Shown: one piece after another, positions 1 to 64,000 of the stretch
Layout of the letters: the number at the start of each line of letters is the position of its first letter
Position numbering within the stretch: the first letter of the stretch is position 1
NCBI GenBank assembly: GCA_963828195.1
Contig: CAWHDT010000001.1
Span: forward strand, 352,001 to 416,000
DNA: 64,000 nt
Reading direction: 5' to 3'
DNA from: Candidatus Bathyarchaeota archaeon
GTDB lineage: Archaea > Thermoproteota > Bathyarchaeia > Bathyarchaeales > Bathycorpusculaceae
Notes under the pieces: generated by a model
What the model saw: the letters and a program-made list of their open reading frames with translations, nothing else
Told to the model about the DNA's origin: nothing
The model's database searches: none
Program-made: the position numbers and the translations under genes

Positions 1-2
1 GG

Positions 3-2267
3 ACACGGCAAACATACAACAACTCTTTCAGCCAGGGCAGCGATGCTGAAATATGGGCTGGAGTTGTAGCACAAGGCGCTTCTAAGAACATTACCATCAC
101 ATTTTTTGATACAGAAAACAGGGGAGCAGAAGCAGATATTTGTGAATATTCAGGAATAGCAACAAGCAATTTCTTAGACGCAACAGCTACTGCTCAAGGC
201 GGGCCAGTAAATCAAAGCGACACGGGAACTATCGAAACTACAAGGTCTGCAAATGAATTATGGATAGGGGCAGTAGAGATGGCAAACTATGGTCAAACTA
301 CTCCAGCTAAGAACTCCTTTACTTTATTTGATGGTAGTCAATTTCAGGAAGGAAGTTTAGCTTACCTTCAATATTTTGCAAACTCTGCTGGTCCAGCTGA
401 CTCTGGAGCCATCGCGGGTGGCTCAGATTATTATGTCGGCTGCATCGCTGCATTCTTTGAGCAGACGGGTACTATTGTATCCTGCGCTCCCAATCCCGCA
501 CTCGCCAACTCTGCAGTAACTTGCACAGCCATAGTGTATGGTTCTAATCCAACAGGAACAATAACTTGGAGCACAAACAGCAGCACAGGCAGCTTCAATT
601 CCGATACAACCGAACTTGCCTCAGGATTTTCAACAACAACTTATACAGACACAAACGCAGGAACAGTAACAGTTACAGCATCTTACAGTGGAGACTCAAA
701 CAATCCCCCTTCAGTTATAAACACAACTTTAACAATTAATCCTTCATGGCAACTAATTATATCTTCAAACGGCGCTTCAGCTGGAACAGTAAGCTTGGCA
801 TCGGGAATATACAGTTTAGCTCCAATGCCTATAGCCGCATTTCCCAACTCAGGGTATCAATTTCTCTATTGGGTAACTGCAGGCGGCGCAGTTTTAGCAT
901 CCAACTCTTCAACTACAACTGTTGCCGGTTCAGGAAATGGCGCCATAGAAGCATTCTTTTCACAGCGTTATTTAATCAATTCACGCACATTGACCATAGC
1001 TGGTTCAAGCACAGTTCTTCCAATTGCCAACGAAGAAGCAGGTCTATGGCAACCATACTGGAATAACTTGGTATCTCTAAACCCAAATTGGGGAGCTTCG
1101 CAATGTACTTCGCCTGTTCTTCCAGTAGGTCTAGGCAGTGGCACAGCAATCCCTGAATTGTCCGCCGGCATAGCTGACATCGGAGAAATGTCAAGACCAC
1201 CGTACAACGCAACCAACGAGTGGCTCGCACCATCAATGAGTGGCATGCAGCTATGGGCAGTCGGCATCGATAGTATCGCGATCGTTTTGAGTGCTTACAT
1301 GAATTGGTTCCCAACTAATTTGACTACATTGCAAGTTGCAAACCTATTTGCATCAAATCCAACTACCGGAGCACAATATACTACTTGGAATGACTTTTTA
1401 ACTGCAAATGGTTTTTCGGCTGTTCACCCACAAGGAGATGCTGACATTAACCGTGCGGTTATGGATCCAACATCTGGAACTTTCGACTGTTTCAACAATT
1501 ACTTTGCCGTACCAAACGGTTTCCAATTTGAGCATAATGCCAACGGCACAGTTGATGGTTCACAGAACATGGCACCGTATACCTACTGCCAAGAAGACAT
1601 TAACATGTACAACACAATAGGGGGACCTAACTATATTGGTTTTATATCCTTAGGGTACTTCCAAGTGTACGGACATATGATCGGCCTTAACGTTTCATAC
1701 AACATCGCTAATCTTCCAAGCTCAACTATCTCTGTTGTTACACCAGCAGTCTGGGGGCCATACGTTGCACCAACACGGGACAACGTTATCTATGCACTTT
1801 CAGACTACAAAGACACTGCAGCTACCGGTCAATACTTTGCATGGACATATCTTTGGGAAGTTACTCCAAGCACTATTCCTACTTGGGGTCCACTGTTAGA
1901 AACAGGAGTCTGGATTGCATACATGAAGGAAGGAAACACCACCCAAGGCGGCACAAGCGACTTTGTCAACGACCAAGGATACATCGAGCTTGACCGTGAC
2001 GACATAGCTGGCGGAACAGTAATTGACGGTGCCCTGCAACCACACGGTATCGGTCAAGGTTTAGCTGCAACTCAGACTCAGTCTATTCCCGACGGCAAAG
2101 TTAACTTCCAAGACTTAACATACTTCGTCTCCGCATACATCGCATACTACGACCGAGGACTATACAATCCATATGCAGACATGAATGCTGACGGCAAAAT
2201 CAACTTCAACGACCTCAAACTCTTCGTATCAGAATACATAACATACTACACAACATACGTACCTTAA
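3..2267 (+). CDS. Secreted multidomain protein, 5'-truncated by the window edge: extracellular beta-domain, Ig-like (Big_3-type) domain, InlB-B/Listeria-Bacteroides-like repeat, PstS-like domain, C-terminal dockerin
   Basis: The frame is open from position 3 (TRQTYNNSF...AEIWAG...ADICEYSG...NELWIGAVE runs into the ATG at 279). PstS motifs GSSTV, GSGTA, MSR, DPTSGTF. Dockerin pair DGKVNFQDL / DMNADGKINFNDL. Confidence 0.85.
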   Translation, partial: TRQTYNNSFSQGSDAEIWAGVVAQGASKNITITFFDTENRGAEADICEYSGIATSNFLDATATAQGGPVNQSDTGTIETTRSANELWIGAVEMANYGQTTPAKNSFTLFDGSQFQEGSLAYLQYFANSAGPADSGAIAGGSDYYVGCIAAFFEQTGTIVSCAPNPALANSAVTCTAIVYGSNPTGTITWSTNSSTGSFNSDTTELASGFSTTTYTDTNAGTVTVTASYSGDSNNPPSVINTTLTINPSWQLIISSNGASAGTVSLASGIYSLAPMPIAAFPNSGYQFLYWVTAGGAVLASNSSTTTVAGSGNGAIEAFFSQRYLINSRTLTIAGSSTVLPIANEEAGLWQPYWNNLVSLNPNWGASQCTSPVLPVGLGSGTAIPELSAGIADIGEMSRPPYNATNEWLAPSMSGMQLWAVGIDSIAIVLSAYMNWFPTNLTTLQVANLFASNPTTGAQYTTWNDFLTANGFSAVHPQGDADINRAVMDPTSGTFDCFNNYFAVPNGFQFEHNANGTVDGSQNMAPYTYCQEDINMYNTIGGPNYIGFISLGYFQVYGHMIGLNVSYNIANLPSSTISVVTPAVWGPYVAPTRDNVIYALSDYKDTAATGQYFAWTYLWEVTPSTIPTWGPLLETGVWIAYMKEGNTTQGGTSDFVNDQGYIELDRDDIAGGTVIDGALQPHGIGQGLAATQTQSIPDGKVNFQDLTYFVSAYIAYYDRGLYNPYADMNADGKINFNDLKLFVSEYITYYTTYVP

Positions 2268-2479
2268 ACTTTTTCAACAAAATAGAACACAGTTTTATAT
2301 CTTAAACATTGTTTTTTTTGCAGTTTTTTAGGGCAGTTTGTAATGTTATTTCTGGCTTAACATTCCCTTTTTAATCTGCAAGGTACTAAATAGTTTTAGT
2401 GGGAACTATTTGTATCCCTATTTTTTACGAGGGCAAATATCATATATCTTCATATTCATTTAGATAGTGGAGAAGGACA

Positions 2480-3541
2480 ATGAATAAGAAAACAGCTTTT
2501 GCAGGACTTTTAATTTTTTTCTTAATAGGCATGATGTTTTCAACTTTTAATGGAATGTCGAGCATCGCCAAAGCAGATACTCAAGGCGATTCAAATGGTT
2601 CCTCTTCTGATATAGTTGTTGACAACGTCACTTGCTCACAAATTTTTGTGGACCAAGGAATGCAAGCAAACCTGCAAGCTGGTGTAGAAAATTTGGGGTC
2701 GCTTCCCGCCAACTTTAACCTTACCTTCTACGGTAACGGCGTTCCTCTAAACACGCAGCCGGTTGCGTTAGCCGGTAGCAGTTCATCGCTGGTTTCATTC
2801 TTATGGAATACGACAGACTTCGCTTTGGGCAATTATACTTTGAGTGCGAGTGCTTGGTCAGTTACAGGTGAAGCAAATGTGGCTTATAGCAATTGCACCG
2901 GAAGCACTCTACTAGTTTCTTGCGCCGGCGATATGATCGGTCACTGTGCAGTTGACTTTTCAGACCTAACTTGCTTTGTTAGCGCTTACATAAATTATAC
3001 CGAAACTGGAGGAAGTTCATACTATCCTATTGCGGACTTGAACCATGACGGAAAAATAGACTTTTTGGACTTACAGCTCTTTGTCGCCGATTATATTTCG
3101 TTCTATAGTAATCCAACGCCGTTTGGGCACTGCGGGTTAGCGGTTACAACCACTTTCGAACAGACCACGTACACTCAAGGCGAACCAGTCAACTTTACAA
3201 TAAACATAATCAACCTAACCGACAAAACAATAACTTTTACCTACATGCCTTCGACCTTTGACTTCATAGTTTACAACGCTACAGGAATAATCTACCGATA
3301 TTCATTCGAAAGAGCATATCCGATGTGGGCTGAAATATATTCCTTGACGCCAGGCGCAACTTTATCCAACGAGTTTGAATGGGACCAAACCTCCAACCAG
3401 TATTACTCACCAGTGGCTTCGCCATTAGCACCTTCGGCTTCTTGTCCTGAATTTCCGGTATCGCCCGGAACCTACTATATCGTCGGTGAAGCGCTTGGAA
3501 TGCAAACCGTTCCCCAGCAAATTACCATAACTTCAGGATAA
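2480..3541 (+). CDS. Secreted CARDB-like domain + internal dockerin + BsuPI-like (proteinase inhibitor-type Ig) domain
   Basis: Signal peptide; DIVVDNV...VENLG...WNTT...GNYTLSA (CARDB); DLNHDGKIDFLDL (dockerin); TYTQGEPVNFTINIIN...FDFIVY...FEWDQ...PGTY (BsuPI-like). Confidence 0.75.
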   Translation: MNKKTAFAGLLIFFLIGMMFSTFNGMSSIAKADTQGDSNGSSSDIVVDNVTCSQIFVDQGMQANLQAGVENLGSLPANFNLTFYGNGVPLNTQPVALAGSSSSLVSFLWNTTDFALGNYTLSASAWSVTGEANVAYSNCTGSTLLVSCAGDMIGHCAVDFSDLTCFVSAYINYTETGGSSYYPIADLNHDGKIDFLDLQLFVADYISFYSNPTPFGHCGLAVTTTFEQTTYTQGEPVNFTINIINLTDKTITFTYMPSTFDFIVYNATGIIYRYSFERAYPMWAEIYSLTPGATLSNEFEWDQTSNQYYSPVASPLAPSASCPEFPVSPGTYYIVGEALGMQTVPQQITITSG

Positions 3542-3771
3542 CCTGCGAGCCAAAAAAATCCCCTTAGTTTGGCAGTTTCTCTTTGCCGATTTAAAAAGCT
3601 CAAAAACTTTAGAGAAAAAGTTCTTGAGTGTTTACTTCATTTTTGAGTTAGCTAGGCGCCTTCGCAGAAAATTAAGTACACAAGCAAATATTGAAATTAA
3701 AAAAAATTAGCCGAAACCCAACTATTTGCTTAATGTTTATATGTTTCAAACTCCGGCAGTAATTAGCTTTC

Positions 3772-4353
3772 TTAACTAAGTAGTTGAGTTACGAATTCCG
3801 CGCTTTCTGCTTTGTCTTGCTTTGCATTTATTTCAAGAGTTTCTTTGATTAGTAAGCTGCTTCCTGCGGGTAATGGTGCTATTTGGTCATTTGACGTGTT
3901 CGAAGTGCCAACTCCAAAAACACCTATTTGTGTTCCGTTAGCGGGTGTGAGGTTTTCTAGGAATGATTGGACTGAACTTGATGCTTTTCCATCTTCTAGG
4001 GGGCCTCCAACCACTATAACTTGGTATTGAGTTAGGTTGCCATTTGTCGTTTTGCTGTCTATACCCGCTAAATCGACGAAGTATCCTTGTGCCTGTAGGT
4101 TGCTCGCAATCTGGTCGGCTACGCTTTTTGTTGATCCCGATGAACCGGGGTCATAAGTGACTAATGCGTTTCCCCCTGCTGAACCAGCAGGAAAACTCGT
4201 TGGGGTTAATGATTGAGTCGCTTTCGCCGCAGACGGCGCTGCGCGAACCAACAAAAAGCCCAATACCGCTGCCACAACGATGATTGCCGATAAAAGTACA
4301 ACGACAATTTTTGTGAAAAATTTAGTAGGGTGTTTTTTCCTATTTTTTCTCAA
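3772..4353 (-). CDS. Membrane-anchored flavodoxin-like protein
   Basis: N-terminal basic + hydrophobic segment; YDPGSSGSTKSVADQI loop; YQVIVVGGP; IGVFGVG. Confidence 0.75.
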   Translation of the reverse strand: MRKNRKKHPTKFFTKIVVVLLSAIIVVAAVLGFLLVRAAPSAAKATQSLTPTSFPAGSAGGNALVTYDPGSSGSTKSVADQIASNLQAQGYFVDLAGIDSKTTNGNLTQYQVIVVGGPLEDGKASSSVQSFLENLTPANGTQIGVFGVGTSNTSNDQIAPLPAGSSLLIKETLEINAKQDKAESAEFVTQLLS

Positions 4354-4761
4354 ACAGCTTTTCCCTTCCTCAAAGCATCGCGCTTAGAACATGAAGCTTT
4401 GTTAATTACTCTTCCCTTGAATAATATTTATTCTATATAGAGCTGCTTTATATTCTCACAACTTAAGTAACGATTTCTGGTTTCATTAGCTTTCTATGTT
4501 CTTTGCGAACAATTGTTTTTTTTTTAAAAAAGATTAAGTTGAGATGCGGAAAGACTTGGTTTTCGTCATCTTGTTGTTGCTGGCCTTTAATGTTCGTATC
4601 TCTTTGGCAAAGTGTTTTCGTTTACCTGAGAACATGCTGAGGAGGCTAAAATCTATTCCTTGTGCCCAGTTATTAATTGGATGACTCACCATATCTGAGG
4701 TAATCTTGAGACATAATTGGAAAGTCAATTGAAGAATCCAAATCTTTTCTAATGCGAGAGA

Positions 4762-5013
4762 TTATTTGGTATAAAATGTGTCTGAACGTTTTGTTGTCGT
4801 AGTTATTTTGGATCTTTGGCCAACGCCATTTTCCGACTTATCCATCAGATTTTTTAGGGCTATTACTTCATCTTTTAGCGCAGCAACTTCACTTTCTAAA
4901 GCAGTGGCTTTCGCATCAGCCATTTCTTCGAGTTGATAGATTTCAACTAAAAGATTTTTCTTCTCCTGTTCTAAGTCCTTTATAGTTTCAACGATATCTT
5001 TTAGCTTACTCAT
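4762..5013 (-). CDS. Small coiled-coil protein, paralog 1
   Basis: LEQEKKNLLVEIYQLEEMADAKATALESEVAALKDEV aligns without gaps to 5507..5917 and 6177..6536; AGGGAG SD-like site upstream. Confidence 0.8.
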   Translation of the reverse strand: MSKLKDIVETIKDLEQEKKNLLVEIYQLEEMADAKATALESEVAALKDEVIALKNLMDKSENGVGQRSKITTTTKRSDTFYTK

Positions 5014-5506
5014 TTTCCGCTCCCTTCTGACTGTAAATAAGTTTGTTATGAACTTAAAACTTTTGCAATCGCATTAATGAAAATCCGCTCAGGCCATGTC
5101 AGTAGCGGTTGGTTTCTTTTGGTGCAGCGCAGCACAGTGACAGGTCTTTTAGGGTTCAGTGTGCTAGTCAGGCCTAAAATTTTAGGTTGATGTTCAAATA
5201 TTTCAACGCCATTGCAACTGTCGGCCATAGGAAAACGCTGACCGAATGAGGGCTCAACTGAAAAGTTTTTAGGCTTAGTCAAGAAATCTTTAATAGAAAA
5301 AGGCTGGAAAGAACCCTTTCCTCTCTTTACAACGCAATAGCAAACTGGAAAAACGAATGGAAATACGGGTTTGCCTTGATGCTTGCTTGTTTCCCTGATG
5401 GTTTTATGAGCAGTTTCTGTTCTTCCCGTTAAGCGGGCATTAGTGTGTTAGTCAGTTTGGGTTTGGGGATAACATTTTAGTGGTTTAGAAACCCAAAAAA
5501 TGGGCG

Positions 5507-5917
5507 TTATCTATGATTTCCTTTGAATGCAGGGGCTGTCCTTTTTTCGGGGTCTGGTTCTGACATATTCATTAAGATTTTTAGTGATTTGATTTCATCG
5601 CGTAGTGCCGCAACTTCGTTTTCTAAATCGGTAGCTTTCGCTGCAGCCAACTCTTTAAGTTCATCTATTTCAGTTATAAGACTTTTTCTTTCTGCCTGTA
5701 AATTTCTTAGTTTTTGTATCATATCTTTGAAACTTTGATTCTGAGGAGACCTTGGCTTTTCAAACATTTCTTGAGAGCTTTCACATTGCATATTTCTTGG
5801 TTTTTCAGCCTTATCTTTGGAATTTTCAGATTCCAAATTTCTTATTTTCTCCACTGAATCTTTGAGGTTCTTTAAATGCTCGTCAATTTCTTCCATTTCT
5901 ACATGCCCCGACAACAA
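5507..5917 (-). CDS. Small coiled-coil protein, paralog 2 (one partial and one full module)
   Basis: LKDSVEKIRNLESE and FKDMIQKLRNLQAERKSLITEIDELKELAAAKATDLENEVAALRDEI. The true start may be an internal ATG. Confidence 0.8.
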   Translation of the reverse strand: MLSGHVEMEEIDEHLKNLKDSVEKIRNLESENSKDKAEKPRNMQCESSQEMFEKPRSPQNQSFKDMIQKLRNLQAERKSLITEIDELKELAAAKATDLENEVAALRDEIKSLKILMNMSEPDPEKRTAPAFKGNHR

Positions 5918-6176
5918 TTATAAATCTTCTTTCTTAATAAATCACTTGTTTCAAAAATAAACATATATCCAAATTCGATGCATCCCAAATTCAATCAGTC
6001 TCCTTTTTTATTGCAACTTGAGTTTTAATAAAACTTGGCGTTAAACTCGCTCCGTCTAATGATGGCACATTACGCGAAAGATTACACTCAATCGTAACCC
6101 TAAGGCATCGCCGCATGGAAAAGTATCCGTGGAATAATCAATAATTTGTAGAAAGATCACTGCTGATTTGGCAGAG

Positions 6177-6536
6177 TTAGAAAACGAAGTCGCGTGCACG
6201 CTCCCAAGAATCAGGACTCGGAAATCTTACAGAAGGCCCCTCCTTCCAAAGAGAATCGTAAACTTTGATAAATTCTTCGCTTGAGAGACGTTTCTGCCTC
6301 TTGATCTTTTTCATAGCCTTAGCAATTTTCTTATCTAGAATTTCCATAGATTCCAAAGCTCCCAATAGTTTCGATTGAGCAGAAAAAACCTCATTTTCCA
6401 AAACAGCTGTTTTTACTTCTGCCTGTTTCTTAAGCTCATCAATTTCAATTAGAAGGCTTTTTCTTTCCGCTTCTAAATATCTCAGTTTCTCAACTGTACT
6501 TTTTAGATTTGACCAGCTCGAATCCTTCTCCAACAT
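6177..6536 (-). CDS. Small coiled-coil protein, paralog 3
   Basis: LKSTVEKLRYLEAERKSLLIEIDELKKQAEVKTAVLENEV. Confidence 0.75.
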   Translation of the reverse strand: MLEKDSSWSNLKSTVEKLRYLEAERKSLLIEIDELKKQAEVKTAVLENEVFSAQSKLLGALESMEILDKKIAKAMKKIKRQKRLSSEEFIKVYDSLWKEGPSVRFPSPDSWERARDFVF

Positions 6537-6788
6537 CTCGATTTACCCAAGCGGATAAAGGTTATTTTTTATAAAACGCTTATTTCAAAAGCAAACATAT
6601 TTCTAAATTGAGAACCATCCTAAAACGGTATATTTTTCCTGGCTTGGAAGTTTGGAAGTCTCCTTAACACTTCTCGCACATCTGATTTTGGAATTTTTTT
6701 TGAAGTGCACATTTGGGAAATATAGATTCTAAGTTCAGAAGGCTCTAATTGTGAATCGCCTATTGTTGTACAATTGGAGTGAATACTA

Positions 6789-7037
6789 GTGGCTCGGCTG
6801 ACGTTTCATAGAGGCGTCAATGAGGCTAGTGGAAACAAGGTTCTTTCAGATGACATTGCACAGTTTTTACCTTTCAGCTTCGCAGCTTCTGTTTTTTGGA
6901 TTCAGCGAGGCTATCTTCTTGGAAACAGCTTTGACTTTGAGCAGTCGTTAAAGACAAAAAATTTTTATTCGCAACATATCTGCAGGTACTTCAATATGAA
7001 ATTGCGCGCCATTTACAGCGGGATAAAGCATGCTTGA
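6789..7037 (+). pseudogene. Probable remnant; N-terminus resembles the start of archaeal MBL-fold hydrolases
   Basis: RLTFHRGVNEASGNKVL resembles LTFYGGVNEIGGNKIL; no HxHxDH follows. Confidence 0.35.
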
Positions 7038-7704
7038 CCAAGCCATCGAACACTACAAAGAAGCACTAAAGATACGCCGAACATTAGCCGAAATAGACCC
7101 AAACTTCAAACCAAAGCTAGCCAACGCAATAAACAACCTTGCCAACGCCTACCATAGTGGAGGAATGATTGACCAAGCTATCGAATACTATAAAGAAGCT
7201 CTAAAGATTCGGCGAGAACTAGTTGATGCAGACTCAGGATCCAAAACAAAACTTGCCAACGCCCTTAGCAACCTCGGCCTCGCGTATCGTGGCAAGGGGT
7301 TTTTCGATGAAGCCATCGAAAAATTTAGGGAAGCTTTGCAGATACGGCGTGAATTAGTTGAAATTGATGCAAGTTTCAAACCAAAACTTGCCAATTTGCT
7401 CAGCAACCTTGCCAACGCATATTACAGCAAGGGTTTGCTTGACCAAGCGATCGAGTTCTACAAAGAAGCTTTGAAATTGCGAAGGGAATTAGTCGAAAAC
7501 GATTTCACGGTTCAATTCACGTTTTCCCTTATTTTGCTCGGAATCGCTTTTGGCACTCGAGGATTGGAAGATGATAAGACTCGTGCAAAGAATTTGTACA
7601 ATGAAGCTAAATCGATGATGCAGGAGCCTTCAGTTATAAGGAGCCCCCAGTATCCAGACATGGTAAATTTGGCGGAAATTCTCTATTCGCTGGTTGCCAG
7701 ATAA
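7030..7704 (+). CDS. Tetratricopeptide repeat protein (kinesin-light-chain-like repeats)
   Basis: Four ~44-aa repeats DQAIEYYKEALKIRREL...LANALSNLG/LANAY, also visible at DNA level. Confidence 0.9.
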   Translation: MLDQAIEHYKEALKIRRTLAEIDPNFKPKLANAINNLANAYHSGGMIDQAIEYYKEALKIRRELVDADSGSKTKLANALSNLGLAYRGKGFFDEAIEKFREALQIRRELVEIDASFKPKLANLLSNLANAYYSKGLLDQAIEFYKEALKLRRELVENDFTVQFTFSLILLGIAFGTRGLEDDKTRAKNLYNEAKSMMQEPSVIRSPQYPDMVNLAEILYSLVAR

Positions 7705-7831
7705 AAGCTTTTTTTGGGACATCCACGAGTTGTGAGGAGTTAAAAAAAAAAATAATGCCTTAATCAAATGGTTATCCCCATTTCTTCACCCGTTATTTAA
7801 GATGGCAGATTGCACTTGGATGCTTTGGATG

Positions 7832-9661
7832 TTACTCTTCATTGCTTAAATAGGTCTGCAGTTTTTCAATTTCTTGGCTCAGCATACCGAAATAGTTTTT
7901 GAGTGTTTCTTGGCGTTCTTCAATATGTCTGTTGAATTCTATTAGCAGTCGGTCAAACTGTTCCTTTTCCAGTTTAAGCGCTGTACTTAATGCTTGGATT
8001 ATTTTTTCGTTGTCTGCGATTCGGTTTCTGTAAGCTATAATTGCCTGTAACGTTGGTTCTTGAGGTAGATCGCCTGCCAAATTAGGTTTAGCAATAAGAT
8101 CTGATGTGTCTTCGATATCAATTAATTTCGTCTTTGCATTTTCCATTTCTTCACGAACCGATCCGAAGTAGTTTTCAAGTGTTCTCTCTCTCTCATCCAC
8201 CAGTTTATTTAGTTCTATCAGGTCTTGGGCAAGTTGCTCTCTCTTAGACTTAAGCGCGGTTTTTATAGCGTGGATTCTTTTCGCGGCACTTGAAACGCGG
8301 TTTAAATGAGCCAAAGTTTCATCAGCTGTCGGCTCCTGAGCTGAGGCAGGTTCTAAATCGGGTTTACCTACTTCTATAGTGGCTGCGAATTTGGATTGAG
8401 GTTCCATTATTTCTTTTAGGTTTGTTTTCGACATAATTGTCGCTTCCATTACTTTTTCTTGGGCTATTTTTGGAGTTGGGGCATTTAATTGCAGCGCTGG
8501 TTGTTGAGTGGTTTCTTGAGGTACCGTTGACGAAATAAGCACTGGCGTTGCTGACTGACCATTTTCTGGAGTGGATGTTTCTGGGTTAAGTGTTGAGGCT
8601 GTTGAAGATTGAGTGGTGGGTGTTTCATCGGTATTTGTAGAGTGATTTCTTCTCAAGAACAACGTGAGAATTGTGAATGTAAAGATTCCTGTTGCTATTA
8701 GGAGCCATGAGAAGAGGCTTACGGTATTTTCCACACTGTTAGGCGTTGGGGTAGGTCCAGATGTTGGCGTTGAAGAAGACGAAGGCGTGGGTGTCGATGA
8801 GGAAGTGGGTGTAGGAGTGGGATTGGTAGTTCCATCACTACTGGCAATTGTGAAAGTTGCGGTTTGGTTTTCTGCCATTGGTATGTTTATGCCGGCATAG
8901 GTTCCTGAGTTTATTGCTACGCTGATTTCGGCTTGGCCTGCGGTTGCGTTGTCGGGAATTTGGAGGATGGTTGATAACTGAGTTTGATTGGAGTTTGCTA
9001 TTTGGCTGTTTTGAATTTCTGTTTGGTTAATTATTTGACCCGTAGAATCTTGCAAGCTGAAAGTAACGTTTGCTGTTTGGGCTTGTCCTGGATTGTTTAT
9101 TGTTGCGTTAATTGAAACAAAGTCGCTGGGGGAAAAGACGGTATCGTTTTGGCCTTGTGAATTTGCGAGGTTGATGGCAGTAGTTTCAAGGTCCCATTGA
9201 GCTGTAAAGTTTAGACTTTTCTGAATAATGCCGTTGGTTGTTTGTATGGTTGCTATGGCTTGCCAAGTGCCAACCAGTAAGCTTTCATTTTCGCTTGCAA
9301 TTGGAAGACGGAATGAAAAACCTGCTTCCCCAGTGGTGTTTGTTGTTTCTATTCTGGTGATGGCAGTTTGGGAATTAGAATTTTGGGGGCCAGTTACGTT
9401 AAAGTAAACTAAGATGTCCGGTTGGGATGCATTGCCGTAAGTTACCGTTGCTAGGAGTTGAATTTGGTCGAAGGGTGCAAAGGTTGTGGTTACGTTGTTT
9501 TTGTTATTTTCTGCGGTAAGGCTCATTGCCCATTGGTTGTTTGATGTGTTATTTTGAGCGTGGGCCACGTTTAATGTTTGAGTTATTGCAAGTGAAAGAA
9601 TTAAAATTAGGAGAACGTTTAAAATCCGGTAGCACGCCTTTGAATTCTTCTGTCTTCTCAT
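7832..9661 (-). CDS. Single-pass membrane protein: extracellular two-domain module shared with the cohesin proteins, P/T linker, TM, cytoplasmic tandem coiled coils
   Basis: Signal peptide; FAPFDQIQL...FSFRLP...GTW...IPDNATAGQA module; TM WLLIATGIFTFTILTLFL; two ~70-aa repeats PTxx...LENYFG/LKNYFG. Starts 10 bp after pstA. Confidence 0.85.
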   Translation of the reverse strand: MRRQKNSKACYRILNVLLILILSLAITQTLNVAHAQNNTSNNQWAMSLTAENNKNNVTTTFAPFDQIQLLATVTYGNASQPDILVYFNVTGPQNSNSQTAITRIETTNTTGEAGFSFRLPIASENESLLVGTWQAIATIQTTNGIIQKSLNFTAQWDLETTAINLANSQGQNDTVFSPSDFVSINATINNPGQAQTANVTFSLQDSTGQIINQTEIQNSQIANSNQTQLSTILQIPDNATAGQAEISVAINSGTYAGINIPMAENQTATFTIASSDGTTNPTPTPTSSSTPTPSSSSTPTSGPTPTPNSVENTVSLFSWLLIATGIFTFTILTLFLRRNHSTNTDETPTTQSSTASTLNPETSTPENGQSATPVLISSTVPQETTQQPALQLNAPTPKIAQEKVMEATIMSKTNLKEIMEPQSKFAATIEVGKPDLEPASAQEPTADETLAHLNRVSSAAKRIHAIKTALKSKREQLAQDLIELNKLVDERERTLENYFGSVREEMENAKTKLIDIEDTSDLIAKPNLAGDLPQEPTLQAIIAYRNRIADNEKIIQALSTALKLEKEQFDRLLIEFNRHIEERQETLKNYFGMLSQEIEKLQTYLSNEE

Positions 9662-9671
9662 CTTTTTACAC

Positions 9672-11081
9672 TTATTGCCCCGTGATTTTCTTAGTTAAAT
9701 AGTTTCTTGCAATTAACGCAACAATGCAGATTGCTAAATATATCAAAACAAGATAGAATGCAGCCGCGCATACTACACCGTATTGCAAAAAAGCGGCGTT
9801 CGTATTAGGAGGCCCGGCGCCAAAGATCATTAAACTTGGTGCCTGCCAAATGAATACAGGCAAGTTTGGAATTTGCGTATGTAAACCAAACAGTTGGCTT
9901 AATGGTGGCAAAATCGTGGCTTTTCCGTTATCACCTATTACTCCCGCTTGGCTAACGTTCCCTACTGGGGTCCAGCTGGCGGTTAATGCTACAACTATTG
10001 TTTCTCCGATAGCTGATCCGAAGCCCAACAAAATTCCAGTTATTATTCCAGGTAACGCAGCAAAAAGTACTGCGTGTCGTGTCGTCTGCCATTTTGTTGC
10101 TCCAAGTGCAAAGGAGGCTTCTCGATAAGAGCCTGGTACGGATCGAATTGATTCTTCCGCTATTCGAATGTTCCATGGTAGAATCATGAATGCCAACGAT
10201 ATTGATCCTCCTATCAAAGTAAATCCCCAATGTAGAAATATGACAAAAACTGCCGCTCCTACTAAACCAATCACAACTGATGGAACTCCAGCCAGAGTTT
10301 CGACAAAATATCGGATAGTGATCGTAAATTTATTTTGACTTGCGTATTCTGAAAGGTATATAGCGGCTCCTAAACCTAGTGGTATAGCTATAAATTCACA
10401 AAAACCCGCAAGAAGTAAGGAACCTATTGCATACGGCAGTAATCCCCCAATGGAACCTTTGTTTACGCCTTCGATTACTTTAGTGGTCCAGGTAAATCCC
10501 CAATTTGAACTTGTGAAAAATGTCCAAGAAAGATAAGGTGATGCTCTCACTGCTAAGTAGGTGATCATACCTATCAAGATGCCTGCACAAATTAATCCCG
10601 ATAACCTTAAACCGAATTTTGCCAAGTTTTCTGTAACTATTGGCAGGTCTTTTGATTTAACTGAGGTATTTCTTCTTTTGTTGATTTCAATTGCAGCTGC
10701 TACAGCGGATAAAACAGTAATAATTAGGGCAAATTCGATATTTAAATTTCCTGAGACTGCCAATAATAGCGCTGTCACGCTGGACAATATTGACAATTTC
10801 CATCCATACGAATGCCCTTCCAAAAGAAGGTAACCTGTGGCAAATAAAATTAATGCTGGCCCCATTATCAGCAGCGAGTATGTTGTGTCAGCAACTAATC
10901 TATCAATAGTTGTTTGACCGAAGCCCTCTATTTGGATAGAATTAATAAGGTGAATTGCACCGGGCAAAGCCACAGCTACTCCTGCAGCAAATAGCAGGGC
11001 ACCTGCTACAAGGTTTTCCTTTTTCCTTTTCTTTAAATATCCCCATAGTTTCGTTGTTTCTTTTTTTAAGTTGTAATTCAT
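9672..11081 (-). CDS. pstA: Phosphate ABC transporter permease PstA with an extra N-terminal membrane domain
   Basis: AAIYLSEYA, LAGVPSVVIGL, LPWNIRIAEESIRSVP..YREASFALGATKWQT, AIGET. Confidence 0.93.
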   Translation of the reverse strand: MNYNLKKETTKLWGYLKKRKKENLVAGALLFAAGVAVALPGAIHLINSIQIEGFGQTTIDRLVADTTYSLLIMGPALILFATGYLLLEGHSYGWKLSILSSVTALLLAVSGNLNIEFALIITVLSAVAAAIEINKRRNTSVKSKDLPIVTENLAKFGLRLSGLICAGILIGMITYLAVRASPYLSWTFFTSSNWGFTWTTKVIEGVNKGSIGGLLPYAIGSLLLAGFCEFIAIPLGLGAAIYLSEYASQNKFTITIRYFVETLAGVPSVVIGLVGAAVFVIFLHWGFTLIGGSISLAFMILPWNIRIAEESIRSVPGSYREASFALGATKWQTTRHAVLFAALPGIITGILLGFGSAIGETIVVALTASWTPVGNVSQAGVIGDNGKATILPPLSQLFGLHTQIPNLPVFIWQAPSLMIFGAGPPNTNAAFLQYGVVCAAAFYLVLIYLAICIVALIARNYLTKKITGQ

Positions 11082-11106
11082 TTGCGTACCATTTCCTTGG
11101 GGATAA

Positions 11107-11973
11107 CTATCCTTTTGTTTTGTTTCTGCTTGCTGTGAGAGTTCTTATTACCAAATTGGTAAGTGCACACATGATGAAGAGAATAATTGCGCCCCCGAAA
11201 ACTAGACTGTAAATCGAGCTTCCGGGTTCGAAAGTGTCTTGTGTAGCTCTCGTCGCGATCCATGCGGTGAGGGAGTTGGTTTGGACAAATGGACTGAGGT
11301 TAATTGACGGTGGAGTAATTTGGCCGATTACCCATATTACGGCCATTGTTTCTCCTATGGCATTTGCGAAGGCTAGAACAATTGACGTGATTATTCCAGA
11401 CGATGCGCTTGACATTAGGACTCGAGTTGTCGTCTGCCATTTTGTTGCTCCCATTCCTAGAGATGCTTCTCTTAAATCTCCGGGTACTGCTCTTAAAGAA
11501 TCTTCTGAAACGCTTGTAATTAGTGGTAACGACATTATTCCAAGAACTATCCAGCCAACTAAAGTGCATTTTTCCGCATTCACGATTCCGAAGACACTTA
11601 AGTTAGCACATAAAATGATGAAACCTAAAAAACCGATGATGACTGATGGAAATCCGTTTAAGACTTCTAGGGTTGGTTTTATGATGTTTCTTATTCTTTT
11701 ATCAGCAAACTCCGCCAAGTATATTGCGCAGGGAATTCCGATAGCTACTCCTAATATTATGCCGCCAACGGCCAGGTATAACGTATCAAACATGTAAGGA
11801 ACCATCGGGTATATCGGGGAGCTGTTAAATCCATTAGCGATAAACTCGAATATTGTTGAGTACCCGTTAATTATTAAAAAAAACACTATGAAGAAAACTA
11901 TGCCGATTGAAGAGACAGCGCAAGAAAGCAAAGCTGCTTTGATCAAGTTTTCTTTAAGAAGCTTTTTATTCAT
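11107..11973 (-). CDS. pstC: Phosphate ABC transporter permease PstC
   Basis: AIYLAEFA, GFPSVIIGF, SEDSLRAVP..LREASLGMGATKWQT, AIGETMAV. Confidence 0.93.
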   Translation of the reverse strand: MNKKLLKENLIKAALLSCAVSSIGIVFFIVFFLIINGYSTIFEFIANGFNSSPIYPMVPYMFDTLYLAVGGIILGVAIGIPCAIYLAEFADKRIRNIIKPTLEVLNGFPSVIIGFLGFIILCANLSVFGIVNAEKCTLVGWIVLGIMSLPLITSVSEDSLRAVPGDLREASLGMGATKWQTTTRVLMSSASSGIITSIVLAFANAIGETMAVIWVIGQITPPSINLSPFVQTNSLTAWIATRATQDTFEPGSSIYSLVFGGAIILFIMCALTNLVIRTLTASRNKTKG

Positions 11974-12211
11974 GCCTCCCCGTTTTCTCCTTTCTTCTGT
12001 GCGTCTAAAAAGTTGGAAACTGCTAAGATAATGCTTTTCTATTTATAATTCATAGTCTAATTAGAAACACCTGTGCTCACAGGTTATCGCTTCCCAGATC
12101 AATAGACTAAATTGTTTACCATAAATTACATCGACAAGCTAGATATTCACTCGACACAAAGGTATTGTCTGAACGAGTAATCGTTCAAAGATCTAGAAAG
12201 GAGAATAAAAA
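11974..12211. promoter_or_regulatory. Divergent pstC/pstS promoter region with ~9-10-bp periodic ATnGAnTA-like repeats
   Basis: ATAGACTAA-ATTGTTTACC-ATAAATTAC-ATCGACAAGCTAGATA at 12102-12145; a similar arrangement on the minus strand toward pstC; AAGGAG SD before pstS. Confidence 0.5.
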
Positions 12212-13684
12212 ATGAATAGTAAACAAAAAACAATAGTATCTATGTTGATATTAGCATTGCTAGCACTTACGACAGCTGCAACTTTTGTAAATGCATCGGG
12301 CTTACCTTTCCAAAACAACCAGTTAGTCAATTCAAACACATTGACCATTTATGGCTCAAGCACAGTTCTTCCAATTGCTAACGAAGAAGCAGGCCAATGG
12401 CAAACATACTGGAACAACTTGGTCACTCTAAACCCCAGCTGGGGCGCAGATTCATGCACCACACCAGTTACTCCCGTAGGTCAAGGCAGCGGAACAGCAA
12501 TCCCCGCATTGACAGCCGGAACAGCTGATATTGGTGAAATGTCTAGACCACCAAACAATCAAACCACTGAATGGCTCTCAACAACGGTGCCCAGCCTGCA
12601 GATTTGGGGCGTCGGAATCGACAGCGTCGCAATCGTTTTGAGTCCTGACATGACCTGGTTCGTAACAGAACTCGCCACATTAGAAGGCACATCTAATCCA
12701 GGCCTAAACACTGCAGAAGTCGCTGCACTATTCGGAAATGGCGTGGTTGGCAGCCCTAACATTGGTGGACTACCGACAACAACATTCAACACTTGGAATG
12801 ACTTCTTCAACTACTACTTCCCAACCAACTACACAGCAGTTCCACAAGGAAGCAACACCATTAACCGGGCAGTGAGAGATCCAACTTCAGGAACATTCGA
12901 CTGCTTCAACAACTACTTTGCAGTACCAAACGGCTACCAATTTGAACACAAAACCAACAGTATCGTTGACGCTTCTCAGAACATGGCAGCATACACTTAC
13001 TGCGAAGCAAACATTGACATCTACAACACAGTACACGCTGGAACTAACTACATCGGCTTCATATCCTTAGGCTACCTCCAAGTCTACGGCGGCATGATTG
13101 GCATATCCGTCTCATACAACACTGCGAGCCTTCCGAGCTCAACTATAGCGGTCGTTACTCCAGCAGTATGGAGTACATACGTTACGCCAACACGAGACAA
13201 CGTAATCTACGCACTCTCAAACTACAAAGACACTGCAGCCACAGGTCAATACTTCGCATGGAGATACCTCTGGGAAGTAACACCTAGCACAATCCCATCC
13301 ACTGGTCCACTCTTAGAAACAGGAGTCTGGATTGCATACATGATGGAGCCAGGCACAACTGGAAACAGCACTAACCCAAGCAACTTCGTTAACGACCAAG
13401 CCTACATTAGTCTTGACCGTGACGACATGGCCGGCACACCAACACTCAACGGCGCATTAGGCGTACAAACTTCAAGTCTACAACCAGGTCAGACCACAAC
13501 TATCCCAGACGGCAAAGTTAACTTCCACGACTTAACCTACTTCGTCTCTGCTTACATCGCATACTACAACCAAGGAACATACAACCCATACGCAGACATG
13601 AACGCTGACGGCAAAATCAACTTCAACGACCTCAAACTCTTCGTATCAACATACATAGCATACTTTACAACATACGTACCATAA
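12212..13684 (+). CDS. pstS: Phosphate-binding protein PstS with C-terminal dockerin
   Basis: Class I signal peptide (VNA|S) with no lipobox Cys; GSSTV, GSGTA, DIGEMSR, RDPTSGTF; dockerin DGKVNFHDL / DMNADGKINFNDL; divergent from pstCA. Confidence 0.92.
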   Translation: MNSKQKTIVSMLILALLALTTAATFVNASGLPFQNNQLVNSNTLTIYGSSTVLPIANEEAGQWQTYWNNLVTLNPSWGADSCTTPVTPVGQGSGTAIPALTAGTADIGEMSRPPNNQTTEWLSTTVPSLQIWGVGIDSVAIVLSPDMTWFVTELATLEGTSNPGLNTAEVAALFGNGVVGSPNIGGLPTTTFNTWNDFFNYYFPTNYTAVPQGSNTINRAVRDPTSGTFDCFNNYFAVPNGYQFEHKTNSIVDASQNMAAYTYCEANIDIYNTVHAGTNYIGFISLGYLQVYGGMIGISVSYNTASLPSSTIAVVTPAVWSTYVTPTRDNVIYALSNYKDTAATGQYFAWRYLWEVTPSTIPSTGPLLETGVWIAYMMEPGTTGNSTNPSNFVNDQAYISLDRDDMAGTPTLNGALGVQTSSLQPGQTTTIPDGKVNFHDLTYFVSAYIAYYNQGTYNPYADMNADGKINFNDLKLFVSTYIAYFTTYVP

Positions 13685-13710
13685 AAAAACCCCATCTTTT
13701 CTTTTTTTTT
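13685..13710 (+). terminator. Oligo-T archaeal terminator-like tract between pstS and the next gene
   Basis: CCCCATCTTTTCTTTTTTTTT; similar tracts follow the genes ending at 15937, 47092 and 57346. Confidence 0.5.
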
Positions 13711-13738
13711 ATGATAACATGAAAGGAGAACAAAAAAA

Positions 13739-15937
13739 ATGAAAACCAAAATATTTAAAACCAAATCAGTAATAGCTTTGGCACTGGTCCTTTTTATGGT
13801 CGTGCCAATGCTGTTTGCGGCTTTACCAGGTGTTAAAGCCCAAACCACGCCAGTGCTCAGCGTTGTTCCTGATGGCCAACCAGGCGCCACCATGACAACA
13901 ATGATAGCTGGCTTGGCGGTCGGCTCAACATTCACGGTAGACATCCGCGTCGACGACATAGGCGACATTAGCCAAGGCATAAACGGCTTAAGCTACAGCA
14001 TAACCTACAACGCAGCAGTCCTCCAACTAACTGGACACGCAACAAAGAACGCATCATTCTGGGGTGCCAACGTAGGTGACGTCACATCTATCGTCACTAC
14101 AAGCAGCGGCGTCTTCACAGAATCCGCAATCATCGTTCCATCCGGAGCACCAGACGAATCAACAAACACACCAGGCGTTGCAACAACCTTAACCTTCAAA
14201 GTACTAACCACAGGACAAAGCGACATTAACTTCCAGCCAAGCGACGTCGGAGTAGCATACTTAACCTACCCAGATGCAGTGGGAAATAGCCACGACGTAA
14301 CTGCCAACGTAGAGAACGCAATATACAACCAATTAACCACCTCAATCAGCGCATATCAACATGGCACAGCCAACTCAGTCATCCAATTCGCTCCAAACAC
14401 TGACCCAATAGGCAGCACCTTCACAGTAGACGTCAACATCACCAACCAATTAGCAGAGCCCATATGGGGATACAATGTCGGCGTCAACTGGAACCCAGCA
14501 GTACTCCAACTAGAAACAGTGACTGAAGGAACATACCTCAACAGCGCACCAGGCCTATATGATGGCAGCTCAACACTCTTCATTGCAGGATCAATAGACA
14601 ACGTCCACGGAGACATCCCACAAGGCGTCAGCGACGTATACCTGACAAACGAGACAACCACATCACTGTCAGGCACACTGTTCAACTTAACCTTCGAAGT
14701 AATAAACTACGCCAACAGCAGCATAAACTTAACCCCAGGCAATCCAACATTGATCGACAACCTTGGAAACAGCCAATCAGTCACCCTAAACAGCGCACAA
14801 TATGTCACCCTAGCACCACCAGCACCTACCTCACCAGTTGCAGTTATATCTCCTCCAGCATCAACAATGTACCTCGCAGGAGCACCACTATCCTTAACAG
14901 GAATAAACTCTCAACCAGGAGTTGACTACATTCCAAACGCACAATCGCCAATCTTCCCAATCACAACATACACTTGGACCGTACCAGCAGGTATCACCAT
15001 TACTGGCCAAGGCACAGCCACAATAAACTTCACAGGACCAACCCCAGCAGCTGATATCACAATCGGATTAACCGTCTCAACCGCAACAAACCCATCAGAC
15101 CTATCATACGTTAACGTAAGCAACGAAACAACAATCATACTATCACCAGCATTCACCAACCCAACCACTGCAGGCGCACAAATAGACGTTTACGTAGTAG
15201 CACCCTTCCCATACGCAGGATTCGCTCCCATTAGCCAAGGAATCTTCAACAACACAAACCCAGCCGCTTCCTTAGTAGACACCTACGCACCACAACAACT
15301 CATGAGCCTAGAAGCATACGTCGGATATAACGGAGCAACAGTAGCAGACAAACTGGTAACATTCTACGTAACAGCCTACAACAACCCAAGTGATGTAATC
15401 GCAACATTCGTAGGATACACCAATGACAACGGAATCATAGACACATCCTATCGCCTACCAAACTATAACAGCTCTGTCATGCCCTTCGGAGAATACACAG
15501 TAACCGCAACCGTTGATGTCGCACAAGTACAAGTAACCGACTGCTTTAGCTTCGAATACAACTATATCCTGAACTTCGCATCAGTAACAACACCCGCAGA
15601 AACAGCCCGAGGCCAAGCAGCAACCTCACAAATAACCATAGCTAACAACGCATTCACAACCCAACCATACTACCTAACCTACACCGTCACAGACAACAAC
15701 AACGTACCAATCCTTTCAGGTTCAGCCAATGGAACAGCTACAATTGTTGCAACTCCAATTAACGCCCAAGGAATTAACACAGCATTTACAATCACCTTGA
15801 ACCTTCCATCATACGCTTTCGTTGGAACAGCAACCCTACACGTAGACCTCTTCAACGCCAACCCAGCAACTCAAAACGGCCTACCATACTGCCCAGAAAA
15901 CGACCAAACATTCACCATCGCAATCCCAGCAGCATAA
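13739..15937 (+). CDS. Secreted scaffoldin-like protein: 2 cohesins + PKD-like domain + conserved two-domain C-terminal module
   Basis: VGSTFTVDIRV...YNAAVLQL...GVATTLTFKV and IGSTFTVDVNI...WNPAVLQL..VTEGTYL...GTLFNLTFEV; ends LPSYAFVGTATLHV...LPYCPE. Confidence 0.85.
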   Translation: MKTKIFKTKSVIALALVLFMVVPMLFAALPGVKAQTTPVLSVVPDGQPGATMTTMIAGLAVGSTFTVDIRVDDIGDISQGINGLSYSITYNAAVLQLTGHATKNASFWGANVGDVTSIVTTSSGVFTESAIIVPSGAPDESTNTPGVATTLTFKVLTTGQSDINFQPSDVGVAYLTYPDAVGNSHDVTANVENAIYNQLTTSISAYQHGTANSVIQFAPNTDPIGSTFTVDVNITNQLAEPIWGYNVGVNWNPAVLQLETVTEGTYLNSAPGLYDGSSTLFIAGSIDNVHGDIPQGVSDVYLTNETTTSLSGTLFNLTFEVINYANSSINLTPGNPTLIDNLGNSQSVTLNSAQYVTLAPPAPTSPVAVISPPASTMYLAGAPLSLTGINSQPGVDYIPNAQSPIFPITTYTWTVPAGITITGQGTATINFTGPTPAADITIGLTVSTATNPSDLSYVNVSNETTIILSPAFTNPTTAGAQIDVYVVAPFPYAGFAPISQGIFNNTNPAASLVDTYAPQQLMSLEAYVGYNGATVADKLVTFYVTAYNNPSDVIATFVGYTNDNGIIDTSYRLPNYNSSVMPFGEYTVTATVDVAQVQVTDCFSFEYNYILNFASVTTPAETARGQAATSQITIANNAFTTQPYYLTYTVTDNNNVPILSGSANGTATIVATPINAQGINTAFTITLNLPSYAFVGTATLHVDLFNANPATQNGLPYCPENDQTFTIAIPAA

Positions 15938-16617
15938 ACAGTACTACCATAAACAAACAAAACATAAAACAAAAAACCAATCCTTTTTTCTTTTTTTGCA
16001 AATACCTATTTTCTATAGTAAATTGACTTAATTGACTAAATTTGTATTTAGCAATCGGAGAACTACTGAAAGCTTCGATGAAGTGGAAGTAACTAACTTG
16101 ACCTACAATTTGCAATTTGCTTCTTGGTGTAACCTTTGTTTGACAGAAAAATCGGTTTTTTTTCAAAAGAAGAAGAAAAACGTTTTCTCCGACCTTCTTC
16201 TTTCTGAGAGGATTGTTCTCTTTGTTTCTCAGATTGTCTTTTTCAAAAATCTTTGAAACTAAACACGCGCGCAATTGCTAAATTACAACGTTATAAGTTG
16301 ACCCAAACAAGAAGCCGTTATAAATTTCCTGCTTGGATTAAATTAGATTATAAGAGAAAAATGATTGCATCTTTTTTAAATTGACTATTGACTGCTTTAA
16401 GAGTTATTCAACAATTTGAGAACAAAACTCTTTAGCATCTAAGAATCGCTATGTGCAATATATAGAATAATTTGGTTAGCTAAAATAACGTCTATGCTGA
16501 CAATACATTTGATAAGGAGGAGGTCTCTGTGAACTTCGTAAAAACTCATTGCGCCTTAATGTTATAAAATATTTTGGCGAAATCACGAAATTAACAGAAG
16601 ACTGAGGGGGAAATAAT

Positions 16618-18813
16618 TTGGGGTTCAGAAACTTTTTTTGTTTTGTTCTCATTCTTATTTTAGCTGTGTCCTTTTTTTCTTTATCGATGAGTTTTACCCA
16701 TGCAGTCAGCAGCGGACCTGTACTCAGTGTAGTGCTTTCAGGAACTATTAATGATTCGACTCTTCCTACTGTGGCAGTTGGTTCCACCTTTAGCGTAGAT
16801 GTGCGAATAGACAACACAGGCAGTGTAAATCCTGGCATTAACTCAATCAGTTTCACATTAACTTGGAATCCTGCGGTGTTGCAGTGCATTAACGCAGCGG
16901 ATGGAACCTTCCTGCCAAACCAATCCAATTCAGGAGATCGTTCACCCGATAACAACGTTGGAAATGTCACATATGGCCTCAGTGTTCTCGATGCAAGCAA
17001 CCCAATGGATTGCGAGCCAGGGGGAAGTACCGGAGTGGTTGCCACTGTTACATTCCAAGTGTTGGAATCGGCTCAAAGCGGGCTCAACATTGTACCCAGC
17101 AGCCAAAACGTCGTATACCTTACATACCCTAACGGCAGCGGAAATAGCTTAAATGTGACCAACACACAAATTGTTGACGCCCTATTCAACCAAATGCTTA
17201 CCTCAATTAACGTCTACCAACTTAACACAAGCAATTCGACAATCCAATTTCCCTATGGAACTGATCCGATATACAACACCTTCACTGTAGATGTAAACAT
17301 CACTAATGCTGCGGCAGAACCCATATGGGCTTGGAGCATTGGCGTCTACTGGAACCCACAAGTGCTCCAATTGGACACAATAACTCAAGGAAACTACTTG
17401 ACAAATGTTGGCGGTCTCTATGACGGTAGCCCTACATTGTTCATTGCTGGCCCGATAGACAACACCGCAGGTCCTTTCCCAGTTGACAACGTTCATGGCA
17501 CAATCGATCAAGGAATAAGTGATGTGTACCTTTCGAACACTACAACCACCAAGCTGTCCGGTAGCCTATGCATCTTGACTTTCCAAGTTATCAGCTACGG
17601 CAATAGCTACATTAACATAACAACGGGCAATCCAACTCTAATTGACAACTTGGGCAATTCACAACCAGTTGTTTTAAACGAGGGACAGTACGTAGGTGTG
17701 ACTCCGCCACCACCAAAAGCACCAACTGCAATAATCCACAATGAAGCGGCAACTACAAGTTTTCTACCAGGAGCAACAATCACATTGGACGCGTTTAGTT
17801 CAACGCCTGGATCGGATGTTACTCCAAACCCTAATACACCGAATTTTCCAATATTATCTTACACATGGGCTGTCAGCGGAATATCTGGGTTTACTATACC
17901 CTCAAGCGGCAGCTCAATTACTTTTCTAGCACCGAACCCGGCAAGTTCATTCCTCGTCACCCTGACCGTTTCCACAGCACCTAACCCCGCAGACCCAAAC
18001 TATGTGAGCACAGACAGCGCCTCTATTGAGTTCGACCCTGCATATCAACAGCTGACAAGTGCTGGTGCTCAAATTGATCTGTACATAGTTAATCCCAACC
18101 CGACAAACACGTCGTACCCAATTAAATTTCCAACCAGCCAAGGAATCTACAACAACACTTCTCCGACCGGTTCTTATGTTGATACATTTTCTCCAGAGGA
18201 AGAGTTGGATCTCCAAACGTTCATCGTGTACAACGGTGCGGCAGTGCCAAATACGCTAGTGACCTTTGTTGTAACCCCTGAGAATAATCCGTCAGATGTC
18301 CTAGCAAACTTTGTAGCATATTCTAACGATAATGGGTATGCAACAGCAACATACCGTCTTCCGACGTATAACGACGCCGATATGCCCTTCGGTAATTATA
18401 CAGTCACTGCTTTTGTTGACATAGCTCAGGTGAGAGTAAGTGACTGCTTTACCTTCCAATTTAACTACGTGCTCAATATATACTCAGTAACGCAACCACC
18501 GGAAACTGCAAGAGGACAACAAACGAGCTTCACAGCAACCATACAATGCAATTCTTTCATAGAACAAAATTACTTTTTAAGCTGGACTTTAACGGACAGC
18601 AACAACGTGCCAATCATTTCAGGTGAGACTTCCGGAACAGCTTTTCCAGGCAGCGGAAACATCCAATACGTAACATTGACTATTCCAACATACTCCTACA
18701 ATGGAACAGCAACCCTGCACGTAAACTTGTTCAATGGTAACCCCGAGTTTCTGTCTCAAGATGCTCTACCATACTGTCCGGAAAGCGATCAGTCCTTAAC
18801 AATATTGCCCTAA
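16618..18813 (+). CDS. Paralogous scaffoldin-like protein: 2 cohesins + PKD-like domain + C-terminal module
   Basis: Collinear with 13739..15937 (GLYDGS.TLFIAG, GNPTLIDNLGNSQ, MPFG.YTVTA.VD.AQV, LPYCPE); TTG start after GAGGGGG. Confidence 0.85.
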   Translation: MGFRNFFCFVLILILAVSFFSLSMSFTHAVSSGPVLSVVLSGTINDSTLPTVAVGSTFSVDVRIDNTGSVNPGINSISFTLTWNPAVLQCINAADGTFLPNQSNSGDRSPDNNVGNVTYGLSVLDASNPMDCEPGGSTGVVATVTFQVLESAQSGLNIVPSSQNVVYLTYPNGSGNSLNVTNTQIVDALFNQMLTSINVYQLNTSNSTIQFPYGTDPIYNTFTVDVNITNAAAEPIWAWSIGVYWNPQVLQLDTITQGNYLTNVGGLYDGSPTLFIAGPIDNTAGPFPVDNVHGTIDQGISDVYLSNTTTTKLSGSLCILTFQVISYGNSYINITTGNPTLIDNLGNSQPVVLNEGQYVGVTPPPPKAPTAIIHNEAATTSFLPGATITLDAFSSTPGSDVTPNPNTPNFPILSYTWAVSGISGFTIPSSGSSITFLAPNPASSFLVTLTVSTAPNPADPNYVSTDSASIEFDPAYQQLTSAGAQIDLYIVNPNPTNTSYPIKFPTSQGIYNNTSPTGSYVDTFSPEEELDLQTFIVYNGAAVPNTLVTFVVTPENNPSDVLANFVAYSNDNGYATATYRLPTYNDADMPFGNYTVTAFVDIAQVRVSDCFTFQFNYVLNIYSVTQPPETARGQQTSFTATIQCNSFIEQNYFLSWTLTDSNNVPIISGETSGTAFPGSGNIQYVTLTIPTYSYNGTATLHVNLFNGNPEFLSQDALPYCPESDQSLTILP

Positions 18814-19042
18814 CATGGATACAGCACAAAACCACATCTTTTTTGGACTATTAACCCTGAATATGTCTAAGATTTTAGACTTTGTTTAGGCGTAAACTGA
18901 GTAGAGCGATAATTGAGGAGGACATATAGATAGCGAGAAAAAATAGGCGAGCGGGATTGATTTAATTGATTAATAAGCTTTTTTTCTTCAAGTTTGGAGC
19001 TTTTAATAAGGCAGAATTTGAGTGCCCCATCCTCAAAGCAAC

Positions 19043-19095
19043 TTCTATATAGATTCTTTAAATCTCAATACACTATTTTGGATAAGCTAAATAGT
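19043..19095 (+). promoter_or_regulatory. Shared ~53-bp upstream element, copy 1
   Basis: TTCTATATAGATTCTTTAAATCTCAATACACTATTTTGGATAAGCTAAATAGT aligns without gaps to the copies at 21517 and 23880. Confidence 0.65.
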
Positions 19096-19130
19096 CCTTT
19101 TGCGAAATACAAACGCAGGAAGGGAGCAAA

Positions 19131-20135
19131 ATGAAAAAATTAATAGTATCATTTCTTTGTTGCTTACTGATAGTTTCCGCTTCAATAGCTTTGGTTAGTG
19201 CAACCTCGCAATTGACTTTGACAGCCACTTGTGATAGTGCTTTATATGATCGAAATACCACTTTAACTTTTAGTGGAAGTATGGTGTATAACAATTACGA
19301 ATATCTACAATATCCAAGCGACGGCTTAGTCGGTATACAAATCGTGGACCCGACCGGATATACAACAGTAATAAGAACCCTGAGAACGGGGACTTCAATG
19401 CCTAACAACATAACCGCTTACATAGACTCAGCATATTTATGCAATGTTGCTGGCAACCCGCAGACAAGTGTTCTTCTGCCAACCGCAGACAACGGAGAAG
19501 TCCCATATTACTATATTCAAGTTCAGAATAACGCTGCTATAGGAGTCCCAATGTTGCTAACAATGAACATATTTGACAGCAACGGAATTCCAATCACTTC
19601 AACGTATCAATGGGTAACGCCGGGCGCCTATTCCACATCCTTCGTCCAAACAAACTTCAATATCGACTCAGATGCGCACTACGGAATAGCAACCGCCTAC
19701 GTCAACGTCTACTCTAATTGGCCCAGCCTAGGAGGAATCCCGTATGGTTTGGAACAATCATTCCAGTTCACCATAACCGGCGGTCCAGCATTTACAGGAA
19801 ACCCCAGCATGACTACAAGCGGAAATGGCCTCTACTCCTTAAACTATACAGTGCCTAAAATTGCAAACTTGGGCACCTACACAGTGTACACCACAGCCAA
19901 CTACCTGGGCGCTCCCGCTTCAGCAAGCACCACATTCCAAGTTCAACAATTGGGCGATTTAAACGGCGACGGCAAAGTAAACTTTACTGATCTAACAATT
20001 TTTGTTGCCGACTACATAGCCTACTATAATAGTGGCGTATATAATCCGCTTATAGACCTTAATCACGACGGAAAAGTAAACTTTGCCGACTTACAAGCCT
20101 TCGTACATGATTACATAGTGTATTGGAGTTCATAA
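19131..20135 (+). CDS. Secreted protein with part of the shared module + C-terminal dockerin
   Basis: IDSDAHYGIATAYVNVY...GIPYGLE; GDLNGDGKVNFTDL / DLNHDGKVNFADL. Confidence 0.85.
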   Translation: MKKLIVSFLCCLLIVSASIALVSATSQLTLTATCDSALYDRNTTLTFSGSMVYNNYEYLQYPSDGLVGIQIVDPTGYTTVIRTLRTGTSMPNNITAYIDSAYLCNVAGNPQTSVLLPTADNGEVPYYYIQVQNNAAIGVPMLLTMNIFDSNGIPITSTYQWVTPGAYSTSFVQTNFNIDSDAHYGIATAYVNVYSNWPSLGGIPYGLEQSFQFTITGGPAFTGNPSMTTSGNGLYSLNYTVPKIANLGTYTVYTTANYLGAPASASTTFQVQQLGDLNGDGKVNFTDLTIFVADYIAYYNSGVYNPLIDLNHDGKVNFADLQAFVHDYIVYWSS

Positions 20136-20140
20136 AATAG

Positions 20141-21487
20141 ATGAAAAAAACAGCAGCATGTCTATTAGTACTCTTAGCCCTCGCTTTCTTAATTTTTCCA
20201 TTAACCAATCTGGCTAAAGCTCAAAACGGGCCAACAGTGACCCTTACACCTTCACAAGTTACTGTAAGCCAAGTAAACCAAATTTTCGCAATTAGCATCA
20301 CAATATCTAATGTTCAAAACCTATTTTCGTGGGAAGCAGATGTGTATTGGGACCCGACAGTTCTTAACCTGACAAGTACTCCTGCGGAAGGCAACTTTCT
20401 GTCAGATTCAGGAGCGTATAACACCGAATTCATTCCAATAAGTATAAACACTGTACATTATCCGCCGCCTTCGAACATACCCAACGATGCAGGCGAGGAC
20501 ATTTCAGGCATAATTCTTTCTCAAGGTGGCGTCAATGGCACTGGAACTTTAGCTACACTTCAATTCCAAGTAGTAGCCGAAAGTGCATCAACCACAATAT
20601 ACCTCTATATCGTCGGCCTCAGTGCATACTCTCTAGCTAGTAATGGTGCAGGGGTCGACATTACTCCAACATCGAATTCCGCAACCGCAACCGTCTCATT
20701 TGCCTCCACAGGAGCACCATCAGCAAATGCTGGCCCAGACCAAACAGTTTCAGAAGGCTCAACCGTAACCTTTGACGGATCAAAATCGATTTCCACAGGC
20801 TCCAACCCAACTTACAAATGGACCTTCAACGACACCACACCACAAACACTTACCGGCGTGACTCAAACCTACACATTTAACACTCCAGGAATATACCTTG
20901 TCACCTTAACTCTCACAGACTCATACGGTACCAGCACCTCCACAGTAACTATAACGGTGCAAAGCAACTCCCCGCCAGTCGCAGAAATCACAATTGAGGG
21001 ACTTACTCAGGGACAAAATGCCGCAACGGGACAACCAATTACCTTCGACGGGTCAGGAAGCTACGAAGCGAACAACGGAACCATAGCAAAGTACATCTGG
21101 GCAGCTTCTTCAGGAGCCGCAGACGACTTAGTCGATACGACACAAATAGGCTCAGATGTCACAATAACTCACACCTTTTCAGACCCGGGAGAGTACAACA
21201 TAACTTTAACGGTTTTCGATGCGACAAATCTTACCGCCACAAACTCAACCACACTTACAGTCGTGAAAGGCACAAGCACTAGTCCTTCTCCCACTGAAAC
21301 CTCAACTCCAAACACAGGCTCAAGTCCTTCTCCTGCAACCTCAAGTTCAAACACAAGCTCCCCTACTCCAGTCCCAGACACCACCATACAATCATCTGGT
21401 GTGCCCCCAGACATTTTAGCTATCTTGATAATAGTTACAATTGCTGTTTTGGCAGGCTCAACCTTCTGGCTACGAAAAAGAACTTGA
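20141..21487 (+). CDS. Membrane-anchored cohesin + 2 PKD domains
   Basis: ISNVQNLFSW...WDPTVLNL...EGNFL...GTLATLQF; ANAGPDQTV..G.TVTFDGS; S/T/P linker; C-terminal TM + RKRT. Confidence 0.87.
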   Translation: MKKTAACLLVLLALAFLIFPLTNLAKAQNGPTVTLTPSQVTVSQVNQIFAISITISNVQNLFSWEADVYWDPTVLNLTSTPAEGNFLSDSGAYNTEFIPISINTVHYPPPSNIPNDAGEDISGIILSQGGVNGTGTLATLQFQVVAESASTTIYLYIVGLSAYSLASNGAGVDITPTSNSATATVSFASTGAPSANAGPDQTVSEGSTVTFDGSKSISTGSNPTYKWTFNDTTPQTLTGVTQTYTFNTPGIYLVTLTLTDSYGTSTSTVTITVQSNSPPVAEITIEGLTQGQNAATGQPITFDGSGSYEANNGTIAKYIWAASSGAADDLVDTTQIGSDVTITHTFSDPGEYNITLTVFDATNLTATNSTTLTVVKGTSTSPSPTETSTPNTGSSPSPATSSSNTSSPTPVPDTTIQSSGVPPDILAILIIVTIAVLAGSTFWLRKRT

Positions 21488-21516
21488 GACACAAAAATTT
21501 GCTGCTCTAAAACATT

Positions 21517-21570
21517 TTCTATATAGATTATACAGAACACAATATACTATTTTCGATAACCTGAATAATT
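21517..21570 (+). promoter_or_regulatory. Shared upstream element, copy 2
   Basis: TTCTATATAGATTATACAGAACACAATATACTATTTTCGATAACCTGAATAATT. Confidence 0.65.
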
Positions 21571-21606
21571 CCATGGCTGACAGTAGTGGGCGGGAGAAAA
21601 ATTTAC

Positions 21607-22383
21607 ATGAATAAACCGCTGATAGTAGTGTTTTTAATCGCAATCACATTGACAACCATATTTGCATTAAGCGTTGCAAACGCCGCAGCTACAACGCCAA
21701 CTGTCGGCGTTGATTCAGCTACTCAGCAGTTTCCTTCCGCGCAAGTCGGAGATTTAATTCAAGTAAATATTACCGTAAGCAACGTCCAAGACCTTTGGTC
21801 ATGGTCCATGGTTAATCTTACATATAACCCTAGAATCTTAAATATAACTCGAGCAACTGAAGGTCCTTTTCTTCAACGAGCAGGACAAACAGAATTCGTT
21901 TGGCCCTATAATCCTGCAGGCGTCAGCATGGGCTTGATTCCAGAAATAGATAACATACTGCTTGAACAAGCGTCTGAAAGCGGTAGTGGCGTGCTTGTAA
22001 CATTAACCTTCCAAGTAATATCTTTAGGCACTTCTCCACTTTCCTTCGGTCAAATGGTAATGTATAACTCCAGCCAAATTGCCAACATTGAAAACCCCAT
22101 AGCAATGAACGTCAACGCAGTCAACGCAAACATAGTAGTTGGAAGCTCATCCAATCCAACAGCTAGCGCTTCATCGACTAATCCGACTCAAACCCCTTCA
22201 AACTTGGCACCGGAATTCCCCCTGACTGTCATGCTTGCATTGTTGATTATTGCTGTAACCGCGACGACTCTGTTTATTGTTCGAAACAATAGACACGGAA
22301 AAAAAACTAGCAACTTTACCTTCTTTGTCAACACAGCAAACTTTTCAGCTATCATGTCGGCACTTCGAAACCTTTCCATTTAA
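21607..22383 (+). CDS. Single cohesin with PEF-CTERM-like sorting signal
   Basis: Probable ATG at 21607; cohesin VNITVSNVQDLWSW...YNPRIL...EGPFL...GVLVTLTFQV; APEFP-TM-RNNRHGKK. Confidence 0.85.
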   Translation: MNKPLIVVFLIAITLTTIFALSVANAAATTPTVGVDSATQQFPSAQVGDLIQVNITVSNVQDLWSWSMVNLTYNPRILNITRATEGPFLQRAGQTEFVWPYNPAGVSMGLIPEIDNILLEQASESGSGVLVTLTFQVISLGTSPLSFGQMVMYNSSQIANIENPIAMNVNAVNANIVVGSSSNPTASASSTNPTQTPSNLAPEFPLTVMLALLIIAVTATTLFIVRNNRHGKKTSNFTFFVNTANFSAIMSALRNLSI

Positions 22384-22596
22384 CAGTTTAGTGTTTATCT
22401 TTAATTCAATGCCTTTGCTCTGTTGATTAAGCGATTATCCGCAAAAATGGGGGACATTATCTCGATCTACACAAATTACAAGTTAAGGTTAAAGAAATCT
22501 TACCTGCTTTACATAAACGGAAGGGAGAGTTTTATGCGTTCTACAAGAAGTGGCACATTTCAATGTGGCTTAGTTCAAAGTGATAAAGCGAGGGCA

Positions 22597-23439
22597 CTGA
22601 AGCGTAAAACCTCACTTTGTTCACTCTTAGTTATCATTATTGCAATATCGGTCTTTTCCATGGAATTCCACCTTGTTAGCGCTGACAACACCTCCACCCC
22701 GGTGCTTAGTGTTGTTCCAACAGGCGCACCTGGTGCCACTGTTAATTCAACCCAGATACCTGCTGTTGCTGTTGGTTCAACGTTTACCGTAGATATTCGC
22801 GTCAACAATATTGGAAATGTTACCCCTGGTATCGACGGTTTAAGCTACTCTCTAACCTACGACCCATCAGTACTTAACGTGACGGCCTTCCAAACAAAAC
22901 AAACATCATTTTGGGGTTACGACAGCAGCGACATTACATCAATCGTCACCCAAGTGCCAGCCGGCACCTTTACGGAGAGCGCTATTATCCTTCCTTCTGG
23001 TGCTCCTGATGAAGCCACAAATACGCCTGGGGTTGCGACACAAGTAACTTTTACGGTGCTTGCGGCTGGTCAGAGCAATATTACTTTTGCGCCAAGTGAT
23101 GTGGGAATTGCTTTTTTAGATTATCCAGACAGCGCAGGCGTTGGCCACGATATAGTCGCCAGCACAGTAGACGCAATCTACGGGGTTTTGCCTTCTCCAA
23201 CACAGACTCTATCCCCTTCTCCCACACTGATTCTAACTCCTTCACCTAAACCGACTTTAACCACTACTCAATCAGAAACAGCCTCAACTACAGTTTCACC
23301 TTCGTCTACCTTGCCGAGAGAAGTTTTATCAAACTCAACACCGGAATTTCCTGTAACTCTTATACTGGCTTTGCTGATCATTACCGTAACATTATCAACC
23401 CTGAAATTTTCCAAAAATAGAAAAGCTAGAAAGAAATAA
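22597..23439 (+). CDS. Single cohesin with PEF-CTERM-like sorting signal
   Basis: Start placed by homology: CTG AAG CGT AAA matches GTG/ATG AAA CAT AAA in the paralogs; ATG at 22534 is an alternative. Cohesin, S/P/T linker, TPEFP-TM-RKARKK. Confidence 0.82.
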   Translation: MKRKTSLCSLLVIIIAISVFSMEFHLVSADNTSTPVLSVVPTGAPGATVNSTQIPAVAVGSTFTVDIRVNNIGNVTPGIDGLSYSLTYDPSVLNVTAFQTKQTSFWGYDSSDITSIVTQVPAGTFTESAIILPSGAPDEATNTPGVATQVTFTVLAAGQSNITFAPSDVGIAFLDYPDSAGVGHDIVASTVDAIYGVLPSPTQTLSPSPTLILTPSPKPTLTTTQSETASTTVSPSSTLPREVLSNSTPEFPVTLILALLIITVTLSTLKFSKNRKARKK

Positions 23440-23879
23440 CAGCTTTCTTATTTTTTACTCGGACAAACTCTTGCAAATCATTAAACGATTTGCAATTACT
23501 AGTAATTTCAGTCAACAAAGAGTTACAAAGGCTGAATAGATTCTGCCCGAATATTTAAGGAGATAATAGCTAGCTGCTATCTTTGATACTCATGGTCATT
23601 AGTCCGGAAAAAAGCATTGCTGTTGTTAACATCGCAGTTTATTGATTAGTTACAAACAGGTAATTCTACATCAGTAACATTAATTGCTCTTTGAATAACT
23701 TGGAGTGTAGTTGGATTTGTTTTAGTTGAAGCTTGGTCTTGTAGAAAAGCCGACAGCACTCCATTACTTCAACCATCAAGTATTAGTTGAAATCAAGCTG
23801 GGTAGCCTTCAAACTGTATCTAGTCAGGAAATTCAGCAATAGTCCTAAATAAAATACAGTGGGTTAATAATAGAAAATT

Positions 23880-23933
23880 TTCTATATAGTTAATACAGAA
23901 CTCAATAGACTATTATCGATAACCTGAATAATT
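23880..23933 (+). promoter_or_regulatory. Shared upstream element, copy 3
   Basis: TTCTATATAGTTAATACAGAACTCAATAGACTATTATCGATAACCTGAATAATT. Confidence 0.65.
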
Positions 23934-23968
23934 GCCAGTAAAACATTAGCGCAGAGAAGGAATTAACC

Positions 23969-24760
23969 GTGAAAAAATTGGCTCTATCCTTGCTTTTTGT
24001 AGCAGTCATGCTAGCAAGCCTCATCATGATAAACCCAACACACGCCAGTGTTACGCCAACAATAACCGTTGATCCAGCTACTCAACAGTTCCCTTCCGCA
24101 CAAGTCGGAAACACAATTCAGGTTAACATCACCATAAGTAACGTCCAAAATCTATGGGCCTGGGGAATAGACTTAATCATTTATAACCCTACAATTTTGA
24201 ATTTAACAAGTGTAGCAGAAGGTCCTTTTCTTCAGGAATCGGGACAACAAACACTTTTCATAGCGGATTATACGGCATACTATAGCGAAAATTATGGCTA
24301 CATTAATCAAACTAACGACATAATTGACAGTTCTTATACTGGCGTCAACGGAAGCGGTGTTCTTGCGACTTTGGGCTTTCAAGTTTTATCTATAGGAACT
24401 TCACAAATTGATTTTACCCCGCCAAACCTTAGAGATTCAAGCCAAAACCCCATCACATGCAATGCAGTTAACGTAACCTTAACCGTAGGAACCCCATCGA
24501 ACCCCACCGCTAGCCCATCCCCGACTCCTATAACAACTGCTTTGCCAACACCTACACTAACCACTTCACCTACACCCACAACTTCACCGACCCAATCAGA
24601 CAGCACCTCACCCGCAGCTTCAGCATCTCCCTCCCCGACTCAAAGCCCACCAAACTCAGCACCCGAATTCCCAACGGCCTTCGTGCTGCTTTCATTAATC
24701 CTTGCTGTAACGATTTGCACTCTATTGATTGCCCAAAACAATAAACACAGAAAAAAATAG
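23969..24760 (+). CDS. Single cohesin with PEF-CTERM-like sorting signal (paralog of 21607)
   Basis: ATQQFPSAQVG..IQVNIT.SNVQ.LW; APEFP-TM-KHRKK. Confidence 0.85.
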   Translation: MKKLALSLLFVAVMLASLIMINPTHASVTPTITVDPATQQFPSAQVGNTIQVNITISNVQNLWAWGIDLIIYNPTILNLTSVAEGPFLQESGQQTLFIADYTAYYSENYGYINQTNDIIDSSYTGVNGSGVLATLGFQVLSIGTSQIDFTPPNLRDSSQNPITCNAVNVTLTVGTPSNPTASPSPTPITTALPTPTLTTSPTPTTSPTQSDSTSPAASASPSPTQSPPNSAPEFPTAFVLLSLILAVTICTLLIAQNNKHRKK

Positions 24761-25054
24761 CGCTCCTTCACCTTTTTTATTACCCGTATCAAACTATTCA
24801 GCTTAAGCGTTGCCAAATAACAAAAGTTTTATTGAGATCAATGCTTATTCCTGATTCAATATTTCCACATTCGTCAATCGTAACAGATTATAGTAAAAGG
24901 GGAAAACTATATTGACTATACTAATTATTTAGTTAACGTTAAAAAACCCCGACCACTTACTCCATCATGAAAGGAGAGAATTCTACGAGGTCTACGAAAA
25001 GTAGCTCCAGCCCTCATCAAGCTGGATTTGTTCAAATTCATAAAGGTGAGCTAA

Positions 25055-26725
25055 GTGAAACATAAAAGCGCACTTTGCTTATTCTTAGTTATAATTATAG
25101 GCATATCCGTTCTTTCTATGACATTCCATCTCATTAGTGCCGACAACAGCACTGAACCTATTTTAAGTGTTGTTCCAACAGGCGCACCTGGTGCCACTGT
25201 TAATTCAACCCAGATACCTGCTGTTGCTGTCGGTTCAACATTTACTGTAGACATTCGCGTTAACAATATTGCCAGTGTTACTCAAGGGATTAATGGTTTA
25301 AGCTACAGTCTAACTTATGATCCAACGGTACTCCAGTTAACGGCACATACCACAAAACTAGCATCATTCTGGGGTGACACAGCTGGCGACGTTACATCAA
25401 TCGTCACTCAAAGCAGCGGCGTCTTCACCGAAGCTGCAATCATCATTCCATCCGGAGCGCCAGATGAATCTACAACCACACCAGGTGTTGCAACACAATT
25501 AACCTTCACAGTGCTAACTACAGGACAAAGTAACCTTAACTTCCAGCCGAGCGATGTTGGTGTTGCATACTTAGGCTATCCAGATAGCGCAGGAGTTAGC
25601 CACGACGTAGTTGCTAACCCAGTAGACGCAGTATACGGGGCTTCGTCTTCTCCGACCCCAACTCCAACAACTAGTCCCTCACCAACTCCAACTCCCACAC
25701 CAACCACTCCCCCTACATCCGGCTCGATTCAAGATCCAAAAGCAATAATTAACATCCAAAATGGAACAACATATCAACTTGGCGGCCAAATAGCGTTAGA
25801 CGGGAGCTCCTCAACTCCAGGCTTCGATGGAACTCCATGTCCTATATCCAATTACGCTTGGTTAGTTCAATATCAAAACAATTCAGTATTAGGGGTTTAT
25901 AGTGGTCCAACGGTATCAATTACACCAACCGGCATCGCTGCTCTGAATGTAACCTTAATCGTAACAGCTATGGACCTTAATCCTAGTCCAAGTCCAAGTT
26001 ACACAAACACTTCTTACGCTACGGTTTGGATAAATGTTGAATCACCTCAGCAGTTAACACAGATTGATGTTTTCACAAATAACGGCGGAATCGGACAAGA
26101 TGTTGCCAGTGGTCCCTTTGCCCCACAACAACTAGTTCAAGTATACGCCTATGTTACTTACGGCGGTGCTTCCGTAGCAAACAAGGACGTAGCCTTTACT
26201 GTTCTTAGCCCTAACGGCACAATTGTTGCAGTCGAATCTGCCTTAACAAACTCAACTGGATACGCATATATTGCTTATAGGACACCTTGGCTTGATAACG
26301 CCCCTACAGATTTCGGCATTTGGTCAATCATCGCTACAGTTGACATAGCCCAAGTTATAGTAACTGACACAGTTACATTCGATTACAACTACTTGGTCAC
26401 AATCAATGGTATAACATTGCCCCAATCCGTTGACAGACAGTCTCCAATAACCATCAGTGTTGCTATCCAAGACACAGACAACACAACACTTCCAATAACT
26501 GTTACCTTTACAATATGTGACGCAAACCAAGTGCCAATAGACACGTATATTTCCAATCCAATTACTATAACGCAAAGCACATCAGTTACCGAAACATTCA
26601 CAATTCCTTCATGGGCATTCGTCGGAACAGCAACAGTTTATGTCAATGTTTTGACTACTACTCCAGGAGGTACTTCAGTCCCATATTCACCTGAAGAAAC
26701 AGCAACCTTCCAAATACTCTCTTAA
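25055..26725 (+). CDS. Cohesin + P/T linker + PKD-like domain + C-terminal module
   Basis: Cohesin; LDGSSSTPG; FAPQQLVQVYAYVTY...IPSWAFVGTATVYV...VPYSPE. Confidence 0.85.
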   Translation: MKHKSALCLFLVIIIGISVLSMTFHLISADNSTEPILSVVPTGAPGATVNSTQIPAVAVGSTFTVDIRVNNIASVTQGINGLSYSLTYDPTVLQLTAHTTKLASFWGDTAGDVTSIVTQSSGVFTEAAIIIPSGAPDESTTTPGVATQLTFTVLTTGQSNLNFQPSDVGVAYLGYPDSAGVSHDVVANPVDAVYGASSSPTPTPTTSPSPTPTPTPTTPPTSGSIQDPKAIINIQNGTTYQLGGQIALDGSSSTPGFDGTPCPISNYAWLVQYQNNSVLGVYSGPTVSITPTGIAALNVTLIVTAMDLNPSPSPSYTNTSYATVWINVESPQQLTQIDVFTNNGGIGQDVASGPFAPQQLVQVYAYVTYGGASVANKDVAFTVLSPNGTIVAVESALTNSTGYAYIAYRTPWLDNAPTDFGIWSIIATVDIAQVIVTDTVTFDYNYLVTINGITLPQSVDRQSPITISVAIQDTDNTTLPITVTFTICDANQVPIDTYISNPITITQSTSVTETFTIPSWAFVGTATVYVNVLTTTPGGTSVPYSPEETATFQILS

Positions 26726-26834
26726 GGTGAACATAAGCTGCTCAAAACAAACACGAGGATAACAGCGACTGAAAAAATCAGAAGCGTTCAATTAAGTCTA
26801 TTTCAGATGTTACGATTTTTCCGGGGTTGCACAA

Positions 26835-28445
26835 ATGAAACATAAAACTTTACTTTGCATACTTCTGGTTATTCTTATCGGCATTTCTGGTTTTTCCATG
26901 ACGTTTCATCTTATCAGCGCCGACGCCAGTACCACGCCTATACTTAGTGTTGTTCCAACTGGCGACCCTGGTGCCACTGTTAATTCAACCCAGATACCCG
27001 CTGTTGCTGTTGGTTCAACGTTTACTGTAGACATTCGCATAGACAATATTGGCAGTGTGACCCCGGGCATTAATGGCTTGAGTTACAACCTAACCTACAA
27101 CCCGTCGGTACTAAAGATTAGTGCTGACCACTCAAAACAGGCATCATTCTGGGGAGCAACAAGCTCTGACGTTGCATCAATAATCACTCAAATTCCTGGA
27201 ATATTAACCGAGAGTGCCCTCATTGTTCCCTCAGGTGCTCCCAATGAAGCTACAAACACGCCCGGGGTAGCAACACAAATAACCTTTACAGTCCTTGCAG
27301 CTGGTCAGAGCAATATTAGTTTTGCGCCAAGTGATGTTGGTGTTGCATACTTATGCTATCCAGACAGTGCAGGGAATAGTCATGATGTAGTGGCCAACAC
27401 CGTAGACGCCTTATATGGGTCGTCTGCAGGTTTAGTTTATGGTCCCACAGCTAACTTTACACCTGCTGACGGATCATCCTTTGCAGTGGGCTCAACAGTA
27501 AACTTAGATGCCAGTTCATCACAACCCGGCTTTGATGCACAAACATGCAACATAACAAACTACTCTTGGAGCGTCGAATATTTCAACGGAACAACATTCA
27601 CTTCGTTGACAGGAGAAACCGCAACATTCAAGGCTTCAGTTGACGGGATCTTTAGAATTATCCTAATAGTAACCGCGAACGATACCCAAGTCACTCACAA
27701 CCCAGAATATATAAGCACAAACAGCACAAGCGCCCTGATCAATGTCGTTTCCAGCCTTCAATCAGTTAACTTTGACGTGTTTACCAACCAAGGTGGAATT
27801 GGCCCTGGAGCAAGCGGTGGCCTATATGGGCCTCTTCAGCTTGTACAGATATATGCTTCCATGACAGACAGCAACGGGTTACCTATAACTGACCAAAATG
27901 TACTTTTCACAATACAAAATTCGAATAGCACGGTCATAGCAGTTATACAAGGAGTCACAAACGAAACAGGCTTAGCCTCCTGCAGCTTCAGACTTCCCAC
28001 CCCTGATCCTAATGCACCGCAAAACAACTTTGGAAAGTGGTCCATAACTGCGACGGCTAACGTTACGGGGACTCTGGTAAGTGATACCGCGAACTTCATT
28101 TTCAGCTATCAAAGCGGAATCGAAAACGTCACGATACCCACTAGCGTTCAAATATCAGAAACGCTGCCTATTCAGCTAACGATAAACAACCAGCAACTCT
28201 CTTCACAGTTGACGCAATTAAGCATCACTATATTTGATCAAGCAGGCATACCCATCGGGTCAACCACCATTGCTACAACTCAACAAACGCAAAATATCAC
28301 TGTCATAGACGCCGCTATCACCATCCCGCCGTGGGCATACACTGGACAAGCAACCGCTTACTTCTGCCTGCTAACAAACACAACAAACACACAATACATC
28401 CCGATAGCGCCAGAAACCTCAGTCACCTTCCAAATAATGCCTTAA
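26835..28445 (+). CDS. Cohesin + PKD-like domain + C-terminal module
   Basis: Cohesin; LDASSSQPG; YGPLQLVQIYA...IPPWAYTGQATAY...IPIAPE. Confidence 0.85.
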   Translation: MKHKTLLCILLVILIGISGFSMTFHLISADASTTPILSVVPTGDPGATVNSTQIPAVAVGSTFTVDIRIDNIGSVTPGINGLSYNLTYNPSVLKISADHSKQASFWGATSSDVASIITQIPGILTESALIVPSGAPNEATNTPGVATQITFTVLAAGQSNISFAPSDVGVAYLCYPDSAGNSHDVVANTVDALYGSSAGLVYGPTANFTPADGSSFAVGSTVNLDASSSQPGFDAQTCNITNYSWSVEYFNGTTFTSLTGETATFKASVDGIFRIILIVTANDTQVTHNPEYISTNSTSALINVVSSLQSVNFDVFTNQGGIGPGASGGLYGPLQLVQIYASMTDSNGLPITDQNVLFTIQNSNSTVIAVIQGVTNETGLASCSFRLPTPDPNAPQNNFGKWSITATANVTGTLVSDTANFIFSYQSGIENVTIPTSVQISETLPIQLTINNQQLSSQLTQLSITIFDQAGIPIGSTTIATTQQTQNITVIDAAITIPPWAYTGQATAYFCLLTNTTNTQYIPIAPETSVTFQIMP

Positions 28446-28588
28446 AGAAATGGTCTAAGTCTGCCACCGATGTCCTATACGCCAAATTGCACCTAAATAG
28501 TTTGAATAAAAAATATTGTCCCTCTGTTTTCTATAGCGAAAAATATCAAATACCATCTCACTATTCTCAATACATCGGAGAACGTATT

Positions 28589-29728
28589 ATGAGAAAAAAA
28601 GTAATATCAATTATTTTTTTATTAATTCTTAGCCTATCAGCTCTTTCCATGGCAATTCATCTTATCAGCGCAGATTCCACCACACCAGTGTTAAGTGTTG
28701 TCCCTACGGGCGACCCAGGCGCTACTAGCACAACAGATATACCGGCCGTCGCAGTCGGTTCAACCTTCAGTGTGGATATCCGCGTCAACAATATCGGCAG
28801 CATTAGTCCAGGCATTAATGGCTTAAGCTATACTCTAACATACAATTCGGCGGTTCTTAACGTGACTTCTTATCACACTAAGCAAACGTCATTTTGGGGT
28901 TCTACAGCAGCAAGCGATCTTACATCAATCGTTGTTCAAAAGCCCGCTGGCACTTTTACTGAGTCCTCTATTATCGTTCCATCCGGTGCTCCTGATGAAT
29001 CTACAAATACTCCTGGTGTTGCAACGCAAATAACTTTCACGGTGCTTTCGACGGGCAGTAGCAACATTACTTTTTCGCCAAGTGATGTCGGTGTTGCCTA
29101 CTTAACTTATCCAGACAGCTTAGGAAATAGCCACGACGTAGTGACCACAACAGAAAACGCAATATACAATCTGCAAGCTTCACCTACTCCATCTCCAACT
29201 CCTATTCCTACATCCTCTCCAACGCCTACTCCTACCCCCTCTCAAACGCCGAACCCAGCTCTTACAACAACAACTACTGGTATCACTTTTTCACCTAATC
29301 CTGCTAACGCCAATACATCAATAACTTTTACGGCAACAGTAACCGGTTCCTCGCCATCAGGGACAATAACCTGGTTCACAAACAGCACTACAGGAACTTT
29401 TACTCCCAGTACTAATCAAACTTCATTAACCGCTGGCACTTCGTCAATAACATATCTTGATTTACAAAAAGGCAACATAACTGTAACGGCAAACTATAGC
29501 GGAGATTCAAACAATAATCCCAGCAGCAATACCATTAATGTAACCATATATCCAGTAGACGACTTCTTACACAACAACGAAGTAAACTTTAAAGACGTAG
29601 TATTTTTTGTTGTTGCTTACATAAACTACAACCAATATGGCATTTATAACCCTGCATGCGACTTGAACCACGACGGAAAAATAAACTTCAACGACCTGGT
29701 ACTCTTCGTTGAGGCATACTCAGCCTAA
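28589..29728 (+). CDS. Cohesin + Ig-like domain + dockerin (adaptor-like)
   Basis: ATG at 28589 begins a signal peptide; cohesin; NYSGDSNN Big_3-type domain; NEVNFKDV / DLNHDGKINFNDL. Confidence 0.85.
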   Translation: MRKKVISIIFLLILSLSALSMAIHLISADSTTPVLSVVPTGDPGATSTTDIPAVAVGSTFSVDIRVNNIGSISPGINGLSYTLTYNSAVLNVTSYHTKQTSFWGSTAASDLTSIVVQKPAGTFTESSIIVPSGAPDESTNTPGVATQITFTVLSTGSSNITFSPSDVGVAYLTYPDSLGNSHDVVTTTENAIYNLQASPTPSPTPIPTSSPTPTPTPSQTPNPALTTTTTGITFSPNPANANTSITFTATVTGSSPSGTITWFTNSTTGTFTPSTNQTSLTAGTSSITYLDLQKGNITVTANYSGDSNNNPSSNTINVTIYPVDDFLHNNEVNFKDVVFFVVAYINYNQYGIYNPACDLNHDGKINFNDLVLFVEAYSA

Positions 29729-29941
29729 GAATAAAACGTTAATGTAAAAGGAAAAAAAAAGAAATCAAACTTTTTTCCCCAAATTCTTTTTTTTAACAAC
29801 AATATAGTTTATTTTTGTTTAAAAAACAATATTATCTATTAAGACACAATTCATTCTAATGAACTTATCCAATAATCTATTGATAATATTTAGAAAAGCG
29901 CTAAATACCTTATTGACAGCCTCGCTTGGGAGAAGGTAAAC

Positions 29942-32900
29942 ATGAGAAGGCTGTCCAAAGTAAATGCCCTGTTAGCGCTTGCTATGACATTTATCATACT
30001 TTTTTCAAGCATTAACTTGGAAGGAGCATTAACCTTGACCCACAAAACGGTTTTGCCACCCCAAACAGCAAACATTATGACCTCTGTTGCTTCTTATACC
30101 TTCACGATAACTGGAGCCCCGTCTTCAGCGATTGCCGGTCAAAGCTTCAGCGGCATAACAGTAACCGTCTATAACTCCAATGACAAAGTTGCAACCGGCT
30201 TCAAAGGATGCGTTTATTTCACATCAACCGATCCTAAAGCAACCTTGCCATACACGGCTCAATGCGAATACACTTTTACAACTGGTAGCAAGGGCGATAA
30301 AGGGGTTCACACTTTTTCAGGTTTTAACCTAGTGACTGCTGGCTCCCAAACCATAACGGTAACCGACGTGTCAAGCTCCGCAACCACAGGAGCAATAACA
30401 GTAAACGATGCTTCTCCTGTCAGTATTGCAATTTCTCCGGGAACCGCAACAGTTACTGCAGGGTCAAAGCAAACATACACAGCGACAGCCGAAGACTCCT
30501 ACGGTAACCCATGGAACATAACATCATTAGCAACTTGGGGCATAAGCACTGGCGCCGGCGGTTTATGGTCAGGGAACGCCTATACTTCCGCTAAAAACGG
30601 AACTTGGACTGTTACCGGCAGCTACTCAAGTTTATACGCCTACGCGTCCCTGACCGTAAATCCTTCATCAGCCACAAGCATTACGCTGTCTCCTCAGTCG
30701 GCGACGATTGTTGCTGGTTCTTCGGAGGCTTTTACGGCTACTGCAAGCGATAACTATGGCAATACCTGGGTCGTATCTGGTTCAACGGGTTGGGGTATAA
30801 GCTCAGGTGCCGGGGGATTATGGACTAACAACGTATATTCTTCCCAGAAGGCAGGACTTTGGACGGTCACAGGCACTTTTGGAACTTTATCTGCCTCAGC
30901 CTCTTTAAACGTTACCCATGGTTCAGCTTTCAACATTACAGTATTTCCGCAATCAGCAACAATTGCTGCTGGTTCTCCGCAAGCTTTTACGGCTACCGCA
31001 AACGATAATTTCGGTAACACTTGGGATGTCACTAATTCAACAACTTGGAGTATAAGCTCTGGTGCTGGCGGTTCATTTTCCTCTGGTAACTACACTTCCG
31101 CCATTGTGGGAATTTGGAACGTAACAGGTACCTATAGCGGGCTATCTAACTCCGCAACCTTAACGGTTGGTTACTGTCTCACATTTAAAATCGCAATCAC
31201 CCCACAAACTTCGACTTTAACAGCTGGCGCTTCAGAAGCATTCACGGCAACTGCATCCGACATTTACGGCAACGTATGGGACGTAACCTCTTCAACCGAT
31301 TGGACCATTAGTGGCGGTGCCGGCGGCTTATGGTCGGGGAACACCTATACTTCATCAACATCTGGCACCTGGACCGTCACAGGTACGTATAAAGAAATTT
31401 CGGATTCAGCTACCCTGACGGTTAATAACGGTTCGCCGATCAAAATCGTCATCGGAACGGCAAATGGCTCAGTTACAGCCGGATCAAACGTAACCTTCAC
31501 GTGCACTGCAATAGATAGTTGCGGCAATGAATGGGATGTTTCTACTTTAACATCATGGAGTATAAACAGCTCTGCTCGCGGTACATGGTCTGCCAACATC
31601 TACACTTCAGCCACAGCCGGTACCTGGACAGTAACGGGCACGTTCGGAACACTATTCAATACATACTCATTAACAGTCATTCACTCATCGCCCGTCAGCA
31701 TCATACTCTCCCCTCAAACTTCAACTCTAACAGCCGGCTCTTCAGAAACTTTCACAGCTACTGCCAGCGATAACTACAGTAACAATTGGGACGTTTCTGG
31801 CGCCACTGTTTGGAATATATCTTCAGGCGCAAATGGTTTATGGTCTGGCGACGTTTACACTGCAGCTAAGGCGAATGCATGGATTGTGACCGGCATATTC
31901 GACGGGCTATCAGGCACATCGTCCTTAACGGTTACTCATGGGTCTGCGACTTCGATACTGGCAAGCCCAAAAACATCAACTATCACGGCGGGGACAACTC
32001 AAACTTTTATTACCACAGCATTCGACAACTTTGGAAACAGCTGGGATGCAACATCATCAGCGACGTTTCAAGTAGACCCACAGGCAAGTGGTTCATTATC
32101 CGGCAATATCTATAGCTCCTGTAACGCTGGAACATGGACTGTAAACGCAGAAAGCTTAGGCTTAACTGATACAGCCTCATTAACAGTTACCCATTCATCA
32201 CCAACCAGCATTGACGTTGATCCGGATTCTGCTTCAATAACCGCAGGTCAAACCCAAAATTACAATGCGACCGCGTCGGATGCCTATGGTAATGTTTGGG
32301 ATGTTACGAGCTTAACCGCATGGAATGTGAATTCTAGCGCGGGTGGCAGTTGGTCTAACAATATTTATACATCTGCTCTTTCAGGAAGCTGGGCTGTCAC
32401 TGGTACCTACGACAATCTTTCCGATTATGCCTCCTTAACCGTAAATCATGCTTCAGCAGTCAGCGTTGCTGTCTCCCCTCACTCGGTAATAATGAATTCA
32501 GCCTCCACGGAAGCATTCACCGCTACAGCCTCAGACCAATATGGAAACCAATGGGATGTTAGTAATTCGGCAAGCTGGAATGTAAGTTCAGGTGCTGGAG
32601 GCTCATGGACCGGTAGCACTTATACTTCCGCCAATGTTGGTAATTGGGCAGTCACGGCAAAAGTCAGTGGTCTATACGGCACTGCAAACCTAACTGTCAA
32701 CCATGGAACTGCACTTAAAATCACAATAACTCCAAGCTCAAATTCAATTACTGCAGGCCAAACCCAAACTTTTACCGCAACTGCATCCGATTCTAACGGC
32801 AACAATTGGGACATAACCAACTCTACAACATGGAGCATCGATTCAAACGCTGGTGGTTCCTGGTTTGGAAACACTTACACTTCGAACAAAGCCGGAACAT

Positions 32901-34192
32901 GGATTGTAACTGGCACATACTCAGGTTCCTCCAGTACTACTTCCTTAACTGTAAATGACGGAGCCGCCGTCAGCATCAACGTGGGTCCATCCTCACCTAA
33001 TGTAATAGCTGGCTTTCCTCAAACCTTTACAGCTACAGCTACCGACTCTTGCGGTAACACATGGGACGTAACCAGCTCAACAGTCTGGACTATAGATGAC
33101 GGCGCAAGCGGCACCTGGACAGGAAACACATGCACCCCCGAATTATCAGGAACATGGAACGTCACAGGTACCTTCAACGGGGTGTCCAAGTCAGTTTTCC
33201 TGACAGTAAATCATAGCACCGTAACAAGCATTCAGATTAACCCTTATGGCGCTTCAGTTACAGCTGGAACGAATGAGACCTTCACAGCCACAGCATTTGA
33301 CAGTTTTGGCAATTCTTGGGACGTTACCAGTTCAACAATCTGGGACATTAACTCGGGCGCTGGTGGCTCTTGGTTTGGCAACGTTTACACCGCAGCTGAA
33401 GCAGGAACCTGGAATATTACCGCAGCCGTTGACAACTTGCAATTCACAGCAACAATGATAGTCAGTCACGGTTCAACCGCCTCAATTGCCCTATCACCAA
33501 AAACGCAAACAATCAACTCAGGTTCCAGCCAAGCGTTCACGGCAACAGCTTACGATTCTTGCGGTAACTCTTGGGATGTAACTAACTTAACAATGTGGAA
33601 CATTGATGCAAATGCTGGTGGATCTTGGTCCAATAACGTTTACACTTGTGGCAAAGTGGGAAGTTGGACAGTTACAGGAACACTTAACTCCTTATCAGAC
33701 ACAGCAATATTAACCGTCAACCACGGTTCTCTATTTAACATTACAGTAAGCCCCGCTAACGTTTCAATTACCGCTGGCGCAAACCAAACCTATACCGCCA
33801 CAGCATCGGATTCTAGCGGAAACACATGGGATGTTACAACCTTAGTAGCTTGGCTTGCCACTGCGGGGGCTGGAGGTAATTGGACAGGGAACATCTATAC
33901 ATCTTCGAATCCAGGCACTTGGATAATAACAGGCACATTAACAGGTGTATCAGGGGCAGCCGTATTGGCGGTCAATAGTTCTGCTCAAGCACCGTCGTAT
34001 TCATGGTTGGATCTCAACCATGACGGCGTCGTCAACATAGCAGACATCCTTTACTTCCTTAACGCCTACCAAAACTTCGGAAGCAAAGGCATTTGCGACC
34101 CAACCTGCGATTTCAACCATGACTGCCAAATAAACTTCGAGGACCTAGTAATCTTCATAATGGCTTACATAGCATATCAAGAAACAGCTTAA
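29942..34192 (+). CDS. Large secreted protein: N-terminal Ig-like domain, 14 tandem Big_2-like repeats, C-terminal dockerin
   Basis: 14 repeats of ~85 aa, consensus I.ISP....TAG....FTATA.D..GN.WDVT....W.I...AGG.W..N.YT....G.W.VTG; DLNHDGVVNIADI / DFNHDCQINFEDL. Confidence 0.9.
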   Translation: MRRLSKVNALLALAMTFIILFSSINLEGALTLTHKTVLPPQTANIMTSVASYTFTITGAPSSAIAGQSFSGITVTVYNSNDKVATGFKGCVYFTSTDPKATLPYTAQCEYTFTTGSKGDKGVHTFSGFNLVTAGSQTITVTDVSSSATTGAITVNDASPVSIAISPGTATVTAGSKQTYTATAEDSYGNPWNITSLATWGISTGAGGLWSGNAYTSAKNGTWTVTGSYSSLYAYASLTVNPSSATSITLSPQSATIVAGSSEAFTATASDNYGNTWVVSGSTGWGISSGAGGLWTNNVYSSQKAGLWTVTGTFGTLSASASLNVTHGSAFNITVFPQSATIAAGSPQAFTATANDNFGNTWDVTNSTTWSISSGAGGSFSSGNYTSAIVGIWNVTGTYSGLSNSATLTVGYCLTFKIAITPQTSTLTAGASEAFTATASDIYGNVWDVTSSTDWTISGGAGGLWSGNTYTSSTSGTWTVTGTYKEISDSATLTVNNGSPIKIVIGTANGSVTAGSNVTFTCTAIDSCGNEWDVSTLTSWSINSSARGTWSANIYTSATAGTWTVTGTFGTLFNTYSLTVIHSSPVSIILSPQTSTLTAGSSETFTATASDNYSNNWDVSGATVWNISSGANGLWSGDVYTAAKANAWIVTGIFDGLSGTSSLTVTHGSATSILASPKTSTITAGTTQTFITTAFDNFGNSWDATSSATFQVDPQASGSLSGNIYSSCNAGTWTVNAESLGLTDTASLTVTHSSPTSIDVDPDSASITAGQTQNYNATASDAYGNVWDVTSLTAWNVNSSAGGSWSNNIYTSALSGSWAVTGTYDNLSDYASLTVNHASAVSVAVSPHSVIMNSASTEAFTATASDQYGNQWDVSNSASWNVSSGAGGSWTGSTYTSANVGNWAVTAKVSGLYGTANLTVNHGTALKITITPSSNSITAGQTQTFTATASDSNGNNWDITNSTTWSIDSNAGGSWFGNTYTSNKAGTWIVTGTYSGSSSTTSLTVNDGAAVSINVGPSSPNVIAGFPQTFTATATDSCGNTWDVTSSTVWTIDDGASGTWTGNTCTPELSGTWNVTGTFNGVSKSVFLTVNHSTVTSIQINPYGASVTAGTNETFTATAFDSFGNSWDVTSSTIWDINSGAGGSWFGNVYTAAEAGTWNITAAVDNLQFTATMIVSHGSTASIALSPKTQTINSGSSQAFTATAYDSCGNSWDVTNLTMWNIDANAGGSWSNNVYTCGKVGSWTVTGTLNSLSDTAILTVNHGSLFNITVSPANVSITAGANQTYTATASDSSGNTWDVTTLVAWLATAGAGGNWTGNIYTSSNPGTWIITGTLTGVSGAAVLAVNSSAQAPSYSWLDLNHDGVVNIADILYFLNAYQNFGSKGICDPTCDFNHDCQINFEDLVIFIMAYIAYQETA

Positions 34193-34483
34193 ACGAAAAC
34201 TAATCTCTACTCAAATTCAAATTTGGCGGTCGGATAGTAAAAAATTAACTGGAAAAATCAAATGAGCTCAAAATAAGTAACCCAGCCGGCTCTTAAGTCA
34301 TCAATTGCTTTAATGAAGGAGGAAAAAGAGAAATCAAAAAAAGGATTTTGAATCTACTGCTGACCGTCTGGTCCTACTTTATAGTAATTTCGTCGGTTAA
34401 GCTTACGCTCGTTGAAGCGAACAATTCAACTTCCACTTCATTAATAGAACTTTTTTTTAATATTCTATGGCCAGGTATACTAA

Positions 34484-36736
34484 ATGAATAGAGCTACAAG
34501 TAACGGTGTAAGTATCATTGTAATTATGCTGATCTCTTTCTTCGGTGCATCTTTCATCGCATCAGCACACGCTTCGAATATCGAAAATAATTCTTCACTG
34601 ATTGGGAGTCTAGAGTCAGTCATTAACTCAGTCAATTACACTAGCGACATAGAGGCTACATACCAAGGAATGATGGTTGGGAAAACATCAATGCAGCAGT
34701 TGATAAACGCTTATAATTCACTGACCACGGCGACTGGATTTGGCGGGAGCGGCGAGGACGGTTTGCAGTATGCCACAGAAGTTTTGCAGTGGACGCCTAT
34801 AATGCAAAAGTTAGGTTACGAAAACCAAACCACTATAGAGTGGGCGTTAAACAGCCAAGTAATGATGAGCGACGGTTTGCCTTATTGCTATAACGACGGC
34901 GCGACTGAGGCGTTTCTCGTTTATGACAGGTACCTGATTTTAGCCTACGGTTACGCGATCCAGTACAATTACGAGTTAAACAAATGGAATTTGACGGAAG
35001 CATACAACAGCTTCAAAGCGGGCGTCACTGAAAGCGCGGCGCCCGCACTTTTATGGTTAGATTCTACTGGTGCACCATTCACGATATCTTATGGACCTAG
35101 ATATTATGACGAATGCGGTGAAACTATTGACTGCTTCTTAGATTTCTTCAGTTTAGGTATACCCACGGCACTTAATGACGCGATGGCTACTTGGCTTTGG
35201 ACAAACAGTAACCTTTGGAGCGGAACAAACTACAACTATGCTTTGAACTGGCCTGGTTACGAATGCGAAGCAGGAGGTTTCCTGCAGATAGCGCTAAAAC
35301 TATTGTCTGATAACAGTTCAATGCCTGACACTTCTAACTTGTTATGCGATATTGAAAATAGGTTTCTTGCAGAACAATTTTCTAGTCCGCAGTGGTTGGA
35401 CGGTGTAGTTTGTCATATGGCTGCAAACAATCCACAGCTTAGGCTTGAAAACACGGTTATGGCTTGGGCAGCGATACTTGGAAGCTACGGAGAACTAACC
35501 AGCATATATCAAATTGACGTGCAAGACATGCTGATGGGAACCGGCGGAACAGCGACGCCGGCGTGGCAGCAGCTTCTGCAAAGCTCTCTCTGTGCGGCTC
35601 TAACTTTCCATATTTGCTTGAGCACTCTGACGATTCTGGACCAGGCAACGACTCTACAGCTACAGGAGCCGACTTACTGTTCATGCCTAGGGATTGTTCC
35701 GCAAACCGCAACCCTCGCTGTGCCTTTAGAGGAAAATTCATACGAGGACATCCAAAGCCTATTTGACCCTGACCTCTTCAACATAAACTTAACCGCCGAC
35801 GTCGTCAACGTGTCCTTAGCTACAGCGGGAACTTTAGATTTTCAATTCAACCAGACAGTTAAGTGCAGCTTCAGCAGCCCAGGAGTCTACAGTGTTCAGT
35901 TCTCGCCTGATTGGAACACTATATTGAATATTACTTTCCTATCAGCACTGCCATCGAACAGAGTGTTCATGTACTCTGCGATGCAACTAGCACTCCAGGC
36001 AAATTACGTAATTATTTCTTCTACTGATCCTAACTCACTTATCAGTCCCTCAGGTAATGTTACGGTGAATGCAAACTCTTCGCAAACATTCACGTATTCA
36101 GCAAATGCTGGTTGCACTTTAGCAAGTGTTCTCGTGGATGGCTCTTCAGTTCCAATAACCGGCAGCTACACTTTCAACAATGTTCAAACAAACCACACAA
36201 TTTCCGTAACAAGCACTGTAAACGGCGCATTGAATCCAATTCAAATAACTAACATGCAACTCCCACCTATAGCAACACAAACAGGATTCATGATGCCAAT
36301 TAATGTAACATTAACTAATCCAGACTCATTATCTGAAACTGGCAATATTCAATTATCTGCCAATTCAATCTTATTATTTAGCACTAATGTTACACTGAAT
36401 GCTTTACAAACTGAAACAATTCCATGCTACTTTAATACAAGCCTCTTAGCTGTTGGAAACTACACTTGTTCAGTCAAGTTAAATACGACAAGCCTATCTG
36501 CGCAAAGCACAGAAGCCGCAGCGGTGCAAATTGGAGTAACTTATCCAGGCGACTTGAACGGAGACTTCAAGGTTGATTTCAACGACCTAATTATTTTTGT
36601 CTCTGGCTACATTGTTTTTAACACCAATGGTGTCTATACTCCTGCAGTAGATTATAACCAGGATGGCAGAATTAACTTCAACGACCTGAAGCTTTTTGTG
36701 CAGTATTACATAACACGCTCCGTAAACAGATCATAA
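34484..36736 (+). CDS. Secreted putative (alpha/alpha)-barrel enzyme (GH76-like), InlB-B-like repeat, CARDB-like domain, dockerin
   Basis: Helical aromatic-rich domain with PRYYDE; ISPSGNVTV...QTFT...VLVDG...YTFNNV..NHTI; GDLNGDFKVDFNDL / DYNQDGRINFNDL. Apparent internal paired frameshift (see findings). Confidence 0.7.
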   Translation: MNRATSNGVSIIVIMLISFFGASFIASAHASNIENNSSLIGSLESVINSVNYTSDIEATYQGMMVGKTSMQQLINAYNSLTTATGFGGSGEDGLQYATEVLQWTPIMQKLGYENQTTIEWALNSQVMMSDGLPYCYNDGATEAFLVYDRYLILAYGYAIQYNYELNKWNLTEAYNSFKAGVTESAAPALLWLDSTGAPFTISYGPRYYDECGETIDCFLDFFSLGIPTALNDAMATWLWTNSNLWSGTNYNYALNWPGYECEAGGFLQIALKLLSDNSSMPDTSNLLCDIENRFLAEQFSSPQWLDGVVCHMAANNPQLRLENTVMAWAAILGSYGELTSIYQIDVQDMLMGTGGTATPAWQQLLQSSLCAALTFHICLSTLTILDQATTLQLQEPTYCSCLGIVPQTATLAVPLEENSYEDIQSLFDPDLFNINLTADVVNVSLATAGTLDFQFNQTVKCSFSSPGVYSVQFSPDWNTILNITFLSALPSNRVFMYSAMQLALQANYVIISSTDPNSLISPSGNVTVNANSSQTFTYSANAGCTLASVLVDGSSVPITGSYTFNNVQTNHTISVTSTVNGALNPIQITNMQLPPIATQTGFMMPINVTLTNPDSLSETGNIQLSANSILLFSTNVTLNALQTETIPCYFNTSLLAVGNYTCSVKLNTTSLSAQSTEAAAVQIGVTYPGDLNGDFKVDFNDLIIFVSGYIVFNTNGVYTPAVDYNQDGRINFNDLKLFVQYYITRSVNRS

Positions 36737-36836
36737 CAACCCATATCCCGCGACGTCGAGGTCGTCACCGCAAATTGATAGTCTTGATCAAATTGATTTT
36801 CAAAAATGAACCCTTATCTGCTTCGAAGATCGCTCA

Positions 36837-37400
36837 TTAGCTAGATGATAATTTAACGTTGATTACTTTCTCAGGGACTGTTTGTGAGTCAAACTTTAAT
36901 AAAATAAAATAAAACAAAATTCCATTTAAGATTAACCCTGTAATTGACGCGGGTGAACCCATTATTCCGGAAAGGAGAAATTGAATAAATTGGAAGCAAG
37001 CGGCTAAGGCAAATATCATCAATGCGGCTAAGCGGGCAAAGTTGTGCCTGACCCAAAGCCCTAAGCCTACGAGAAGAAGGTCTAATCCAATAAACCATGA
37101 AATTAATCCAATAATTGAAACACTTGTATTAGTAAGACTGCCCATGCCAAAGGGAACCCCGGGTACCCAACTTATGGCTGATGCAACTGAGTTGATTGCT
37201 GAGCTTGTTTGTTGAACCTGATTTGCATCAGTTATCATTAAGTAAAGTCCACCGACGATTAAAACCACCCCAAATGTGATAACTAATTTGGTAACCAGAT
37301 CCGTGATAAAGCTGAAATTTGATAAATATTTTCTAACTTTATTTATTGAATCAGTAATTGGAAAAAAATAATTGTTTAATTCTTTCTGCATTTCTTTCAC
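36837..37400 (-). CDS. Integral membrane protein (about 4 TM), translationally coupled to phoU
   Basis: GTGA overlap with the phoU stop; hydrophobic helices; GLGLWVRHNFAR. Confidence 0.8.
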   Translation of the reverse strand: MKEMQKELNNYFFPITDSINKVRKYLSNFSFITDLVTKLVITFGVVLIVGGLYLMITDANQVQQTSSAINSVASAISWVPGVPFGMGSLTNTSVSIIGLISWFIGLDLLLVGLGLWVRHNFARLAALMIFALAACFQFIQFLLSGIMGSPASITGLILNGILFYFILLKFDSQTVPEKVINVKLSSS

Positions 37401-38452
37401 ACAAGTATTGAATCCACAGTCAAGTTAAGTACAATTTCGGCGATGTCACAAGCGTACTCAGCAGTTCTCCTGATGCTTTCAATGATTAAACGTGAAGTGG
37501 CACCGTCTTCAGGGTCCATTTGCGATGATTCAACCGCTTCTTTTTCTAAGGCGGCAATTCCTTTAATACTCTCTACAATATTTTCAGCTGAGTTGTAGTC
37601 TTGCTTAAAAAGTGATTCCATCGCGGTATCAAACATTTTAATGGCAACACAGCTCATGTTCCCAATTTTTTCTAAGGTGACATTATTCAAATTGTGTTTG
37701 AGTGCTAACACGTTCTCGGCAATATTGACAGCGTGGTCAGCGGTTCGTTCCACCGACTTAATTACCAGACGGTAACCTAAGCAGTCTTTGCCACTTGAAA
37801 GACCAATTTCCTTGGTTATTCGCGGGTTCTGTATCGCTGCTCTCAACAATCTAGTAACGTAAAGATTAAATCGATCCACCTCATTGTCAGTTGACATTAC
37901 CTCTTTTGCCAACAATTTGTCGCCTGCTGTAAGACCAAGTATTGCATCTTTATGCATTGACGTTGTGATAATGCTCATCCTTCTCAAAGCACTTTGAATA
38001 GTCAATTCGGGGTAGCTTAAAAGAACTTGCAATATTAATTGGGAGGACGTGTCAGTCACGATTTCAGTTCCAACAAGCATCCTCCGAACAAAACCCTTCA
38101 TATCGTGCCTTTGCCTTGTAGATAACTGTTGTTTTTCAGATTTAACGTGGATTGAATTATACCCAGCTAAATAAGCGGAAACGATCTTTCTTATGATCAT
38201 GTCAGTTTCATCATCTGCAGAAACTATAATCACCGCTTCGTCCAGCCTTCGCTGCACTGCAGGATTCGGAGGAACAATTGTTAACAACCCCCCATCTTCT
38301 GCACGGAGTTTAATAAAACTCCCCTTTTTTAATTGATTTTCAACAATCCACCTTTTGGGTAGCGATATAATGTACGTAGACCCCCCAGTAAATTGCACTT
38401 TTCTAGTTTCTTCGTCAAATTTTGCCTGCCACAAACTCAACCCTTCTCCCAA
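37397..38452 (-). CDS. phoU: Archaeal phosphate uptake regulator: AbrB/SpoVT DNA-binding domain + PhoU domains
   Basis: RKVQFTGGSTYIISLPKRW; DNEVDRF; ERTADHAVNIA; RRTAEYACDIAE. Confidence 0.9.
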   Translation of the reverse strand: MGEGLSLWQAKFDEETRKVQFTGGSTYIISLPKRWIVENQLKKGSFIKLRAEDGGLLTIVPPNPAVQRRLDEAVIIVSADDETDMIIRKIVSAYLAGYNSIHVKSEKQQLSTRQRHDMKGFVRRMLVGTEIVTDTSSQLILQVLLSYPELTIQSALRRMSIITTSMHKDAILGLTAGDKLLAKEVMSTDNEVDRFNLYVTRLLRAAIQNPRITKEIGLSSGKDCLGYRLVIKSVERTADHAVNIAENVLALKHNLNNVTLEKIGNMSCVAIKMFDTAMESLFKQDYNSAENIVESIKGIAALEKEAVESSQMDPEDGATSRLIIESIRRTAEYACDIAEIVLNLTVDSILV

Positions 38453-38676
38453 TGACCGCTAGCTTCTATATGTTGCCCTATTGAGCAACGTAATAAATCC
38501 CTTGTCTAAAGAGATTATATATAAAATCATAGTTTATGACGGCTATTTAGGAAACCAATATAACCCAAAGTTCCCACACATCCACAAAGACGGCATAGGA
38601 GAAATCACCATCTTTGCTTACGACACTATTCTACAAAACTCCACAAAAAATAATTACCAGACCGTAGGGGAAAAAT

Positions 38677-39429
38677 TTGGGAAAAGTTGAAACCCGAAAG
38701 TTTAATCTCTGGTTTAAAAGTAATCACGTACTAAAAGATGTAGATTTCAAAGTTCAAGAAAGAGCCGTTACCGCCATTATGGGTCCTTCTGGATGTGGTA
38801 AATCAACACTTTTAAGGTCAATTAATCGAATGAATGATCTCATTATTGGTTGCCGCACGCAAGGAGAGATAATATTTGATGGACAAAACGTCTATGCCGA
38901 TGGCAGCAACGTTTATGATTTGAGGCGTAGAATAGGAATGGTTTTTCAAAAGCCTAATCCTTTTCCCAAGTCCATATTCGAAAATGTTGCTTTCGGTCCA
39001 CATATTCATAATACCGCGAAGGGTGAAAAGCTCAACGAGGTTGTTGAAAAAAGTCTTAGAGGCGCGGCGTTATGGGACGAAGTGAAAGATCGCTTAAATG
39101 AAAGCGCTCTTTCCCTTTCAGGAGGCCAACAACAAAGGCTTTGCATAGCACGCGCTTTGGCGGTAGAACCTGAACTGATTCTGATGGATGAACCCTGCAG
39201 CGCTTTAGATCCGGCTGCAACATCTCGCATCGAATCTCTAGTTAGAGTTCTCAAAGAGAAATACACAGTCATTATTGTTACTCACAACCTGCAACAAGCA
39301 ATGAGGGTTTCGGAATATACTGCTTTCATGTATGTAGGTGAACTAGTAGAGTTTAATGACACCAAAACTCTTTTTGAGAAGCCAAGAAGTGAGTTAACTG
39401 CAAATTACATAGGTGGCAAATTCGGATAA
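38677..39429 (+). CDS. pstB: Phosphate ABC transporter ATPase PstB
   Basis: [56 protein letters not shown]. Confidence 0.97.
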
Positions 39430-39501
39430 TCTGCACCATTAACTGATTCGCTGAAAATTTTTTGGAATTACTAAAAATAGCTGGAAAACATTGGTATTTT
39501 T

Positions 39502-40359
39502 TCAGCTATTTTTAGCTAACCTATTTTTTCTTCTGTTCAGAAATACGAGTGACAATATGATTACGCCCAAGACAGCGATTATTGCTACAATAACCAAATA
39601 GTTTCCAAGAGGTTTTCCAATTGACGAAGCAGAATTAGAAGGCGTTATTGTAGATGTTGGAGTTGGCGCAGGTGTTGTGCTTGGCGCAGGCGTTGTGGTT
39701 GCTGTAGACGAAATTATGTTGCTGCTATTTGGAACGAACAAGGGTTGTATAGTGCAGCTGTTTGTGGCAACATTGTATGCAAGCGGGTTATCACTGAAAG
39801 CATTGGGTACTGATGCAGAAACAATCCAATAGAGAAATCTGAAGCCATTATCGGGGTTGGCTGTGAAGTTAACAATTGTACCAATATTATACGTTAGTGT
39901 TCCTGCGGCTGGGGTTGTTGTTCCACCTACTGAAGTCAAAATGTTGACAGTTGCTGATCCAGTTTGACTATATGTGGAGGATGTGGCGTTGCTAGTTGGG
40001 ATGAACATTGCCTGTATAGTGATGCTGTTTGTTGTTATGTTGTATACGAGTGGGTTAATAGTGTATGTGTAAGCACCCGATGCAGAGGAAACTATCCAAT
40101 AAAGGAGCTCAAAATCCCCCGTAGGGGTCGCTGTAAAGGTGGCATTATTGTCGATTGAATAATTAGTATAGTTTCCTGCTGCTGGAGTTGTTGTTCCGCC
40201 TATTGAGGTCAAGAGTTCGATAGTGGTCATGCTGTTTGGTGTGGACGTTGGTTTTGACGAGGGAATTGGCGAAGATGATGCTGAAGTAGGATTGGCAAAT
40301 GCAGCAAAAGAAGCTAAAGTCAAGACCACAAGAATTACAAAAGCTATAGTTTTTTTCAA
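39502..40359 (-). CDS. Surface protein with two InlB-B/Listeria-Bacteroides-like repeats and a C-terminal TM
   Basis: Two TS.GGTTTPAAG...FTA.P...F.LLYWIVS repeats; P/T linker; TM + RRK. Confidence 0.8.
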   Translation of the reverse strand: MKKTIAFVILVVLTLASFAAFANPTSASSSPIPSSKPTSTPNSMTTIELLTSIGGTTTPAAGNYTNYSIDNNATFTATPTGDFELLYWIVSSASGAYTYTINPLVYNITTNSITIQAMFIPTSNATSSTYSQTGSATVNILTSVGGTTTPAAGTLTYNIGTIVNFTANPDNGFRFLYWIVSASVPNAFSDNPLAYNVATNSCTIQPLFVPNSSNIISSTATTTPAPSTTPAPTPTSTITPSNSASSIGKPLGNYLVIVAIIAVLGVIILSLVFLNRRKNRLAKNS

Positions 40360-40859
40360 GGTTAACCCCTGATAGCTATTCAGTCAAACTTTTTAACTTT
40401 TGCGCGTAGGTAGTTATTAGATCCGCTAACTAAGAGAATAAATACAATTAATGAGGATGCTGTTTTCCTGTACATCAACCTTTTCTCCTTCTCAAACAAG
40501 CAAATTAAACTACAAGAAATCTGTATTTAATACTTTTCGCCATAGAAAACGATGAATAGGCATTAACTACACGTTCTATCTAGATGTTAGGGCGAATTCA
40601 CGCCTAAAAAACGGCTAAAAGAGAACTGAAAAATCAAGATCCGGCTCTAAAGAAGTACTAAACAGAAGAATTAGAAAAAAACTAACAATAAACTATCATT
40701 TACGTCAGACATAAGCAGAAATGGAAACTACAAAAATAACTAAAAATTTACGTTCCTCCTTCGCGTAAGAGCGTGCCTTATTTTTATGTGTGCCTATTTT
40801 TTTGGGGAAGAACTTTTTGGTTTTGGTTTCTTAAAGAAAGCCGATGTAAGAATGGGGTT

Positions 40860-41090
40860 GGTGGGGGTGGGTGGTTATTTCTCCGGAACCAGCCACTGTT
40901 TTCTCTAGAGTGTCTCAGCTTTCTTATTTTGCCTTTAAAAAGCCTAAATTGCCTTGGGGACCATTCGTTAGCAAGGTGCAGAGGTGCAAGCAGATTTCAT
41001 GGCAAGTTAAGGGTGACCCGCGCCTTGCCAACGTTGATCCGCCAAGGCTACTGAACCAGTGGTGAAGGTAGCTGCCTTATCGACAATCTT
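40860..41090 (-). ncRNA. Candidate structured non-coding RNA of unknown family
   Basis: GC-rich island with nested complementary arms; most non-Watson-Crick positions are G-U on the minus strand (see findings). Boundaries are approximate. Confidence 0.5.
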
Positions 41091-41306
41091 ATATTGGAAG
41101 ACACAGAAAATAAGAGTTGTACCAATATTCTATTTAGAACCTATACACTCGAAAATCAAGAATGGTTGGATTTTGGTTAAAGCCAAACTTGTCTGAAAAG
41201 AGAATTTGCTACAATGTTGGCGTTTATGAAGCCGTAAGTATCCATATATAGATTATGACGTATACGTCTAAAAAGCTCTTTAAAATTGTTTTAGCTGGCA
41301 ATAAGC

Positions 41307-41471
41307 ATGATGTCAATAGATTGCGATGACTGCGGGTTCCTGAAGGATTGTAGCAAGCGCCAGCAGAAAATGGTTAAAGGCAAGAAAACATGCTGCACCC
41401 GAGAAGGCGTTCTTCCAACAGACGATGATTCCGTTTCATCCGCCGACTCTTCTGAAAACATACGGGGATGA
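41307..41471 (+). CDS. Cys-rich microprotein (54 aa)
   Basis: Translated by hand: MMSIDCDDCGFLKDCSKRQQKMVKGKKTCC... Confidence 0.45.
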   Translation: MMSIDCDDCGFLKDCSKRQQKMVKGKKTCCTREGVLPTDDDSVSSADSSENIRG

Positions 41472-41477
41472 AGTGAA

Positions 41478-41612
41478 GTGTACAAAACCATAGTTTTAGA
41501 TTGTCAAGCTAAAGATGTTATTTTTCACTGCGGTGACTGCATCGTTTTTAAGGAATGCACCATCACGAAAAGCACGGAAAGTTTACTGATTCAGAAAAAG
41601 CCGACAAGATAG
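41478..41612 (+). CDS. Cys-rich microprotein (44 aa)
   Basis: Translated by hand: MYKTIVLDCQAKDVIFHCGDCIVFKECTITK... Confidence 0.45.
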   Translation: MYKTIVLDCQAKDVIFHCGDCIVFKECTITKSTESLLIQKKPTR

Positions 41613-41728
41613 AAATCCATAGACGCGTCAAATAATCTTCTCTAGCAAACATTTGTTCTTGCTTAAAAAAATAAAGAATCTATAGAGTTTATTTTCAAAA
41701 GTCTTATTTGGAACTTAACTCATATTGA

Positions 41729-42019
41729 TTGATACTTTACACCGTGATTCCCATGACCCTGACAAAGCTCGAATTGTATGTCGATATTTTAAAAAATTTG
41801 GCCCAAAATGGTTCGCTAAAGATTAGCAATGACGCAAGTGAAACTAACCTCAATAAGGAGAACAAAAAACATTTAGATTTTCTTTTAGCACAAAGTTTAG
41901 TTGAAGAACGAAAAGTAAGCAAACTGCACTTGGTTTATTCGATTACTCCCAGAGGCTTATCAGTACTAAAATATTTTAATGCGTTGAATCAAGAATTTCC
42001 AATAACCGAAGAAACTTAA
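41729..42019 (+). CDS. Small winged-helix transcription regulator
   Basis: KLELYVDILK.L...HLDFLL...LVEE...YSITPRG..VLKYF; probable start ATG near 41753. Confidence 0.8.
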   Translation: MILYTVIPMTLTKLELYVDILKNLAQNGSLKISNDASETNLNKENKKHLDFLLAQSLVEERKVSKLHLVYSITPRGLSVLKYFNALNQEFPITEET

Positions 42020-42149
42020 TCACAGGGAACACTACTTTCAAATTAATGAATAATTGAAGACTTCAATACAATTCTTGAAAGAAGATAAGACGGTTAACTT
42101 CCTCCTAGCTATTCAATGTCAAAACAGCCCTTGACCTTTTTCTTTTATA

Positions 42150-42356
42150 TTACTTGTTAAAGATTAAGCAGCCCTTGGATTCTTCTAAAGAGAACCTGTC
42201 TTTGACGAATGTTTCGATTTGCTCGAAGTTATACTTGCCTTTAATTTGCAATTGGTATCTGTCAGGGCTGTTTTGCTCAATGGAAACTAGCGATGGCTGA
42301 ATTAATTGCTTAGCAGCTAATTCTTTCAATAAGCCAATCGCTTCCGTTCTCCTCAT
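42150..42356 (-). CDS. Small hypothetical protein (paralog of 42573..42842)
   Basis: M.R.EAI..L.E...P..VSI...YQ..IKG shared with its neighbour; GAGG SD. Confidence 0.7.
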   Translation of the reverse strand: MRRTEAIGLLKELAAKQLIQPSLVSIEQNSPDRYQLQIKGKYNFEQIETFVKDRFSLEESKGCLIFNK

Positions 42357-42572
42357 TTGCTTCCTCTCAGTTTGCAGTAAACAGGCAAGGGCTAATAACG
42401 CTTTTCAATGAAGTTGTCTGTGGTTCTATAGAGTTATATAGAATATTTTTCGAAGTTGTCCCCTTCGGTGTGATTTTGTGACCAAACGTTTCATCCATCA
42501 CATTTTTTCTCGGTTTATAATTTGTGGGTTAACACAAAATGTTTTCAAAGGTTACAAAGTAGTTATTTGATT

Positions 42573-42842
42573 TTATGTGACTTGTGTTTGAGTGCACTTA
42601 GAGTTGAGGGTGTAGAAAATTAGGGATTCTTTTTCTTTTCTCATTCCTAGTTTGTATCTTTCTAAAATGTGCTCAATGCATTTTCGAGAGTTGCGGTTTA
42701 TGCTTCCCTTTAATCTGATTTGGTAGCCGTTGGCCGTTTCTATTATCTGTGAGCTGGGATGGTCGATACTTACGCTGTTGGGAAGTGATTTGCAACCATC
42801 GTTAATTTCGAAAAGTACTTTGATAGCTTCGGCCCTATCCAT
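42573..42842 (-). CDS. Small hypothetical protein (paralog of 42150..42356)
   Basis: MDRAEAIKVLFEI...PNSVSI...YQIRLKG; GGTGA SD. Confidence 0.7.
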   Translation of the reverse strand: MDRAEAIKVLFEINDGCKSLPNSVSIDHPSSQIIETANGYQIRLKGSINRNSRKCIEHILERYKLGMRKEKESLIFYTLNSKCTQTQVT

Positions 42843-43022
42843 TCCTTCACCCTGTTATACTTTCAATTTAGGATTTAGCTATATTACTCTACTTTCGGAA
42901 TTGGAATATATCAAAGTTAAGTTGACACTCTGAATGCGTCTTTGAATTAGTTATTTTGGATTTTGTTTACGTTTTCATAAATCTTAAGTCTAAATAAGTC
43001 GCATTAAGTGCCTTGATGGGCA

Positions 43023-43265
43023 ATGACAATCGATCCAAAACTAAACCACAGAATCAGCCTAATTATCCACAGCTTAGGCTTAAGCTGTTTAGGCGGCGCA
43101 ATATTTCTCCAAATCCTTGTTTTCTCAAACATCCTCCTCCAAGGGTACTTCAGAGCAATAGAAGCAAATCCAGTAATCCTCTCAATTGAAATAAGCCTAA
43201 CTGCCTTCACAGCCGTTTACTTCCTCTACCTCTACCAAAGAGTAATTAGAACATCTTTGAAATGA
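43023..43265 (+). CDS. Small 2-TM membrane protein
   Basis: SLGLSCLGGA..LQILVFSNI...GYFRA.E is conserved in a tandem copy. Confidence 0.8.
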   Translation: MTIDPKLNHRISLIIHSLGLSCLGGAIFLQILVFSNILLQGYFRAIEANPVILSIEISLTAFTAVYFLYLYQRVIRTSLK

Positions 43266-43483
43266 TTCTCGACGTCGAGGGCTTTGATTTAGGTCCTGAA
43301 TTAGAAAATTATTTAAGGCAACTCTTTCGGGTATTCACAATCTATAAATACCATGGTACACAATAGTATACTGAAAGTCAGCCATAACAAACGGTTACGT
43401 TATACAATCGCTGACAAAGAACCGTAACTGCTATCCCATTTTGGGATAATTTTTAGAAATCTTTTAAACAAGTTGTTTTAACG

Positions 43484-43804
43484 ATGGCTGATTTTGTCTT
43501 CTCTTTTTTGTTCACGGAAAATCCGCACTCTGATAGGAGGTCAAGCAGAACCACGACAATCAGACCAAAACTCAACCACCATAAAATCAATCTAATAATT
43601 AATAGTCTAGGCCTTAGTTGTTTGGGAGGTGCCCTCTACCTACAAATTCTAGTGTTTTCCAACATTTTTGCGAAAGGATATTTCAGAGCGGTAGAACCAA
43701 ACTCCAGCATCCTTACGCTTGAATTGGTACTGACCGCTTTTTCCGCACTTTACTTCCCCTACGTATATCAAAAGGTTATTCGTGTTTTGGAAAATGAGCG
43801 ATAA
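43484..43804 (+). CDS. Small 2-TM membrane protein, tandem duplicate (start uncertain)
   Basis: Homology to 43023..43265 begins at ACG 43553. Confidence 0.7.
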   Translation: MADFVFSFLFTENPHSDRRSSRTTTIRPKLNHHKINLIINSLGLSCLGGALYLQILVFSNIFAKGYFRAVEPNSSILTLELVLTAFSALYFPYVYQKVIRVLENER

Positions 43805-43921
43805 ATCCTCTCCTTCCTGAGGTTTGTTTTGGGTGTTATCAGCGAATTGAAAATGGCCCTTGTTATTAACGGAAAGGTTATTACTTTTAGAGTATTGAAA
43901 GCTACTCGGAGAGAACGAAAA

Positions 43922-44683
43922 GTGCCAATGGCGTTTGTTATTGGAACAGCCGGTTCAGGGAAATCCTTGTTCACGGCAGCCTTCAGTGAATGGCTAAAAA
44001 TGTCAAAACAAGATGTTGCAGTAGTCAATTTGGATCCCGGAGCATTGAAACTTCCCTATTCGCCAGATGTTGATGTCCGCAACTACGTGGACGTCGGCGA
44101 TATTATGGAAAAGTATGGTTTAGGACCCAACGGCGCTTTGATTATGGCTGCAGATTTAATTGCTGATGAAATCGAAAATTTAAGCCGCGACATCGAAGAA
44201 GCTCACGCTGACATCGTTTTGGTCGATACTCCAGGGCAGATGGAGCTGTTTGCTTTCAGAGCGAGCGGGCCATACATAGTTGACGAGTTGACAAAAGAGC
44301 CTAAAGCATTAATTTACCTCTTCGACGCCGTGTTCTCAGCTAATCCCATGAACTATGTTTCAAATATGTTTCTTTCAGCCGCAGTTTACAACCGTTTCTT
44401 CCAGTCGCAGCTTCATGTTCTCTCAAAAATCGATCTGCTACCGAAAAAAGATGTTCAGGCTATTGCGACTTGGTCAGCTAACACTAGAGCGTTGGAAGAT
44501 GCGATTGAAGAGAAACTTGAAGGCACAAAACGGCTTTTCAGCCGCAACATGATGCAAGCTATCAACAGGCTTGGCTTACAATTTTTGTTGATGCCTCTTT
44601 CCTCCAAAACAAACGAAGGCATGACTAACATAAACACGACGCTTGAACGAATTTTAAATGAAGGCGAAAAATACACAACTTAA
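43922..44683 (+). CDS. GPN-loop GTPase
   Basis: GTAGSGKS, NLDPG, LGPNG, DTPGQME. Confidence 0.93.
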   Translation: MPMAFVIGTAGSGKSLFTAAFSEWLKMSKQDVAVVNLDPGALKLPYSPDVDVRNYVDVGDIMEKYGLGPNGALIMAADLIADEIENLSRDIEEAHADIVLVDTPGQMELFAFRASGPYIVDELTKEPKALIYLFDAVFSANPMNYVSNMFLSAAVYNRFFQSQLHVLSKIDLLPKKDVQAIATWSANTRALEDAIEEKLEGTKRLFSRNMMQAINRLGLQFLLMPLSSKTNEGMTNINTTLERILNEGEKYTT

Positions 44684-44685
44684 AC

Positions 44686-45312
44686 TTAGGCGCTGACCAG
44701 GGACCAGCTTGCTGCGAAGGCTCCCCGCTTAGCCCTCAAAGCCGAATCGGCACCTGCAATAATGATGGCGTCATTGTTCTCCGGCGTTAACTCCTTGAGA
44801 ATTTGGTTCGCTGCCTTCGGATAATCCTTCTCAACAGAGTCACTGACTGATTCAATGCGTAAATGGTCATCTTTAAAAACGATAATTAAGGCTTTTCGTG
44901 CGCCAGCAATGATAGCTGCATCCCTCTGATCAATTCCTGACCGCACCTTTTGACCACTATTTTTCACCAAAAACGCAAAATTGAATTCAGATTCCAGCAA
45001 TTCAGTTTTTGGAATCTCAACGCGTTTAGGAAAAACCTTTTCAAATTGACCCCACACTTCCAAGCCTTTTTCGGTTAAACTGCAGCCTTCTTTCGAGGTT
45101 TCAATTAAATCAGCCTCTTTGAGTCTGCTTATTATTGTGCGCACAGCTCCATCGCCGACGCTGAGTTTCTTGGCTAGTTTATTTCTTCCCAGAGGCTTCT
45201 GCGCCATAAGCTCTAAAGCGTAGAAAATGTGGAATACGGTGAAGGTGGTTGAGGGTCCTGGAGCTTTTTTTCCAGCAATTTCCATTATAAACTTTTTTAG
45301 CGACACAGCCAT
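44686..45312 (-). CDS. Winged-helix protein, DUF4443-like archaeal family
   Basis: GR..LAKKL..G.G.VRT...RL; G..QRDAAI.AGA. Confidence 0.75.
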   Translation of the reverse strand: MAVSLKKFIMEIAGKKAPGPSTTFTVFHIFYALELMAQKPLGRNKLAKKLSVGDGAVRTIISRLKEADLIETSKEGCSLTEKGLEVWGQFEKVFPKRVEIPKTELLESEFNFAFLVKNSGQKVRSGIDQRDAAIIAGARKALIIVFKDDHLRIESVSDSVEKDYPKAANQILKELTPENNDAIIIAGADSALRAKRGAFAASWSLVSA

Positions 45313-45375
45313 ATTTTGCCCTAAGCTAACTAAGCGTAGGTTGGGTTTTTATAATTTGCCAAAAAAATATGCAGG

Positions 45376-45753
45376 TTAATCTTTGTATGCAACAACTGAG
45401 ACCTCAACTAGAGCATCTGCTTTTAATTCTGCGCCAAATGTGGCGCGAGCGGGAAATTCGCTCTCGAAGTACTTCGCGTATTCCCTGTTGAATTCGTCGA
45501 ACAGAGCCATCGATGAAAGATACACGTTTGATAGAACGACATCTTTTAGGCTGTAGCCTGCCGCTTCCAAAATGGCTCGAATGTTCTCGATAACCTGTTT
45601 TATTTGAAGCGCTATACTTTTGGCAATGATTTTGTCTTCTTTTGGATCAATGGCCAGTTGTCCAGAAACAAAGAGGAATTTGCCTGCTTTTACCGCTTGA
45701 CTGTATGGTCCTATCGGTTTAGGTGCTTTCTCGCTAAATACAGGTGTCTTCAT
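45376..45753 (-). CDS. ridA: RidA-family enamine/imine deaminase
   Basis: APKPIGPYSQA, LFVSGQ, FPARA, VEVSVVA. Confidence 0.92.
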   Translation of the reverse strand: MKTPVFSEKAPKPIGPYSQAVKAGKFLFVSGQLAIDPKEDKIIAKSIALQIKQVIENIRAILEAAGYSLKDVVLSNVYLSSMALFDEFNREYAKYFESEFPARATFGAELKADALVEVSVVAYKD

Positions 45754-45913
45754 GTAAATTCATCTTCGTGTCAGTGTTGTTTGAGGTTAAAATCTTTTTT
45801 GCAACTTGATTTCTGTCCTGTGATATTTCTATCGGAATATTTTTAACAGAAAACCTTTTAAGAAAAACGCAAAGTTACTTAAGTTCCTAATACAATTGAA
45901 CGGAAAGATTTCC

Positions 45914-47092
45914 ATGAAAAAAACCGGAAAATATTTGTTCACCTCTGAGTCAGTTGGAGAAGGTCACCCAGATAAGGTGGCTGACCAAATATCCGATAGC
46001 GTTTTAGACGCAATTTTCTGCAATGACCCAAAAGCGCACGTGGACTGCGAAACGCTTGTGATGCAGGGAACCGTGATGATTACGGGTCAAATAACCACAT
46101 GCACCTACGTTGATATCCCAAAAGTTGTTCGCCAAACCCTGAAAGAAATTGGGTTCGACAATGCTAAGGATGGCTTAGACTGGGAAACCTGCGGCATATT
46201 GACTTCTATAACTGCGCAGTCTCCAGACATCGCTATGGGGGTGAAGGAATTTGAAGGTCACGAGCAGGGGGCGGGTGACCAGGGAATGGTTTTTGGCTAC
46301 GCATCCAATGAGACAAAAGAACTGATGCCTCTGCCGATTATGCTGGCGCATAAACTTGTTAAACGTTTAGCTGAATGCAGAAAAACAAAGATTATGCCGT
46401 ATCTGCGTCCAGACTGCAAATCTCAGGTTACAGTGGAATATGACGGTTGCAAAACTAAATGTGTTAAAGCTGTTGTTATTGCGGCTCAAAACAACGGTTC
46501 AGTTGATGATGCAACTTTAAAGAAAGATATTGTTGAAAAAGTAATTAAGAACGTTATACCAGCCGACATGATAGCTGAAGACATAAAATACGTTATCAAC
46601 GGAACAGGCAGATTCGTAATTGGCGGAACACTCGCAGATTCAGGATTAACTGGCAGAAAAATCATTGTTGACACATACGGCGGAGTTGGAAGCCACGGCG
46701 GTGGCTGCTTCAGCGGCAAAGATCCCTCAAAAGTTGACCGTTCAGGCTGCTACATGGCAAGGTACATCGCCAAAAACATTGTCGCCGCAGGCTTAGCAGA
46801 CCAATGTGAAATCCAAATCTCCTACGCCATCGGCGTTGCGCAACCGATCTCGGTACTGGTTAACACTTATGAAACCGGAAAACTCTCTGATGACCAAATT
46901 CTCGAGTTAGTAAAGAAGCATTTCGACATGAGGCCAAAAGCAATCATCGACCAACTGAACCTGCTAAGACCAATATACAAGAAAACAGCAGTGTTCGGGC
47001 ACTTTGGAAGAGAAGAACCAGAATTCACCTGGGAAAAAACCGACAAAGCAGAAGTGCTTCGCAAAGAACTAGCAAAAGCCAAAAAAGCATAA
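45914..47092 (+). CDS. metK: S-adenosylmethionine synthetase, bacterial/eukaryotic type
   Basis: [54 protein letters not shown]. Confidence 0.97.
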
Positions 47093-47352
47093 ATCTCCCA
47101 TCTTAACTTTTCTTTTTTGAACTCTTTTTTGGTTACAAATTATCTACGACTTCTGTTACAATTTATTGTTCTTCTTGGCAATATTTTTTTAAAAGAAGAA
47201 GAAGCTGGTGGAAAGTATTTTTCTTCTTCTTCTCTGGTCTGTTGCTTTTTGTCACCGGTTTTTGGCACAAATAGTAGGCCTCTCTGCAGGTAGACCGTTT
47301 CTGGTTTCCGCTTTTTGTTACCGAAGCGGCAACGCAAATAGTGTACTCTTGG

Positions 47353-48174
47353 TCACTGCGATTCGAATCTCGATTTTCCGCCGTTCTTTTCAACCAAGCT
47401 TGAAAGCTGCTTCATTGCTTCTTCGAGCCTTTGCATCGGCTTTTCTTCGGCTTTGACTGCGATCGTTAAGTGAATTTCGATATGTGGCTTATTTTCTACA
47501 TTTACTGGATGAGACTTTATGTAGACTCCCTTATTGGCAATCATGACTTTGTCGATTAACGGCGCCAAATTCGATTCCATCATGCCTTCAAGAAACATGC
47601 TTTTTTCACAAAAAACCCTGTTGCCCACAGCTTGTTTAAGTATAGGCGCTATGGTTTCTGAAAAAATCGCTTCCATCTCTGAAGGCACGCCGGGCAAGGC
47701 GAACAGAACAGTTCCTTCCAAATCTACGCGTACACCAGGTGCAGTGCCGATTGGATTATTCACGGGTTCTGTCTTTTCAGGCAAGGTTGCCATTTTGACT
47801 CTGGGCGCCGTTAATTCAATAGTTGTTGAGAGCTGCCTTTTTCTCGCGTATTCTTCGCATTTTTCCTTAACAACTGTCAACACCCTAGGGTTGATCTCCA
47901 ATTTGCGGTCTAACGCTTTGGCTAAGCCCTGCAAGGTTTTATCGTCAAAAGTCGGTCCTAACCCGCCTGTACTAATTATGAACTGTGGCTTTCGCTCGAC
48001 GGCTTCGCAGACGACATGGGCGATTTCATCAACAATATCTAGTGCTACAGTCATTCGCTTAACGTAAGCTCCGAGATTTGTTACTTGCTTACCAAGCCAA
48101 AACCCATTCGTGTTAAGTGTCTTCCCTATCAGTAACTCGTTGCCTACACAGATTATTTCTACGTCTACGGTCAC
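47353..48174 (-). CDS. CinA-like N-terminal (molybdopterin-binding fold) protein
   Basis: VGNELLIG...NTN, TGGLGPTFDD.T, GTAPG, LPGVPSEM. Confidence 0.88.
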   Translation of the reverse strand: MTVDVEIICVGNELLIGKTLNTNGFWLGKQVTNLGAYVKRMTVALDIVDEIAHVVCEAVERKPQFIISTGGLGPTFDDKTLQGLAKALDRKLEINPRVLTVVKEKCEEYARKRQLSTTIELTAPRVKMATLPEKTEPVNNPIGTAPGVRVDLEGTVLFALPGVPSEMEAIFSETIAPILKQAVGNRVFCEKSMFLEGMMESNLAPLIDKVMIANKGVYIKSHPVNVENKPHIEIHLTIAVKAEEKPMQRLEEAMKQLSSLVEKNGGKSRFESQ

Positions 48175-48428
48175 AGCGCTTCACATCTTAGTTTTTATAG
48201 ATTAGATTAGTTGTTTTCTTTTATACAGTTTGCTCGATTACCGTAAATTATGTGGTGGCTTGGCAGGTTAGCGGTTAAAAATCAAAAACTTATCGCCCTG
48301 CGTGAATCATTATCCGCACCTCAAAATTGTGGAGATGTGCAATTTTACGTATAACGTTTTAACCATTAAAATTTGAAATCTAAGATGGTCAAAGCTAACA
48401 AAGGTCGTTGCTTTTTTTAATCTGCACT

Positions 48429-48635
48429 TTATTTCTTGCTAAGATACCATTTGAGGTAGTCTTTTCTGCGGTTTTCTTTTTCTTCTTCTGCCGTTTCTTC
48501 GTTTGGCCTGTTCTTATCTCGCAAATCATTGAGTTCCTGCTGTGTCATTTGTAACCCGCAGCTTTTGCAGATGTAGCGTTTGGTGCCGATTTCGTAATGG
48601 CATTCTCCGCCGCATTCAGGACAGTATATCGTCAT
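48429..48635 (-). CDS. Small zinc-ribbon protein
   Basis: CPECGG...CKSCG. Confidence 0.8.
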   Translation of the reverse strand: MTIYCPECGGECHYEIGTKRYICKSCGLQMTQQELNDLRDKNRPNEETAEEEKENRRKDYLKWYLSKK

Positions 48636-48732
48636 ATTTTTCTCTCAGGGAATTTTGTATTAAATCGGTTTTGCACAGATATTAGTCTTCGCATAGGTTT
48701 AGGTATTTTTAACCAAAAAATTGTTGAGGTTT

Positions 48733-49797
48733 TTAGACGTGCGTGTACATTTTGTCGCTGCTGTATTTTCCCGTGTCCATTTCCTGCTCAATCTCCCGTA
48801 AAAGCAAAATGCGTTTAAACGTTGGCGGGTGAGTGGAAAATAAACCGTTTATTTGGTGCCACGTACTTTTGGATTCCTTCTCCATCGCCAACTCCAATTC
48901 ACGCTCATCCAAAACCCCGTCGTGGTCTAAATCGTACTCATCTTTCTTCTCCATGACTTCTTTAACTTCCTGTTTCGCGGTTGCAGGGTCGGCGATGTAG
49001 AATGCTCTGGCTCCTTCCGGCGGCTTAGGCGAAATGGATAAGCCGTAAGTTATTTTTGCCAAGGCACTTTCCAGCTCTCTGGGCGAACCTGTCACGTAAG
49101 CAGAGAACGAATCAGCAAAATGTTCGCGAAGACGACTAAGCCTCATGACAATTAAGAACGTTAATATATAAATCACAAAAGAGATTACGCCAATCAGGAT
49201 CAATATTACTCCAGAATTACTGTTGTTTTTTCCTCCTCTTCCTCCTCCTGAGCTTCCTCCGCCGCTAAACGCGCCCGATATCAAAGCTACCTCGGCAATT
49301 ATGTATGCGATTAACGGCAACGCGGAAAGAACAGTCATCACAATATAGTCCTTATGTTTAATGTGGCCTAACTCGTGAGCTATCACGCCTCTGATTTCGT
49401 CTTCTTTCAAAGTCTTCAACAGCCCTTCATGCACGGCTAAGGTGGCGCTGCTTTGGGATCTGCCAAATGTAAACGCGTTAGGCGTGCTGTTCGGAACTAT
49501 AGCTAACTTAGGCATTGGCAAACCAGCCTTATCTGCTAGTTCTTTAACGGTTTTTTCAAGCCACGGGTTCTCGCCGGGCTTCAGATAACGCAGCTTTGTC
49601 GATGCTTTAACCATAACTGGACCTATCGCGTACTCAAACAGTATGAAGAGCCCCGTTCCGATTACAGCAACAAGTAACCCTGCAAAAACGGGCAACTGCA
49701 AAAAGAAAACAATTACGAACACAAGAAGACCAAATATGAATGCAGCTAAGAAAATCGAAGTTGCCATTGCCAACTTTAATTGTGCCAGGCTAGCCAT
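48733..49797 (-). CDS. htpX: M48 zinc metalloprotease HtpX
   Basis: PNAF, HELGH, SRLREHFAD, FSTHP. Confidence 0.92.
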   Translation of the reverse strand: MASLAQLKLAMATSIFLAAFIFGLLVFVIVFFLQLPVFAGLLVAVIGTGLFILFEYAIGPVMVKASTKLRYLKPGENPWLEKTVKELADKAGLPMPKLAIVPNSTPNAFTFGRSQSSATLAVHEGLLKTLKEDEIRGVIAHELGHIKHKDYIVMTVLSALPLIAYIIAEVALISGAFSGGGSSGGGRGGKNNSNSGVILILIGVISFVIYILTFLIVMRLSRLREHFADSFSAYVTGSPRELESALAKITYGLSISPKPPEGARAFYIADPATAKQEVKEVMEKKDEYDLDHDGVLDERELELAMEKESKSTWHQINGLFSTHPPTFKRILLLREIEQEMDTGKYSSDKMYTHV

Positions 49798-49900
49798 CGT
49801 TAAGTCCCCTCGTTATCGCCCACAAATACAAAATTAGAGAATTAAGCCTTTCCCAAAAAATACCGTAAATCTCAGAAATTCTTAAAAATAAAAAGAAAGT

Positions 49901-50884
49901 TTAGATTGGGTACGCTCCGCAAATCTTGCAGAACTGTATCTTTGTTTTAACGTAGCTGTGGCATTTTGGACATTCGATGCCGCCTGCAACTTTTGGAAAG
50001 ATGTCTTTTGGTTTGCCGAATTTCTTGCGGAATTGCTCGTAGTAGAGTAATTGTTCTTTGTCTTGTATTTCCACGTCGTCTGCCGCTTTTATCGCCTGCT
50101 TTTTCTCTGCGAAGTCTTTGTCGGTGACCATGTCGTTGAAGTATGTTCTGAGCGTTTCTGTTCCTGTTCCTGCTTCAAGTGGCGCTTTTGGTCTCCAAAT
50201 AATGTCTTTAGGTATCACGTCTTCGTAGGCTTTGCGAAGTATCCATTTGCTGTATTTCACTCCATTGTACATGTTTATCTTGTATTTGATAGGTAGTTTC
50301 TTTGCCCAATTCATGAACAAAGGATCCATGTAAGGTGCACATATGGTCTCTCCAAGAGCCGCAGCCATCGTAAGTGAGGAAAATCCCATTTCCGCCCACA
50401 TTTCTTCTTGCTTTTTCGCAAATTCCGCTTCAGTTAAGTGGAATTGCCATGGGTACCCGAAAAGCTCGTCTAATGCGTCGCCTGTGAATACGCTTTTTAT
50501 TCCTTTGTCTTTAAAGATGGTTAAGCCAATGTAGACGGGTAGGCTGTTTCTGATTTCCATCGGATCGAATTTTTTGAGTGCATCTACGACTTTGGGGTAA
50601 AATTTGAGTACGTCTTCTTTGCCGAACTGGTACGTTTCTTGTTTTAGGTTTAGGAGGGCGACCATTTTCTTTACGTATTCGGTGTCTTTTGGGTTTCCAT
50701 GTTTAAAAGCTAAAGTAAGACATGGAATTTCAGGCTTGTACTTTACTGCTTCGTAAGCAATTATCTGAGTGTCTGTTCCGGCGGAAAATAAGAATCCGTC
50801 AGCCATGTTTTTCTTTACAACTTTGTTGACTAATGTTCTAACTTCTGGCAAAAGTTTAGTAACTTCTGATGGATCTATCGTCAT
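49901..50884 (-). CDS. Asparagine synthase-like synthetase domain without glutaminase, with C-terminal zinc ribbon
   Basis: FSAGTDT (PP-loop variant), TGDALDELFGY, KWILRKAY, RPK; CPKC...CKICG. Confidence 0.82.
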   Translation of the reverse strand: MTIDPSEVTKLLPEVRTLVNKVVKKNMADGFLFSAGTDTQIIAYEAVKYKPEIPCLTLAFKHGNPKDTEYVKKMVALLNLKQETYQFGKEDVLKFYPKVVDALKKFDPMEIRNSLPVYIGLTIFKDKGIKSVFTGDALDELFGYPWQFHLTEAEFAKKQEEMWAEMGFSSLTMAAALGETICAPYMDPLFMNWAKKLPIKYKINMYNGVKYSKWILRKAYEDVIPKDIIWRPKAPLEAGTGTETLRTYFNDMVTDKDFAEKKQAIKAADDVEIQDKEQLLYYEQFRKKFGKPKDIFPKVAGGIECPKCHSYVKTKIQFCKICGAYPI

Positions 50885-51116
50885 TTCTTTAGCCTCGATA
50901 TACAGTGTTTGTCATCCATCCAGTATTTAAGGTTTCTTCATATGCAAACAAAAGCCAAAAAATAGTAAACATATGTGTTGAAAGTGAGCAAAATACTGAA
51001 CAGTCGAGGGCTGGCGCGGAAATAACAATCAATTAGCCTCTAAACAGCACATTTAAAAGTTAAAAAACCAGAGTCATAAACAATCTCTCAAGTAGTTCCA
51101 TGGAGATTTAACCCCT

Positions 51117-51869
51117 ATGAAAACAAGCTTACTTCACATGAAAATACGCAACTCACTGCAAAGTAATATACTGGCAGCCAAACAAGCAATCCAAAAAGCC
51201 GCTAAACAAGGCCCAGCCTTGATCGCTCTGCCTGAGTATTTCACAGTTCCAAACTGCATGGCTGACTTCACTGATGCGTCAAGTATTTCCAAGGAGACCT
51301 GCAGAGAAACCCTAAATTTTCTGGCTGAAATTTCTAAGGAAATATCAGGCGTTTACTTGCTTGGCGGCTCAGTGCTTGCAGAAGATAACGGAAAATACTT
51401 CAATACAAGCACTCTTTGGAGGAACGGCTCACTTTTAGCTAAATACAAAAAAATAAACCCCATCCAAGCCGAAATCAAAGCGGGCGTTGCCAAAGGTTCC
51501 CAGCCACTTGTTGTGGACACGGAAATCGGCAAAATTGGTCTACTGGTGTGTGCTGACACGTTTGACCCAGAACTCGTAAAACGAACAGCCAACTTGGGCG
51601 CCGAAATTCTTTCCCTTCCAGTTGCAGCCATGGGCACACATCCGACGGTGAAGGGTCATCCTTTAACCGAGCAGATTGCACGGGATTATGGCTTGTTTCT
51701 GCTAAAGGTTGGAAATGTGTGCTCCAGTATGAGAGGCGGACGAAGCGCAATCATTGCCCCATGGGGCGTCCTTGGCGAAGTAACCGATGCGCCCGAAGAC
51801 TCGATTTTGACACGGGACCTTGACATGCTGCGGCTAAAAGAGTACCGAAGCAAACTCAGTAAATTTTAG
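51117..51869 (+). CDS. Carbon-nitrogen hydrolase (nitrilase superfamily)
   Basis: E-K-C triad: LPEYF, YKK, VCAD; GRSAIIAPWG. Confidence 0.9.
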   Translation: MKTSLLHMKIRNSLQSNILAAKQAIQKAAKQGPALIALPEYFTVPNCMADFTDASSISKETCRETLNFLAEISKEISGVYLLGGSVLAEDNGKYFNTSTLWRNGSLLAKYKKINPIQAEIKAGVAKGSQPLVVDTEIGKIGLLVCADTFDPELVKRTANLGAEILSLPVAAMGTHPTVKGHPLTEQIARDYGLFLLKVGNVCSSMRGGRSAIIAPWGVLGEVTDAPEDSILTRDLDMLRLKEYRSKLSKF

Positions 51870-52767
51870 CCCAATCATCGACTATTCGGCTCATTTCCGC
51901 AAAGTCGTATTTTACGAGCCAACTTCGGAAGTCGCGGTTTTGGACAGCAAACCTGCAGACCTGCCGCGCATTTTCAGAATCATGCACTAAAAGCAGCACA
52001 GCATCCACCTTGTGCCTGGAAACATAAGCCACGGTCTTGAGCAATGCATCAAGTTTTTCGTCGGTGGGCATTTCGGCGCTTAACTCTATGACAACAGGCT
52101 TCTTTAACGAGGCAGCAAAATCCCTTGCCAAGGTCACTGCCCAATAGTTGGTGAAGTAGTCTCTTGACGAAAGAGGCACATGAAAATAATCAACGAGGTC
52201 ACCGATGGCGTTTAGGTCTAGCCCGAATCGTTCTTTAGCAAGAACCGGGTCAGGGTAAATTTCAACTGCAAAAGTGCCTTTCACCCGCGCTTTGGCTTCC
52301 GCCACAAACTTCGTTACCGTTTGGGCTCTCCACTGCGTCCAGTTTAAGCCGCTTTGTTTCCAATGCCCGACGCACCTTGGGCAAACACAGTACTCTTGGT
52401 CTGGAAAATGGTAGAGGTTCAAGGTCACGCCCAAAATGTTTTCTTTACTTAGCCCTTCGATGTAGTCTAAGACGCCCGCCCTATATTCGGGCTCGGTTGG
52501 GCAAACAAAGTCAAAAGCCAAATTTGACCGCCTGTTCTTACGGAGCGCTGGTCCAGTGTTTGACATGGCGACGCGGCTGGGGTTTTCCCTGATCGCTTTT
52601 GCATCACAGAACACGGTGACGTCGTTTTGCATACCTTCGGCGGCTGGGAAAGCTTGGCCGTCTGCCCATTTCGAGTAGTAGACGTGAAGGTTATAGCCCT
52701 CGACTTTTTCGGGCTTGTATGTAACTAACCCTATCTGCATATTCTTTACTTTGATGCGCACAAACAA
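51856..52767 (-). CDS. Hypothetical TIM-barrel protein (glycoside-hydrolase-like fold) with Cys cluster
   Basis: FVCPT.PEYR, CVCPRC, W.QWRA..VT.FV, FGLD. Confidence 0.6.
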   Translation of the reverse strand: MFVRIKVKNMQIGLVTYKPEKVEGYNLHVYYSKWADGQAFPAAEGMQNDVTVFCDAKAIRENPSRVAMSNTGPALRKNRRSNLAFDFVCPTEPEYRAGVLDYIEGLSKENILGVTLNLYHFPDQEYCVCPRCVGHWKQSGLNWTQWRAQTVTKFVAEAKARVKGTFAVEIYPDPVLAKERFGLDLNAIGDLVDYFHVPLSSRDYFTNYWAVTLARDFAASLKKPVVIELSAEMPTDEKLDALLKTVAYVSRHKVDAVLLLVHDSENARQVCRFAVQNRDFRSWLVKYDFAEMSRIVDDWAKIY

Positions 52768-52801
52768 TATATTCTTGGCGCTTCACTAAATCTTGATTTG
52801 C

Positions 52802-53023
52802 ATGGGCAAACAAGATAAATCCTTTATAATCATAGACACATCTAAATGTTCTCCCTGTGCCGGGCTTATCTGCGTTGGTTGCTGTCCTCAAGGTGCTTTA
52901 GAGGAAGGTAAAAACAGAAAGCCCCAAGTTATCGATATAGTCCAATGCACAAGGTGTGGTGTCTGCGTAAACTTGTGCCCGTCAAAAGCCATTACTATAA
53001 ATCCTAGTAAACCACAAAAATAG
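52802..53023 (+). CDS. 4Fe-4S dicluster ferredoxin
   Basis: CSPCAGLICVGCCP and CTRCGVCVNLCP. Confidence 0.9.
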   Translation: MGKQDKSFIIIDTSKCSPCAGLICVGCCPQGALEEGKNRKPQVIDIVQCTRCGVCVNLCPSKAITINPSKPQK

Positions 53024-53045
53024 CCGCCTGGGAGAACTGACGGAT

Positions 53046-54092
53046 TTGGAGCAAATTAGCCTTGCAGGCAATGCTAAGCTTATCGTGAAGGATAATGTGT
53101 TAGCCGTATTTTGTGATAATGGTTTAAAGACTGTGAGTTCAGCGTTTTATAATGGCGGGCGCAAACAGGTTAAAGCTGTCCTCAATGTGGGCGTGCCGGA
53201 AGGGTACAATGACCGTTCCTTGCACCTTGACCCGCTTGAACTAATAACCTCATCCGCAGCAAAGTTGGGTTTCACAAAAGACTATCTTGCGATGGTTACA
53301 GCTGCAAAAATAGAAAACTACAGTCTAGTAACCAAGGATGCTGATGACTTTTCAGTCACCGTTGTAGCAACTGCGGGCTGTAAACACGGGGAATCTTCAG
53401 GCGAAGAAATGAACGTTCAAGAAATCCGCGGCACCATAAACATTATAGTCCTAATCAATGCTAAACCGACGGACAGTTGTTTGGTGGCCTCGTTAATCAC
53501 CGCTACCGAGGCAAAGTCGGCGGCTCTCAGAGACTTAGACGTTAGAAGCCTCTACACAGGCGACTCAGCTACAGGCTCAATAACTGACAGCGTGACAATC
53601 GCATCGACAAGACAAGGAAAAAAAATCAGTTATGGCGGTCCAGCGTCTAAACTGGGCAAGCTGGTCGGGTATTGCTCAAGGAGAGCCGTTACCGAAGCCC
53701 TAATCAAACAGGAGCCCTTTTGGGGTTGCCGAACCGTTTTGGATAGAATTAAAGAAAGACATCTTCCACTGGAGAAAATAGCTGCCGAACTATCAAAAAT
53801 TGAAGGGTTACGCCTTGATGAGAAGGCTTTGGCTGAAATTTTGAAAAATAGATCCATCTACAATGCTTATTTGTTGGCTGCAACAAAGCTGGATGATGAT
53901 TTTAAAAAAAACCTGTTACCAGCAGACCTTGGAGATGTAACTAAGTTAAGTAAACACTTCGGTAGCCCCATGGATTCTATGTTGGATTGCTCAAAATTGC
54001 CCGGTTACGACTTGGTTGATTTGCCGCCCTTCCTCAAAAATACTTTAATAAATATTGTCAAAGAAACCCTTTCTAAGGATAACTTTGCTTAA
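53046..54092 (+). CDS. cbiZ: Adenosylcobinamide amidohydrolase with C-terminal extension
   Basis: SSA..NGG, MVTAA, ATAG, GTINI, TATEAK..AL, ATGSITDS. Confidence 0.85.
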   Translation: MEQISLAGNAKLIVKDNVLAVFCDNGLKTVSSAFYNGGRKQVKAVLNVGVPEGYNDRSLHLDPLELITSSAAKLGFTKDYLAMVTAAKIENYSLVTKDADDFSVTVVATAGCKHGESSGEEMNVQEIRGTINIIVLINAKPTDSCLVASLITATEAKSAALRDLDVRSLYTGDSATGSITDSVTIASTRQGKKISYGGPASKLGKLVGYCSRRAVTEALIKQEPFWGCRTVLDRIKERHLPLEKIAAELSKIEGLRLDEKALAEILKNRSIYNAYLLAATKLDDDFKKNLLPADLGDVTKLSKHFGSPMDSMLDCSKLPGYDLVDLPPFLKNTLINIVKETLSKDNFA

Positions 54093-54508
54093 ACTAAATA
54101 ATTGGGTAGTCGCTGATTATGCGGGAGCTATTTTTTGAAGCACTTCCTATTCTTCTAAAAACCGAAGTATGATACAACCTTCATGTGTGACCTACCACTT
54201 CTAAAAGTTGTCACCAAAGTAAAACAAAGACGTGAACCGACCTTTCGTTTCCTTTTCAATTGCTGACCGCTAGAGGAGTGAATCTAAAGACTCAATTTAG
54301 GGTGCGAAAAGCTTTTTTTCCCTCTTTTTTAGAGGTTTAAATAAAATGCCGTGAAAAAATGGTTATTTGGCTGATTAATACCTAAATGTGCCCCTTTTAT
54401 ATAAATTAACCCCGATTAAAGCCCCGTGTTAAGGTGGGTTAGTACAAAACCTTATAAACAAACCGAGCGCATGCTATTAGCATAAAATTTAAAGGAGAAA
54501 AAGAAAAA

Positions 54509-57346
54509 ATGCAAATTGCTAAAAACAGAATTGCAGCTATTGCGATTGCTATATTCTTAACAGTTTCAATGGGGGCTTCAATGATGCTTATACCGTCTGC
54601 CAGCGCACATAATCCCGCATGGAATATTCCAACAAATGCTTACGTTACTGCGTTTCCTAATCCGACCGGTGTCGGTCAGCCAGTACAAATAGTTATGTTC
54701 CTCGGGCAAGCACCTTATTTCAATGCCGCGTTAACGAACAATTTTAGATACCATAACTACCAGTTGACAATTGTTGCGCCTGACGGAACATCATCATCAG
54801 TGACTTTTGCTTACGTCTCAGACCCAACTGACGCTCAGGACTATTCCTACACACCAACTCAAGTAGGCACGTACAACATTACCTTTAGCTATCCAGGTGA
54901 AACAATAACTAATAATACCCAACCCGTCACCAATCCAGTATCAGCATACATTAACGACACTTATCTACCCAGCTCCAACACATGCACAATAACCGTAACA
55001 CAAACACCACTACCCGCACTCGTAACTAGCACAACCGCGTCTCCAACAGCTTACTGGACACGCCCAATATACGGTGAAAACACAGCTTGGTACACTATTT
55101 CTTCAAACTGGCTCGGCACAGGTTCTCCTGTTTCATCTGCTGTCGGTTCCGGCGATCTCTCAGGCTTCCCTGCAGGATCAACTTTGGAGAGAACTCCAGG
55201 TGATGCCGTAGGACCAGTCACCAATCACGTAATGTGGACAACACCGATGGAAGAAGGAGGAGTTGTAGGAGGAAATGACCTGCTCATCCCGGGAAACACT
55301 TACTTTGAAGGCTCAGCATACGAGAACAGATTCGACAATCCAATAATAGTCTACGGAGATCTATACTACACATTACCAGTATCATTCGCAGGAACTCAGG
55401 CTGGAGACACTGTATGCCAATGTTTAGCAACAGGACAAATTCTCTGGGAAAAGAATGATATACCTGCCCTATCTGGCGCAATGATCTTAGACGTTGAAAA
55501 CCCTGATCAACACGGAGTTTATCCAGCAGTCTTATTCACATCCAACTTCGGCGAGGTTTTTGATGCATACACAGGAGACCTGCTGTTCAACACAACTAGC
55601 GTTCCCTCAGGCACTGCAGCCCAGGGTCCAAGCGGTGAACAGTTAAGGTACGTATTCGATAATTCAGGCACTGCAGCAAATCCAGATTGGACTTTGGCTG
55701 AATGGAATGCATCCTATCTGTTCTTCCCAGCTGGCTATGCAATGACACCATCAATTTATAATGCGACTGACACAGCAAATCCCTCAGGCACTGTAACCAT
55801 ACCTGTTCCAGCCCCAGAAAACGGCATTAACGACCCTAACAGCAATAACCAAAACACTAATGTTTACACAGTGAACGCATCCACCACAATCGGAAACCTT
55901 GACCGCTTTGACTGGAACATCACAGTACCCTGGCTCAACGTTATGGGCAATCAAACTGATTCAACTGTAACTTTTACAAATGACACAACTTTAGTTGAAA
56001 AAGGCTACACCGCTAACCCTGCGACCACCAACCCTGATGCATCGAACGCAGCCTCTGTGGTTTATGCGCTTTACGACGATGTGCTGATTTGCAGAAACGG
56101 TTCTCTACCTGGCGTAGGCATAGATAATCCCTACACATTCTTCGCCGTGGACATCAATGCATCCCATGTCAACACTTTCGGCAACATAACATGGATGCAG
56201 ACATATAACCCACCAGCAGGCAACATCACTATATCAATGGGTCCAATCGATCCATCGGCAGGCGTCTTCACTGAAGGCTATAAGGAAACTATGCAATGGG
56301 TCGGATTCAGCATGGCAACAGGCCAACAAGTATGGGGTCCAACTCCATCTCAAAATGCCCTTGACTACTTCGGCAACCCAATCTATCCATATGTAACCGG
56401 CGCAACCGCTTATGGCAACCTCTACAGCAGTGGATACGCAGGAGTACTCTACTGCTACTCAATGACCACTGGAAACGTAGTGTGGACTTATGGTAACGGC
56501 GGCGAAGGCAACAGCACCAACAGCGGAGGTTACGTACCTTTGGGATACTATCCAACATTCGTTCAAGCTATCGGCAACGGAGTAATATATCTCGCAACCA
56601 CTGAGCACACTATTGAAACACCCATCTTCAAATACGCATTAGCACGAGCCATTAACGCTACAACTGGGGCAGAAATCTGGACTCTTTCAAACTACAACGG
56701 TGAATTCAGCTCAATAGCCTATGCTATCGGAGACGGCTACGCGACATTCTTCAACGGCTACGACGACCAAGTATACTGCGTTGGCCAAGGACCAACCCAA
56801 ACTACAGTTAGCGCACCAAACGCAGGTCTGGCATTCGGACAACCAGTGGTAATAACCGGTACAGTAACTGACATTTCCCCAGGCACTCAGCAAGCAGAGC
56901 AGAAAGGTGACTTTCCAAACGGCGTTCCAGTTGCATCTGACGCAATCATGAACGATTGGATGGGCTATATTTACCAGCAGCAACCGCTCCCCACGAACTT
57001 CACCGGCGTCACAGTGACAATAAACGTCGTTGACTCTAACGGCAACTACCGAACCATAGGCACCGCAACCACTACTTCAGCTGGCACATACAGCCTCGTA
57101 TGGACACCCGACATCTCAGGCAGCTACAACGTTATCGCAACTTTCGCTGGCACCAACGCTTACTATGGATCATCCGCACAAACCGCCTTTGATGTAATGA
57201 CCGCACCATCAGCCAGCCCCGCGCCAACAGCATCCCCGACAACTGCCGCTAACCTGTACTTTGTTCCTGCAATCGCTGGACTATTCGTCTTGATCATCGT
57301 AGTAGCTATCGTACTAGCTCTATTGATGCTTAGGAAGAAACCATAA
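54509..57346 (+). CDS. Large secreted, TM-anchored PQQ-like beta-propeller protein
   Basis: Signal peptide; PNPTGVGQ, YWTRPI, TGQ..W repeats, YCVGQGPTQTTVSAP; C-terminal TM + RKKP. Confidence 0.85.
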   Translation: MQIAKNRIAAIAIAIFLTVSMGASMMLIPSASAHNPAWNIPTNAYVTAFPNPTGVGQPVQIVMFLGQAPYFNAALTNNFRYHNYQLTIVAPDGTSSSVTFAYVSDPTDAQDYSYTPTQVGTYNITFSYPGETITNNTQPVTNPVSAYINDTYLPSSNTCTITVTQTPLPALVTSTTASPTAYWTRPIYGENTAWYTISSNWLGTGSPVSSAVGSGDLSGFPAGSTLERTPGDAVGPVTNHVMWTTPMEEGGVVGGNDLLIPGNTYFEGSAYENRFDNPIIVYGDLYYTLPVSFAGTQAGDTVCQCLATGQILWEKNDIPALSGAMILDVENPDQHGVYPAVLFTSNFGEVFDAYTGDLLFNTTSVPSGTAAQGPSGEQLRYVFDNSGTAANPDWTLAEWNASYLFFPAGYAMTPSIYNATDTANPSGTVTIPVPAPENGINDPNSNNQNTNVYTVNASTTIGNLDRFDWNITVPWLNVMGNQTDSTVTFTNDTTLVEKGYTANPATTNPDASNAASVVYALYDDVLICRNGSLPGVGIDNPYTFFAVDINASHVNTFGNITWMQTYNPPAGNITISMGPIDPSAGVFTEGYKETMQWVGFSMATGQQVWGPTPSQNALDYFGNPIYPYVTGATAYGNLYSSGYAGVLYCYSMTTGNVVWTYGNGGEGNSTNSGGYVPLGYYPTFVQAIGNGVIYLATTEHTIETPIFKYALARAINATTGAEIWTLSNYNGEFSSIAYAIGDGYATFFNGYDDQVYCVGQGPTQTTVSAPNAGLAFGQPVVITGTVTDISPGTQQAEQKGDFPNGVPVASDAIMNDWMGYIYQQQPLPTNFTGVTVTINVVDSNGNYRTIGTATTTSAGTYSLVWTPDISGSYNVIATFAGTNAYYGSSAQTAFDVMTAPSASPAPTASPTTAANLYFVPAIAGLFVLIIVVAIVLALLMLRKKP

Positions 57347-57485
57347 ATCCGCGCAAAAGAAAAAAACCAATTTCCCTTTCTTTTCTTTTTTATTGTAGTT
57401 ATCGGCAAATCAAATTTTAAATTATATTAATCTCAAAATCCATTAATGACAAAGTTAACTCGGCTCTATGAGGCGCAAAAAATAA

Positions 57486-58301
57486 TTGCTTACAGATAAA
57501 CCGCTTAAAGAAAAAATTCATCAAGCCAACGTTACAGTCCATCGGCAAGAAGCACAGTACTACGAGATAATACATCCAGAAGTGTACAGTAAACAAGAAC
57601 AAAAAAGAATAACCGTTAAATTGGAAACGATAAGTAAACTTGTTACAAATGACCAAAAATACGTTCTTGATGTAGGCGCGGGAACAGGCAATTTAACGGG
57701 CAAACTTTTGCGGATGGGCTACGATGTTACCGCCATCGAGATCTCGCCAGAAATGTGCAGAATCCTGCAAAAAAAATATAGTACCTACTTGAAAAATAAC
57801 AAGTTAACGATCATCAATTCACCAATAGAAAATGTTTCTTTTGATGAGGGCAAATTTGACCTAGTAACATGTTACTCGGTGCTGCATCATCTGCCTGATT
57901 ACATCAACGCAGTTAGAAGCTTCTCCGTTTATCTAAAGGAAGGCGGCGTAATTTACATTGACCATGAAGCATCTCCTTTTTATTGGAAAAAAGAATCAAG
58001 CAGTTTAGCCGACTTCGTCAAAAACATCTACTTCCATTCAAACCCCCTATTTAACAGCTTATACTTTCAAATCATCGGGTTAAAAGTTCCCACAATCGAT
58101 TATTCCCTTTCGGATTACTGGCACAAAAAAGAACACTCATTAAACCACCAGACCTTACAGCAAATCTTCAAAGAAGAACATTATGAATACGCCAAACGCA
58201 CAGACTACTATCAAAACAGCACATGGATCCCAAACCCGCTCTCCATAGCTTATCGACTACTCTGTAAGCCTGAAATGAGTTTTTGGATAGCGAAAAAATA
58301 A
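57486..58301 (+). CDS. Class I SAM-dependent methyltransferase
   Basis: VLDVGAGTG, FDLV...SVLHH.PD, LKEGG. Confidence 0.9.
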   Translation: MLTDKPLKEKIHQANVTVHRQEAQYYEIIHPEVYSKQEQKRITVKLETISKLVTNDQKYVLDVGAGTGNLTGKLLRMGYDVTAIEISPEMCRILQKKYSTYLKNNKLTIINSPIENVSFDEGKFDLVTCYSVLHHLPDYINAVRSFSVYLKEGGVIYIDHEASPFYWKKESSSLADFVKNIYFHSNPLFNSLYFQIIGLKVPTIDYSLSDYWHKKEHSLNHQTLQQIFKEEHYEYAKRTDYYQNSTWIPNPLSIAYRLLCKPEMSFWIAKK

Positions 58302-58316
58302 AAAACCCACTAATAA

Positions 58317-59693
58317 TTAAGCGATTCCTGCGTTTTTCTGTCCGGTCGGGTGTAAACGACGTTTTGCAAAGTTCCAAGCGCCCTCACGTCTGACCCGCTT
58401 AACTATTTGTTTAGGCGTCATGTGAAATTCTTTGAAGAACCGCCTCTGTATAGCCAAAAGCGAATCGTAATCAAACTCCTGTGACTTCACACTTAGCAAG
58501 AACTCATCGAGTTTTGTGTAGTTTTTGTTTTCCAGCAGTTCCTGGTAGAGTTTGCTGTCAGGGTACGCGATGAAAATGTTGAATTGGCACCAGTCAGGGT
58601 CAAGCTTCTTAGCGAACTTGAGCGATTCCTCCATGTCTTTGAGGGTTTCATCGGGTAAACCGAGCATAAATGAGCAGGCAAATTTTATTCCGTTCTTTTT
58701 GCATAGTTTAACCGCGTTTTCCGCCTGCTGCGGCGTTGTGTTCCTGCCGATTCGCTTAAGAATTCTTGGAGAAGCTGATTCTACCCCGAACCAAATCGTT
58801 TTGCATCCGGCTTTGCTCATCAACTCCAAAAGCTCTTGGTCCACTAAATCCAGCCGTGTATCGCATACCCACTGTAAATCAAGCTTGTGCTGTATCATCA
58901 GGTTACAAAGCTCAATGGTTTCTTTTTTGCGGAGCGTGAAGTTGTCGTTGATGAAGTAGATGCCTTTTGTGCCGTATTTGCTTTGCATATCCTGTATTTC
59001 GCCAATAACTCTTTTTGGGCTGAAACCGCGGCACATGTTCCCCCAAAGCTTTCTTGTCTCGCAAAAACCGCAGTTGAACACGCAGCCACGGGAGATACTC
59101 ATCACGTCGGCTGGTTTAGCACTTAGAAACTCAATTGTTCTGTCGTAGAGTTCAAGCGGCAACAGATGCCTCGCGGGATAAGGGATTTCATCCATGTTCT
59201 CGATGAATTTGGGTTGGTTTAAGATGTTTTTGCCTGCTCTTCTGCATGCAACTCCGGGGATGGCCATAGCCGCTGGCTCGTTGCCCGTTGCTATGCAGGT
59301 TGCGAGCTGAGTGATTGCCCTCTCGCCCTCGCCCATAACCACGTAGTCGATTTCAGGATACGCAAGCAGGCTTTCAGGCATGTAAGAAGCGTGCCATCCG
59401 CCCACAACAATCTTGCATTTAGGCTGGGCTTCTTTAATTGCTTTTGCGGTTTCAATGCAGCGAGGATAAGTCGCTGAACCGCATGTTATGCCAACAATCT
59501 GCGGATTAATTTTCGTTACGAATTGCTTAACTTCATCTATTGATTTTTTCATTAAGTAGTTGTCGAGCATTTGCACTTCGAAACCTGCTTTTTCAAGTGC
59601 TGCGGCAACATACATCAAGCCTATTGGAGGCAACCGTTTGCCAAGGTACCATGCGCCGTTTTTGGGCGGAGCAGTCGTCATTAAGAGAATCAC
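58317..59693 (-). CDS. Cobalamin-binding radical SAM protein
   Basis: PPIGLMYVAA, VVGGWHAS, GEGE, SRGCVFNCGFC, GVES, FMLGLP.ET. Confidence 0.92.
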   Translation of the reverse strand: MILLMTTAPPKNGAWYLGKRLPPIGLMYVAAALEKAGFEVQMLDNYLMKKSIDEVKQFVTKINPQIVGITCGSATYPRCIETAKAIKEAQPKCKIVVGGWHASYMPESLLAYPEIDYVVMGEGERAITQLATCIATGNEPAAMAIPGVACRRAGKNILNQPKFIENMDEIPYPARHLLPLELYDRTIEFLSAKPADVMSISRGCVFNCGFCETRKLWGNMCRGFSPKRVIGEIQDMQSKYGTKGIYFINDNFTLRKKETIELCNLMIQHKLDLQWVCDTRLDLVDQELLELMSKAGCKTIWFGVESASPRILKRIGRNTTPQQAENAVKLCKKNGIKFACSFMLGLPDETLKDMEESLKFAKKLDPDWCQFNIFIAYPDSKLYQELLENKNYTKLDEFLLSVKSQEFDYDSLLAIQRRFFKEFHMTPKQIVKRVRREGAWNFAKRRLHPTGQKNAGIA

Positions 59694-59949
59694 GTGAGAC
59701 TTTTCTCCTCAATGCGGAATGATTTATTTCGAAGGTAAGCGGGCATGCTTTTGCCTCTCCATCAATGTTTGGGTTAAAACTTTGACTATGCGCAAGTTAA
59801 TAGCTTTAACGGAACATATCAGTGACAAACGTTTCGTCTAGTTTTTGCTGTTTTCAAGTTTGATTCAGGCTTCGAGAAATTATGATGACGTCTGAGATTG
59901 AACTTTAACTACTATTTGACTAAAGCCTTTCAGAATATGCTGACTTCTC

Positions 59950-60144
59950 TTAATTTTGATTCTCGACTAAAAACAGGTACATGAATATCATGCTTAAAAC
60001 AAAGGCAACCATCCCAAGCAGGATAAACGTTAAAAACGGTACGCCGCTAAAGAACCGGCTGTATAACGGCACTTGATCAATGACTATTCTCGCAACTATA
60101 TACAACCAAAGAAGAAAAGTGTACAGCCAAAGCGTAGCGAACAC
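59950..60144 (-). CDS. Small 2-TM membrane protein
   Basis: Two hydrophobic helices; GGAGG upstream. Confidence 0.55.
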   Translation of the reverse strand: MFATLWLYTFLLWLYIVARIVIDQVPLYSRFFSGVPFLTFILLGMVAFVLSMIFMYLFLVENQN

Positions 60145-60301
60145 CGCTTTCTTTTTCCTAATAATCTAAACCTCCAACAACAGCATTGATGACTCAGCAT
60201 ACTTTGAACTCGCGCACATTAAAGAATCTTCACCCAGTTTTTACCTTCATCCCACTTAATGCAAAGAAGCTCTTCTTTCAATCTCTGATTAATCCGTGCC
60301 G

Positions 60302-60913
60302 CTATGCTGAGTTAATCTCTATTTTCGTGACAAGGTATGCCCAATACGAGCCAGGTGTAACCAAGCCTTGAGGTCCAACAATCGCCACAGTTAGTGGACC
60401 AGTGCCTGAAGCTAAACTCGTATCGTTGCAGTAGTAAGCAATTATCACCGTCAACGGCTGCGAAGCTTGTACTGCGGCTCCTGCATTTGGGTCATAAGTG
60501 TTTTGTTCTTGCCCCTGCACCTGTTGATATGTAAAGGTGACTTGATAGCCATCTGATCCTGTAACCGTAACATTCTCCTCACTTGTAACACCTCCAACCA
60601 AATCCAAGAGCGTCAAAATAGGCACCCCTGTGTAGTTTCCTACAGAAATTTTTCCCTCATCATTAATGTATCCCCCACTCGCTGAATAGGATTTTAAGTC
60701 AGCGAGCTCACCCGAGTTCAGTGTCTTTTTTTGTCCATCAGCCCCTACGAGAGTCAATTTTAGAGTTGGAAGGGAAGCCTTCGATTTTGTGGCGTTTGAA
60801 GCCGGCCGATAGATTTGCCAGGAAACCAAAACCGCTACTACAACAAAGATGACAATAAGAATCGCTAAAAGCTTCTTGTTGGATTTGCTTTTAGCTCCCA
60901 AATCTGACTTCAC
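60302..60913 (-). CDS. Membrane-anchored protein with a molybdopterin-oxidoreductase-like (sulfite oxidase fold) domain
   Basis: YTGVP...LLD.VG, GSDGY, IIAY..N...L, GPL, W...V..IE. Confidence 0.65.
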   Translation of the reverse strand: MKSDLGAKSKSNKKLLAILIVIFVVVAVLVSWQIYRPASNATKSKASLPTLKLTLVGADGQKKTLNSGELADLKSYSASGGYINDEGKISVGNYTGVPILTLLDLVGGVTSEENVTVTGSDGYQVTFTYQQVQGQEQNTYDPNAGAAVQASQPLTVIIAYYCNDTSLASGTGPLTVAIVGPQGLVTPGSYWAYLVTKIEINSA

Positions 60914-61226
60914 CTGATAATCATCCTTAACTCGTATTCAGCGCTAAACACATAAAAAGATATTCAATCATGAAGCAGTCTTGCACAAAATTAATTTTAA
61001 GCAGGGTTAGCTCGTGTTCATCAACTTGTGACCTGCCCTCCGAATTTCTTTCAGAAAAGCGTCATTTAGCGAACAAAAAATGGCAAATCCTGGCAACTTG
61101 AAATGCTGCTCGTAGAACTTGCTTTTCTTCAGAAAAAGTTTCTCTTTTACATTTTCCACAAAACATTAAATACCGTGCGTTACTAGGGCATATTATAGGT
61201 TTGAACAAGCCAAGATCGGTGTCTTC

Positions 61227-61739
61227 GTGAAGAAACACATTTTTGCATTGACCGTTTTCTTGGTGCTTCTATGTTCATTAACAAGTTTTGCCGCTGCCTC
61301 GCAGACATTTACCGTCTCACCTGAAAGCAAACAAACTGTAAGCGTGAATTTAAGTCAAGGCGATTTCGTTAATGGCTCACTTTCTGTGTCAGGCGGCACT
61401 GGAACAGGCGTCAATTTTGCCGTGACTGACCCAAACGGAAAACAATTATTGAGTTACAACTATACCTCCTACCAAAGCTTCTCTTTTTCTGCCCAAATTA
61501 ATGGAAACTACACGTTGAGTTTTGATAATTCATTCTGTTCCTGCGTAGGCGGCAAAAATGTAACTTTGGAGTACTCTGTTAATAACAAACCAACTCAAGT
61601 AAACCTACAAAGTGGATCCAACGGAGGGTTCCCCATTGCAACAGCAATCCTTCTAGTCGCTGTAATTCCAGCGATAGCGGCGGTTGCAATCTCAATAAGG
61701 CACTTGAGAGGCAACACGAATAATAAAACGGAACTTTAG
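61227..61739 (+). CDS. emp24/p24 (GOLD-like) domain membrane protein
   Basis: Signal peptide; VSGG...VNF.VTDP.G; FSF.A...GNY.L.FDNSF....K.V.L; C-terminal TM. Confidence 0.7.
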   Translation: MKKHIFALTVFLVLLCSLTSFAAASQTFTVSPESKQTVSVNLSQGDFVNGSLSVSGGTGTGVNFAVTDPNGKQLLSYNYTSYQSFSFSAQINGNYTLSFDNSFCSCVGGKNVTLEYSVNNKPTQVNLQSGSNGGFPIATAILLVAVIPAIAAVAISIRHLRGNTNNKTEL

Positions 61740-61794
61740 GAAAAAACCGAAACTAACGCAAAAAATAGCTTGGCAAGAGGCTATTTTGAAAAAA

Positions 61795-61812
61795 GCGCCG
61801 GGAGGGGGATTC
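61795..61812 (-). other. tRNA 3'-end fragment (possible att site)
   Basis: Minus strand GAAT-CCCCC-TCCCGGC-G-C reads as T-loop end, T-stem, acceptor strand and discriminator, followed by oligo-T; no 5' half upstream. Confidence 0.45.
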
Positions 61813-61960
61813 CAGCCTCATTTTACCCGTAAAAAAATCTGTGAAGAATTGGACCGGGCTAACCCCCAAAACGTTCATTAATCGGCTGACTGAAAAATCA
61901 TGTTTTAAGCAGGAATGGACACAAGTGTTTGCTCATAGTCCTTTTTGCAATGCGTTGTTT

Positions 61961-64000
61961 TCATTGTGCAATTTTGTAGTTTTCTTTTCCGTTCTTATTT
62001 ATTTTTGGAATGGTTATGGTGAATTTTGCTCCTTTTCCCGGCGTACCGTTCTCTTGGATTTGCCAGCCGTAAACATCCATCATCTTTTTGGTCAAAAATA
62101 ACCCAAAGCCAGTGTTGCCCCCAGTGCTGAAACCCTCCGAGAAAAGACGCGGTTTATTCTCAGTTGGCACACCATCACCGTCATCCTCATAAACCAACTT
62201 TAAACAATCTTGATCAGCCCTCTCAAAGTGCACTTTTATAGTTGTGGTTTTTTTACCGTATTTTATAGTGTTATCAATTAAATTAAAGAACATCTGCCTC
62301 AAAAATGAGTCAGCCAGCACTTTTAACCCGCGGCATTCATCCATCACCGTTGGGATAGATCCTGAAAAAAGAGCCACCGCTTCCTTTAGTTTCTCCTCCA
62401 CATCGACAAAAGTTAGCTCTTCCTCACCTAATTGCTCATACATTTTGGCAAAATCAAAAATCCTAGACGTCTCTTTAACAGCCAGCTCTATCTTACCTAA
62501 CCCATCAACAATATCTACCTGATCACTATGCCTTTTTTTAAGCAAATACACGTAACCATTTACAGCGGAAAGTTTATTACGAACGTCGTGTCTAGCTAAA
62601 CTTCCAACTACTCGAAGTTTTTCATTTAACTCCGCAATTTTATCCAAACTATTTGACAACGATTCTAAGGAAAACGTCAAATCAGCCTCTGTTTCTTTCT
62701 GCGCGGTTATGTCTGTAGCAATACTTGCAGCACCAGCAAATAAGCCCTTTTCATTGAAAATAGATGTTCGATTCAAAATTATTGGCACAAAAGTGCCATC
62801 TCGCTTTTTGGCTGAAAACTCAGTTGACCAGCTTTCACCTGCCATTAGCCTTTGTTTTACCTGATCCGTACTATCTGGTAAAGCTCCACCCAATAGCTCA
62901 GCGACCTTGTGGCCCAACGTTTGTTCTTTTGTCCAACCATAAAGTTTTTCTGCACCGTTATTCCAGAAGCGAATTATTTGGTTGTTATCCACCATTAGGA
63001 TAGCTTGCCCTACCTGATTTAGCAAATCAGCCTGAAACTTTACTTTCTCTTCCGCTTTTTTGCGTTCGGTAATGTCTATGATTGATCCTTCTAACATCCC
63101 TTGTTTAGAGTATAGTTTAACCGAAGTAAGGCACGTTCTAATCTCGCCCTGTTTGTTTACCATCTTGCATTCAAAATCTTTAACATACCCATTGGTCATA
63201 AGCAGGCGAACCATTTCTTGCCGTTCAAGTGGGTCAACCCAAAAAGTCACTGACTGCTTACCCTGCATCTCTTCGCGAGTGAAGCCAAAAATACTTTGAT
63301 ACTTTTCGTTAAAATCAAGAATTTCAGATCCATCTAACTTAGTTCTAAATATTCCCACTTCGGAGTTATTGAAAATATTATAATACTTTAATTCTTCTTC
63401 TTGAAGTTCTTGTTCTGTTTTTTTGCGTTCGGTAATGTTTCTTGCGATTGCCAAGATTGCCTGTTTTCTCTGATAGATTATTAGTTTGGAACTGATCTCC
63501 ACTGGAATTTCGTGTCCATCTTTGGCGGTGTGCACTGTCTCAAAAACCTGCGTTTTACCAGAAGCTATACGACTCATGAGATTTTTGACTTGCTCTTGGC
63601 TCAGATACTTATCAATGCCTTTAATCCCCAACAACTGCAACTCTTCTTTAGAATAGCCTAACATCTCAATCGCAGTATCGTTCACATCAATAAAGTTTCC
63701 ATCAAAATCAATAACCCAAGTCGATTCACTCATTCCGTTTATCAAATCTCTATAATTTGCCTCACTTTCTACTAGTGCCTTTTCGGTTTTTTTGCGCTCA
63801 GTTGTATCTCTTATTATTGTTTGATAGCCAACAACTTTACCGTCTAGCCATATTGGGTTGCTGTTGTACTCGATGCTTCTTTTCCCGATTGGCGTCATCA
63901 TTTCCATTTCATTATGAGCTGAGTTTCCCGCGGCAATGTTCTTTAGTCCTTCGACCATTTTTTGAGTGTATTCCATTGGAACAAGCTTGAATATTCTGTT
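61961..64000 (-). CDS. Multi-PAS sensor histidine kinase, 5'-truncated by the window edge
   Basis: Repeated PAS/PAC (DITERKK); H-box RHDVRNKL; NLIDNTIKYG, DDGDG, GFGLF; frame open to 64000. Confidence 0.93.
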   Translation of the reverse strand, partial: NRIFKLVPMEYTQKMVEGLKNIAAGNSAHNEMEMMTPIGKRSIEYNSNPIWLDGKVVGYQTIIRDTTERKKTEKALVESEANYRDLINGMSESTWVIDFDGNFIDVNDTAIEMLGYSKEELQLLGIKGIDKYLSQEQVKNLMSRIASGKTQVFETVHTAKDGHEIPVEISSKLIIYQRKQAILAIARNITERKKTEQELQEEELKYYNIFNNSEVGIFRTKLDGSEILDFNEKYQSIFGFTREEMQGKQSVTFWVDPLERQEMVRLLMTNGYVKDFECKMVNKQGEIRTCLTSVKLYSKQGMLEGSIIDITERKKAEEKVKFQADLLNQVGQAILMVDNNQIIRFWNNGAEKLYGWTKEQTLGHKVAELLGGALPDSTDQVKQRLMAGESWSTEFSAKKRDGTFVPIILNRTSIFNEKGLFAGAASIATDITAQKETEADLTFSLESLSNSLDKIAELNEKLRVVGSLARHDVRNKLSAVNGYVYLLKKRHSDQVDIVDGLGKIELAVKETSRIFDFAKMYEQLGEEELTFVDVEEKLKEAVALFSGSIPTVMDECRGLKVLADSFLRQMFFNLIDNTIKYGKKTTTIKVHFERADQDCLKLVYEDDGDGVPTENKPRLFSEGFSTGGNTGFGLFLTKKMMDVYGWQIQENGTPGKGAKFTITIPKINKNGKENYKIAQ

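Follow-up and report, generated by a model that had tools for sequence, protein, structure and literature searches.

A gene island in the 2.83-Mb genome of an uncultured soil or peat archaeon probably encodes a cohesin-dockerin system for surface tethering, with the phosphate-binding protein (PstS) of a dedicated second Pst transporter as its conserved core cargo. The most likely role of the island is to hold PstS and some other proteins at the cell surface. The analysis covered a window of 64,000 nt (the whole stretch of DNA; genes are named by their start position in it). The island spans about 50 kb, extends about 7 kb upstream of the window, and adjoins polyphosphate genes just upstream: PPK2, Ppx/GppA, a CHAD-phosphoesterase-HD protein, PPK1, and a CYTH protein. 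The same polyphosphate genes were found again in 8 of 17 public loci, a comparison set retrieved with a PstS profile.

Cohesins were counted by a six-frame genome search with PF00963 and dockerins by a genome-wide search with PF00404, with NF041540 (NCBIfam) as a second profile; other genes in the window were identified with Pfam and NCBIfam profiles. PF00963 gave 13 matches in the genome, 12 within the island and 11 within the window, where they fall in 13739 (two), 16618 (two), 20141, 21586, 22423, 23969, 25055, 26835, and 28589. An earlier reading of the window, made from the sequence without database searches (here, the sequence-only reading), had counted the same 11 cohesins in the same nine genes. 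The curated cut-off is exceeded by 9 of these 11, and the two matches outside the window lie 0.9 kb upstream of it and on another contig. PF00404 matched 10 times in the genome, 9 times in the island, and 6 times in the window; the dockerins of 19131, 34484, and 12212 exceed the cut-off, and those of 3-2267, 29942, and 2480 fall below it. The seventh dockerin protein counted earlier is 28589, whose C-terminal dockerin was detected only by NF041540 (E = 0.005) and by alignment to other dockerins. Chance is ruled out for the cohesin and dockerin matches, since profile E-values reach 1e-11.

As originally described, pstA-pstC and a PstS-dockerin gene on one side and an AbrB-PhoU gene and pstB on the other flank 12 co-oriented genes (13739-36736, plus strand): 13739, 16618, 19131, 20141, 21586/21607, 22423/22597, 23969, 25055, 26835, 28331/28589, 29942, and 34484. 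All 12 carry a cohesin, a dockerin, or both. The later starts proposed for three of them (21607, 22597, and 28589) are consistent with signal-peptide homology to 25055 and 26835.

Besides the transporter genes of the island, contig C5 of the same genome carries a canonical pstS-C-A-B-phoU operon. The pstA paralogue (9672..11081, minus strand) scores 189.3 bits against TIGR00974 (cut-off, 193.45), and the pstC paralogue (11107..11973, minus strand) scores 192.3 bits against TIGR02138 (cut-off, 196.45). The N-terminus of PstA carries a hydrophobic extension of about 150 aa, compared with a total length of 303 aa for the canonical PstA on C5. The pstB ATPase gene (38677..39429, plus strand; TIGR00972, 388.7 bits) is above its cut-off of 343.2. 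A third gene is conserved in the pstC-pstA unit (7832..9661, minus strand; sequence and BLASTP). It encodes a signal peptide, a stalk-homologous ectodomain (29% identity to the 25055 stalk over 217 aa; BLASTP E = 6e-13), a single transmembrane helix, and a long coiled-coil-like tail in the cytoplasm, and its homologue adjoins pstA in 15 of the 17 public loci and also in L023 and L024.

At the other end of the island, a putative regulator fuses an AbrB/MazE-type DNA-binding domain to PhoU (37397..38452, minus strand; PhoU, 79.5 bits; MazE_antitoxin, 36.9 bits). The gene for a small polytopic membrane protein (36837..37400, minus strand; sequence) reads as co-transcribed with phoU; it has homologues in L010, L024, and L025 and lies beside phoU/pstB or pstA in compact relatives. 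Blocks of the divergent pstC/pstS control region (11974..12211) are conserved across 13 aligned loci. The region includes a TATA-like block and a perfect palindrome, TGAACGAGTAATCGTTCA (12170-12187), which lies directly upstream of the pstS ribosome-binding site and occurs once in the window and in the genome. Gene position suggests that AbrB-PhoU may control the island, and the island may be regulated by phosphate.

The core cargo, 12212 (12212..13684, plus strand), is a phosphate-binding protein of the PstS type that has a signal peptide and ends in a dockerin (PBP_like_2, 29.9 bits; dockerin, 21.2 bits, and 25.1 bits, above the cut-off, in the PF00404 genome search). Because its TIGR02136 score of 43.9 bits is far under the PstS equivalog cut-off of 206.6, its ligand could differ from phosphate. 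The profile of its family matches solved phosphate-binding proteins (E = 1.5e-8) with the GSGT/MSR/SGT motifs aligned, and these positions are invariant or almost so among 30 family members; 12212 is predicted to bind phosphate. In 106 related clusters, inspection of the printed tails by eye showed a dockerin-like tail throughout, except in about five members that are truncated or frameshifted. The PstS dockerin has a degenerate first calcium loop, and in many family members the second is degenerate as well. Signal peptides of the island proteins are presumably cleaved, although that of PstS could persist uncleaved as an N-terminal anchor.

A second PstS cargo is represented by the 3′ part of an 844-aa gene (1..2267, plus strand; TIGR02136, 37.1 bits), which begins 267 nt upstream of the window (full open reading frame, 233-2767 of L022). 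The protein consists of a signal peptide, an N-terminal domain of no known function, Big_3_5, an InlB-B-repeat-like region, a PstS-like domain, and a C-terminal dockerin (Pfam, 16.9 bits; NF041540, 23.8 bits; PF00404 genome search, 21.0 bits).

The cohesin and dockerin identities first read from the sequence are borne out by a model of one cohesin and by sequence for the dockerins, and the roles assigned with them (membrane anchors, two-cohesin proteins, one cohesin-plus-dockerin adaptor, and dockerin cargo) also stand. The modelled protein, 13739 (13739..15937, plus strand; PF00963, alignment, and model), has a class A and a class C cohesin, a PKD-like domain, and a macroglobulin-like/CARDB-like stalk. 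Its second cohesin (residues 199-360) matches 18 solved cohesins (Z, 12.6 to 15.5; root mean square deviation, 2.1 to 4.5 Å over 128 to 148 residues), and residues 35-358 match the cohesin dyad 3l8q. The second two-cohesin protein (16618..18813, plus strand; cohesin, 51.6 bits) combines classes A′ and C with the same stalk. Called scaffoldins in the sequence-only reading, these two proteins have neither dockerin nor anchor, which leaves the cellulosome hierarchy incomplete.

Four cohesin proteins are membrane anchors, in which sequence inspection found a C-terminal hydrophobic helix followed by a basic tail (20141, 21586, 22423, and 23969). The anchor type most widespread among relatives, 20141 (20141..21487, plus strand; PKD_4, 102.4 bits; cohesin, 28.9 bits), has a class B′ cohesin, two PKD domains, a Ser/Thr/Pro-rich linker, and a transmembrane helix ending in WLRKRT. 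The other three, all on the plus strand, carry a cohesin, a linker, a PEFP motif, a transmembrane helix, and a basic tail: 21607..22383 (class B) and 22597..23439 (class A), both identified by profiles, sequence, and alignment, and 23969..24760 (class B; Pro/Thr/Ser-rich linker; cohesin, 35.0 bits). Against TIGR03024, 22597 scores only 13 bits (cut-off, 23). The adaptor (28589..29728, plus strand) joins a class A cohesin (26.3 bits) and Big_3_5 (44.7 bits) to its C-terminal dockerin. Two further plus-strand proteins, 25055..26725 (PF00963 and alignment) and 26835..28445 (cohesin, 34.4 bits), consist of a class A cohesin and a stalk. Anchor and dockerin are both missing from 13739, 16618, 25055, and 26835, and tethering leaves the retention of these four on the cell unexplained.

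The linkage to pst had been proposed for a synteny check across genomes; it recurs and is not unique to this genome. Multi-cohesin clusters occur in four genomes of the same genus, and in all four the cluster is flanked by pstB on one side and pstC/pstA on the other. Divergent pstC/pstA upstream and at least one cohesin gene downstream were found in 16 of the 17 public loci (15 labelled Bathyarchaeota/Bathyarchaeia), and the exception is a paralogue sharing a contig with another locus. The PstS type of 12212 is patchily distributed, having been found in 8 of 401 genomes sampled from the class; in seven of seven further genomes with it, a cohesin lies no more than 5 kb away. The compact locus L024, of about 10 kb, holds phoU, pstB, three cohesin proteins, a PstS-dockerin gene, pstC, pstA, and a 7832-like gene. 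All three cohesin proteins have a C-terminal membrane helix, and PstS is the only dockerin protein that a custom profile detected in the locus; PF00404 had no match anywhere in the L024 genome. L010 and L025 resemble L024.

Since compact relatives hold only PstS-dockerin and membrane-anchored cohesins, we read the PstS dockerin as a replacement for a membrane anchor. The canonical PstS on C5 has an N-terminal hydrophobic (transmembrane) anchor and a Pro/Thr-rich linker and lacks a dockerin. After export, 12212 would carry its C-terminal dockerin in place of its own membrane anchor and plug into the cohesins of the C-terminal-helix anchor (20141) or of the PEFP-helix-basic-tail anchors (21607, 22597, and 23969), pairings that are predicted. 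Long flexible linkers would let loaded PstS reach PstC/PstA (11107 and 9672), with PstB (38677) supplying energy. Here this core would have been expanded: with unanchored cohesin-stalk proteins, the adaptor, and additional dockerin cargo, it would form a general platform for display on which PstS is no more than the constant passenger.

The window encodes four further dockerin proteins, all on the plus strand, of which 2480, 29942, and 34484 are classed as cargo. A secreted CARDB protein with an internal dockerin and a BsuPI-like domain (2480..3541; BsuPI, 46.6 bits; CARDB, 25.6; dockerin, 20.7) has homologues in L005, L007, L009, L011, L012, and L018. A secreted stalk-like domain with a dockerin (19131..20135; 30.4 bits) keeps its position directly 5′ of the cohesin-PKD-transmembrane gene in most loci. 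An adhesin-like secreted protein of 1,416 aa is an Ig-like repeat array with a terminal dockerin (29942..34192; NF041540, 24.9 bits; PF00404, 20.6 bits). The fourth, 34484 (34484..36736; model pLDDT, 86), joins an (alpha/alpha)6-toroid domain (residues 37-495) and Ig/CARDB-like domains to a dockerin (22.6 bits in Pfam; 26.2 bits in the PF00404 genome search) that matches the Clostridium thermocellum CelS dockerin 1daq by sequence (E = 7.6e-4). The best structural matches of the toroid are an unsaturated glucuronyl hydrolase (Z = 14.0) and a cellobiose 2-epimerase (Z = 13.8), and a Z of 14 is near the stated background for helical models. The dockerin proteins also include a dockerin-plus-cohesin protein whose N-terminal region was read by eye as a beta-helix and has no Pfam match and, elsewhere in the genome, a GH5 cellulase, which alone among the dockerin enzymes belongs to a clear family. 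The GH5 cellulase, the toroid, the beta-helix-like protein, and the Ig arrays are unrelated to phosphate and speak against tethering.

The sequence-only reading had proposed a phosphate-scavenging complex, in its fullest form one in which dockerin enzymes free organic phosphate beside docked PstS and AbrB-PhoU switches the complex on. Two PstS cargo proteins, the pst and polyphosphate genes around the island, the AbrB-PhoU gene at its end, and the highly conserved control region with its genome-unique palindrome are in keeping with this proposal, and enzymes might reside in cargo domains of no known function (the 844-aa N-terminal domain, the beta-helix-like protein, and the 34484 toroid). However, Pfam and NCBIfam searches of the genome's 11 dockerin proteins revealed no family of phosphatases, nucleases, phytases, or phosphodiesterases. 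PstS is the sole phosphate-related dockerin cargo, the rest being structural or carbohydrate-like, so the proposal is only partly supported. The sole well-modelled enzyme-like cargo (34484) has a fold typical of glycan-active enzymes, the only clear-family enzyme is a cellulase, and the one dockerin protein of compact relatives is PstS. We therefore regard an enzyme complex of this kind as unlikely.

Equally doubtful is a cellulosome-like apparatus for polysaccharide degradation and adhesion, whose PstS-like protein would have a ligand other than phosphate, such as a phosphorylated or anionic sugar, and whose transporter would import the products. The GH5-dockerin enzyme, the toroid resembling GH88/GH105/epimerases, the beta-helix-like protein seen by eye, and the long Ig arrays would suit it, as would the sub-cut-off equivalog scores of PstS, PstC, and PstA. 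Against it, PstB is above its equivalog cut-off, PhoU and five polyphosphate genes are syntenic, the phosphate-binding motifs of PstS are conserved, glycoside hydrolases are absent from the locus in compact relatives, no carbohydrate-binding module was found on the cohesin proteins with Pfam, and the toroid match is near background. An S-layer-like or sheath-like envelope lattice, with cohesin-dockerin pairs as connectors and pst proximity secondary, is very improbable: the stalk is indeed shared by the cohesin proteins 13739, 16618, 25055, and 26835, by the dockerin protein 19131, and by 7832, where it is joined to a transmembrane helix and a coiled coil in the cytoplasm, and the top Foldseek match of the scaffoldin model is the archaeal S-layer protein 7ptp (E = 1.7e-14), but that match is an Ig-like domain chain with a low TM-score (0.17) to which many complement/macroglobulin chains are comparable, the system occurs in only a minority of genus genomes, which is odd for an essential envelope, and the tight conserved pst linkage would go unexplained.

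Surface tethering of PstS shares features with several known systems. The module folds are those of bacterial cellulosomes (Acetivibrio/Clostridium thermocellum CipA and anchoring scaffoldins; 1ohz, Z = 15.4; 4uyp, Z = 15.5), and as in cellulosomes, the genome has multi-cohesin proteins, a cohesin-plus-dockerin adaptor, cell-bound cohesin anchors, and one GH5-dockerin enzyme. Unlike cellulosomes, the island has at most two cohesins per protein, its two-cohesin proteins lack dockerins, C-terminal helices take the place of SLH or sortase anchoring, which like carbohydrate-binding modules was not found here, and the main conserved cargo is a transporter binding protein rather than glycoside hydrolases. 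Other ways to hold ABC substrate-binding proteins at the membrane are a lipoprotein anchor, fusion to the permease, and an N-terminal transmembrane anchor, the last being the solution of the canonical PstS on C5. The task is shared: a cell that lacks a closed periplasm has to keep its binding protein close to the permease. The tether proposed here differs in that it would be a non-covalent protein-protein plug. If so, it would be exchangeable in principle and would allow several binding proteins per anchor or scaffold.

Among archaea, the non-cellulosomal cohesin 2xdh of Archaeoglobus fulgidus (AF2375/AF2376) matches the modelled 13739 cohesin (Z = 14.9; 26% identity). The A. fulgidus cohesin/dockerin pair is described as isolated and without an assigned role (PMC9012536), in contrast to the island described here, which spans 50 kb and has a recognizable functional context. 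The sequence-only reading knew of no description of such a system, which overstates the case: in ANME archaea, both multi-cohesin proteins and ABC substrate-binding proteins tagged with a dockerin have been described (Chadwick et al. 2022, PLoS Biol, PMC9012536, section 32), and these tagged binding proteins are the closest prior art. As that section presents them, the ANME proteins, like the island, are archaeal and non-cellulosomal, and in both cases some proteins have several cohesins and the function is read from genomes. Compared with that account, the cargo here is PstS, whose gene lies within the pst set to which it belongs, alongside phoU; diverged Bathyarchaeia share the synteny, polyphosphate genes included; and the compact forms consist of PstS-dockerin and anchored cohesins, in a different lineage and habitat.

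The pst genes of the window enclose a run of genes for secreted proteins, as laid out from an ORF listing and Pfam and NCBIfam scans. pstC (11107-11973, − strand) and pstA (9672-11081, −) were assigned by both model sets and are followed by a gene for a 609-aa membrane protein (7832-9661, −). Divergent from pstC and pstA is the gene for a PstS-like protein that ends in a dockerin (12212-13684, +). Twelve more + strand genes, the last ending at 36736, each encode a signal-peptide-like N-terminal segment with a cohesin and/or a dockerin, and beyond them lie genes for a small membrane protein and an AbrB-PhoU protein (36837-38452, −) and pstB (38677-39429, +). A sequence-only reading had proposed a modular surface complex for phosphate scavenging under AbrB-PhoU control, and every element that it named was present in the ORF listing and scans. 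The island is real, conserved, and larger than first described. The first gene of the window (genes are named here by their start positions) is the 3′ portion of one encoding an 844-aa protein with its own signal peptide, and three further dockerin proteins are encoded upstream of the window, in stretch L001. In one of these, adjacent dockerin and cohesin modules follow an N-terminal region that was read by eye as a beta-helix and had no Pfam match.

A polyphosphate cluster (PPK2, Ppx/GppA, CHAD-metallophosphoesterase-HD, PPK1, and CYTH; L001 1968-9840, which is 335968-343840 of contig C1 of the source genome) sits 8 to 16 kb upstream of the window, ahead of the upstream dockerin genes. The genome comprises 2.83 Mb in 9 contigs and is 96% complete; a six-frame search of it found one cohesin and one dockerin outside the island, both on contig C5, and the C5 cohesin protein has a cohesin-linker-helix architecture. 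Two other secreted surface proteins encoded in the window carry neither cohesin nor dockerin: one with two InlB-B-repeat-like domains, a Pro/Thr linker, and a TM helix (39502-40359, −), and a 945-aa PQQ-like beta-propeller protein with Big_3_5 (54509-57346, +). A gene-poor region of about 3 kb (40400-43480) contains only small ORFs, two of them paralogous (68 and 89 aa), and no notable repeat was found in it. Rfam and tRNA scans of the whole window gave no match.

The Pfam cohesin model PF00963 (curated cutoff, 24.1 bits) matched 13 times in the six-frame search of the genome, 11 times above the cutoff. Within the window there are 11 cohesins in 9 genes, of which 9 exceed the cutoff; in 13739 the first cohesin falls short of it (22.9 bits), as does the second in 16618 (18.6 bits). 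The dockerin model PF00404 (cutoff, 22.9 bits) gave 10 genome matches, half of them above the cutoff, and 6 of the 10 are in the window: 19131 (32.5 bits), 34484 (26.2), and 12212 (25.1) above it and 3-2267 (21.0), 29942 (20.6), and 2480 (20.0) below it. The C-terminal dockerin of 28589 is weak and was missed by PF00404, but it was matched by NF041540 (E value of 0.005) and aligns with the other dockerins. With this protein the six become 7 dockerin proteins, and the earlier counts for both cohesins and dockerins proved exact.

The two-cohesin protein 13739 was modelled from a 14-row alignment (mean pLDDT, 74). Residues 199 to 360, the second cohesin, superposed on 18 solved cohesins at Z scores of 12.6 to 15.5, and these were the top 18 rows of a search against about 48,000 PDB representatives. 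The matches included 4uyp (Z, 15.5; rmsd, 2.2 Å; 134 residues aligned), 1ohz (Z, 15.4), and the A. fulgidus cohesin 2xdh (Z, 14.9; 26% identity). While the second cohesin was matched individually, the first, which has lower model confidence, was covered solely within the match of the cohesin dyad 3l8q to residues 35 to 358. The rest of the model consists of a PKD-like domain and a "stalk" made up of a macroglobulin-like domain (2p9r; Z, 11.9) and a CARDB/GH2-Ig-like sandwich. As modelled, the second cohesin of 13739 has the cohesin fold, a nine-stranded beta-sandwich, and the island cohesins are putative dockerin binders.

On the dockerin side, the 34484 dockerin matched the C. thermocellum CelS dockerin 1daq in sequence (E value of 7.6e-4), and its model has two helices at a pLDDT of about 88 to 91. 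All 10 aligned dockerins contain two loop-helix repeats, with a canonical second loop (D/N-x-N/D-x-D-G-x-I/V-x-F-x-D). In this alignment the first calcium loop of both PstS dockerins lacks its first ligand positions, and both loops are degenerate in many members of the PstS-dockerin family. A complex prediction for residues 34 to 358 of 13739 (two cohesins) with PstS dockerin residues 420 to 490 scored 0.03 against a mark of 0.32, which is no answer either way. By pairwise identity the cohesins fall into class A (13739 first cohesin, 22423, 25055, 26835, and 28589, at 62 to 76%, with the first cohesin of 16618 more distant at about 40%), class B (21586, 23969, and one upstream of the window, at 50 to 54%, with 20141 a distant member), and class C (the second cohesins of 13739 and 16618, at 67%). 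The island dockerins likewise divide into several types in the alignment.

PstB scored 388.7 bits against its equivalog model (cutoff, 343.2), and PstC (192.3 versus 196.45 bits) and PstA (189.3 versus 193.45 bits) fell just under their cutoffs with Pst models as their best matches. The island PstS (12212) scored 29.9 bits for PBP_like_2 (cutoff, 27) and 43.9 bits for TIGR02136 (cutoff, 206.6). Its family profile matched solved phosphate-binding proteins (E value of 1.5e-8), with the GSGT, MSR, and SGT motifs aligned; these motifs, which we take to be the phosphate ligand contacts, are invariant or nearly so across the PstS-dockerin family. The genome also has a canonical operon on C5, in the order pstS-pstC-pstA-pstB-phoU followed by a MarR-like gene, whose PhoU is without an AbrB domain. 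The canonical PstA has 303 aa; the island PstA is longer by a hydrophobic stretch of about 150 residues at its N terminus, and the long form (425 to 479 aa) was found again in related loci. The canonical PstS has a hydrophobic helix at its N terminus, a Pro/Thr-rich linker of about 65 residues, and no dockerin. In the island PstS a short signal-like N terminus is followed directly by the binding domain, then by a linker, and then by the dockerin. We read this arrangement as one in which the signal peptide would be cleaved and the dockerin takes over the anchoring role. In another Bathyarchaeota genome, a PstS, a dockerin, and one or two cohesins are fused in a single protein of 826 to 837 aa (P0089; locus L013, 7409-9919, +), a fusion that could be an artefact of an assembly frameshift.

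An accident of this genome was rejected as the explanation for the pst linkage, as the linkage recurs in same-genus, public, and class-wide loci. A cohesin match was found in 22 of 40 relatives. Four genomes of the same genus carry multi-cohesin clusters, and each of these clusters is flanked on its contig by pstB on one side and pstC/pstA on the other (one of the four pstB matches has internal stop codons). Seventeen public loci were then considered, retrieved with the PstS-dockerin family profile from one-genome-per-species contigs and scored with window-derived cohesin and dockerin profiles and by BLASTP with the window proteins. Several are broken up by frameshifts. The pstC/pstA genes lie divergently upstream and at least one cohesin gene lies downstream of the PstS-dockerin gene in 16 of the 17, and the 17th is an upstream PstS paralogue on a contig already counted. 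A 7832-like gene adjoins pstA in 15 loci, and polyphosphate genes lie within 10 kb in 8. The class was also sampled evenly, 401 genomes in all, and with the PstS type called at an E value of 1e-50 or less, the type was present in 8: the source genome, 5 of 40 others in its genus, 1 of 12 in a sister genus, and 1 in another family. Each of the seven besides the source genome has a cohesin match within 5 kb on the same contig. Thus, the system is kept as a unit, yet it is patchily distributed.

Fifteen of the 17 public loci are labelled Candidatus Bathyarchaeota or Bathyarchaeia, and 2 are labelled bacterial. The latter, L009 and L010, have the same gene order in bins labelled Limnocylindrales and Acidoferrum. 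They may be either mis-binned archaeal contigs or products of transfer, and the flanking genes of L010 are not diagnostic of the domain of life.

Compact relatives indicate which parts are essential to the arrangement. In L024, from the same genus, the whole system occupies about 10 kb and consists of a 36837-like gene, AbrB-PhoU, pstB, three cohesin proteins, a PstS with a dockerin-like tail, pstC, pstA, and a 7832-like gene. All three cohesin proteins end in a hydrophobic helix and a basic tail, and PstS is the sole dockerin protein found at the locus by the window-derived dockerin profile. PF00404 found no dockerin in the L024 genome at an E value of 0.05 or less, but the model misses this PstS tail too, so the absence elsewhere in the genome is weak evidence. 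In L010, pstCA/phoU on one side and pstB on the other enclose the genes for a PstS-dockerin, a 239-aa protein with a cohesin and a dockerin (43 bits for the dockerin), and a cohesin-PKD-PKD-helix protein, and the arrangement in L025, from another family, resembles those of L010 and L024. From these compact loci, the irreducible set is a Pst permease and ATPase, PhoU, a PstS-dockerin, and a membrane-anchored cohesin, and the 23-kb insert of the window is an expansion of it.

In the window, the sequence PEFP followed by a helix and a K/R tail was seen at the C termini of 21586, 22423, and 23969. The same ending occurs in homologues from the related loci L004, L006, L009, and L015, and a PEYP version occurs in L018. 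The PEF-CTERM model TIGR03024 gave 13 bits (cutoff, 23) on one of the three anchor tails and nothing on the other two; the genome has two exosortase/archaeosortase-family genes. Four cohesin proteins (13739, 16618, 25055, and 26835) are without an anchor and without a dockerin. The stalk module of these proteins shares homology with the 7832 ectodomain (E value of 6e-13) and in part with 19131 (E value of 1e-8), and thus one module occurs on cohesin proteins, on a dockerin protein, and on a TM protein encoded in the pstCA unit. Behind its stalk-homologous ectodomain, 7832 has a single TM helix and then a cytoplasmic tail of 260 residues, in which two coiled-coil-like segments resemble each other. 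We speculate that stalk-stalk association would keep the unanchored cohesin proteins at the permease.

The proposal of a phosphate-scavenging enzyme complex was supported only in part. The pst linkage stands, with PstS as predicted cargo. Pfam and NCBIfam scans of the dockerin proteins of the genome revealed no phosphoesterase family. The dockerin protein 34484 was modelled from a 32-row alignment (pLDDT, 86), and residues 37 to 495 form an (alpha/alpha)6 toroid in the model. The best matches of the toroid were an unsaturated glucuronyl hydrolase (3wiw; Z, 14.0) and cellobiose 2-epimerases (Z, 13.8), along with GH105/GH47 enzymes and lanthipeptide cyclases. Because common architecture can bring helical models to such Z scores, this is an assignment of fold, not of function. 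Foldseek on the whole model returned Ig-domain matches only, with the toroid recognised by the wide structural search alone, and a protein atlas search with the N-domain gave no usable match. Members of the toroid family occur widely in Bathyarchaeia and carry dockerin, CARDB, or other tails. The remaining cargo comprises the Ig-repeat giant 29942, the BsuPI-like 2480, the stalk-like 19131, the beta-helix-like protein, and a GH5 enzyme. The last of these is a cellulase-dockerin protein on C5 (PF00150, 81.7 bits; L021 1962-3590, which is 745962-747590 of C5, −). Its dockerin, the sole one outside the island, follows a Pro/Thr-rich linker and resembles the "NPACDLNHDG" type of the island adaptor proteins. 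Given this set of nonphosphate cargo, the platform is not phosphate specific in this genome.

The pstC-pstS intergenic region (11974-12211) is strikingly conserved in 13 aligned loci whose PstS proteins are 35 to 71% identical. It holds a TATA-like block flanked by a conserved short inverted repeat, CTATT...AATAG, and a second conserved block. A perfect 7-4-7 palindrome, TGAACGAGTAATCGTTCA (12170-12187), precedes the ribosome-binding site of pstS-dockerin by about 12 nt. The window has a single copy of it, against 0.05 expected, and a genome search found no other. Its arms are kept in sequence in most of the 13 loci, and in L010 both arms are altered yet still pair. The palindrome is a candidate operator or could form a 5′-UTR hairpin, and its link to AbrB-PhoU is one of proximity.

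The best-supported mechanism is probably non-covalent tethering of the transporter's binding protein, expanded in this genome into a general display platform. More tentatively, cohesin-dockerin docking might be a further general way to hold ABC binding proteins without a closed periplasm, serving here as a phosphate "antenna" that is switched by phosphate. A dedicated PstCA permease would be surrounded by several PstS copies, exchangeable and suspended from cohesins that are either anchored or stalk-borne; the permease would contribute its own extra transmembrane segment and have 7832 as a stalk-module membrane partner. Phosphate status would act via AbrB-PhoU at the conserved palindrome upstream of pstS. 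To our knowledge, archaeal non-cellulosomal cohesin-dockerin pairs have been without an assigned function since they became known from the Archaeoglobus genome, and the antenna, if real, would give these long-enigmatic pairs a concrete physiological role. A conserved putative partner of the cohesin system can now be named, the phosphate transporter's binding protein, in a gene context common to diverged soil and peat Bathyarchaeia. The role of the pairs thereby becomes testable at the bench with a dozen small recombinant domains. Bathyarchaeia are an abundant uncultured group, and the system suggests how they compete for phosphate in phosphorus-poor peat. Judged by sequence, the three or more cohesin classes and several dockerin types also make up a natural, putatively orthogonal set for protein-display engineering.

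Full-text literature searches, judged mostly at the title and abstract level, returned no PstS-dockerin and no cohesin or dockerin in Bathyarchaeia. The island resembles a cellulosome in that its connectors would work the same way. It differs in having at most two cohesins per protein, in having a glycoside hydrolase family (GH5) in only 1 of the 11 dockerin proteins of the genome (the toroid protein being one more glycan-type fold), and in falling outside SLH or sortase anchoring; Pfam also found no carbohydrate-binding module family on any cohesin protein at an E value of 0.01 or less. The closest published description is that of ANME archaea. That source describes proteins in which as many as five cohesins are combined with a dockerin, and lists NikA/OppA and TroA ABC substrate-binding proteins among the common dockerin cargo (PMC9012536). 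Dockerin-tagged ABC binding proteins are thus described there, and here the tagged binding protein is PstS.

Follow-up and report, generated by a model that had tools for sequence, protein, structure and literature searches.

The phosphate site of PstS from Escherichia coli comprises R135, S139, G140 and T141, and R135 contacts the anion, according to the portion of PMC6549937 that is available. The accessible text of PMC5381212 describes a site composed of R125, S129, G130 and T131 in Clostridium perfringens, where R125 makes the contact with phosphate. S-type PstS proteins are defined, in the available sections of PMC13614923, by a Ser that replaces the Asp of the low-barrier hydrogen bond (D56 in E. 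coli), and their conserved residues include a Thr in the N-terminal part, an Asp in mid-sequence and an Arg in the C-terminal part. The same sections present SphX from Synechocystis (structure 9WP7) as a natural S-type PstS with Pro142 instead of the phosphate-contacting Arg, which binds phosphate through Pro142 and waters, with reduced affinity and beside a higher-affinity paralogue. Its R231A variant falls from nanomolar to millimolar affinity, with residual binding kept (PMC13614923, same sections). Loss of the first Arg alone is therefore not fatal to phosphate binding.

Cohesin-dockerin systems of a non-cellulosomal kind have reportedly been discussed for ANME archaea. The locus described here lies in a stretch of 64,000 nucleotides (the window) from a Bathyarchaeia genome, and encodes a PstS-like protein, P0004, that ends in a dockerin. 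Like those archaeal systems, it encodes dockerin-bearing surface proteins beside cohesin proteins, but the cargo here is an ABC-transporter substrate-binding protein and its degenerate paralogue, and no cellulase cargo was seen beside the cohesin and dockerin genes. A full-text literature search found no paper on dockerin-cohesin tethering of ABC-transporter substrate-binding proteins in soil or peat archaea.

P0004 has the type II fold of the structurally characterized S-type PstS proteins (C. perfringens PBP-1 4Q8R, Vibrio cholerae 1TWY, 4OMB/4PQJ and 4JWO). It shares with them the N-terminal G-S-S/T-S/T loop, the Ser of the GSG motif, the Ser at the Asp56 position, the spacing of the SGT loop, the mid-sequence Asp and the location at which the YPxxR motif falls. 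It differs from them by having Met and Thr in place of the two Args, an insertion of about 100 residues, a dockerin at the C terminus, three extracellular modules ahead of the binding domain, and family scores that fall far under the curated cut-off. With SphX, as described in the available text, P0004 has in common the absence of the phosphate-contacting Arg. SphX, however, keeps the second-shell Arg231 that is essential for its affinity, which P0004 lacks, and is a soluble/periplasmic transporter component without a dockerin, whereas P0004 is dockerin-borne.

The closest relatives belong to a bathyarchaeial family of PstS-like dockerin proteins represented by P0002, in which about 110 members have both Args (R/R). 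P0004 is 67% identical to P0002 and has the same dockerin, but it has lost both Args and carries an N-terminal domain, an Ig domain and a B-repeat before the binding domain.

Results

The open reading frame of P0004 is cut by the edge of the window (Table 1), and the first-pass annotation had called for the missing part. The start was found 268 nt upstream of the window (G000:C1:351733, equivalent to L009:11733), at a TTG codon after a GGAG motif, giving a protein of 844 amino acids with a signal-peptide-like N terminus. The modules are arranged in the order signal peptide, N-terminal domain, Ig domain, InlB B-repeat, PstS-like binding domain and dockerin. Three modules thus precede the binding domain, where the first-pass annotation had seen at least three extracellular beta-domains; the Ig domain resembles Big_3_5, with a score under its cut-off, and the B-repeat matches Flg_new_2. 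The N-terminal module has no Pfam match even at E ≤ 10, and no stand-alone homologue of 121 to 385 amino acids was found for it. Its AF2 model, computed from three sequences, has a pLDDT of 37 and is unusable. Homologues in fused form are P0113 and P0119, and on contig C8 a paralogue with 38% identity stands at the front of a beta-helix surface protein. Atlas matches to this module comprised only unnamed, mostly viral clusters, at 0.94. Of the two dockerin repeats, the first is shortened, and DMNADGKINFNDL, the second, has a canonical appearance; the dockerin of P0002 scores 21.2 for comparison.

Table 1. Positions of the features within the window
Feature	Position	Strand	Remarks
P0004 gene, 3' 754 codons and stop	3..2267	+	ORF open at 5' end of window
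N-terminal module, ~220 aa, window part	3..482	+	no Pfam family assigned
Bacterial Ig-like domain (Big_3_5-like)	483..737	+	33.2 bits, below cut-off 35.5; E 8e-8
Divergent InlB B-repeat (Flg_new_2)	765..962	+	24.3 bits, above cut-off 23.6
PstS-like type II substrate-binding domain, S-type	960..2018	+	AF2 model, Foldseek, profile matches
ATG, Met at phosphate-contacting Arg position	1461..1463	+	R in 99% of 86 canonical members
Asp replacing conserved Asn	1596..1598	+	Asn in 97% of 86 canonical members
ACA, Thr at second conserved Arg	1845..1847	+	R in 100% of 86 canonical members
Dockerin-like module	2073..2264	+	Dockerin_1 16.9 bits (cut-off 22.9); NF041540 23.8 (cut-off 29)
Conserved 609-aa single-pass membrane protein	7832-9661	-	
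pstA-like	9672-11081	-	189.3 bits, cut-off 193.45
pstC-like	11107-11973	-	192.3 bits, cut-off 196.45
Paralogue P0002, both Args present	12212..13684	+	divergent from pstC; followed by the cohesin protein
Cohesin-bearing protein P0003, presumed docking partner	13739..15937	+	Cohesin 29.9 bits, cut-off 24.1; 2 stretches

The binding domain spans about residues 405 to 765 of P0004, and its AF2 model has a pLDDT of 90.0 and a pTM of 0.88. In a Foldseek search with this model, the listed ranks 1 to 45 consist entirely of phosphate-binding or DING proteins, the best being 4jwo (E 4.6e-16), with 4gd5 and 1twy among the other top matches. A family profile searched against solved structures matched 4omb, 4pqj, 1twy and 4jwo, and a single-sequence search of the same kind with P0002 gave nothing below E 0.39. 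Against TIGR02136, P0004 and P0002 reach 37 to 44 bits (P0004, 37.1) with a cut-off of 206.6. The P0004 protein had no match to PF12849 at E ≤ 0.01, and a six-frame search gave 27.3 bits with a cut-off of 27. Neither P0004 nor P0002 is the canonical PstS of this genome, as P0002 had been taken to be in the first-pass annotation. Two TIGR00975 PstS genes, scoring 358 and 247 bits (cut-off 205), are found on another contig, one of them followed by pstC and pstA.

The description of P0004 as a close copy of P0002 holds in a relative sense, given 311/461 identical positions at the protein level (BLASTP). DNA identity with P0002 is about 0.7 to 0.85 in the binding domain and climbs to 0.85 to 0.95 in the dockerin, which has an exact run of 45 nt at 2187. 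Synonymous divergence (dS) between the two genes is lower in the dockerin, 0.375, than in the binding domain, where it reaches 1.0.

At the position of the first Arg, the translation of P0004 carries INRAVMDPTSGTF, and P0002 carries INRAVRDPTSGTF at the matching place. The codons confirm the two-base change reported initially, from AGA (12875-12877) in P0002 to ATG in P0004, where the residue is Met577. The family profile aligns its ...aVRDptSGT... segment with G-R-N-S-V-S-G-T of 4omb/4pqj and T-R-E-A-S-S-G-T of 1twy. Moreover, the family spacing of R, S at +4, G at +5 and T at +6 is that of the E. coli and C. perfringens sites as given in the available texts. Both observations support the original view that this Met occupies the site of the phosphate-contacting Arg.

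The Met codon is covered with 0 differences by contigs of four public runs from four studies (X1, X2, X3 and X5), among which the source sample itself is possibly included. All give ATG and none gives AGA, which rules out a sequencing error. P0008, a 99%-identical protein on another contig, likewise carries Met here and Thr at the second Arg site. Runs holding the gene are labelled as soil and bog metagenomes, and there is no RNA run among the public runs listed as holding the sequence.

Loss of a second conserved Arg and an Asn-to-Asp change are additional to what the first-pass annotation described. The second Arg is encoded by AGA at 13262-13264 in P0002 and is replaced by Thr705 in P0004, with a codon at which the contigs of X1, X3 and X5 show 0 differences. 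In the alignment, its counterpart in P0218, a classical homologue, is the Arg of GAYPVARPLFYIT, a motif that itself aligns with YPLSRFLY (4pqj/4omb), PLSRPLF (4jwo) and YPLQRPF (4h1x). The second Arg is thus the one in the "YPxxRPL" motif known from classical S-type PstS proteins. From these chained motif alignments and the available text on SphX, we infer that it is the equivalent of SphX Arg231. Of the conserved S-type second-shell pair of Asp and Arg, P0004 would then keep the Asp and have Thr for the Arg. The distance from Ser78 to Asp104 (+26) equals that from Ser63 to Asp89 in SphX, as numbered in the same text.

The remainder of the pocket is preserved. GSSTV, GSGTA, TSGT and EMSR are all present in P0004, including the three motifs (GSSTV, GSGTA and MSR) first annotated as retained, as are the mid-sequence Asp (GIDS) and all eight hydroxyl/backbone ligand positions. 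The counterparts of EMSR are MSR in 4omb and TSR in 1twy, an alignment that places Ser at the E. coli Asp56 position. Among 89 columns that are at least 90% conserved in 86 canonical members, P0004 keeps the family consensus in 85. The four exceptions are the two Args, the Asn-to-Asp change at residue 622 and a Phe-to-Trp change that is common to P0002. The two Arg losses and the new Asp shift the net charge by about −3 units at or near the anion site, where homology places the three new residues.

In contrast to the R/R family, the P0004 gene is not adjacent to pstC/pstA. It lies about 10 kb off, with the pstC/pstA-like genes some 7.4 to 9.7 kb downstream on the opposite strand and beside an R/R copy of their own. 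pstB and phoU lie about 35 kb away, and the region as a whole is phosphate themed (PPK1, CYTH, pstCA, phoU and pstB). Related loci present a conserved cluster in the order pstA<-pstC<-|->binding protein->cohesin protein, with pstC/pstA adjoining in 17 of 20 loci and the cohesin protein directly downstream in 15 of 20. Besides P0003, cohesin-bearing proteins are encoded near the P0004 gene at 16618-18813 and at L009:9764-11569. At locus L032 it is a degenerate copy, not the canonical one, that adjoins pstC, so that gene position is no guide to function.

The family alignment contains 251 proteins, of which 119 span all key columns. These are R/R in 111 cases, K/R in one and without either Arg in seven; loss of a single Arg was found in 0 of the 119. 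In a careful tree of 37 rows, P0004 and its 99% twin fall in a clade with 100/99 support together with P0002, P0005, P0006 and P0007, all four of which are R/R. The degenerate state requires three changes on this tree, and 0% of the bootstrap trees allow a single one; a quick tree of 94 rows requires five changes, with at least four forced. Joint loss of the two Args thus arose in at least three lineages. A sign test of the co-loss gave 3/3 independent pairs (p = 0.25), which is weak statistically. Sixty genomes from the GTDB family of this archaeon, one of them congeneric, yielded 0 matches at E ≤ 1e-20.

The binding domain is under purifying selection, as shown by the dN/dS comparison with P0002 that had been proposed at the outset. 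Omega between P0004 and P0002 is 0.174 over the binding domain, and that of the P0004 branch is 0.25, versus 0.23 and 0.27 for R/R lineages; these values are rough because dS is near saturation (~1). The older degenerate lineages P0037, P0039, P0080 and P0092 keep 68 to 76 conserved columns, an indicative count made on a slightly stricter column set than the one used for P0004. P0037/P0039 have also lost ligand residues (S-D-E, and Thr to Val), and P0080 and P0092 have decayed too. Two degenerate binding domains are fused to cohesin modules (P0111, 1,121 amino acids; P0092, 826 amino acids). Loci L021, L034, L036, L037 and L038, from long-read MAGs, contain frameshifts or in-frame stops.

Discussion

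P0004 is likely a secreted multidomain surface protein, and its C-terminal half appears to be a duplicate of a dockerin-bearing S-type PstS-like protein that would normally serve an adjacent PstC/PstA permease. In this duplicate, Met takes the place of the Arg expected to contact phosphate directly, Thr that of the putative second-shell Arg, and Asp that of a conserved Asn. By analogy with S-type proteins, the second-shell Arg would pair with the conserved Asp and polarise the Thr/Ser ligands. The hydroxyl/backbone cage (S-S-T, GSG, MS and SGT) and the Asp are retained. Since both cationic residues are replaced, the pocket would be charge-neutralised, and HPO4(2-) is probably no longer bound with useful affinity. 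The dockerin has stayed almost the same as in the transport copy, which makes display on the same cohesin scaffold most likely, presumably by docking to the cohesin protein. There P0004 might act as a binding module outside transport, for a ligand less anionic than phosphate, or bind phosphate very weakly.

Taken together, we lean toward P0004 being a selected, charge-neutralised PstS-like derivative whose high-affinity binding of phosphate is slight or absent, carried on the same cohesin scaffold. Tight capture of phosphate has probably been lost, and the job of the protein has probably changed. The initial proposal of an altered affinity or ligand gains strength from the loss of the second conserved Arg. 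The nearly complete retention of the rest of the pocket is compatible with continued use as well as with very recent loss.

It is possible, though unlikely, that P0004 continues to receive phosphate, at a lower affinity or with another preference for protonation state, and works on the shared scaffold as a low-affinity relay or sensor. Such a receptor could take up H2PO4- at the acid pH of bog or soil, with freed Asp acceptors replacing the Arg donors. The eight ligand positions and the mid-sequence Asp that P0004 keeps are consistent with this, as are its purifying selection, the soil and bog labels of the runs that hold it and its phosphate-themed surroundings. In the SphX text available, phosphate is bound without the first Arg, and some binding survives in R231A. 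The charge balance argues to the contrary, because both Args are gone and an Asp has been gained, and in SphX the single R231A replacement already brings affinity into the millimolar range, again by the available text. Moreover, the other double-loss lineages (P0037/P0039, P0080 and P0092) went on to lose ligand residues, which suggests that phosphate binding is abandoned once the Args go. The relay or sensor put forward in the first-pass annotation is thus made less likely by the missing second-shell Arg together with the behavior of R231A.

A ligand-free pseudo-receptor, in which the fold is kept as a structural or adaptor module or as a spacer of the cohesin-dockerin assembly, appears improbable. 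Degenerate domains of the family do occur fused to cohesin modules, as in P0111 and P0092, and the domain of P0004 stands behind three other extracellular modules. P0004, however, has 85 of its 89 conserved columns intact versus the 68 to 76, on the stricter set, of P0037, P0039, P0080 and P0092, and, barring a very recent loss of the Args, such retention is not expected of a spacer alone. It is very improbable that the Met is a sequencing or assembly error or that the gene is a non-functional, decaying pseudogene. The gene is cut by the window edge, and five related loci are disrupted by frameshifts or stops, which would suit this explanation. Against it stand an intact 844-codon reading frame with an RBS-like motif and a signal peptide, a replacement that takes two bases and is identical in the contigs of the four runs and four studies, a 99% twin with both Met and Thr, and an omega of about 0.17 to 0.25. 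At the level of contigs, the four runs and the twin refute an artefact.

The recurrence of the paired loss raises a more specific idea, which we regard as rather unlikely: that it marks, with the Asn-to-Asp change and an otherwise intact hydroxyl cage under purifying selection, a repeated functional switch among dockerin-displayed PstS-like proteins of Bathyarchaeia, from a receptor for a dianion to one for an uncharged or more protonated oxy-ligand. The new receptor would share its cohesin scaffold with the true transport receptor. Candidate ligands after such a switch are H2PO4-/H3PO4 at bog pH, silicic acid, boric acid and arsenous acid, and the ligand could also be a cation.

PstS serves as a textbook example of how anions are recognised, and its natural variants reveal which contacts can be spared. 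P0004 drops both cationic residues and keeps everything else, and the same double loss has occurred several times within one family. It therefore constitutes a natural experiment on how an S-type pocket works when charge compensation is missing, and it is a candidate for novel ligand specificity. The setting is itself unusual, in that binding proteins of ABC transporters are apparently tethered through dockerin and cohesin in uncultured soil and peat archaea.

The window gene and its Arg-to-Met substitution

The window (G000:C1:352001-416000) belongs to a 2.83-Mb genome of 9 contigs, whose named homologues and MAG titles point to a Bathyarchaeia archaeon. The upstream part of the truncated gene, which the first-pass annotation had wished to see recovered, extends to a TTG start 268 nt before the window, with a GGAG motif ahead, giving a protein of 844 amino acids (P0004) with a hydrophobic, signal-like N terminus. 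No Pfam family matched its N-terminal module, even at an E value of ≤10; this module has a 38%-identical paralogue carried by a beta-helix surface protein.

Modules of P0004 and positions of genes and gene groups
Feature	Location	Strand	Remarks
P0004 ORF	3..2267	+	open at 5' edge of window
P0004 module 1	N-terminal, ~220 aa
P0004 module 2			Big_3_5-like Ig domain; 33.2 bits, slightly below cut-off
P0004 module 3			InlB B-repeat; 24.3 bits (cut-off, 23.6)
P0004 module 4	~350 aa		binding-protein domain
P0004 module 5	C-terminal of binding domain		linker and dockerin-like module
P0002 gene	12212-13684	+	paralogue with both Args
P0002 gene cluster	7832-15937
609-aa protein gene	7832-9661	-
601-aa protein gene	L009:9764-11569	+	directly upstream of P0004 gene
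Cohesin-dockerin island	13739-36736 and L009:5247-11569		~50 kb
GOLD-family ORF	61227-61739	+	170 aa
TIGR00975 PstS gene	C5, L012:1366-2484	-	L012 and L013: one adjoins a sensor histidine kinase
TIGR00975 PstS gene	C5, L013:1255-2592	+	L012 and L013: one heads a pstS-pstC-pstA operon

The proposed Arg-to-Met change is present in the codons, ATG at 1461 in the P0004 gene and AGA at 12875 in the gene of its paralogue P0002; in translation, P0004 has INRAVMDPTSGTF where P0002 has INRAVRDPTSGTF. The two proteins are 67% identical across 461 residues. Their DNA identity is 0.85 to 0.95 in the dockerin, with a 45-nt exact run, and 0.7 to 0.85 in the binding domain. A dS of 0.375 in the dockerin versus 1.0 in the binding domain may reflect either gene conversion or a constraint common to the two docking modules. 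The Met codon is no error, as positions 1461 to 1463 show no difference in contigs from four public runs, each belonging to a different study (three soil-labeled and one bog, one of which may be the source sample). The same Met occurs in P0008, a 99% identical protein encoded on another contig.

Two arginines of the predicted binding site are replaced

An AlphaFold model of the binding domain, built from a 60-sequence alignment, had a pLDDT of 90.0. Foldseek ranks 1 to 45, as listed, were all phosphate-binding or DING proteins, headed by the short S-type structures 4jwo, 4gd5, 1twy, and 4n13. In the family profile, a-V-R-D-p-t-S-G-T is aligned to G-R-N-S-V-S-G-T in 4omb/4pqj and to T-R-E-A-S-S-G-T in 1twy. 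Its spacing (R, then S at +4, G at +5, and T at +6) is that of R135/S139/G140/T141 in Escherichia coli PstS (PMC6549937) and R125/S129/G130/T131 in Clostridium perfringens PBP-1 (PMC5381212). Judged by this homology, the Met was placed correctly and would occupy the position of the phosphate-contacting Arg.

The dockerin-borne family is S-type, with Ser where E. coli has Asp56, and its EMSR aligns with MSR or TSR of solved S-type proteins. According to a 2026 SphX paper (PMC13614923), three residues are conserved in S-type proteins: a Thr in the N-terminal part, an Asp in the middle of the sequence, and an Arg in the C-terminal part. The Asp and Arg form a pair that polarizes the Thr/Ser ligands, and affinity falls from nanomolar to millimolar in SphX R231A. 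The family counterparts are the T of GSSTV, the D of GIDS, which lies 26 residues past the MSR Ser (the same interval as SphX Ser63 to Asp89), and the R of Y-x-A-W-R-W-L-W-E-V. This Arg aligns with that of GAYPVARPLFYIT in the classical homologue P0218, which in turn aligns with YPLSRFLY (4pqj/4omb), PLSRPLF (4jwo), and YPLQRPF (4h1x). In P0004 it is replaced by Thr (ACA at 1845 to 1847 versus AGA at 13262 to 13264 in P0002), and the ACA codon is also found in contigs of runs X1, X3, and X5. This second loss was missed by the first-pass annotation and is new here.

Retention and joint loss of the two arginines in the family

A word-indexed search retrieved 106 relatives, and an exhaustive profile search retrieved 1128 representatives with a threshold of E ≤ 0.001 and 68 with one of E ≤ 1e-30. 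The alignment to the profile included 251 proteins, of which 119 span all key columns; 111 of these keep both Args, one has K/R, and seven have lost both (M/T twice; I/T, M/N, S/Y, P/T, and P/L once each), with no case of single-Arg loss among the 119. The homologues P0111 (T/H) and P0174 (S/Q) also have the double-loss pattern, with some columns missing.

On a careful 37-row tree, calculated with the two Arg columns removed, P0004 and P0008 fall within a clade (support, 100/99) with P0002, P0007, P0005, and P0006, which keep both Args. The doubly degenerate state requires three changes on this tree, and no bootstrap tree permits just one; a quick 94-row tree gives five changes, at least four of them forced. 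The second Arg follows the first in three of three independent pairs, a weak trend (sign test, p = 0.25).

Selection and possible functions

The suggested dN/dS comparison with P0002 gave a Nei-Gojobori omega of 0.24 overall and 0.174 in the binding domain, and three-taxon branch values were 0.25 for P0004 and 0.23 and 0.27 for two lineages with both Args, all rough with dS near 1. The P0004 gene is not in free decay, and an artifact or pseudogene is highly improbable. Among 89 columns at least 90% conserved in 86 canonical members, P0004 retains 85; the exceptions are both Args, an Asn-to-Asp change (97% Asn), and an F-to-W change common to P0002. A structural module without ligand appears unlikely for P0004. 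Besides the Args, older degenerate lineages have lost residues that serve as ligands (S-S-T has become S-D-E, and the SGT loop has V in place of T), and two of them carry fused cohesin modules.

We lean toward P0004 being a selected, charge-neutralized derivative of the dockerin-borne receptor, whose affinity for HPO4(2-) would have dropped below a useful level and which would be displayed on the same scaffold with a changed or unnamed ligand. Weak binding of phosphate, or binding of its acid form, is a possible but doubtful alternative. It is favored by SphX, which binds without the first Arg and so shows that this residue by itself is dispensable (PMC13614923); for that reason, losing the second Arg as well bears on the odds.

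Genomic context and the cohesin-dockerin setting

The comparator had been called pstS, yet neither P0004 nor P0002 is canonical (TIGR02136, 37 and 44 bits versus a cut-off of 206.6). Canonical PstS is encoded by two genes on contig C5 (TIGR00975, 358 and 247 bits), one of them heading its own operon, and the genome therefore has two separate Pst-type permease sets. The P0002 gene is divergent from pstC-like and pstA-like genes, both slightly below their cut-offs, and is followed by the gene of a two-cohesin protein, so that the cluster reads 609-aa membrane protein, pstA, and pstC leftward and binding protein-dockerin and cohesin protein rightward.

This cluster recurs in L019 to L037, nearly all from Bathyarchaeota MAGs, with pstC/pstA adjoining in 17 of 20 loci and the cohesin protein directly downstream of the binding protein in 15. 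The three loci away from pstC/pstA are second copies, whose contigs hold an adjacent copy too. In L032 a degenerate, cohesin-fused copy adjoins pstC, with a copy keeping both Args 2 kb beyond. A sample of 60 genomes from the GTDB family of the source genome gave no match to the protein at E ≤ 1e-20. L022 and L031 carry the full archaeal-type cluster under bacterial MAG names (Limnocylindrales and Acidoferrum), probably by mis-binning rather than transfer. Family members from several long-read MAGs (L021, L034, L036, L037, and L038) are broken by frameshifts or in-frame stops, which may be assembly errors or mark true pseudogenes.

The 609-aa protein, whose place downstream of pstA is conserved in most of the related loci, matches no Pfam family and is single-pass. 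A signal peptide, a beta-rich outer portion of ~270 aa (weak MG2, E = 0.057), and a Ser/Thr/Pro-rich linker precede a single membrane helix. This is followed by a cytoplasmic tail, whose two long near-repeats resemble a coiled coil (very weak PhoU match, E = 0.92). It is a candidate membrane anchor or signaling partner. Elsewhere in the window, an ORF of the emp24/gp25L/p24 GOLD family (51.1 bits; cut-off, 25.9), mostly eukaryotic, is unusual in an archaeal genome.

The island encodes at least seven cohesin-bearing and at least eight dockerin-bearing proteins, with cargo domains mostly without family (only CARDB/BsuPI, MG2, PKD, and Ig-like), and is flanked by phosphate genes, PPK1 and CYTH upstream and phoU-like and pstB downstream. 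The 601-aa protein, with a weak dockerin-like region (389 to 436) and a cohesin (461 to 570), has a predicted adaptor-scaffoldin arrangement. A full-text literature search, with subscription journals outside its coverage, found no paper on an archaeal dockerin-borne PstS. The P0004 gene itself is part of a series of dockerin and cohesin genes read in the same direction, downstream of the genes for polyphosphate kinase and a CYTH protein. The gene arrangement suggests an ABC-transporter binding protein that would be tethered by a cohesin-dockerin pair, not by a lipid or membrane anchor.

Follow-up and report, generated by a model that had tools for sequence, protein, structure and literature searches.

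Relation to described systems

In the cellulosomes of Clostridia, assembly proceeds through cohesin-dockerin pairs, and a cohesin dyad of this kind has been solved (3l8q). A second form of surface assembly is the bindosome of Sulfolobus, in which binding proteins with type IV pilin-like signal peptides are assembled at the surface. The 64,000-nucleotide stretch of DNA analysed here (the window), from a soil archaeon of Candidatus Bathyarchaeota, contains a gene for a PstS protein that ends in a dockerin and lies beside cohesin genes. As in the Clostridia cellulosome, dockerin cargo, multi-cohesin scaffolds, cohesin-plus-dockerin adaptors and cell-anchored cohesins are all found in one locus, but no carbohydrate-active enzyme (no glycoside hydrolase) or CBM was found on the cluster proteins scanned here, anchoring is by a C-terminal transmembrane (TM) helix rather than by SLH domains or sortase, and the PstS dockerin has a short linker region and a degenerate first loop. 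The locus would resemble the bindosome in being an archaeal way, distinct from a plain lipid or helix anchor, of keeping binding proteins at the surface; it differs in having no class III signal motif, and retention would be by a protein-protein plug and not by pilin-like assembly. With canonical PstS (TIGR02136/PF12849) the protein shares its fold, its phosphate-binding motifs and its partnership with PstC, PstA and PstB, but it is about 140 residues longer than is typical, lies far under the NCBIfam cut-off, carries the terminal dockerin and has an N-terminus that is like a signal peptide and not like an anchor.

Previous work on ANME archaea provides the nearest parallel. The text of Chadwick et al. 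(2022, PLoS Biol; PMC9012536) describes dockerin-bearing binding proteins of the NikA/OppA and TroA types, for which a function is there proposed from domain annotation only, and the S4 Data of that paper include an ANME-2a protein of 356 aa with a TIGR02136 match of 252.9 bits (residues 2-279) followed by a type I dockerin (residues 284-339, E 2e-05). A sequence-only reading of the present locus had implied that a PstS with a dockerin in place of an anchor was new; this was overstated, and the novelty is limited, as the dockerin-tailed design has already been proposed in ANME archaea and S4 Data hold a PstS with a dockerin. As far as the text and S4 Data of PMC9012536 go, in both cases an archaeal ABC binding protein ends in a dockerin, and multi-cohesin as well as dockerin-cohesin proteins are encoded by the same genome. 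The ANME PstS listed in S4 Data is a canonical member of its family, whereas the Bathyarchaeia protein belongs to an isolated clade and scores 43.9 bits on TIGR02136 (cut-off 206.6), in a match that covers residues 11-147 only; this difference suggests that the two fusions arose separately. Furthermore, in Bathyarchaeia the architecture is a constant feature of a clade and lies within a conserved pst-cohesin cluster, which the account of dockerin-bearing binding proteins in PMC9012536 does not report for ANME. The role of cohesin and dockerin modules outside cellulosomes is described as unknown in archaea in passages of PMC5244752 and PMC9012536.

The PstS core and its transport partners

The pstS-dockerin gene (12212..13684, + strand) encodes a predicted secreted protein of 490 aa, which consists of a putative signal peptide (residues 1-28, 12212-12295), the binding-protein core (residues 29-396, 12296-13399), a conserved connecting segment (residues 397-432, 13400-13507) and the dockerin, which makes up the last ~58 residues (433-490, 13508-13681) and is of the kind that recurs through this genome. 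The core has a divergent but genuine PstS fold. It passes the Pfam cut-off for PBP_like_2 (29.9 bits, cut-off 27), all nine of its PDB profile matches are phosphate-binding proteins, and the AlphaFold2 (AF2) model (pLDDT 90.3, pTM 0.87) has the two-lobed type II periplasmic binding-protein fold, nearest to solved PstS structures; among the Foldseek matches listed, every one of ranks 1-49 is a phosphate-binding or DING protein, and the best PDB match is 4jwo (E 5.3e-13).

The motifs typical of PstS are present, namely the N-terminal G-S-S-T loop, G-S-G, an Asp and an Arg with S-G-T. In an alignment of 63 homologues G48/S49, D106 and S226/G227 are invariant, and S50/T51, G92-S93-G94, R222 and T228 nearly so; PDB 4pqj has an R and an S-G-T that align with R222 and the S-G-T here, and the conserved residues presumably correspond to the numbered phosphate ligands of the E. 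coli protein. We infer that the core binds phosphate.

Genes for PstC, PstA, PstB and PhoU all lie in the locus. The permease genes pstC (11107..11973, - strand; TIGR02138 192.3 bits, cut-off 196.45) and pstA (9672..11081, - strand; TIGR00974 189.3 bits over residues 160-461) are transcribed divergently from pstS, and pstA encodes an extra N-terminal region of ~150 residues with three predicted helices. The gene for the ATPase, pstB (38677..39429, + strand; TIGR00972 388.7 bits, cut-off 343.2), and a phoU fused to an AbrB/MazE-type DNA-binding domain (37397..38452, - strand) lie 24 kb downstream of pstS-dockerin in the window. Another conserved member of the cluster (7832..9661, - strand) has a signal peptide, a beta-rich ectodomain, a P/T linker, a TM helix and a cytoplasmic coiled coil; Pfam, NCBIfam and PDB profile searches returned nothing useful for its family, and a cohesin considered within it was rejected, as a profile-profile comparison with the cohesin-PKD-TM alignment matched signal peptides only.

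The interpretation that we favour, with moderate confidence, is that this protein serves as the phosphate receptor of an accessory Pst ABC importer, the second in this genome, and that it is exported and clipped by its dockerin to cohesins of the cluster near PstCA. It would leave the cell by the Sec route, lose its signal peptide after V-N-A28 and so be left with neither a lipid nor a helix anchor, and its C-terminal dockerin would then plug into a cohesin module of a cluster-encoded protein. The candidate sockets are type I membrane proteins (cohesin, PKD domains, stalk and TM helix) and soluble two-cohesin proteins. Since the dockerin would plug into cohesins of the cluster, PstS would be held near PstCA at the cell surface, possibly in several copies. 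The analysis itself shows the fold, the motifs, the homology of the dockerin and the conservation of both architecture and cluster.

If the tether is real, lipid and helix anchors would be joined by a third means for a cell without an outer membrane to retain an ABC receptor, and the number or identity of the receptors could be changed with the permease untouched. It may also have a bearing on how soil and peat Bathyarchaeia acquire phosphorus. The locus offers a concrete cargo whose ligand, phosphate, can be assayed, 13 candidate cohesin sockets and a conserved gene order, and the same genome provides an internal control in a helix-anchored PstS; a bench test should thus be simple to design.

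The cohesin-dockerin island

The two-cohesin gene that the sequence-only reading had placed 54 bp downstream of pstS is indeed there (13739..15937, + strand), separated from it by exactly 54 nt. It encodes a predicted secreted protein of 732 aa with cohesin 1 at ~13850-14329, cohesin 2 at ~14336-14806 and, after these, PKD-like and Ig-like domains; Pfam recognises two stretches of cohesin, the AF2 model has two beta-sandwich domains, and the Foldseek match is the type II cohesin dyad 3l8q. This protein has no TM helix and no dockerin, and a hydropathy scan and the AF2 model gave no anchor of its own; a tether to the cell must therefore use other cohesin proteins or some further attachment. A paralogue with 50% identity, also found by Pfam, follows at 16618..18813 (+ strand).

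Next in the same orientation comes a conserved cluster member, a secreted Ig/MG2-like protein with a dockerin that passes the Pfam cut-off (19131..20135), and after it a candidate membrane anchor (20141..21487), with a signal peptide, a cohesin, two PKD domains, an S/T/P stalk, a C-terminal TM helix and a basic tail, of which the TM helix and basic tail are kept in 13 aligned orthologues. Three single-cohesin proteins follow on the + strand, one with a TM helix near its C-terminus (21586..22383) and two with a C-terminal TM helix and basic tail (22423..23439 and 23969..24760), so that four cohesin proteins have a TM helix at or near the C-terminus. Sorting of these proteins by a PEF-CTERM/archaeosortase system was considered and rejected: only one of the four, that at 21586..22383, has a TIGR03024 match, which reaches 14.7 bits where the cut-off is 23, and we therefore describe them simply as TM-anchored; the genome has two matches to the Exosortase_EpsH family. 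Farther along the + strand are cohesin proteins at 25055-26725 and 26835-28445, a cohesin protein that ends in a dockerin (28331-29728) and two large secreted proteins with C-terminal dockerins (29942-34192 and 34484-36736). Overall, a single 42-kb island (C1:346.5-388.7 kb), flanked by pstCA, phoU-pstB and polyphosphate genes, holds 9 of the genome's 10 dockerin matches and 12 of its 13 cohesin matches.

The dockerin plug, together with a conserved cluster that includes membrane-anchored cohesins, makes clipping of PstS to the surface probable. Retention by a dockerin-cohesin pair, as proposed from the sequence, thus gains from a tail found throughout the clade, from conserved synteny and from the membrane-anchored cohesins a few genes downstream, although the adjacent two-cohesin protein is itself anchorless.

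A wider proposal, which we consider rather unlikely, takes the entire cohesin-dockerin repertoire to be a surface organelle for phosphate limitation, in which an anchored multi-cohesin scaffold encoded in a pst/polyphosphate locus would display two PstS paralogues in several copies above the membrane, alongside Ig-like dockerin proteins, and would feed a dedicated PstCAB. If this were true, it would be the first defined physiological job for archaeal cohesin-dockerin modules. The PstA of that PstCAB is the one with the unique 150-residue N-terminal extension.

Conservation across the family

The dockerin tail is retained throughout the PstS clade. An HMM of the tail matches 124 of the 162 homologues collected, and the 38 that it misses comprise fragments of less than 340 aa, two truncated sequences and an unrelated protein. 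Near-complete tails are C-terminal in 112 of 114 proteins, and in the other two (P0089 and P0109) the tail is followed by fused cohesins. With the core as query, phmmer retrieves no more than 70 proteins at E<=0.001 from 1.84 billion representatives, which marks the clade as isolated; the only full-length match of that search (>380 aa) with no tail is an unrelated bacterial-type PstS. The search with the core reaches this clade only, and within that reach no tail-less close relative was found that would show which anchor the dockerin replaced. The family is also sparse, with a match in 3 of 301 sampled genomes of the class, its own genome included.

Gene order was compared in 17 distinct Bathyarchaeia contigs, over a range of 34-71% in PstS identity. 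A pstA-pstC pair is divergent from pstS-dockerin in 15 of the 17, with no other binding-protein gene beside it, and a relative of the two-cohesin gene directly follows pstS in 15. A cohesin-PKD protein with a C-terminal membrane helix is encoded in 15 as well, the other two contigs or loci ending too early to tell. The minimal locus, L009, contains only phoU, pstA, pstC, pstS-dockerin, one dockerin protein, one cohesin-PKD-TM protein and pstB; here pstB and phoU are 3 kb downstream of pstS-dockerin.

The N-terminus

Direct reading of the PstS-dockerin N-terminus gives two lysines, a short hydrophobic stretch and V-N-A before S29, which is consistent with the -3/-1 rule, and we infer that cleavage of the signal peptide follows V-N-A28. 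No Cys occurs before residue 82 and so there is no lipobox, and a hydropathy scan of the whole protein found a single hydrophobic segment, at residues 5-23, and no C-terminal TM helix; the absence of both kinds of anchor, reported in the sequence-only reading, therefore stands. Class III (pilin-like) signals have a G or A ahead of the hydrophobic stretch, and no such motif was seen here, where K-Q-K-T precedes the stretch with no G/A at -1.

Alternatively, the N-terminal helix could remain uncleaved and anchor PstS in the manner of the genome's canonical PstS, the dockerin then serving to recruit the anchorless two-cohesin protein, and by way of it other dockerin cargo, onto the transporter. 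This would give the two-cohesin proteins, with neither TM helix nor dockerin, the attachment that they need, and it suits both their position directly after pstS in 15 of 17 contigs and the two natural fusions of PstS-dockerin with cohesins. In addition, the hydrophobic segment lies only ~15 residues ahead of the first strand of the fold, much as in the orphan one of two canonical PstS proteins encoded on contig C5 of the same genome. We nevertheless judge it improbable. The hydrophobic core is short, with ~12 strongly hydrophobic residues followed by a polar stretch up to V-N-A, and among 95 listed family N-termini a basic start, a short hydrophobic core and an end of the small-x-Ala type recur in spite of sequence drift, with a crude cleavage-site rule satisfied in 93. 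In contrast, the PstS of the complete canonical pstSCAB-phoU operon on contig C5 begins with a 23-residue hydrophobic segment that has no small-x-Ala motif, followed by a T/P linker of ~70 residues, and it has no dockerin. A paralogue of PstS-dockerin (below) also speaks against an uncleaved helix, as 400 residues of Ig-like domains lie between its signal peptide and its core.

The dockerin tail

The terminal dockerin claimed earlier for this protein is borne out by homology. In the whole protein the match to the Pfam dockerin model (PF00404) is 21.2 bits, against a cut-off of 22.9, and it rises to 25.1 bits in a six-frame genome scan and to 25.9 bits for the isolated tail; 8 of 14 orthologous tails match the model at E<=1. 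Over 55 aa the tail shares 64% of its residues (E 4e-20) with the dockerin of ORF 19131..20135, four genes from pstS, which itself passes the Pfam cut-off at 30.4 bits. The best PDB profile matches of the tail are cellulosomal dockerins, though weak ones (E 0.0097-0.1), and the ESM Atlas places dockerin clusters first with a score of 0.83, below the level for more than a lead. The AF2 model has two helices in the tail, at residues 438-454 and 471-488.

The second calcium loop is canonical (D-x-N-x-D-G...D), and the first is degenerate: ligand positions 1 and 3 are T and I in place of the expected D and N. None of 114 family tails has a canonical first loop; the second is canonical in 69, and 45 have no canonical loop at all. 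Calcium dependence of this dockerin is thus uncertain, as judged from its loops. Cellulosomal enzymes have a floppy linker to the dockerin, whereas here the residues that join core to tail (391-430) are modelled with a pLDDT of 86-92 and the connecting segment contains invariant residues Y398, G408, L416, Q427 and P432; the tail could therefore be an integral part of the receptor.

The conserved and confidently modelled connection, so little like a linker, would also suit a tail that is a dockerin-derived structural or calcium-binding subdomain which has lost cohesin binding, in which case the gene neighbourhood would reflect co-regulation under phosphate limitation rather than contact between the proteins. 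The degeneracy of loop 1 in all 114 tails and of both loops in 45, and the weakness of the PDB profile matches, point the same way, but we hold this to be distinctly improbable: the tail is close in sequence to a bona fide dockerin of the cluster, several non-PstS dockerins of the genome have first loops that are equally degenerate, cohesin genes have remained beside pstS over the full 34-71% range of identity, and the fusion proteins carry tail and cohesins in one chain. Modelling of a complex of the tail (418-490) with both cohesins (36-358) of the adjacent protein scored 0.02 (mark 0.32), which speaks neither for nor against binding.

A paralogue and the canonical system

The 3′ part of a gene for a second PstS-dockerin occupies 1..2267 (+ strand), its start lying 267 nt before the window. 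The product has 844 aa, in the order signal peptide, Ig-like domains, PstS core and dockerin; it is 71% identical to PstS-dockerin over residues 20-490 and has M at the position of R222. The long Ig-like extension and this M in one of two paralogues, along with the complete canonical pstSCAB-phoU operon, could be taken to mean that PstS-dockerin is phosphate-capturing cargo of the scaffold, a sponge or a sensor, while import proceeds through the canonical Pst, but we consider this quite improbable: in the window, as in 15 of 17 contigs, pstC and pstA are divergently adjacent to pstS-dockerin and have no other binding-protein gene at their side, and pstB and phoU close the locus both here and in L009.

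The pstS leader and spacer

The 54-nt spacer between pstS-dockerin and the two-cohesin gene contains a run of nine T, which makes co-transcription of the two genes uncertain. All 11 sequencing runs listed as matching positions 11900-16000 of the window are DNA metagenomes of soil, bog or sediment, with no RNA run among them, and only one contains at least half of the words. An element like C-T-A-A-A-T-A-G upstream of many genes was considered as a shared regulatory motif of the pst, cohesin and dockerin genes and set aside, as it resembles an ordinary archaeal TATA region. The pstC-pstS intergenic region has no Rfam match at E<=1. It does contain a perfect 7-bp inverted repeat with a 4-nt spacer (12170..12187, + strand), ~25 nt upstream of the pstS start codon; this repeat occurs once in the genome, and its 6-bp core is perfect in 9 of the 14 intergenic regions compared.

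PstS core and signal peptide

The pstS-dockerin gene (12212..13684, +) encodes 490 residues. Its product carries two lysines and a short hydrophobic core at the N-terminus; a polar stretch follows, with V-N-A directly before S29, and we infer that a signal peptide is cleaved before S29. The earliest cysteine is residue 82, and a hydropathy scan of the whole protein found no hydrophobic segments besides residues 5–23; the signal-like N-terminus and the lack of a lipobox cysteine and of a C-terminal transmembrane (TM) helix noted in the sequence-only reading are thus real. It is unlikely, though in keeping with the anchor-less cohesin protein next door (below), that residues 5–23 instead stay in place as an uncleaved anchor and that the dockerin serves to recruit such cohesin proteins.

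Pfam PBP_like_2 matches residues 43–262 (29.9 bits, cut-off 27). The NCBIfam PstS family model gives only 43.9 bits (cut-off 206.6), which marks the protein as a divergent PstS. A profile built from 63 homologues matched nine PDB sequences, all nine of them phosphate-binding proteins, and among the Foldseek matches listed against the PDB for the AF2 model (pLDDT 90.3, pTM 0.87) ranks 1–49 consist entirely of phosphate-binding proteins (PstS, PhoX or DING). In the 63-homologue alignment the G48-S49-S50-T51 loop, G92-S93-G94, D106, R222 and S226-G227-T228 are invariant or nearly so, and R222 and S-G-T align with identical residues of 4pqj in the profile search. As judged from sequence and predicted structure, the core is a PstS. 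Adjoining it and divergent from it lie pstC (11107..11973) and, beside pstC, pstA (9672..11081, −); 24 kb downstream are pstB (38677..39429) and a gene (37397..38452) in which phoU is fused to an AbrB-type domain. PstA here has 469 aa, including about 150 extra N-terminal residues with three predicted helices; its orthologues in related loci have 425–471 aa, and in the canonical operon that the same genome carries on contig C5, the PstA position is occupied by a protein of 303 aa.

The dockerin tail

When the whole protein is scanned, Dockerin_1 falls slightly under its threshold (21.2 vs 22.9 bits), but the tail exceeds it in a six-frame genome scan (25.1 bits) and as an isolated 72-residue segment (25.9 bits). 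Over 55 residues it is 64% identical (E 4e-20) to the dockerin of ORF 19131..20135 (+), a secreted Ig/MG2-like protein of the same cluster, which itself passes Pfam with 30.4 bits, and the AF2 model places two helices in the tail (438–454 and 471–488), as expected of a dockerin. The terminal dockerin proposed earlier is therefore well founded, and the tail appears to be a dockerin of the genome's own type. The joint between core and tail (397–432) is conserved among homologues and confidently modeled (pLDDT 86–92), so a rigid attachment of the tail is more probable than a flexible linker.

Of the tail's two calcium loops the second is canonical; in the first, T and I occupy ligand positions 1 and 3. 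First loops are equally degenerate in several non-PstS dockerins of this genome. Among 114 tails of the family, none has a canonical first loop and 69 have a canonical second one, which makes calcium dependence doubtful for much of the family and the suggested Ca-dependent retention uncertain. Such degeneracy and the rigid joint might suit a dockerin-derived structural subdomain that has lost cohesin binding, but with a close relative of the tail and several cohesins in the same cluster we regard this as distinctly unlikely.

A small clade with a fixed architecture

A word-index search collected 106 homologues, and an exhaustive phmmer search of 1.84 billion representatives, run with nothing but the PstS core, returned just 70 proteins at E≤0.001. 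The clade is small and isolated from ordinary PstS. The tail HMM matches 124 of 162 collected sequences, the 38 misses being fragments under 340 aa, two truncated sequences and one unrelated protein. In 112 of 114 near-complete tails the dockerin is the protein end; PstS core plus C-terminal dockerin is the fixed architecture of one clade. The two exceptions are P0089 (from L012:7514-10027) and P0109, in which a linker leads from the dockerin to one or two cohesin modules with no signal peptide between; they are natural PstS-dockerin-cohesin fusions. Both the G-S-S-T loop and the R...S-G-T motif are altered in P0089, so this copy may have lost phosphate binding. A search for longer forms gave only P0109 and one Ig-extended form.

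The conserved pst-cohesin-dockerin cluster

ORF maps, Pfam scans and HMMs made from window proteins were used to compare nineteen loci on 17 distinct contigs, 15 labeled Bathyarchaeota or Bathyarchaeia and two with bacterial bin labels; PstS identity across them is 34 to 71%, and several nanopore-derived loci carry frameshifts. In the recurrent order, one strand carries the gene of a TM/coiled-coil protein together with pstA and pstC. The other strand carries pstS-dockerin and then, in turn, genes for a two-cohesin protein (~740 aa), an Ig-like protein with a dockerin (~335 aa), a cohesin-PKD protein whose TM helix is C-terminal (~440 aa) and a cohesin-TM protein (~263 aa). On 15 of 17 contigs the gene immediately after pstS encodes a two-cohesin relative. 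The cohesin-PKD-TM protein, the candidate membrane anchor (20141..21487, +), is likewise present on 15 of 17, the remaining two ending too early to judge, and all 13 aligned orthologues keep the signal peptide, cohesin, PKD domain(s), S/T/P stalk, TM helix and terminal basic tail. The smallest locus (L009) has only phoU, pstA, pstC, pstS-dockerin, one dockerin protein, one cohesin-PKD-TM protein and pstB.

As the sequence-only reading stated, a cohesin gene lies 54 nt downstream of pstS on the same strand (13739..15937, +; 732 aa). The AF2 model of its product (mean pLDDT 76.9) has a signal peptide, two beta-sandwich domains (~38–197 and ~200–356), a PKD-like domain and two more Ig-like domains; Foldseek places the A. 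cellulolyticus ScaA type II cohesin dyad (3l8q) at ranks 7–8 amid multi-Ig proteins. We found neither a TM helix nor a dockerin in this protein, so it could not tie PstS to the cell alone. The partners of PstS would be either the TM-anchored cohesins directly or the two-cohesin protein attached by means not visible here.

The dockerin tethering of PstS proposed earlier is thus reasonable and strengthened by the clade and the cluster, although the adjacent cohesin protein is anchor-less. Most probably, to go by these comparisons, the receptor would be exported by Sec and cleaved by signal peptidase, and would then dock non-covalently onto cluster cohesins that keep one or more copies close to PstCA. 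A role as a phosphate sponge or sensor at the surface, with no delivery to the permease, seems very unlikely beside divergent pstC and pstA.

The pstC-pstS intergenic region contains a perfect inverted repeat (12170-12187; 7-bp arms, 4-nt spacer) about 25 nt before the pstS start codon and just 5′ of the ribosome-binding site. The 2.83-Mb genome holds no second copy of it, and Rfam gave no match; its 6-bp core is perfect in 9 of 14 compared intergenic regions, with differing spacer letters, and it was also noted in L002, L004, L006, L010, L011, L013 and L015. It could be a leader RNA hairpin or an operator. A second strongly conserved block of ~45 nt lies upstream of it. The spacer after pstS (13685-13738) holds a run of nine T, which could act as a partial terminator in archaea and set unequal expression of pstS and the two-cohesin gene. 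Directly downstream of pstA, a 609-aa protein (7832-9661, −), conserved on 15 of 17 related contigs, is built from a signal peptide, a beta-rich ectodomain, a P/T linker, a single TM helix and a coiled coil on the cytoplasmic side. Pfam, NCBIfam and PDB searches gave no match for it, and profile comparison showed no similarity to cohesins.

Genome context

Within 346.5–388.7 kb of contig C1 lie 9 of the 10 dockerin and 12 of the 13 cohesin matches of the genome. Directly upstream of this island, and before the window begins (C1:338470-343840; L001 470-5840), are genes for a 779-aa protein that combines CHAD, calcineurin-like phosphoesterase and Ppx/GppA domain III, for polyphosphate kinase 1 (706 aa) and for a 186-aa CYTH protein, so the island sits in a phosphate/polyphosphate neighborhood. 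A second PstS-dockerin paralog (844 aa), which shares 71% identity with the first, straddles the window start; in it, Ig-like domains take up 400 residues before the PstS core. Contig C5 carries a canonical pstS-pstC-pstA-pstB-phoU operon. In its PstS a hydrophobic N-terminal segment of 23 residues is followed by a T/P linker of ~70 residues, and there is no dockerin; an orphan PstS is built similarly, and this is the normal PstS anchoring in the same cell.

Relation to known systems

The concept of a dockerin-tailed binding protein is not new. Chadwick et al. 2022 (PMC9012536) describe dockerin-bearing binding proteins in ANME archaea and say that scaffoldin-like proteins could localize them. 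Their S4 Data include an ANME-2a protein in which a PstS domain with a full score (TIGR02136, 252.9 bits) precedes a type I dockerin domain. The ANME-2a PstS is canonical, whereas the Bathyarchaeia one is not, so the fusion, by this sequence comparison, probably arose twice. A passage of Timmers et al. 2017 (PMC5244752) calls the function of cohesin/dockerin modules outside cellulosomes unknown. Full-text searches gave, for dockerin with PstS, no relevant work on this architecture by title or abstract start; for cohesin, dockerin, archaea and phosphate-binding, nothing; and for cohesin and dockerin in Bathyarchaeota, no description of the pst-cohesin-dockerin cluster among the matches listed. 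New here are a PstS type that forms an entire clade with an obligatory dockerin tail, the tight conserved cluster, the placement of the whole cohesin-dockerin set of one genome inside its phosphate locus, and the contrast with helix-anchored PstS within the same genome.

Other genes of the window

A secreted CARDB + BsuPI (protease-inhibitor-like) protein (2480-3541, +) has an internal dockerin-like segment below cut-off (20.7 bits), and a relative (L008:8863-9936) adjoins a PstS-dockerin paralog. The 170-aa product of 61227-61739 (+) matches the emp24/gp25L/p24 (GOLD) family (51.1 bits), best known from vesicle trafficking in eukaryotes. The S-adenosylmethionine synthetase at 45896-47092 (+) matches the Pfam S-AdoMet_synt N, M and C families (135–227 bits); we take this three-domain form to be the bacterial/eukaryotic MetK type, which is unusual for an archaeon; a distinct archaeal type exists.
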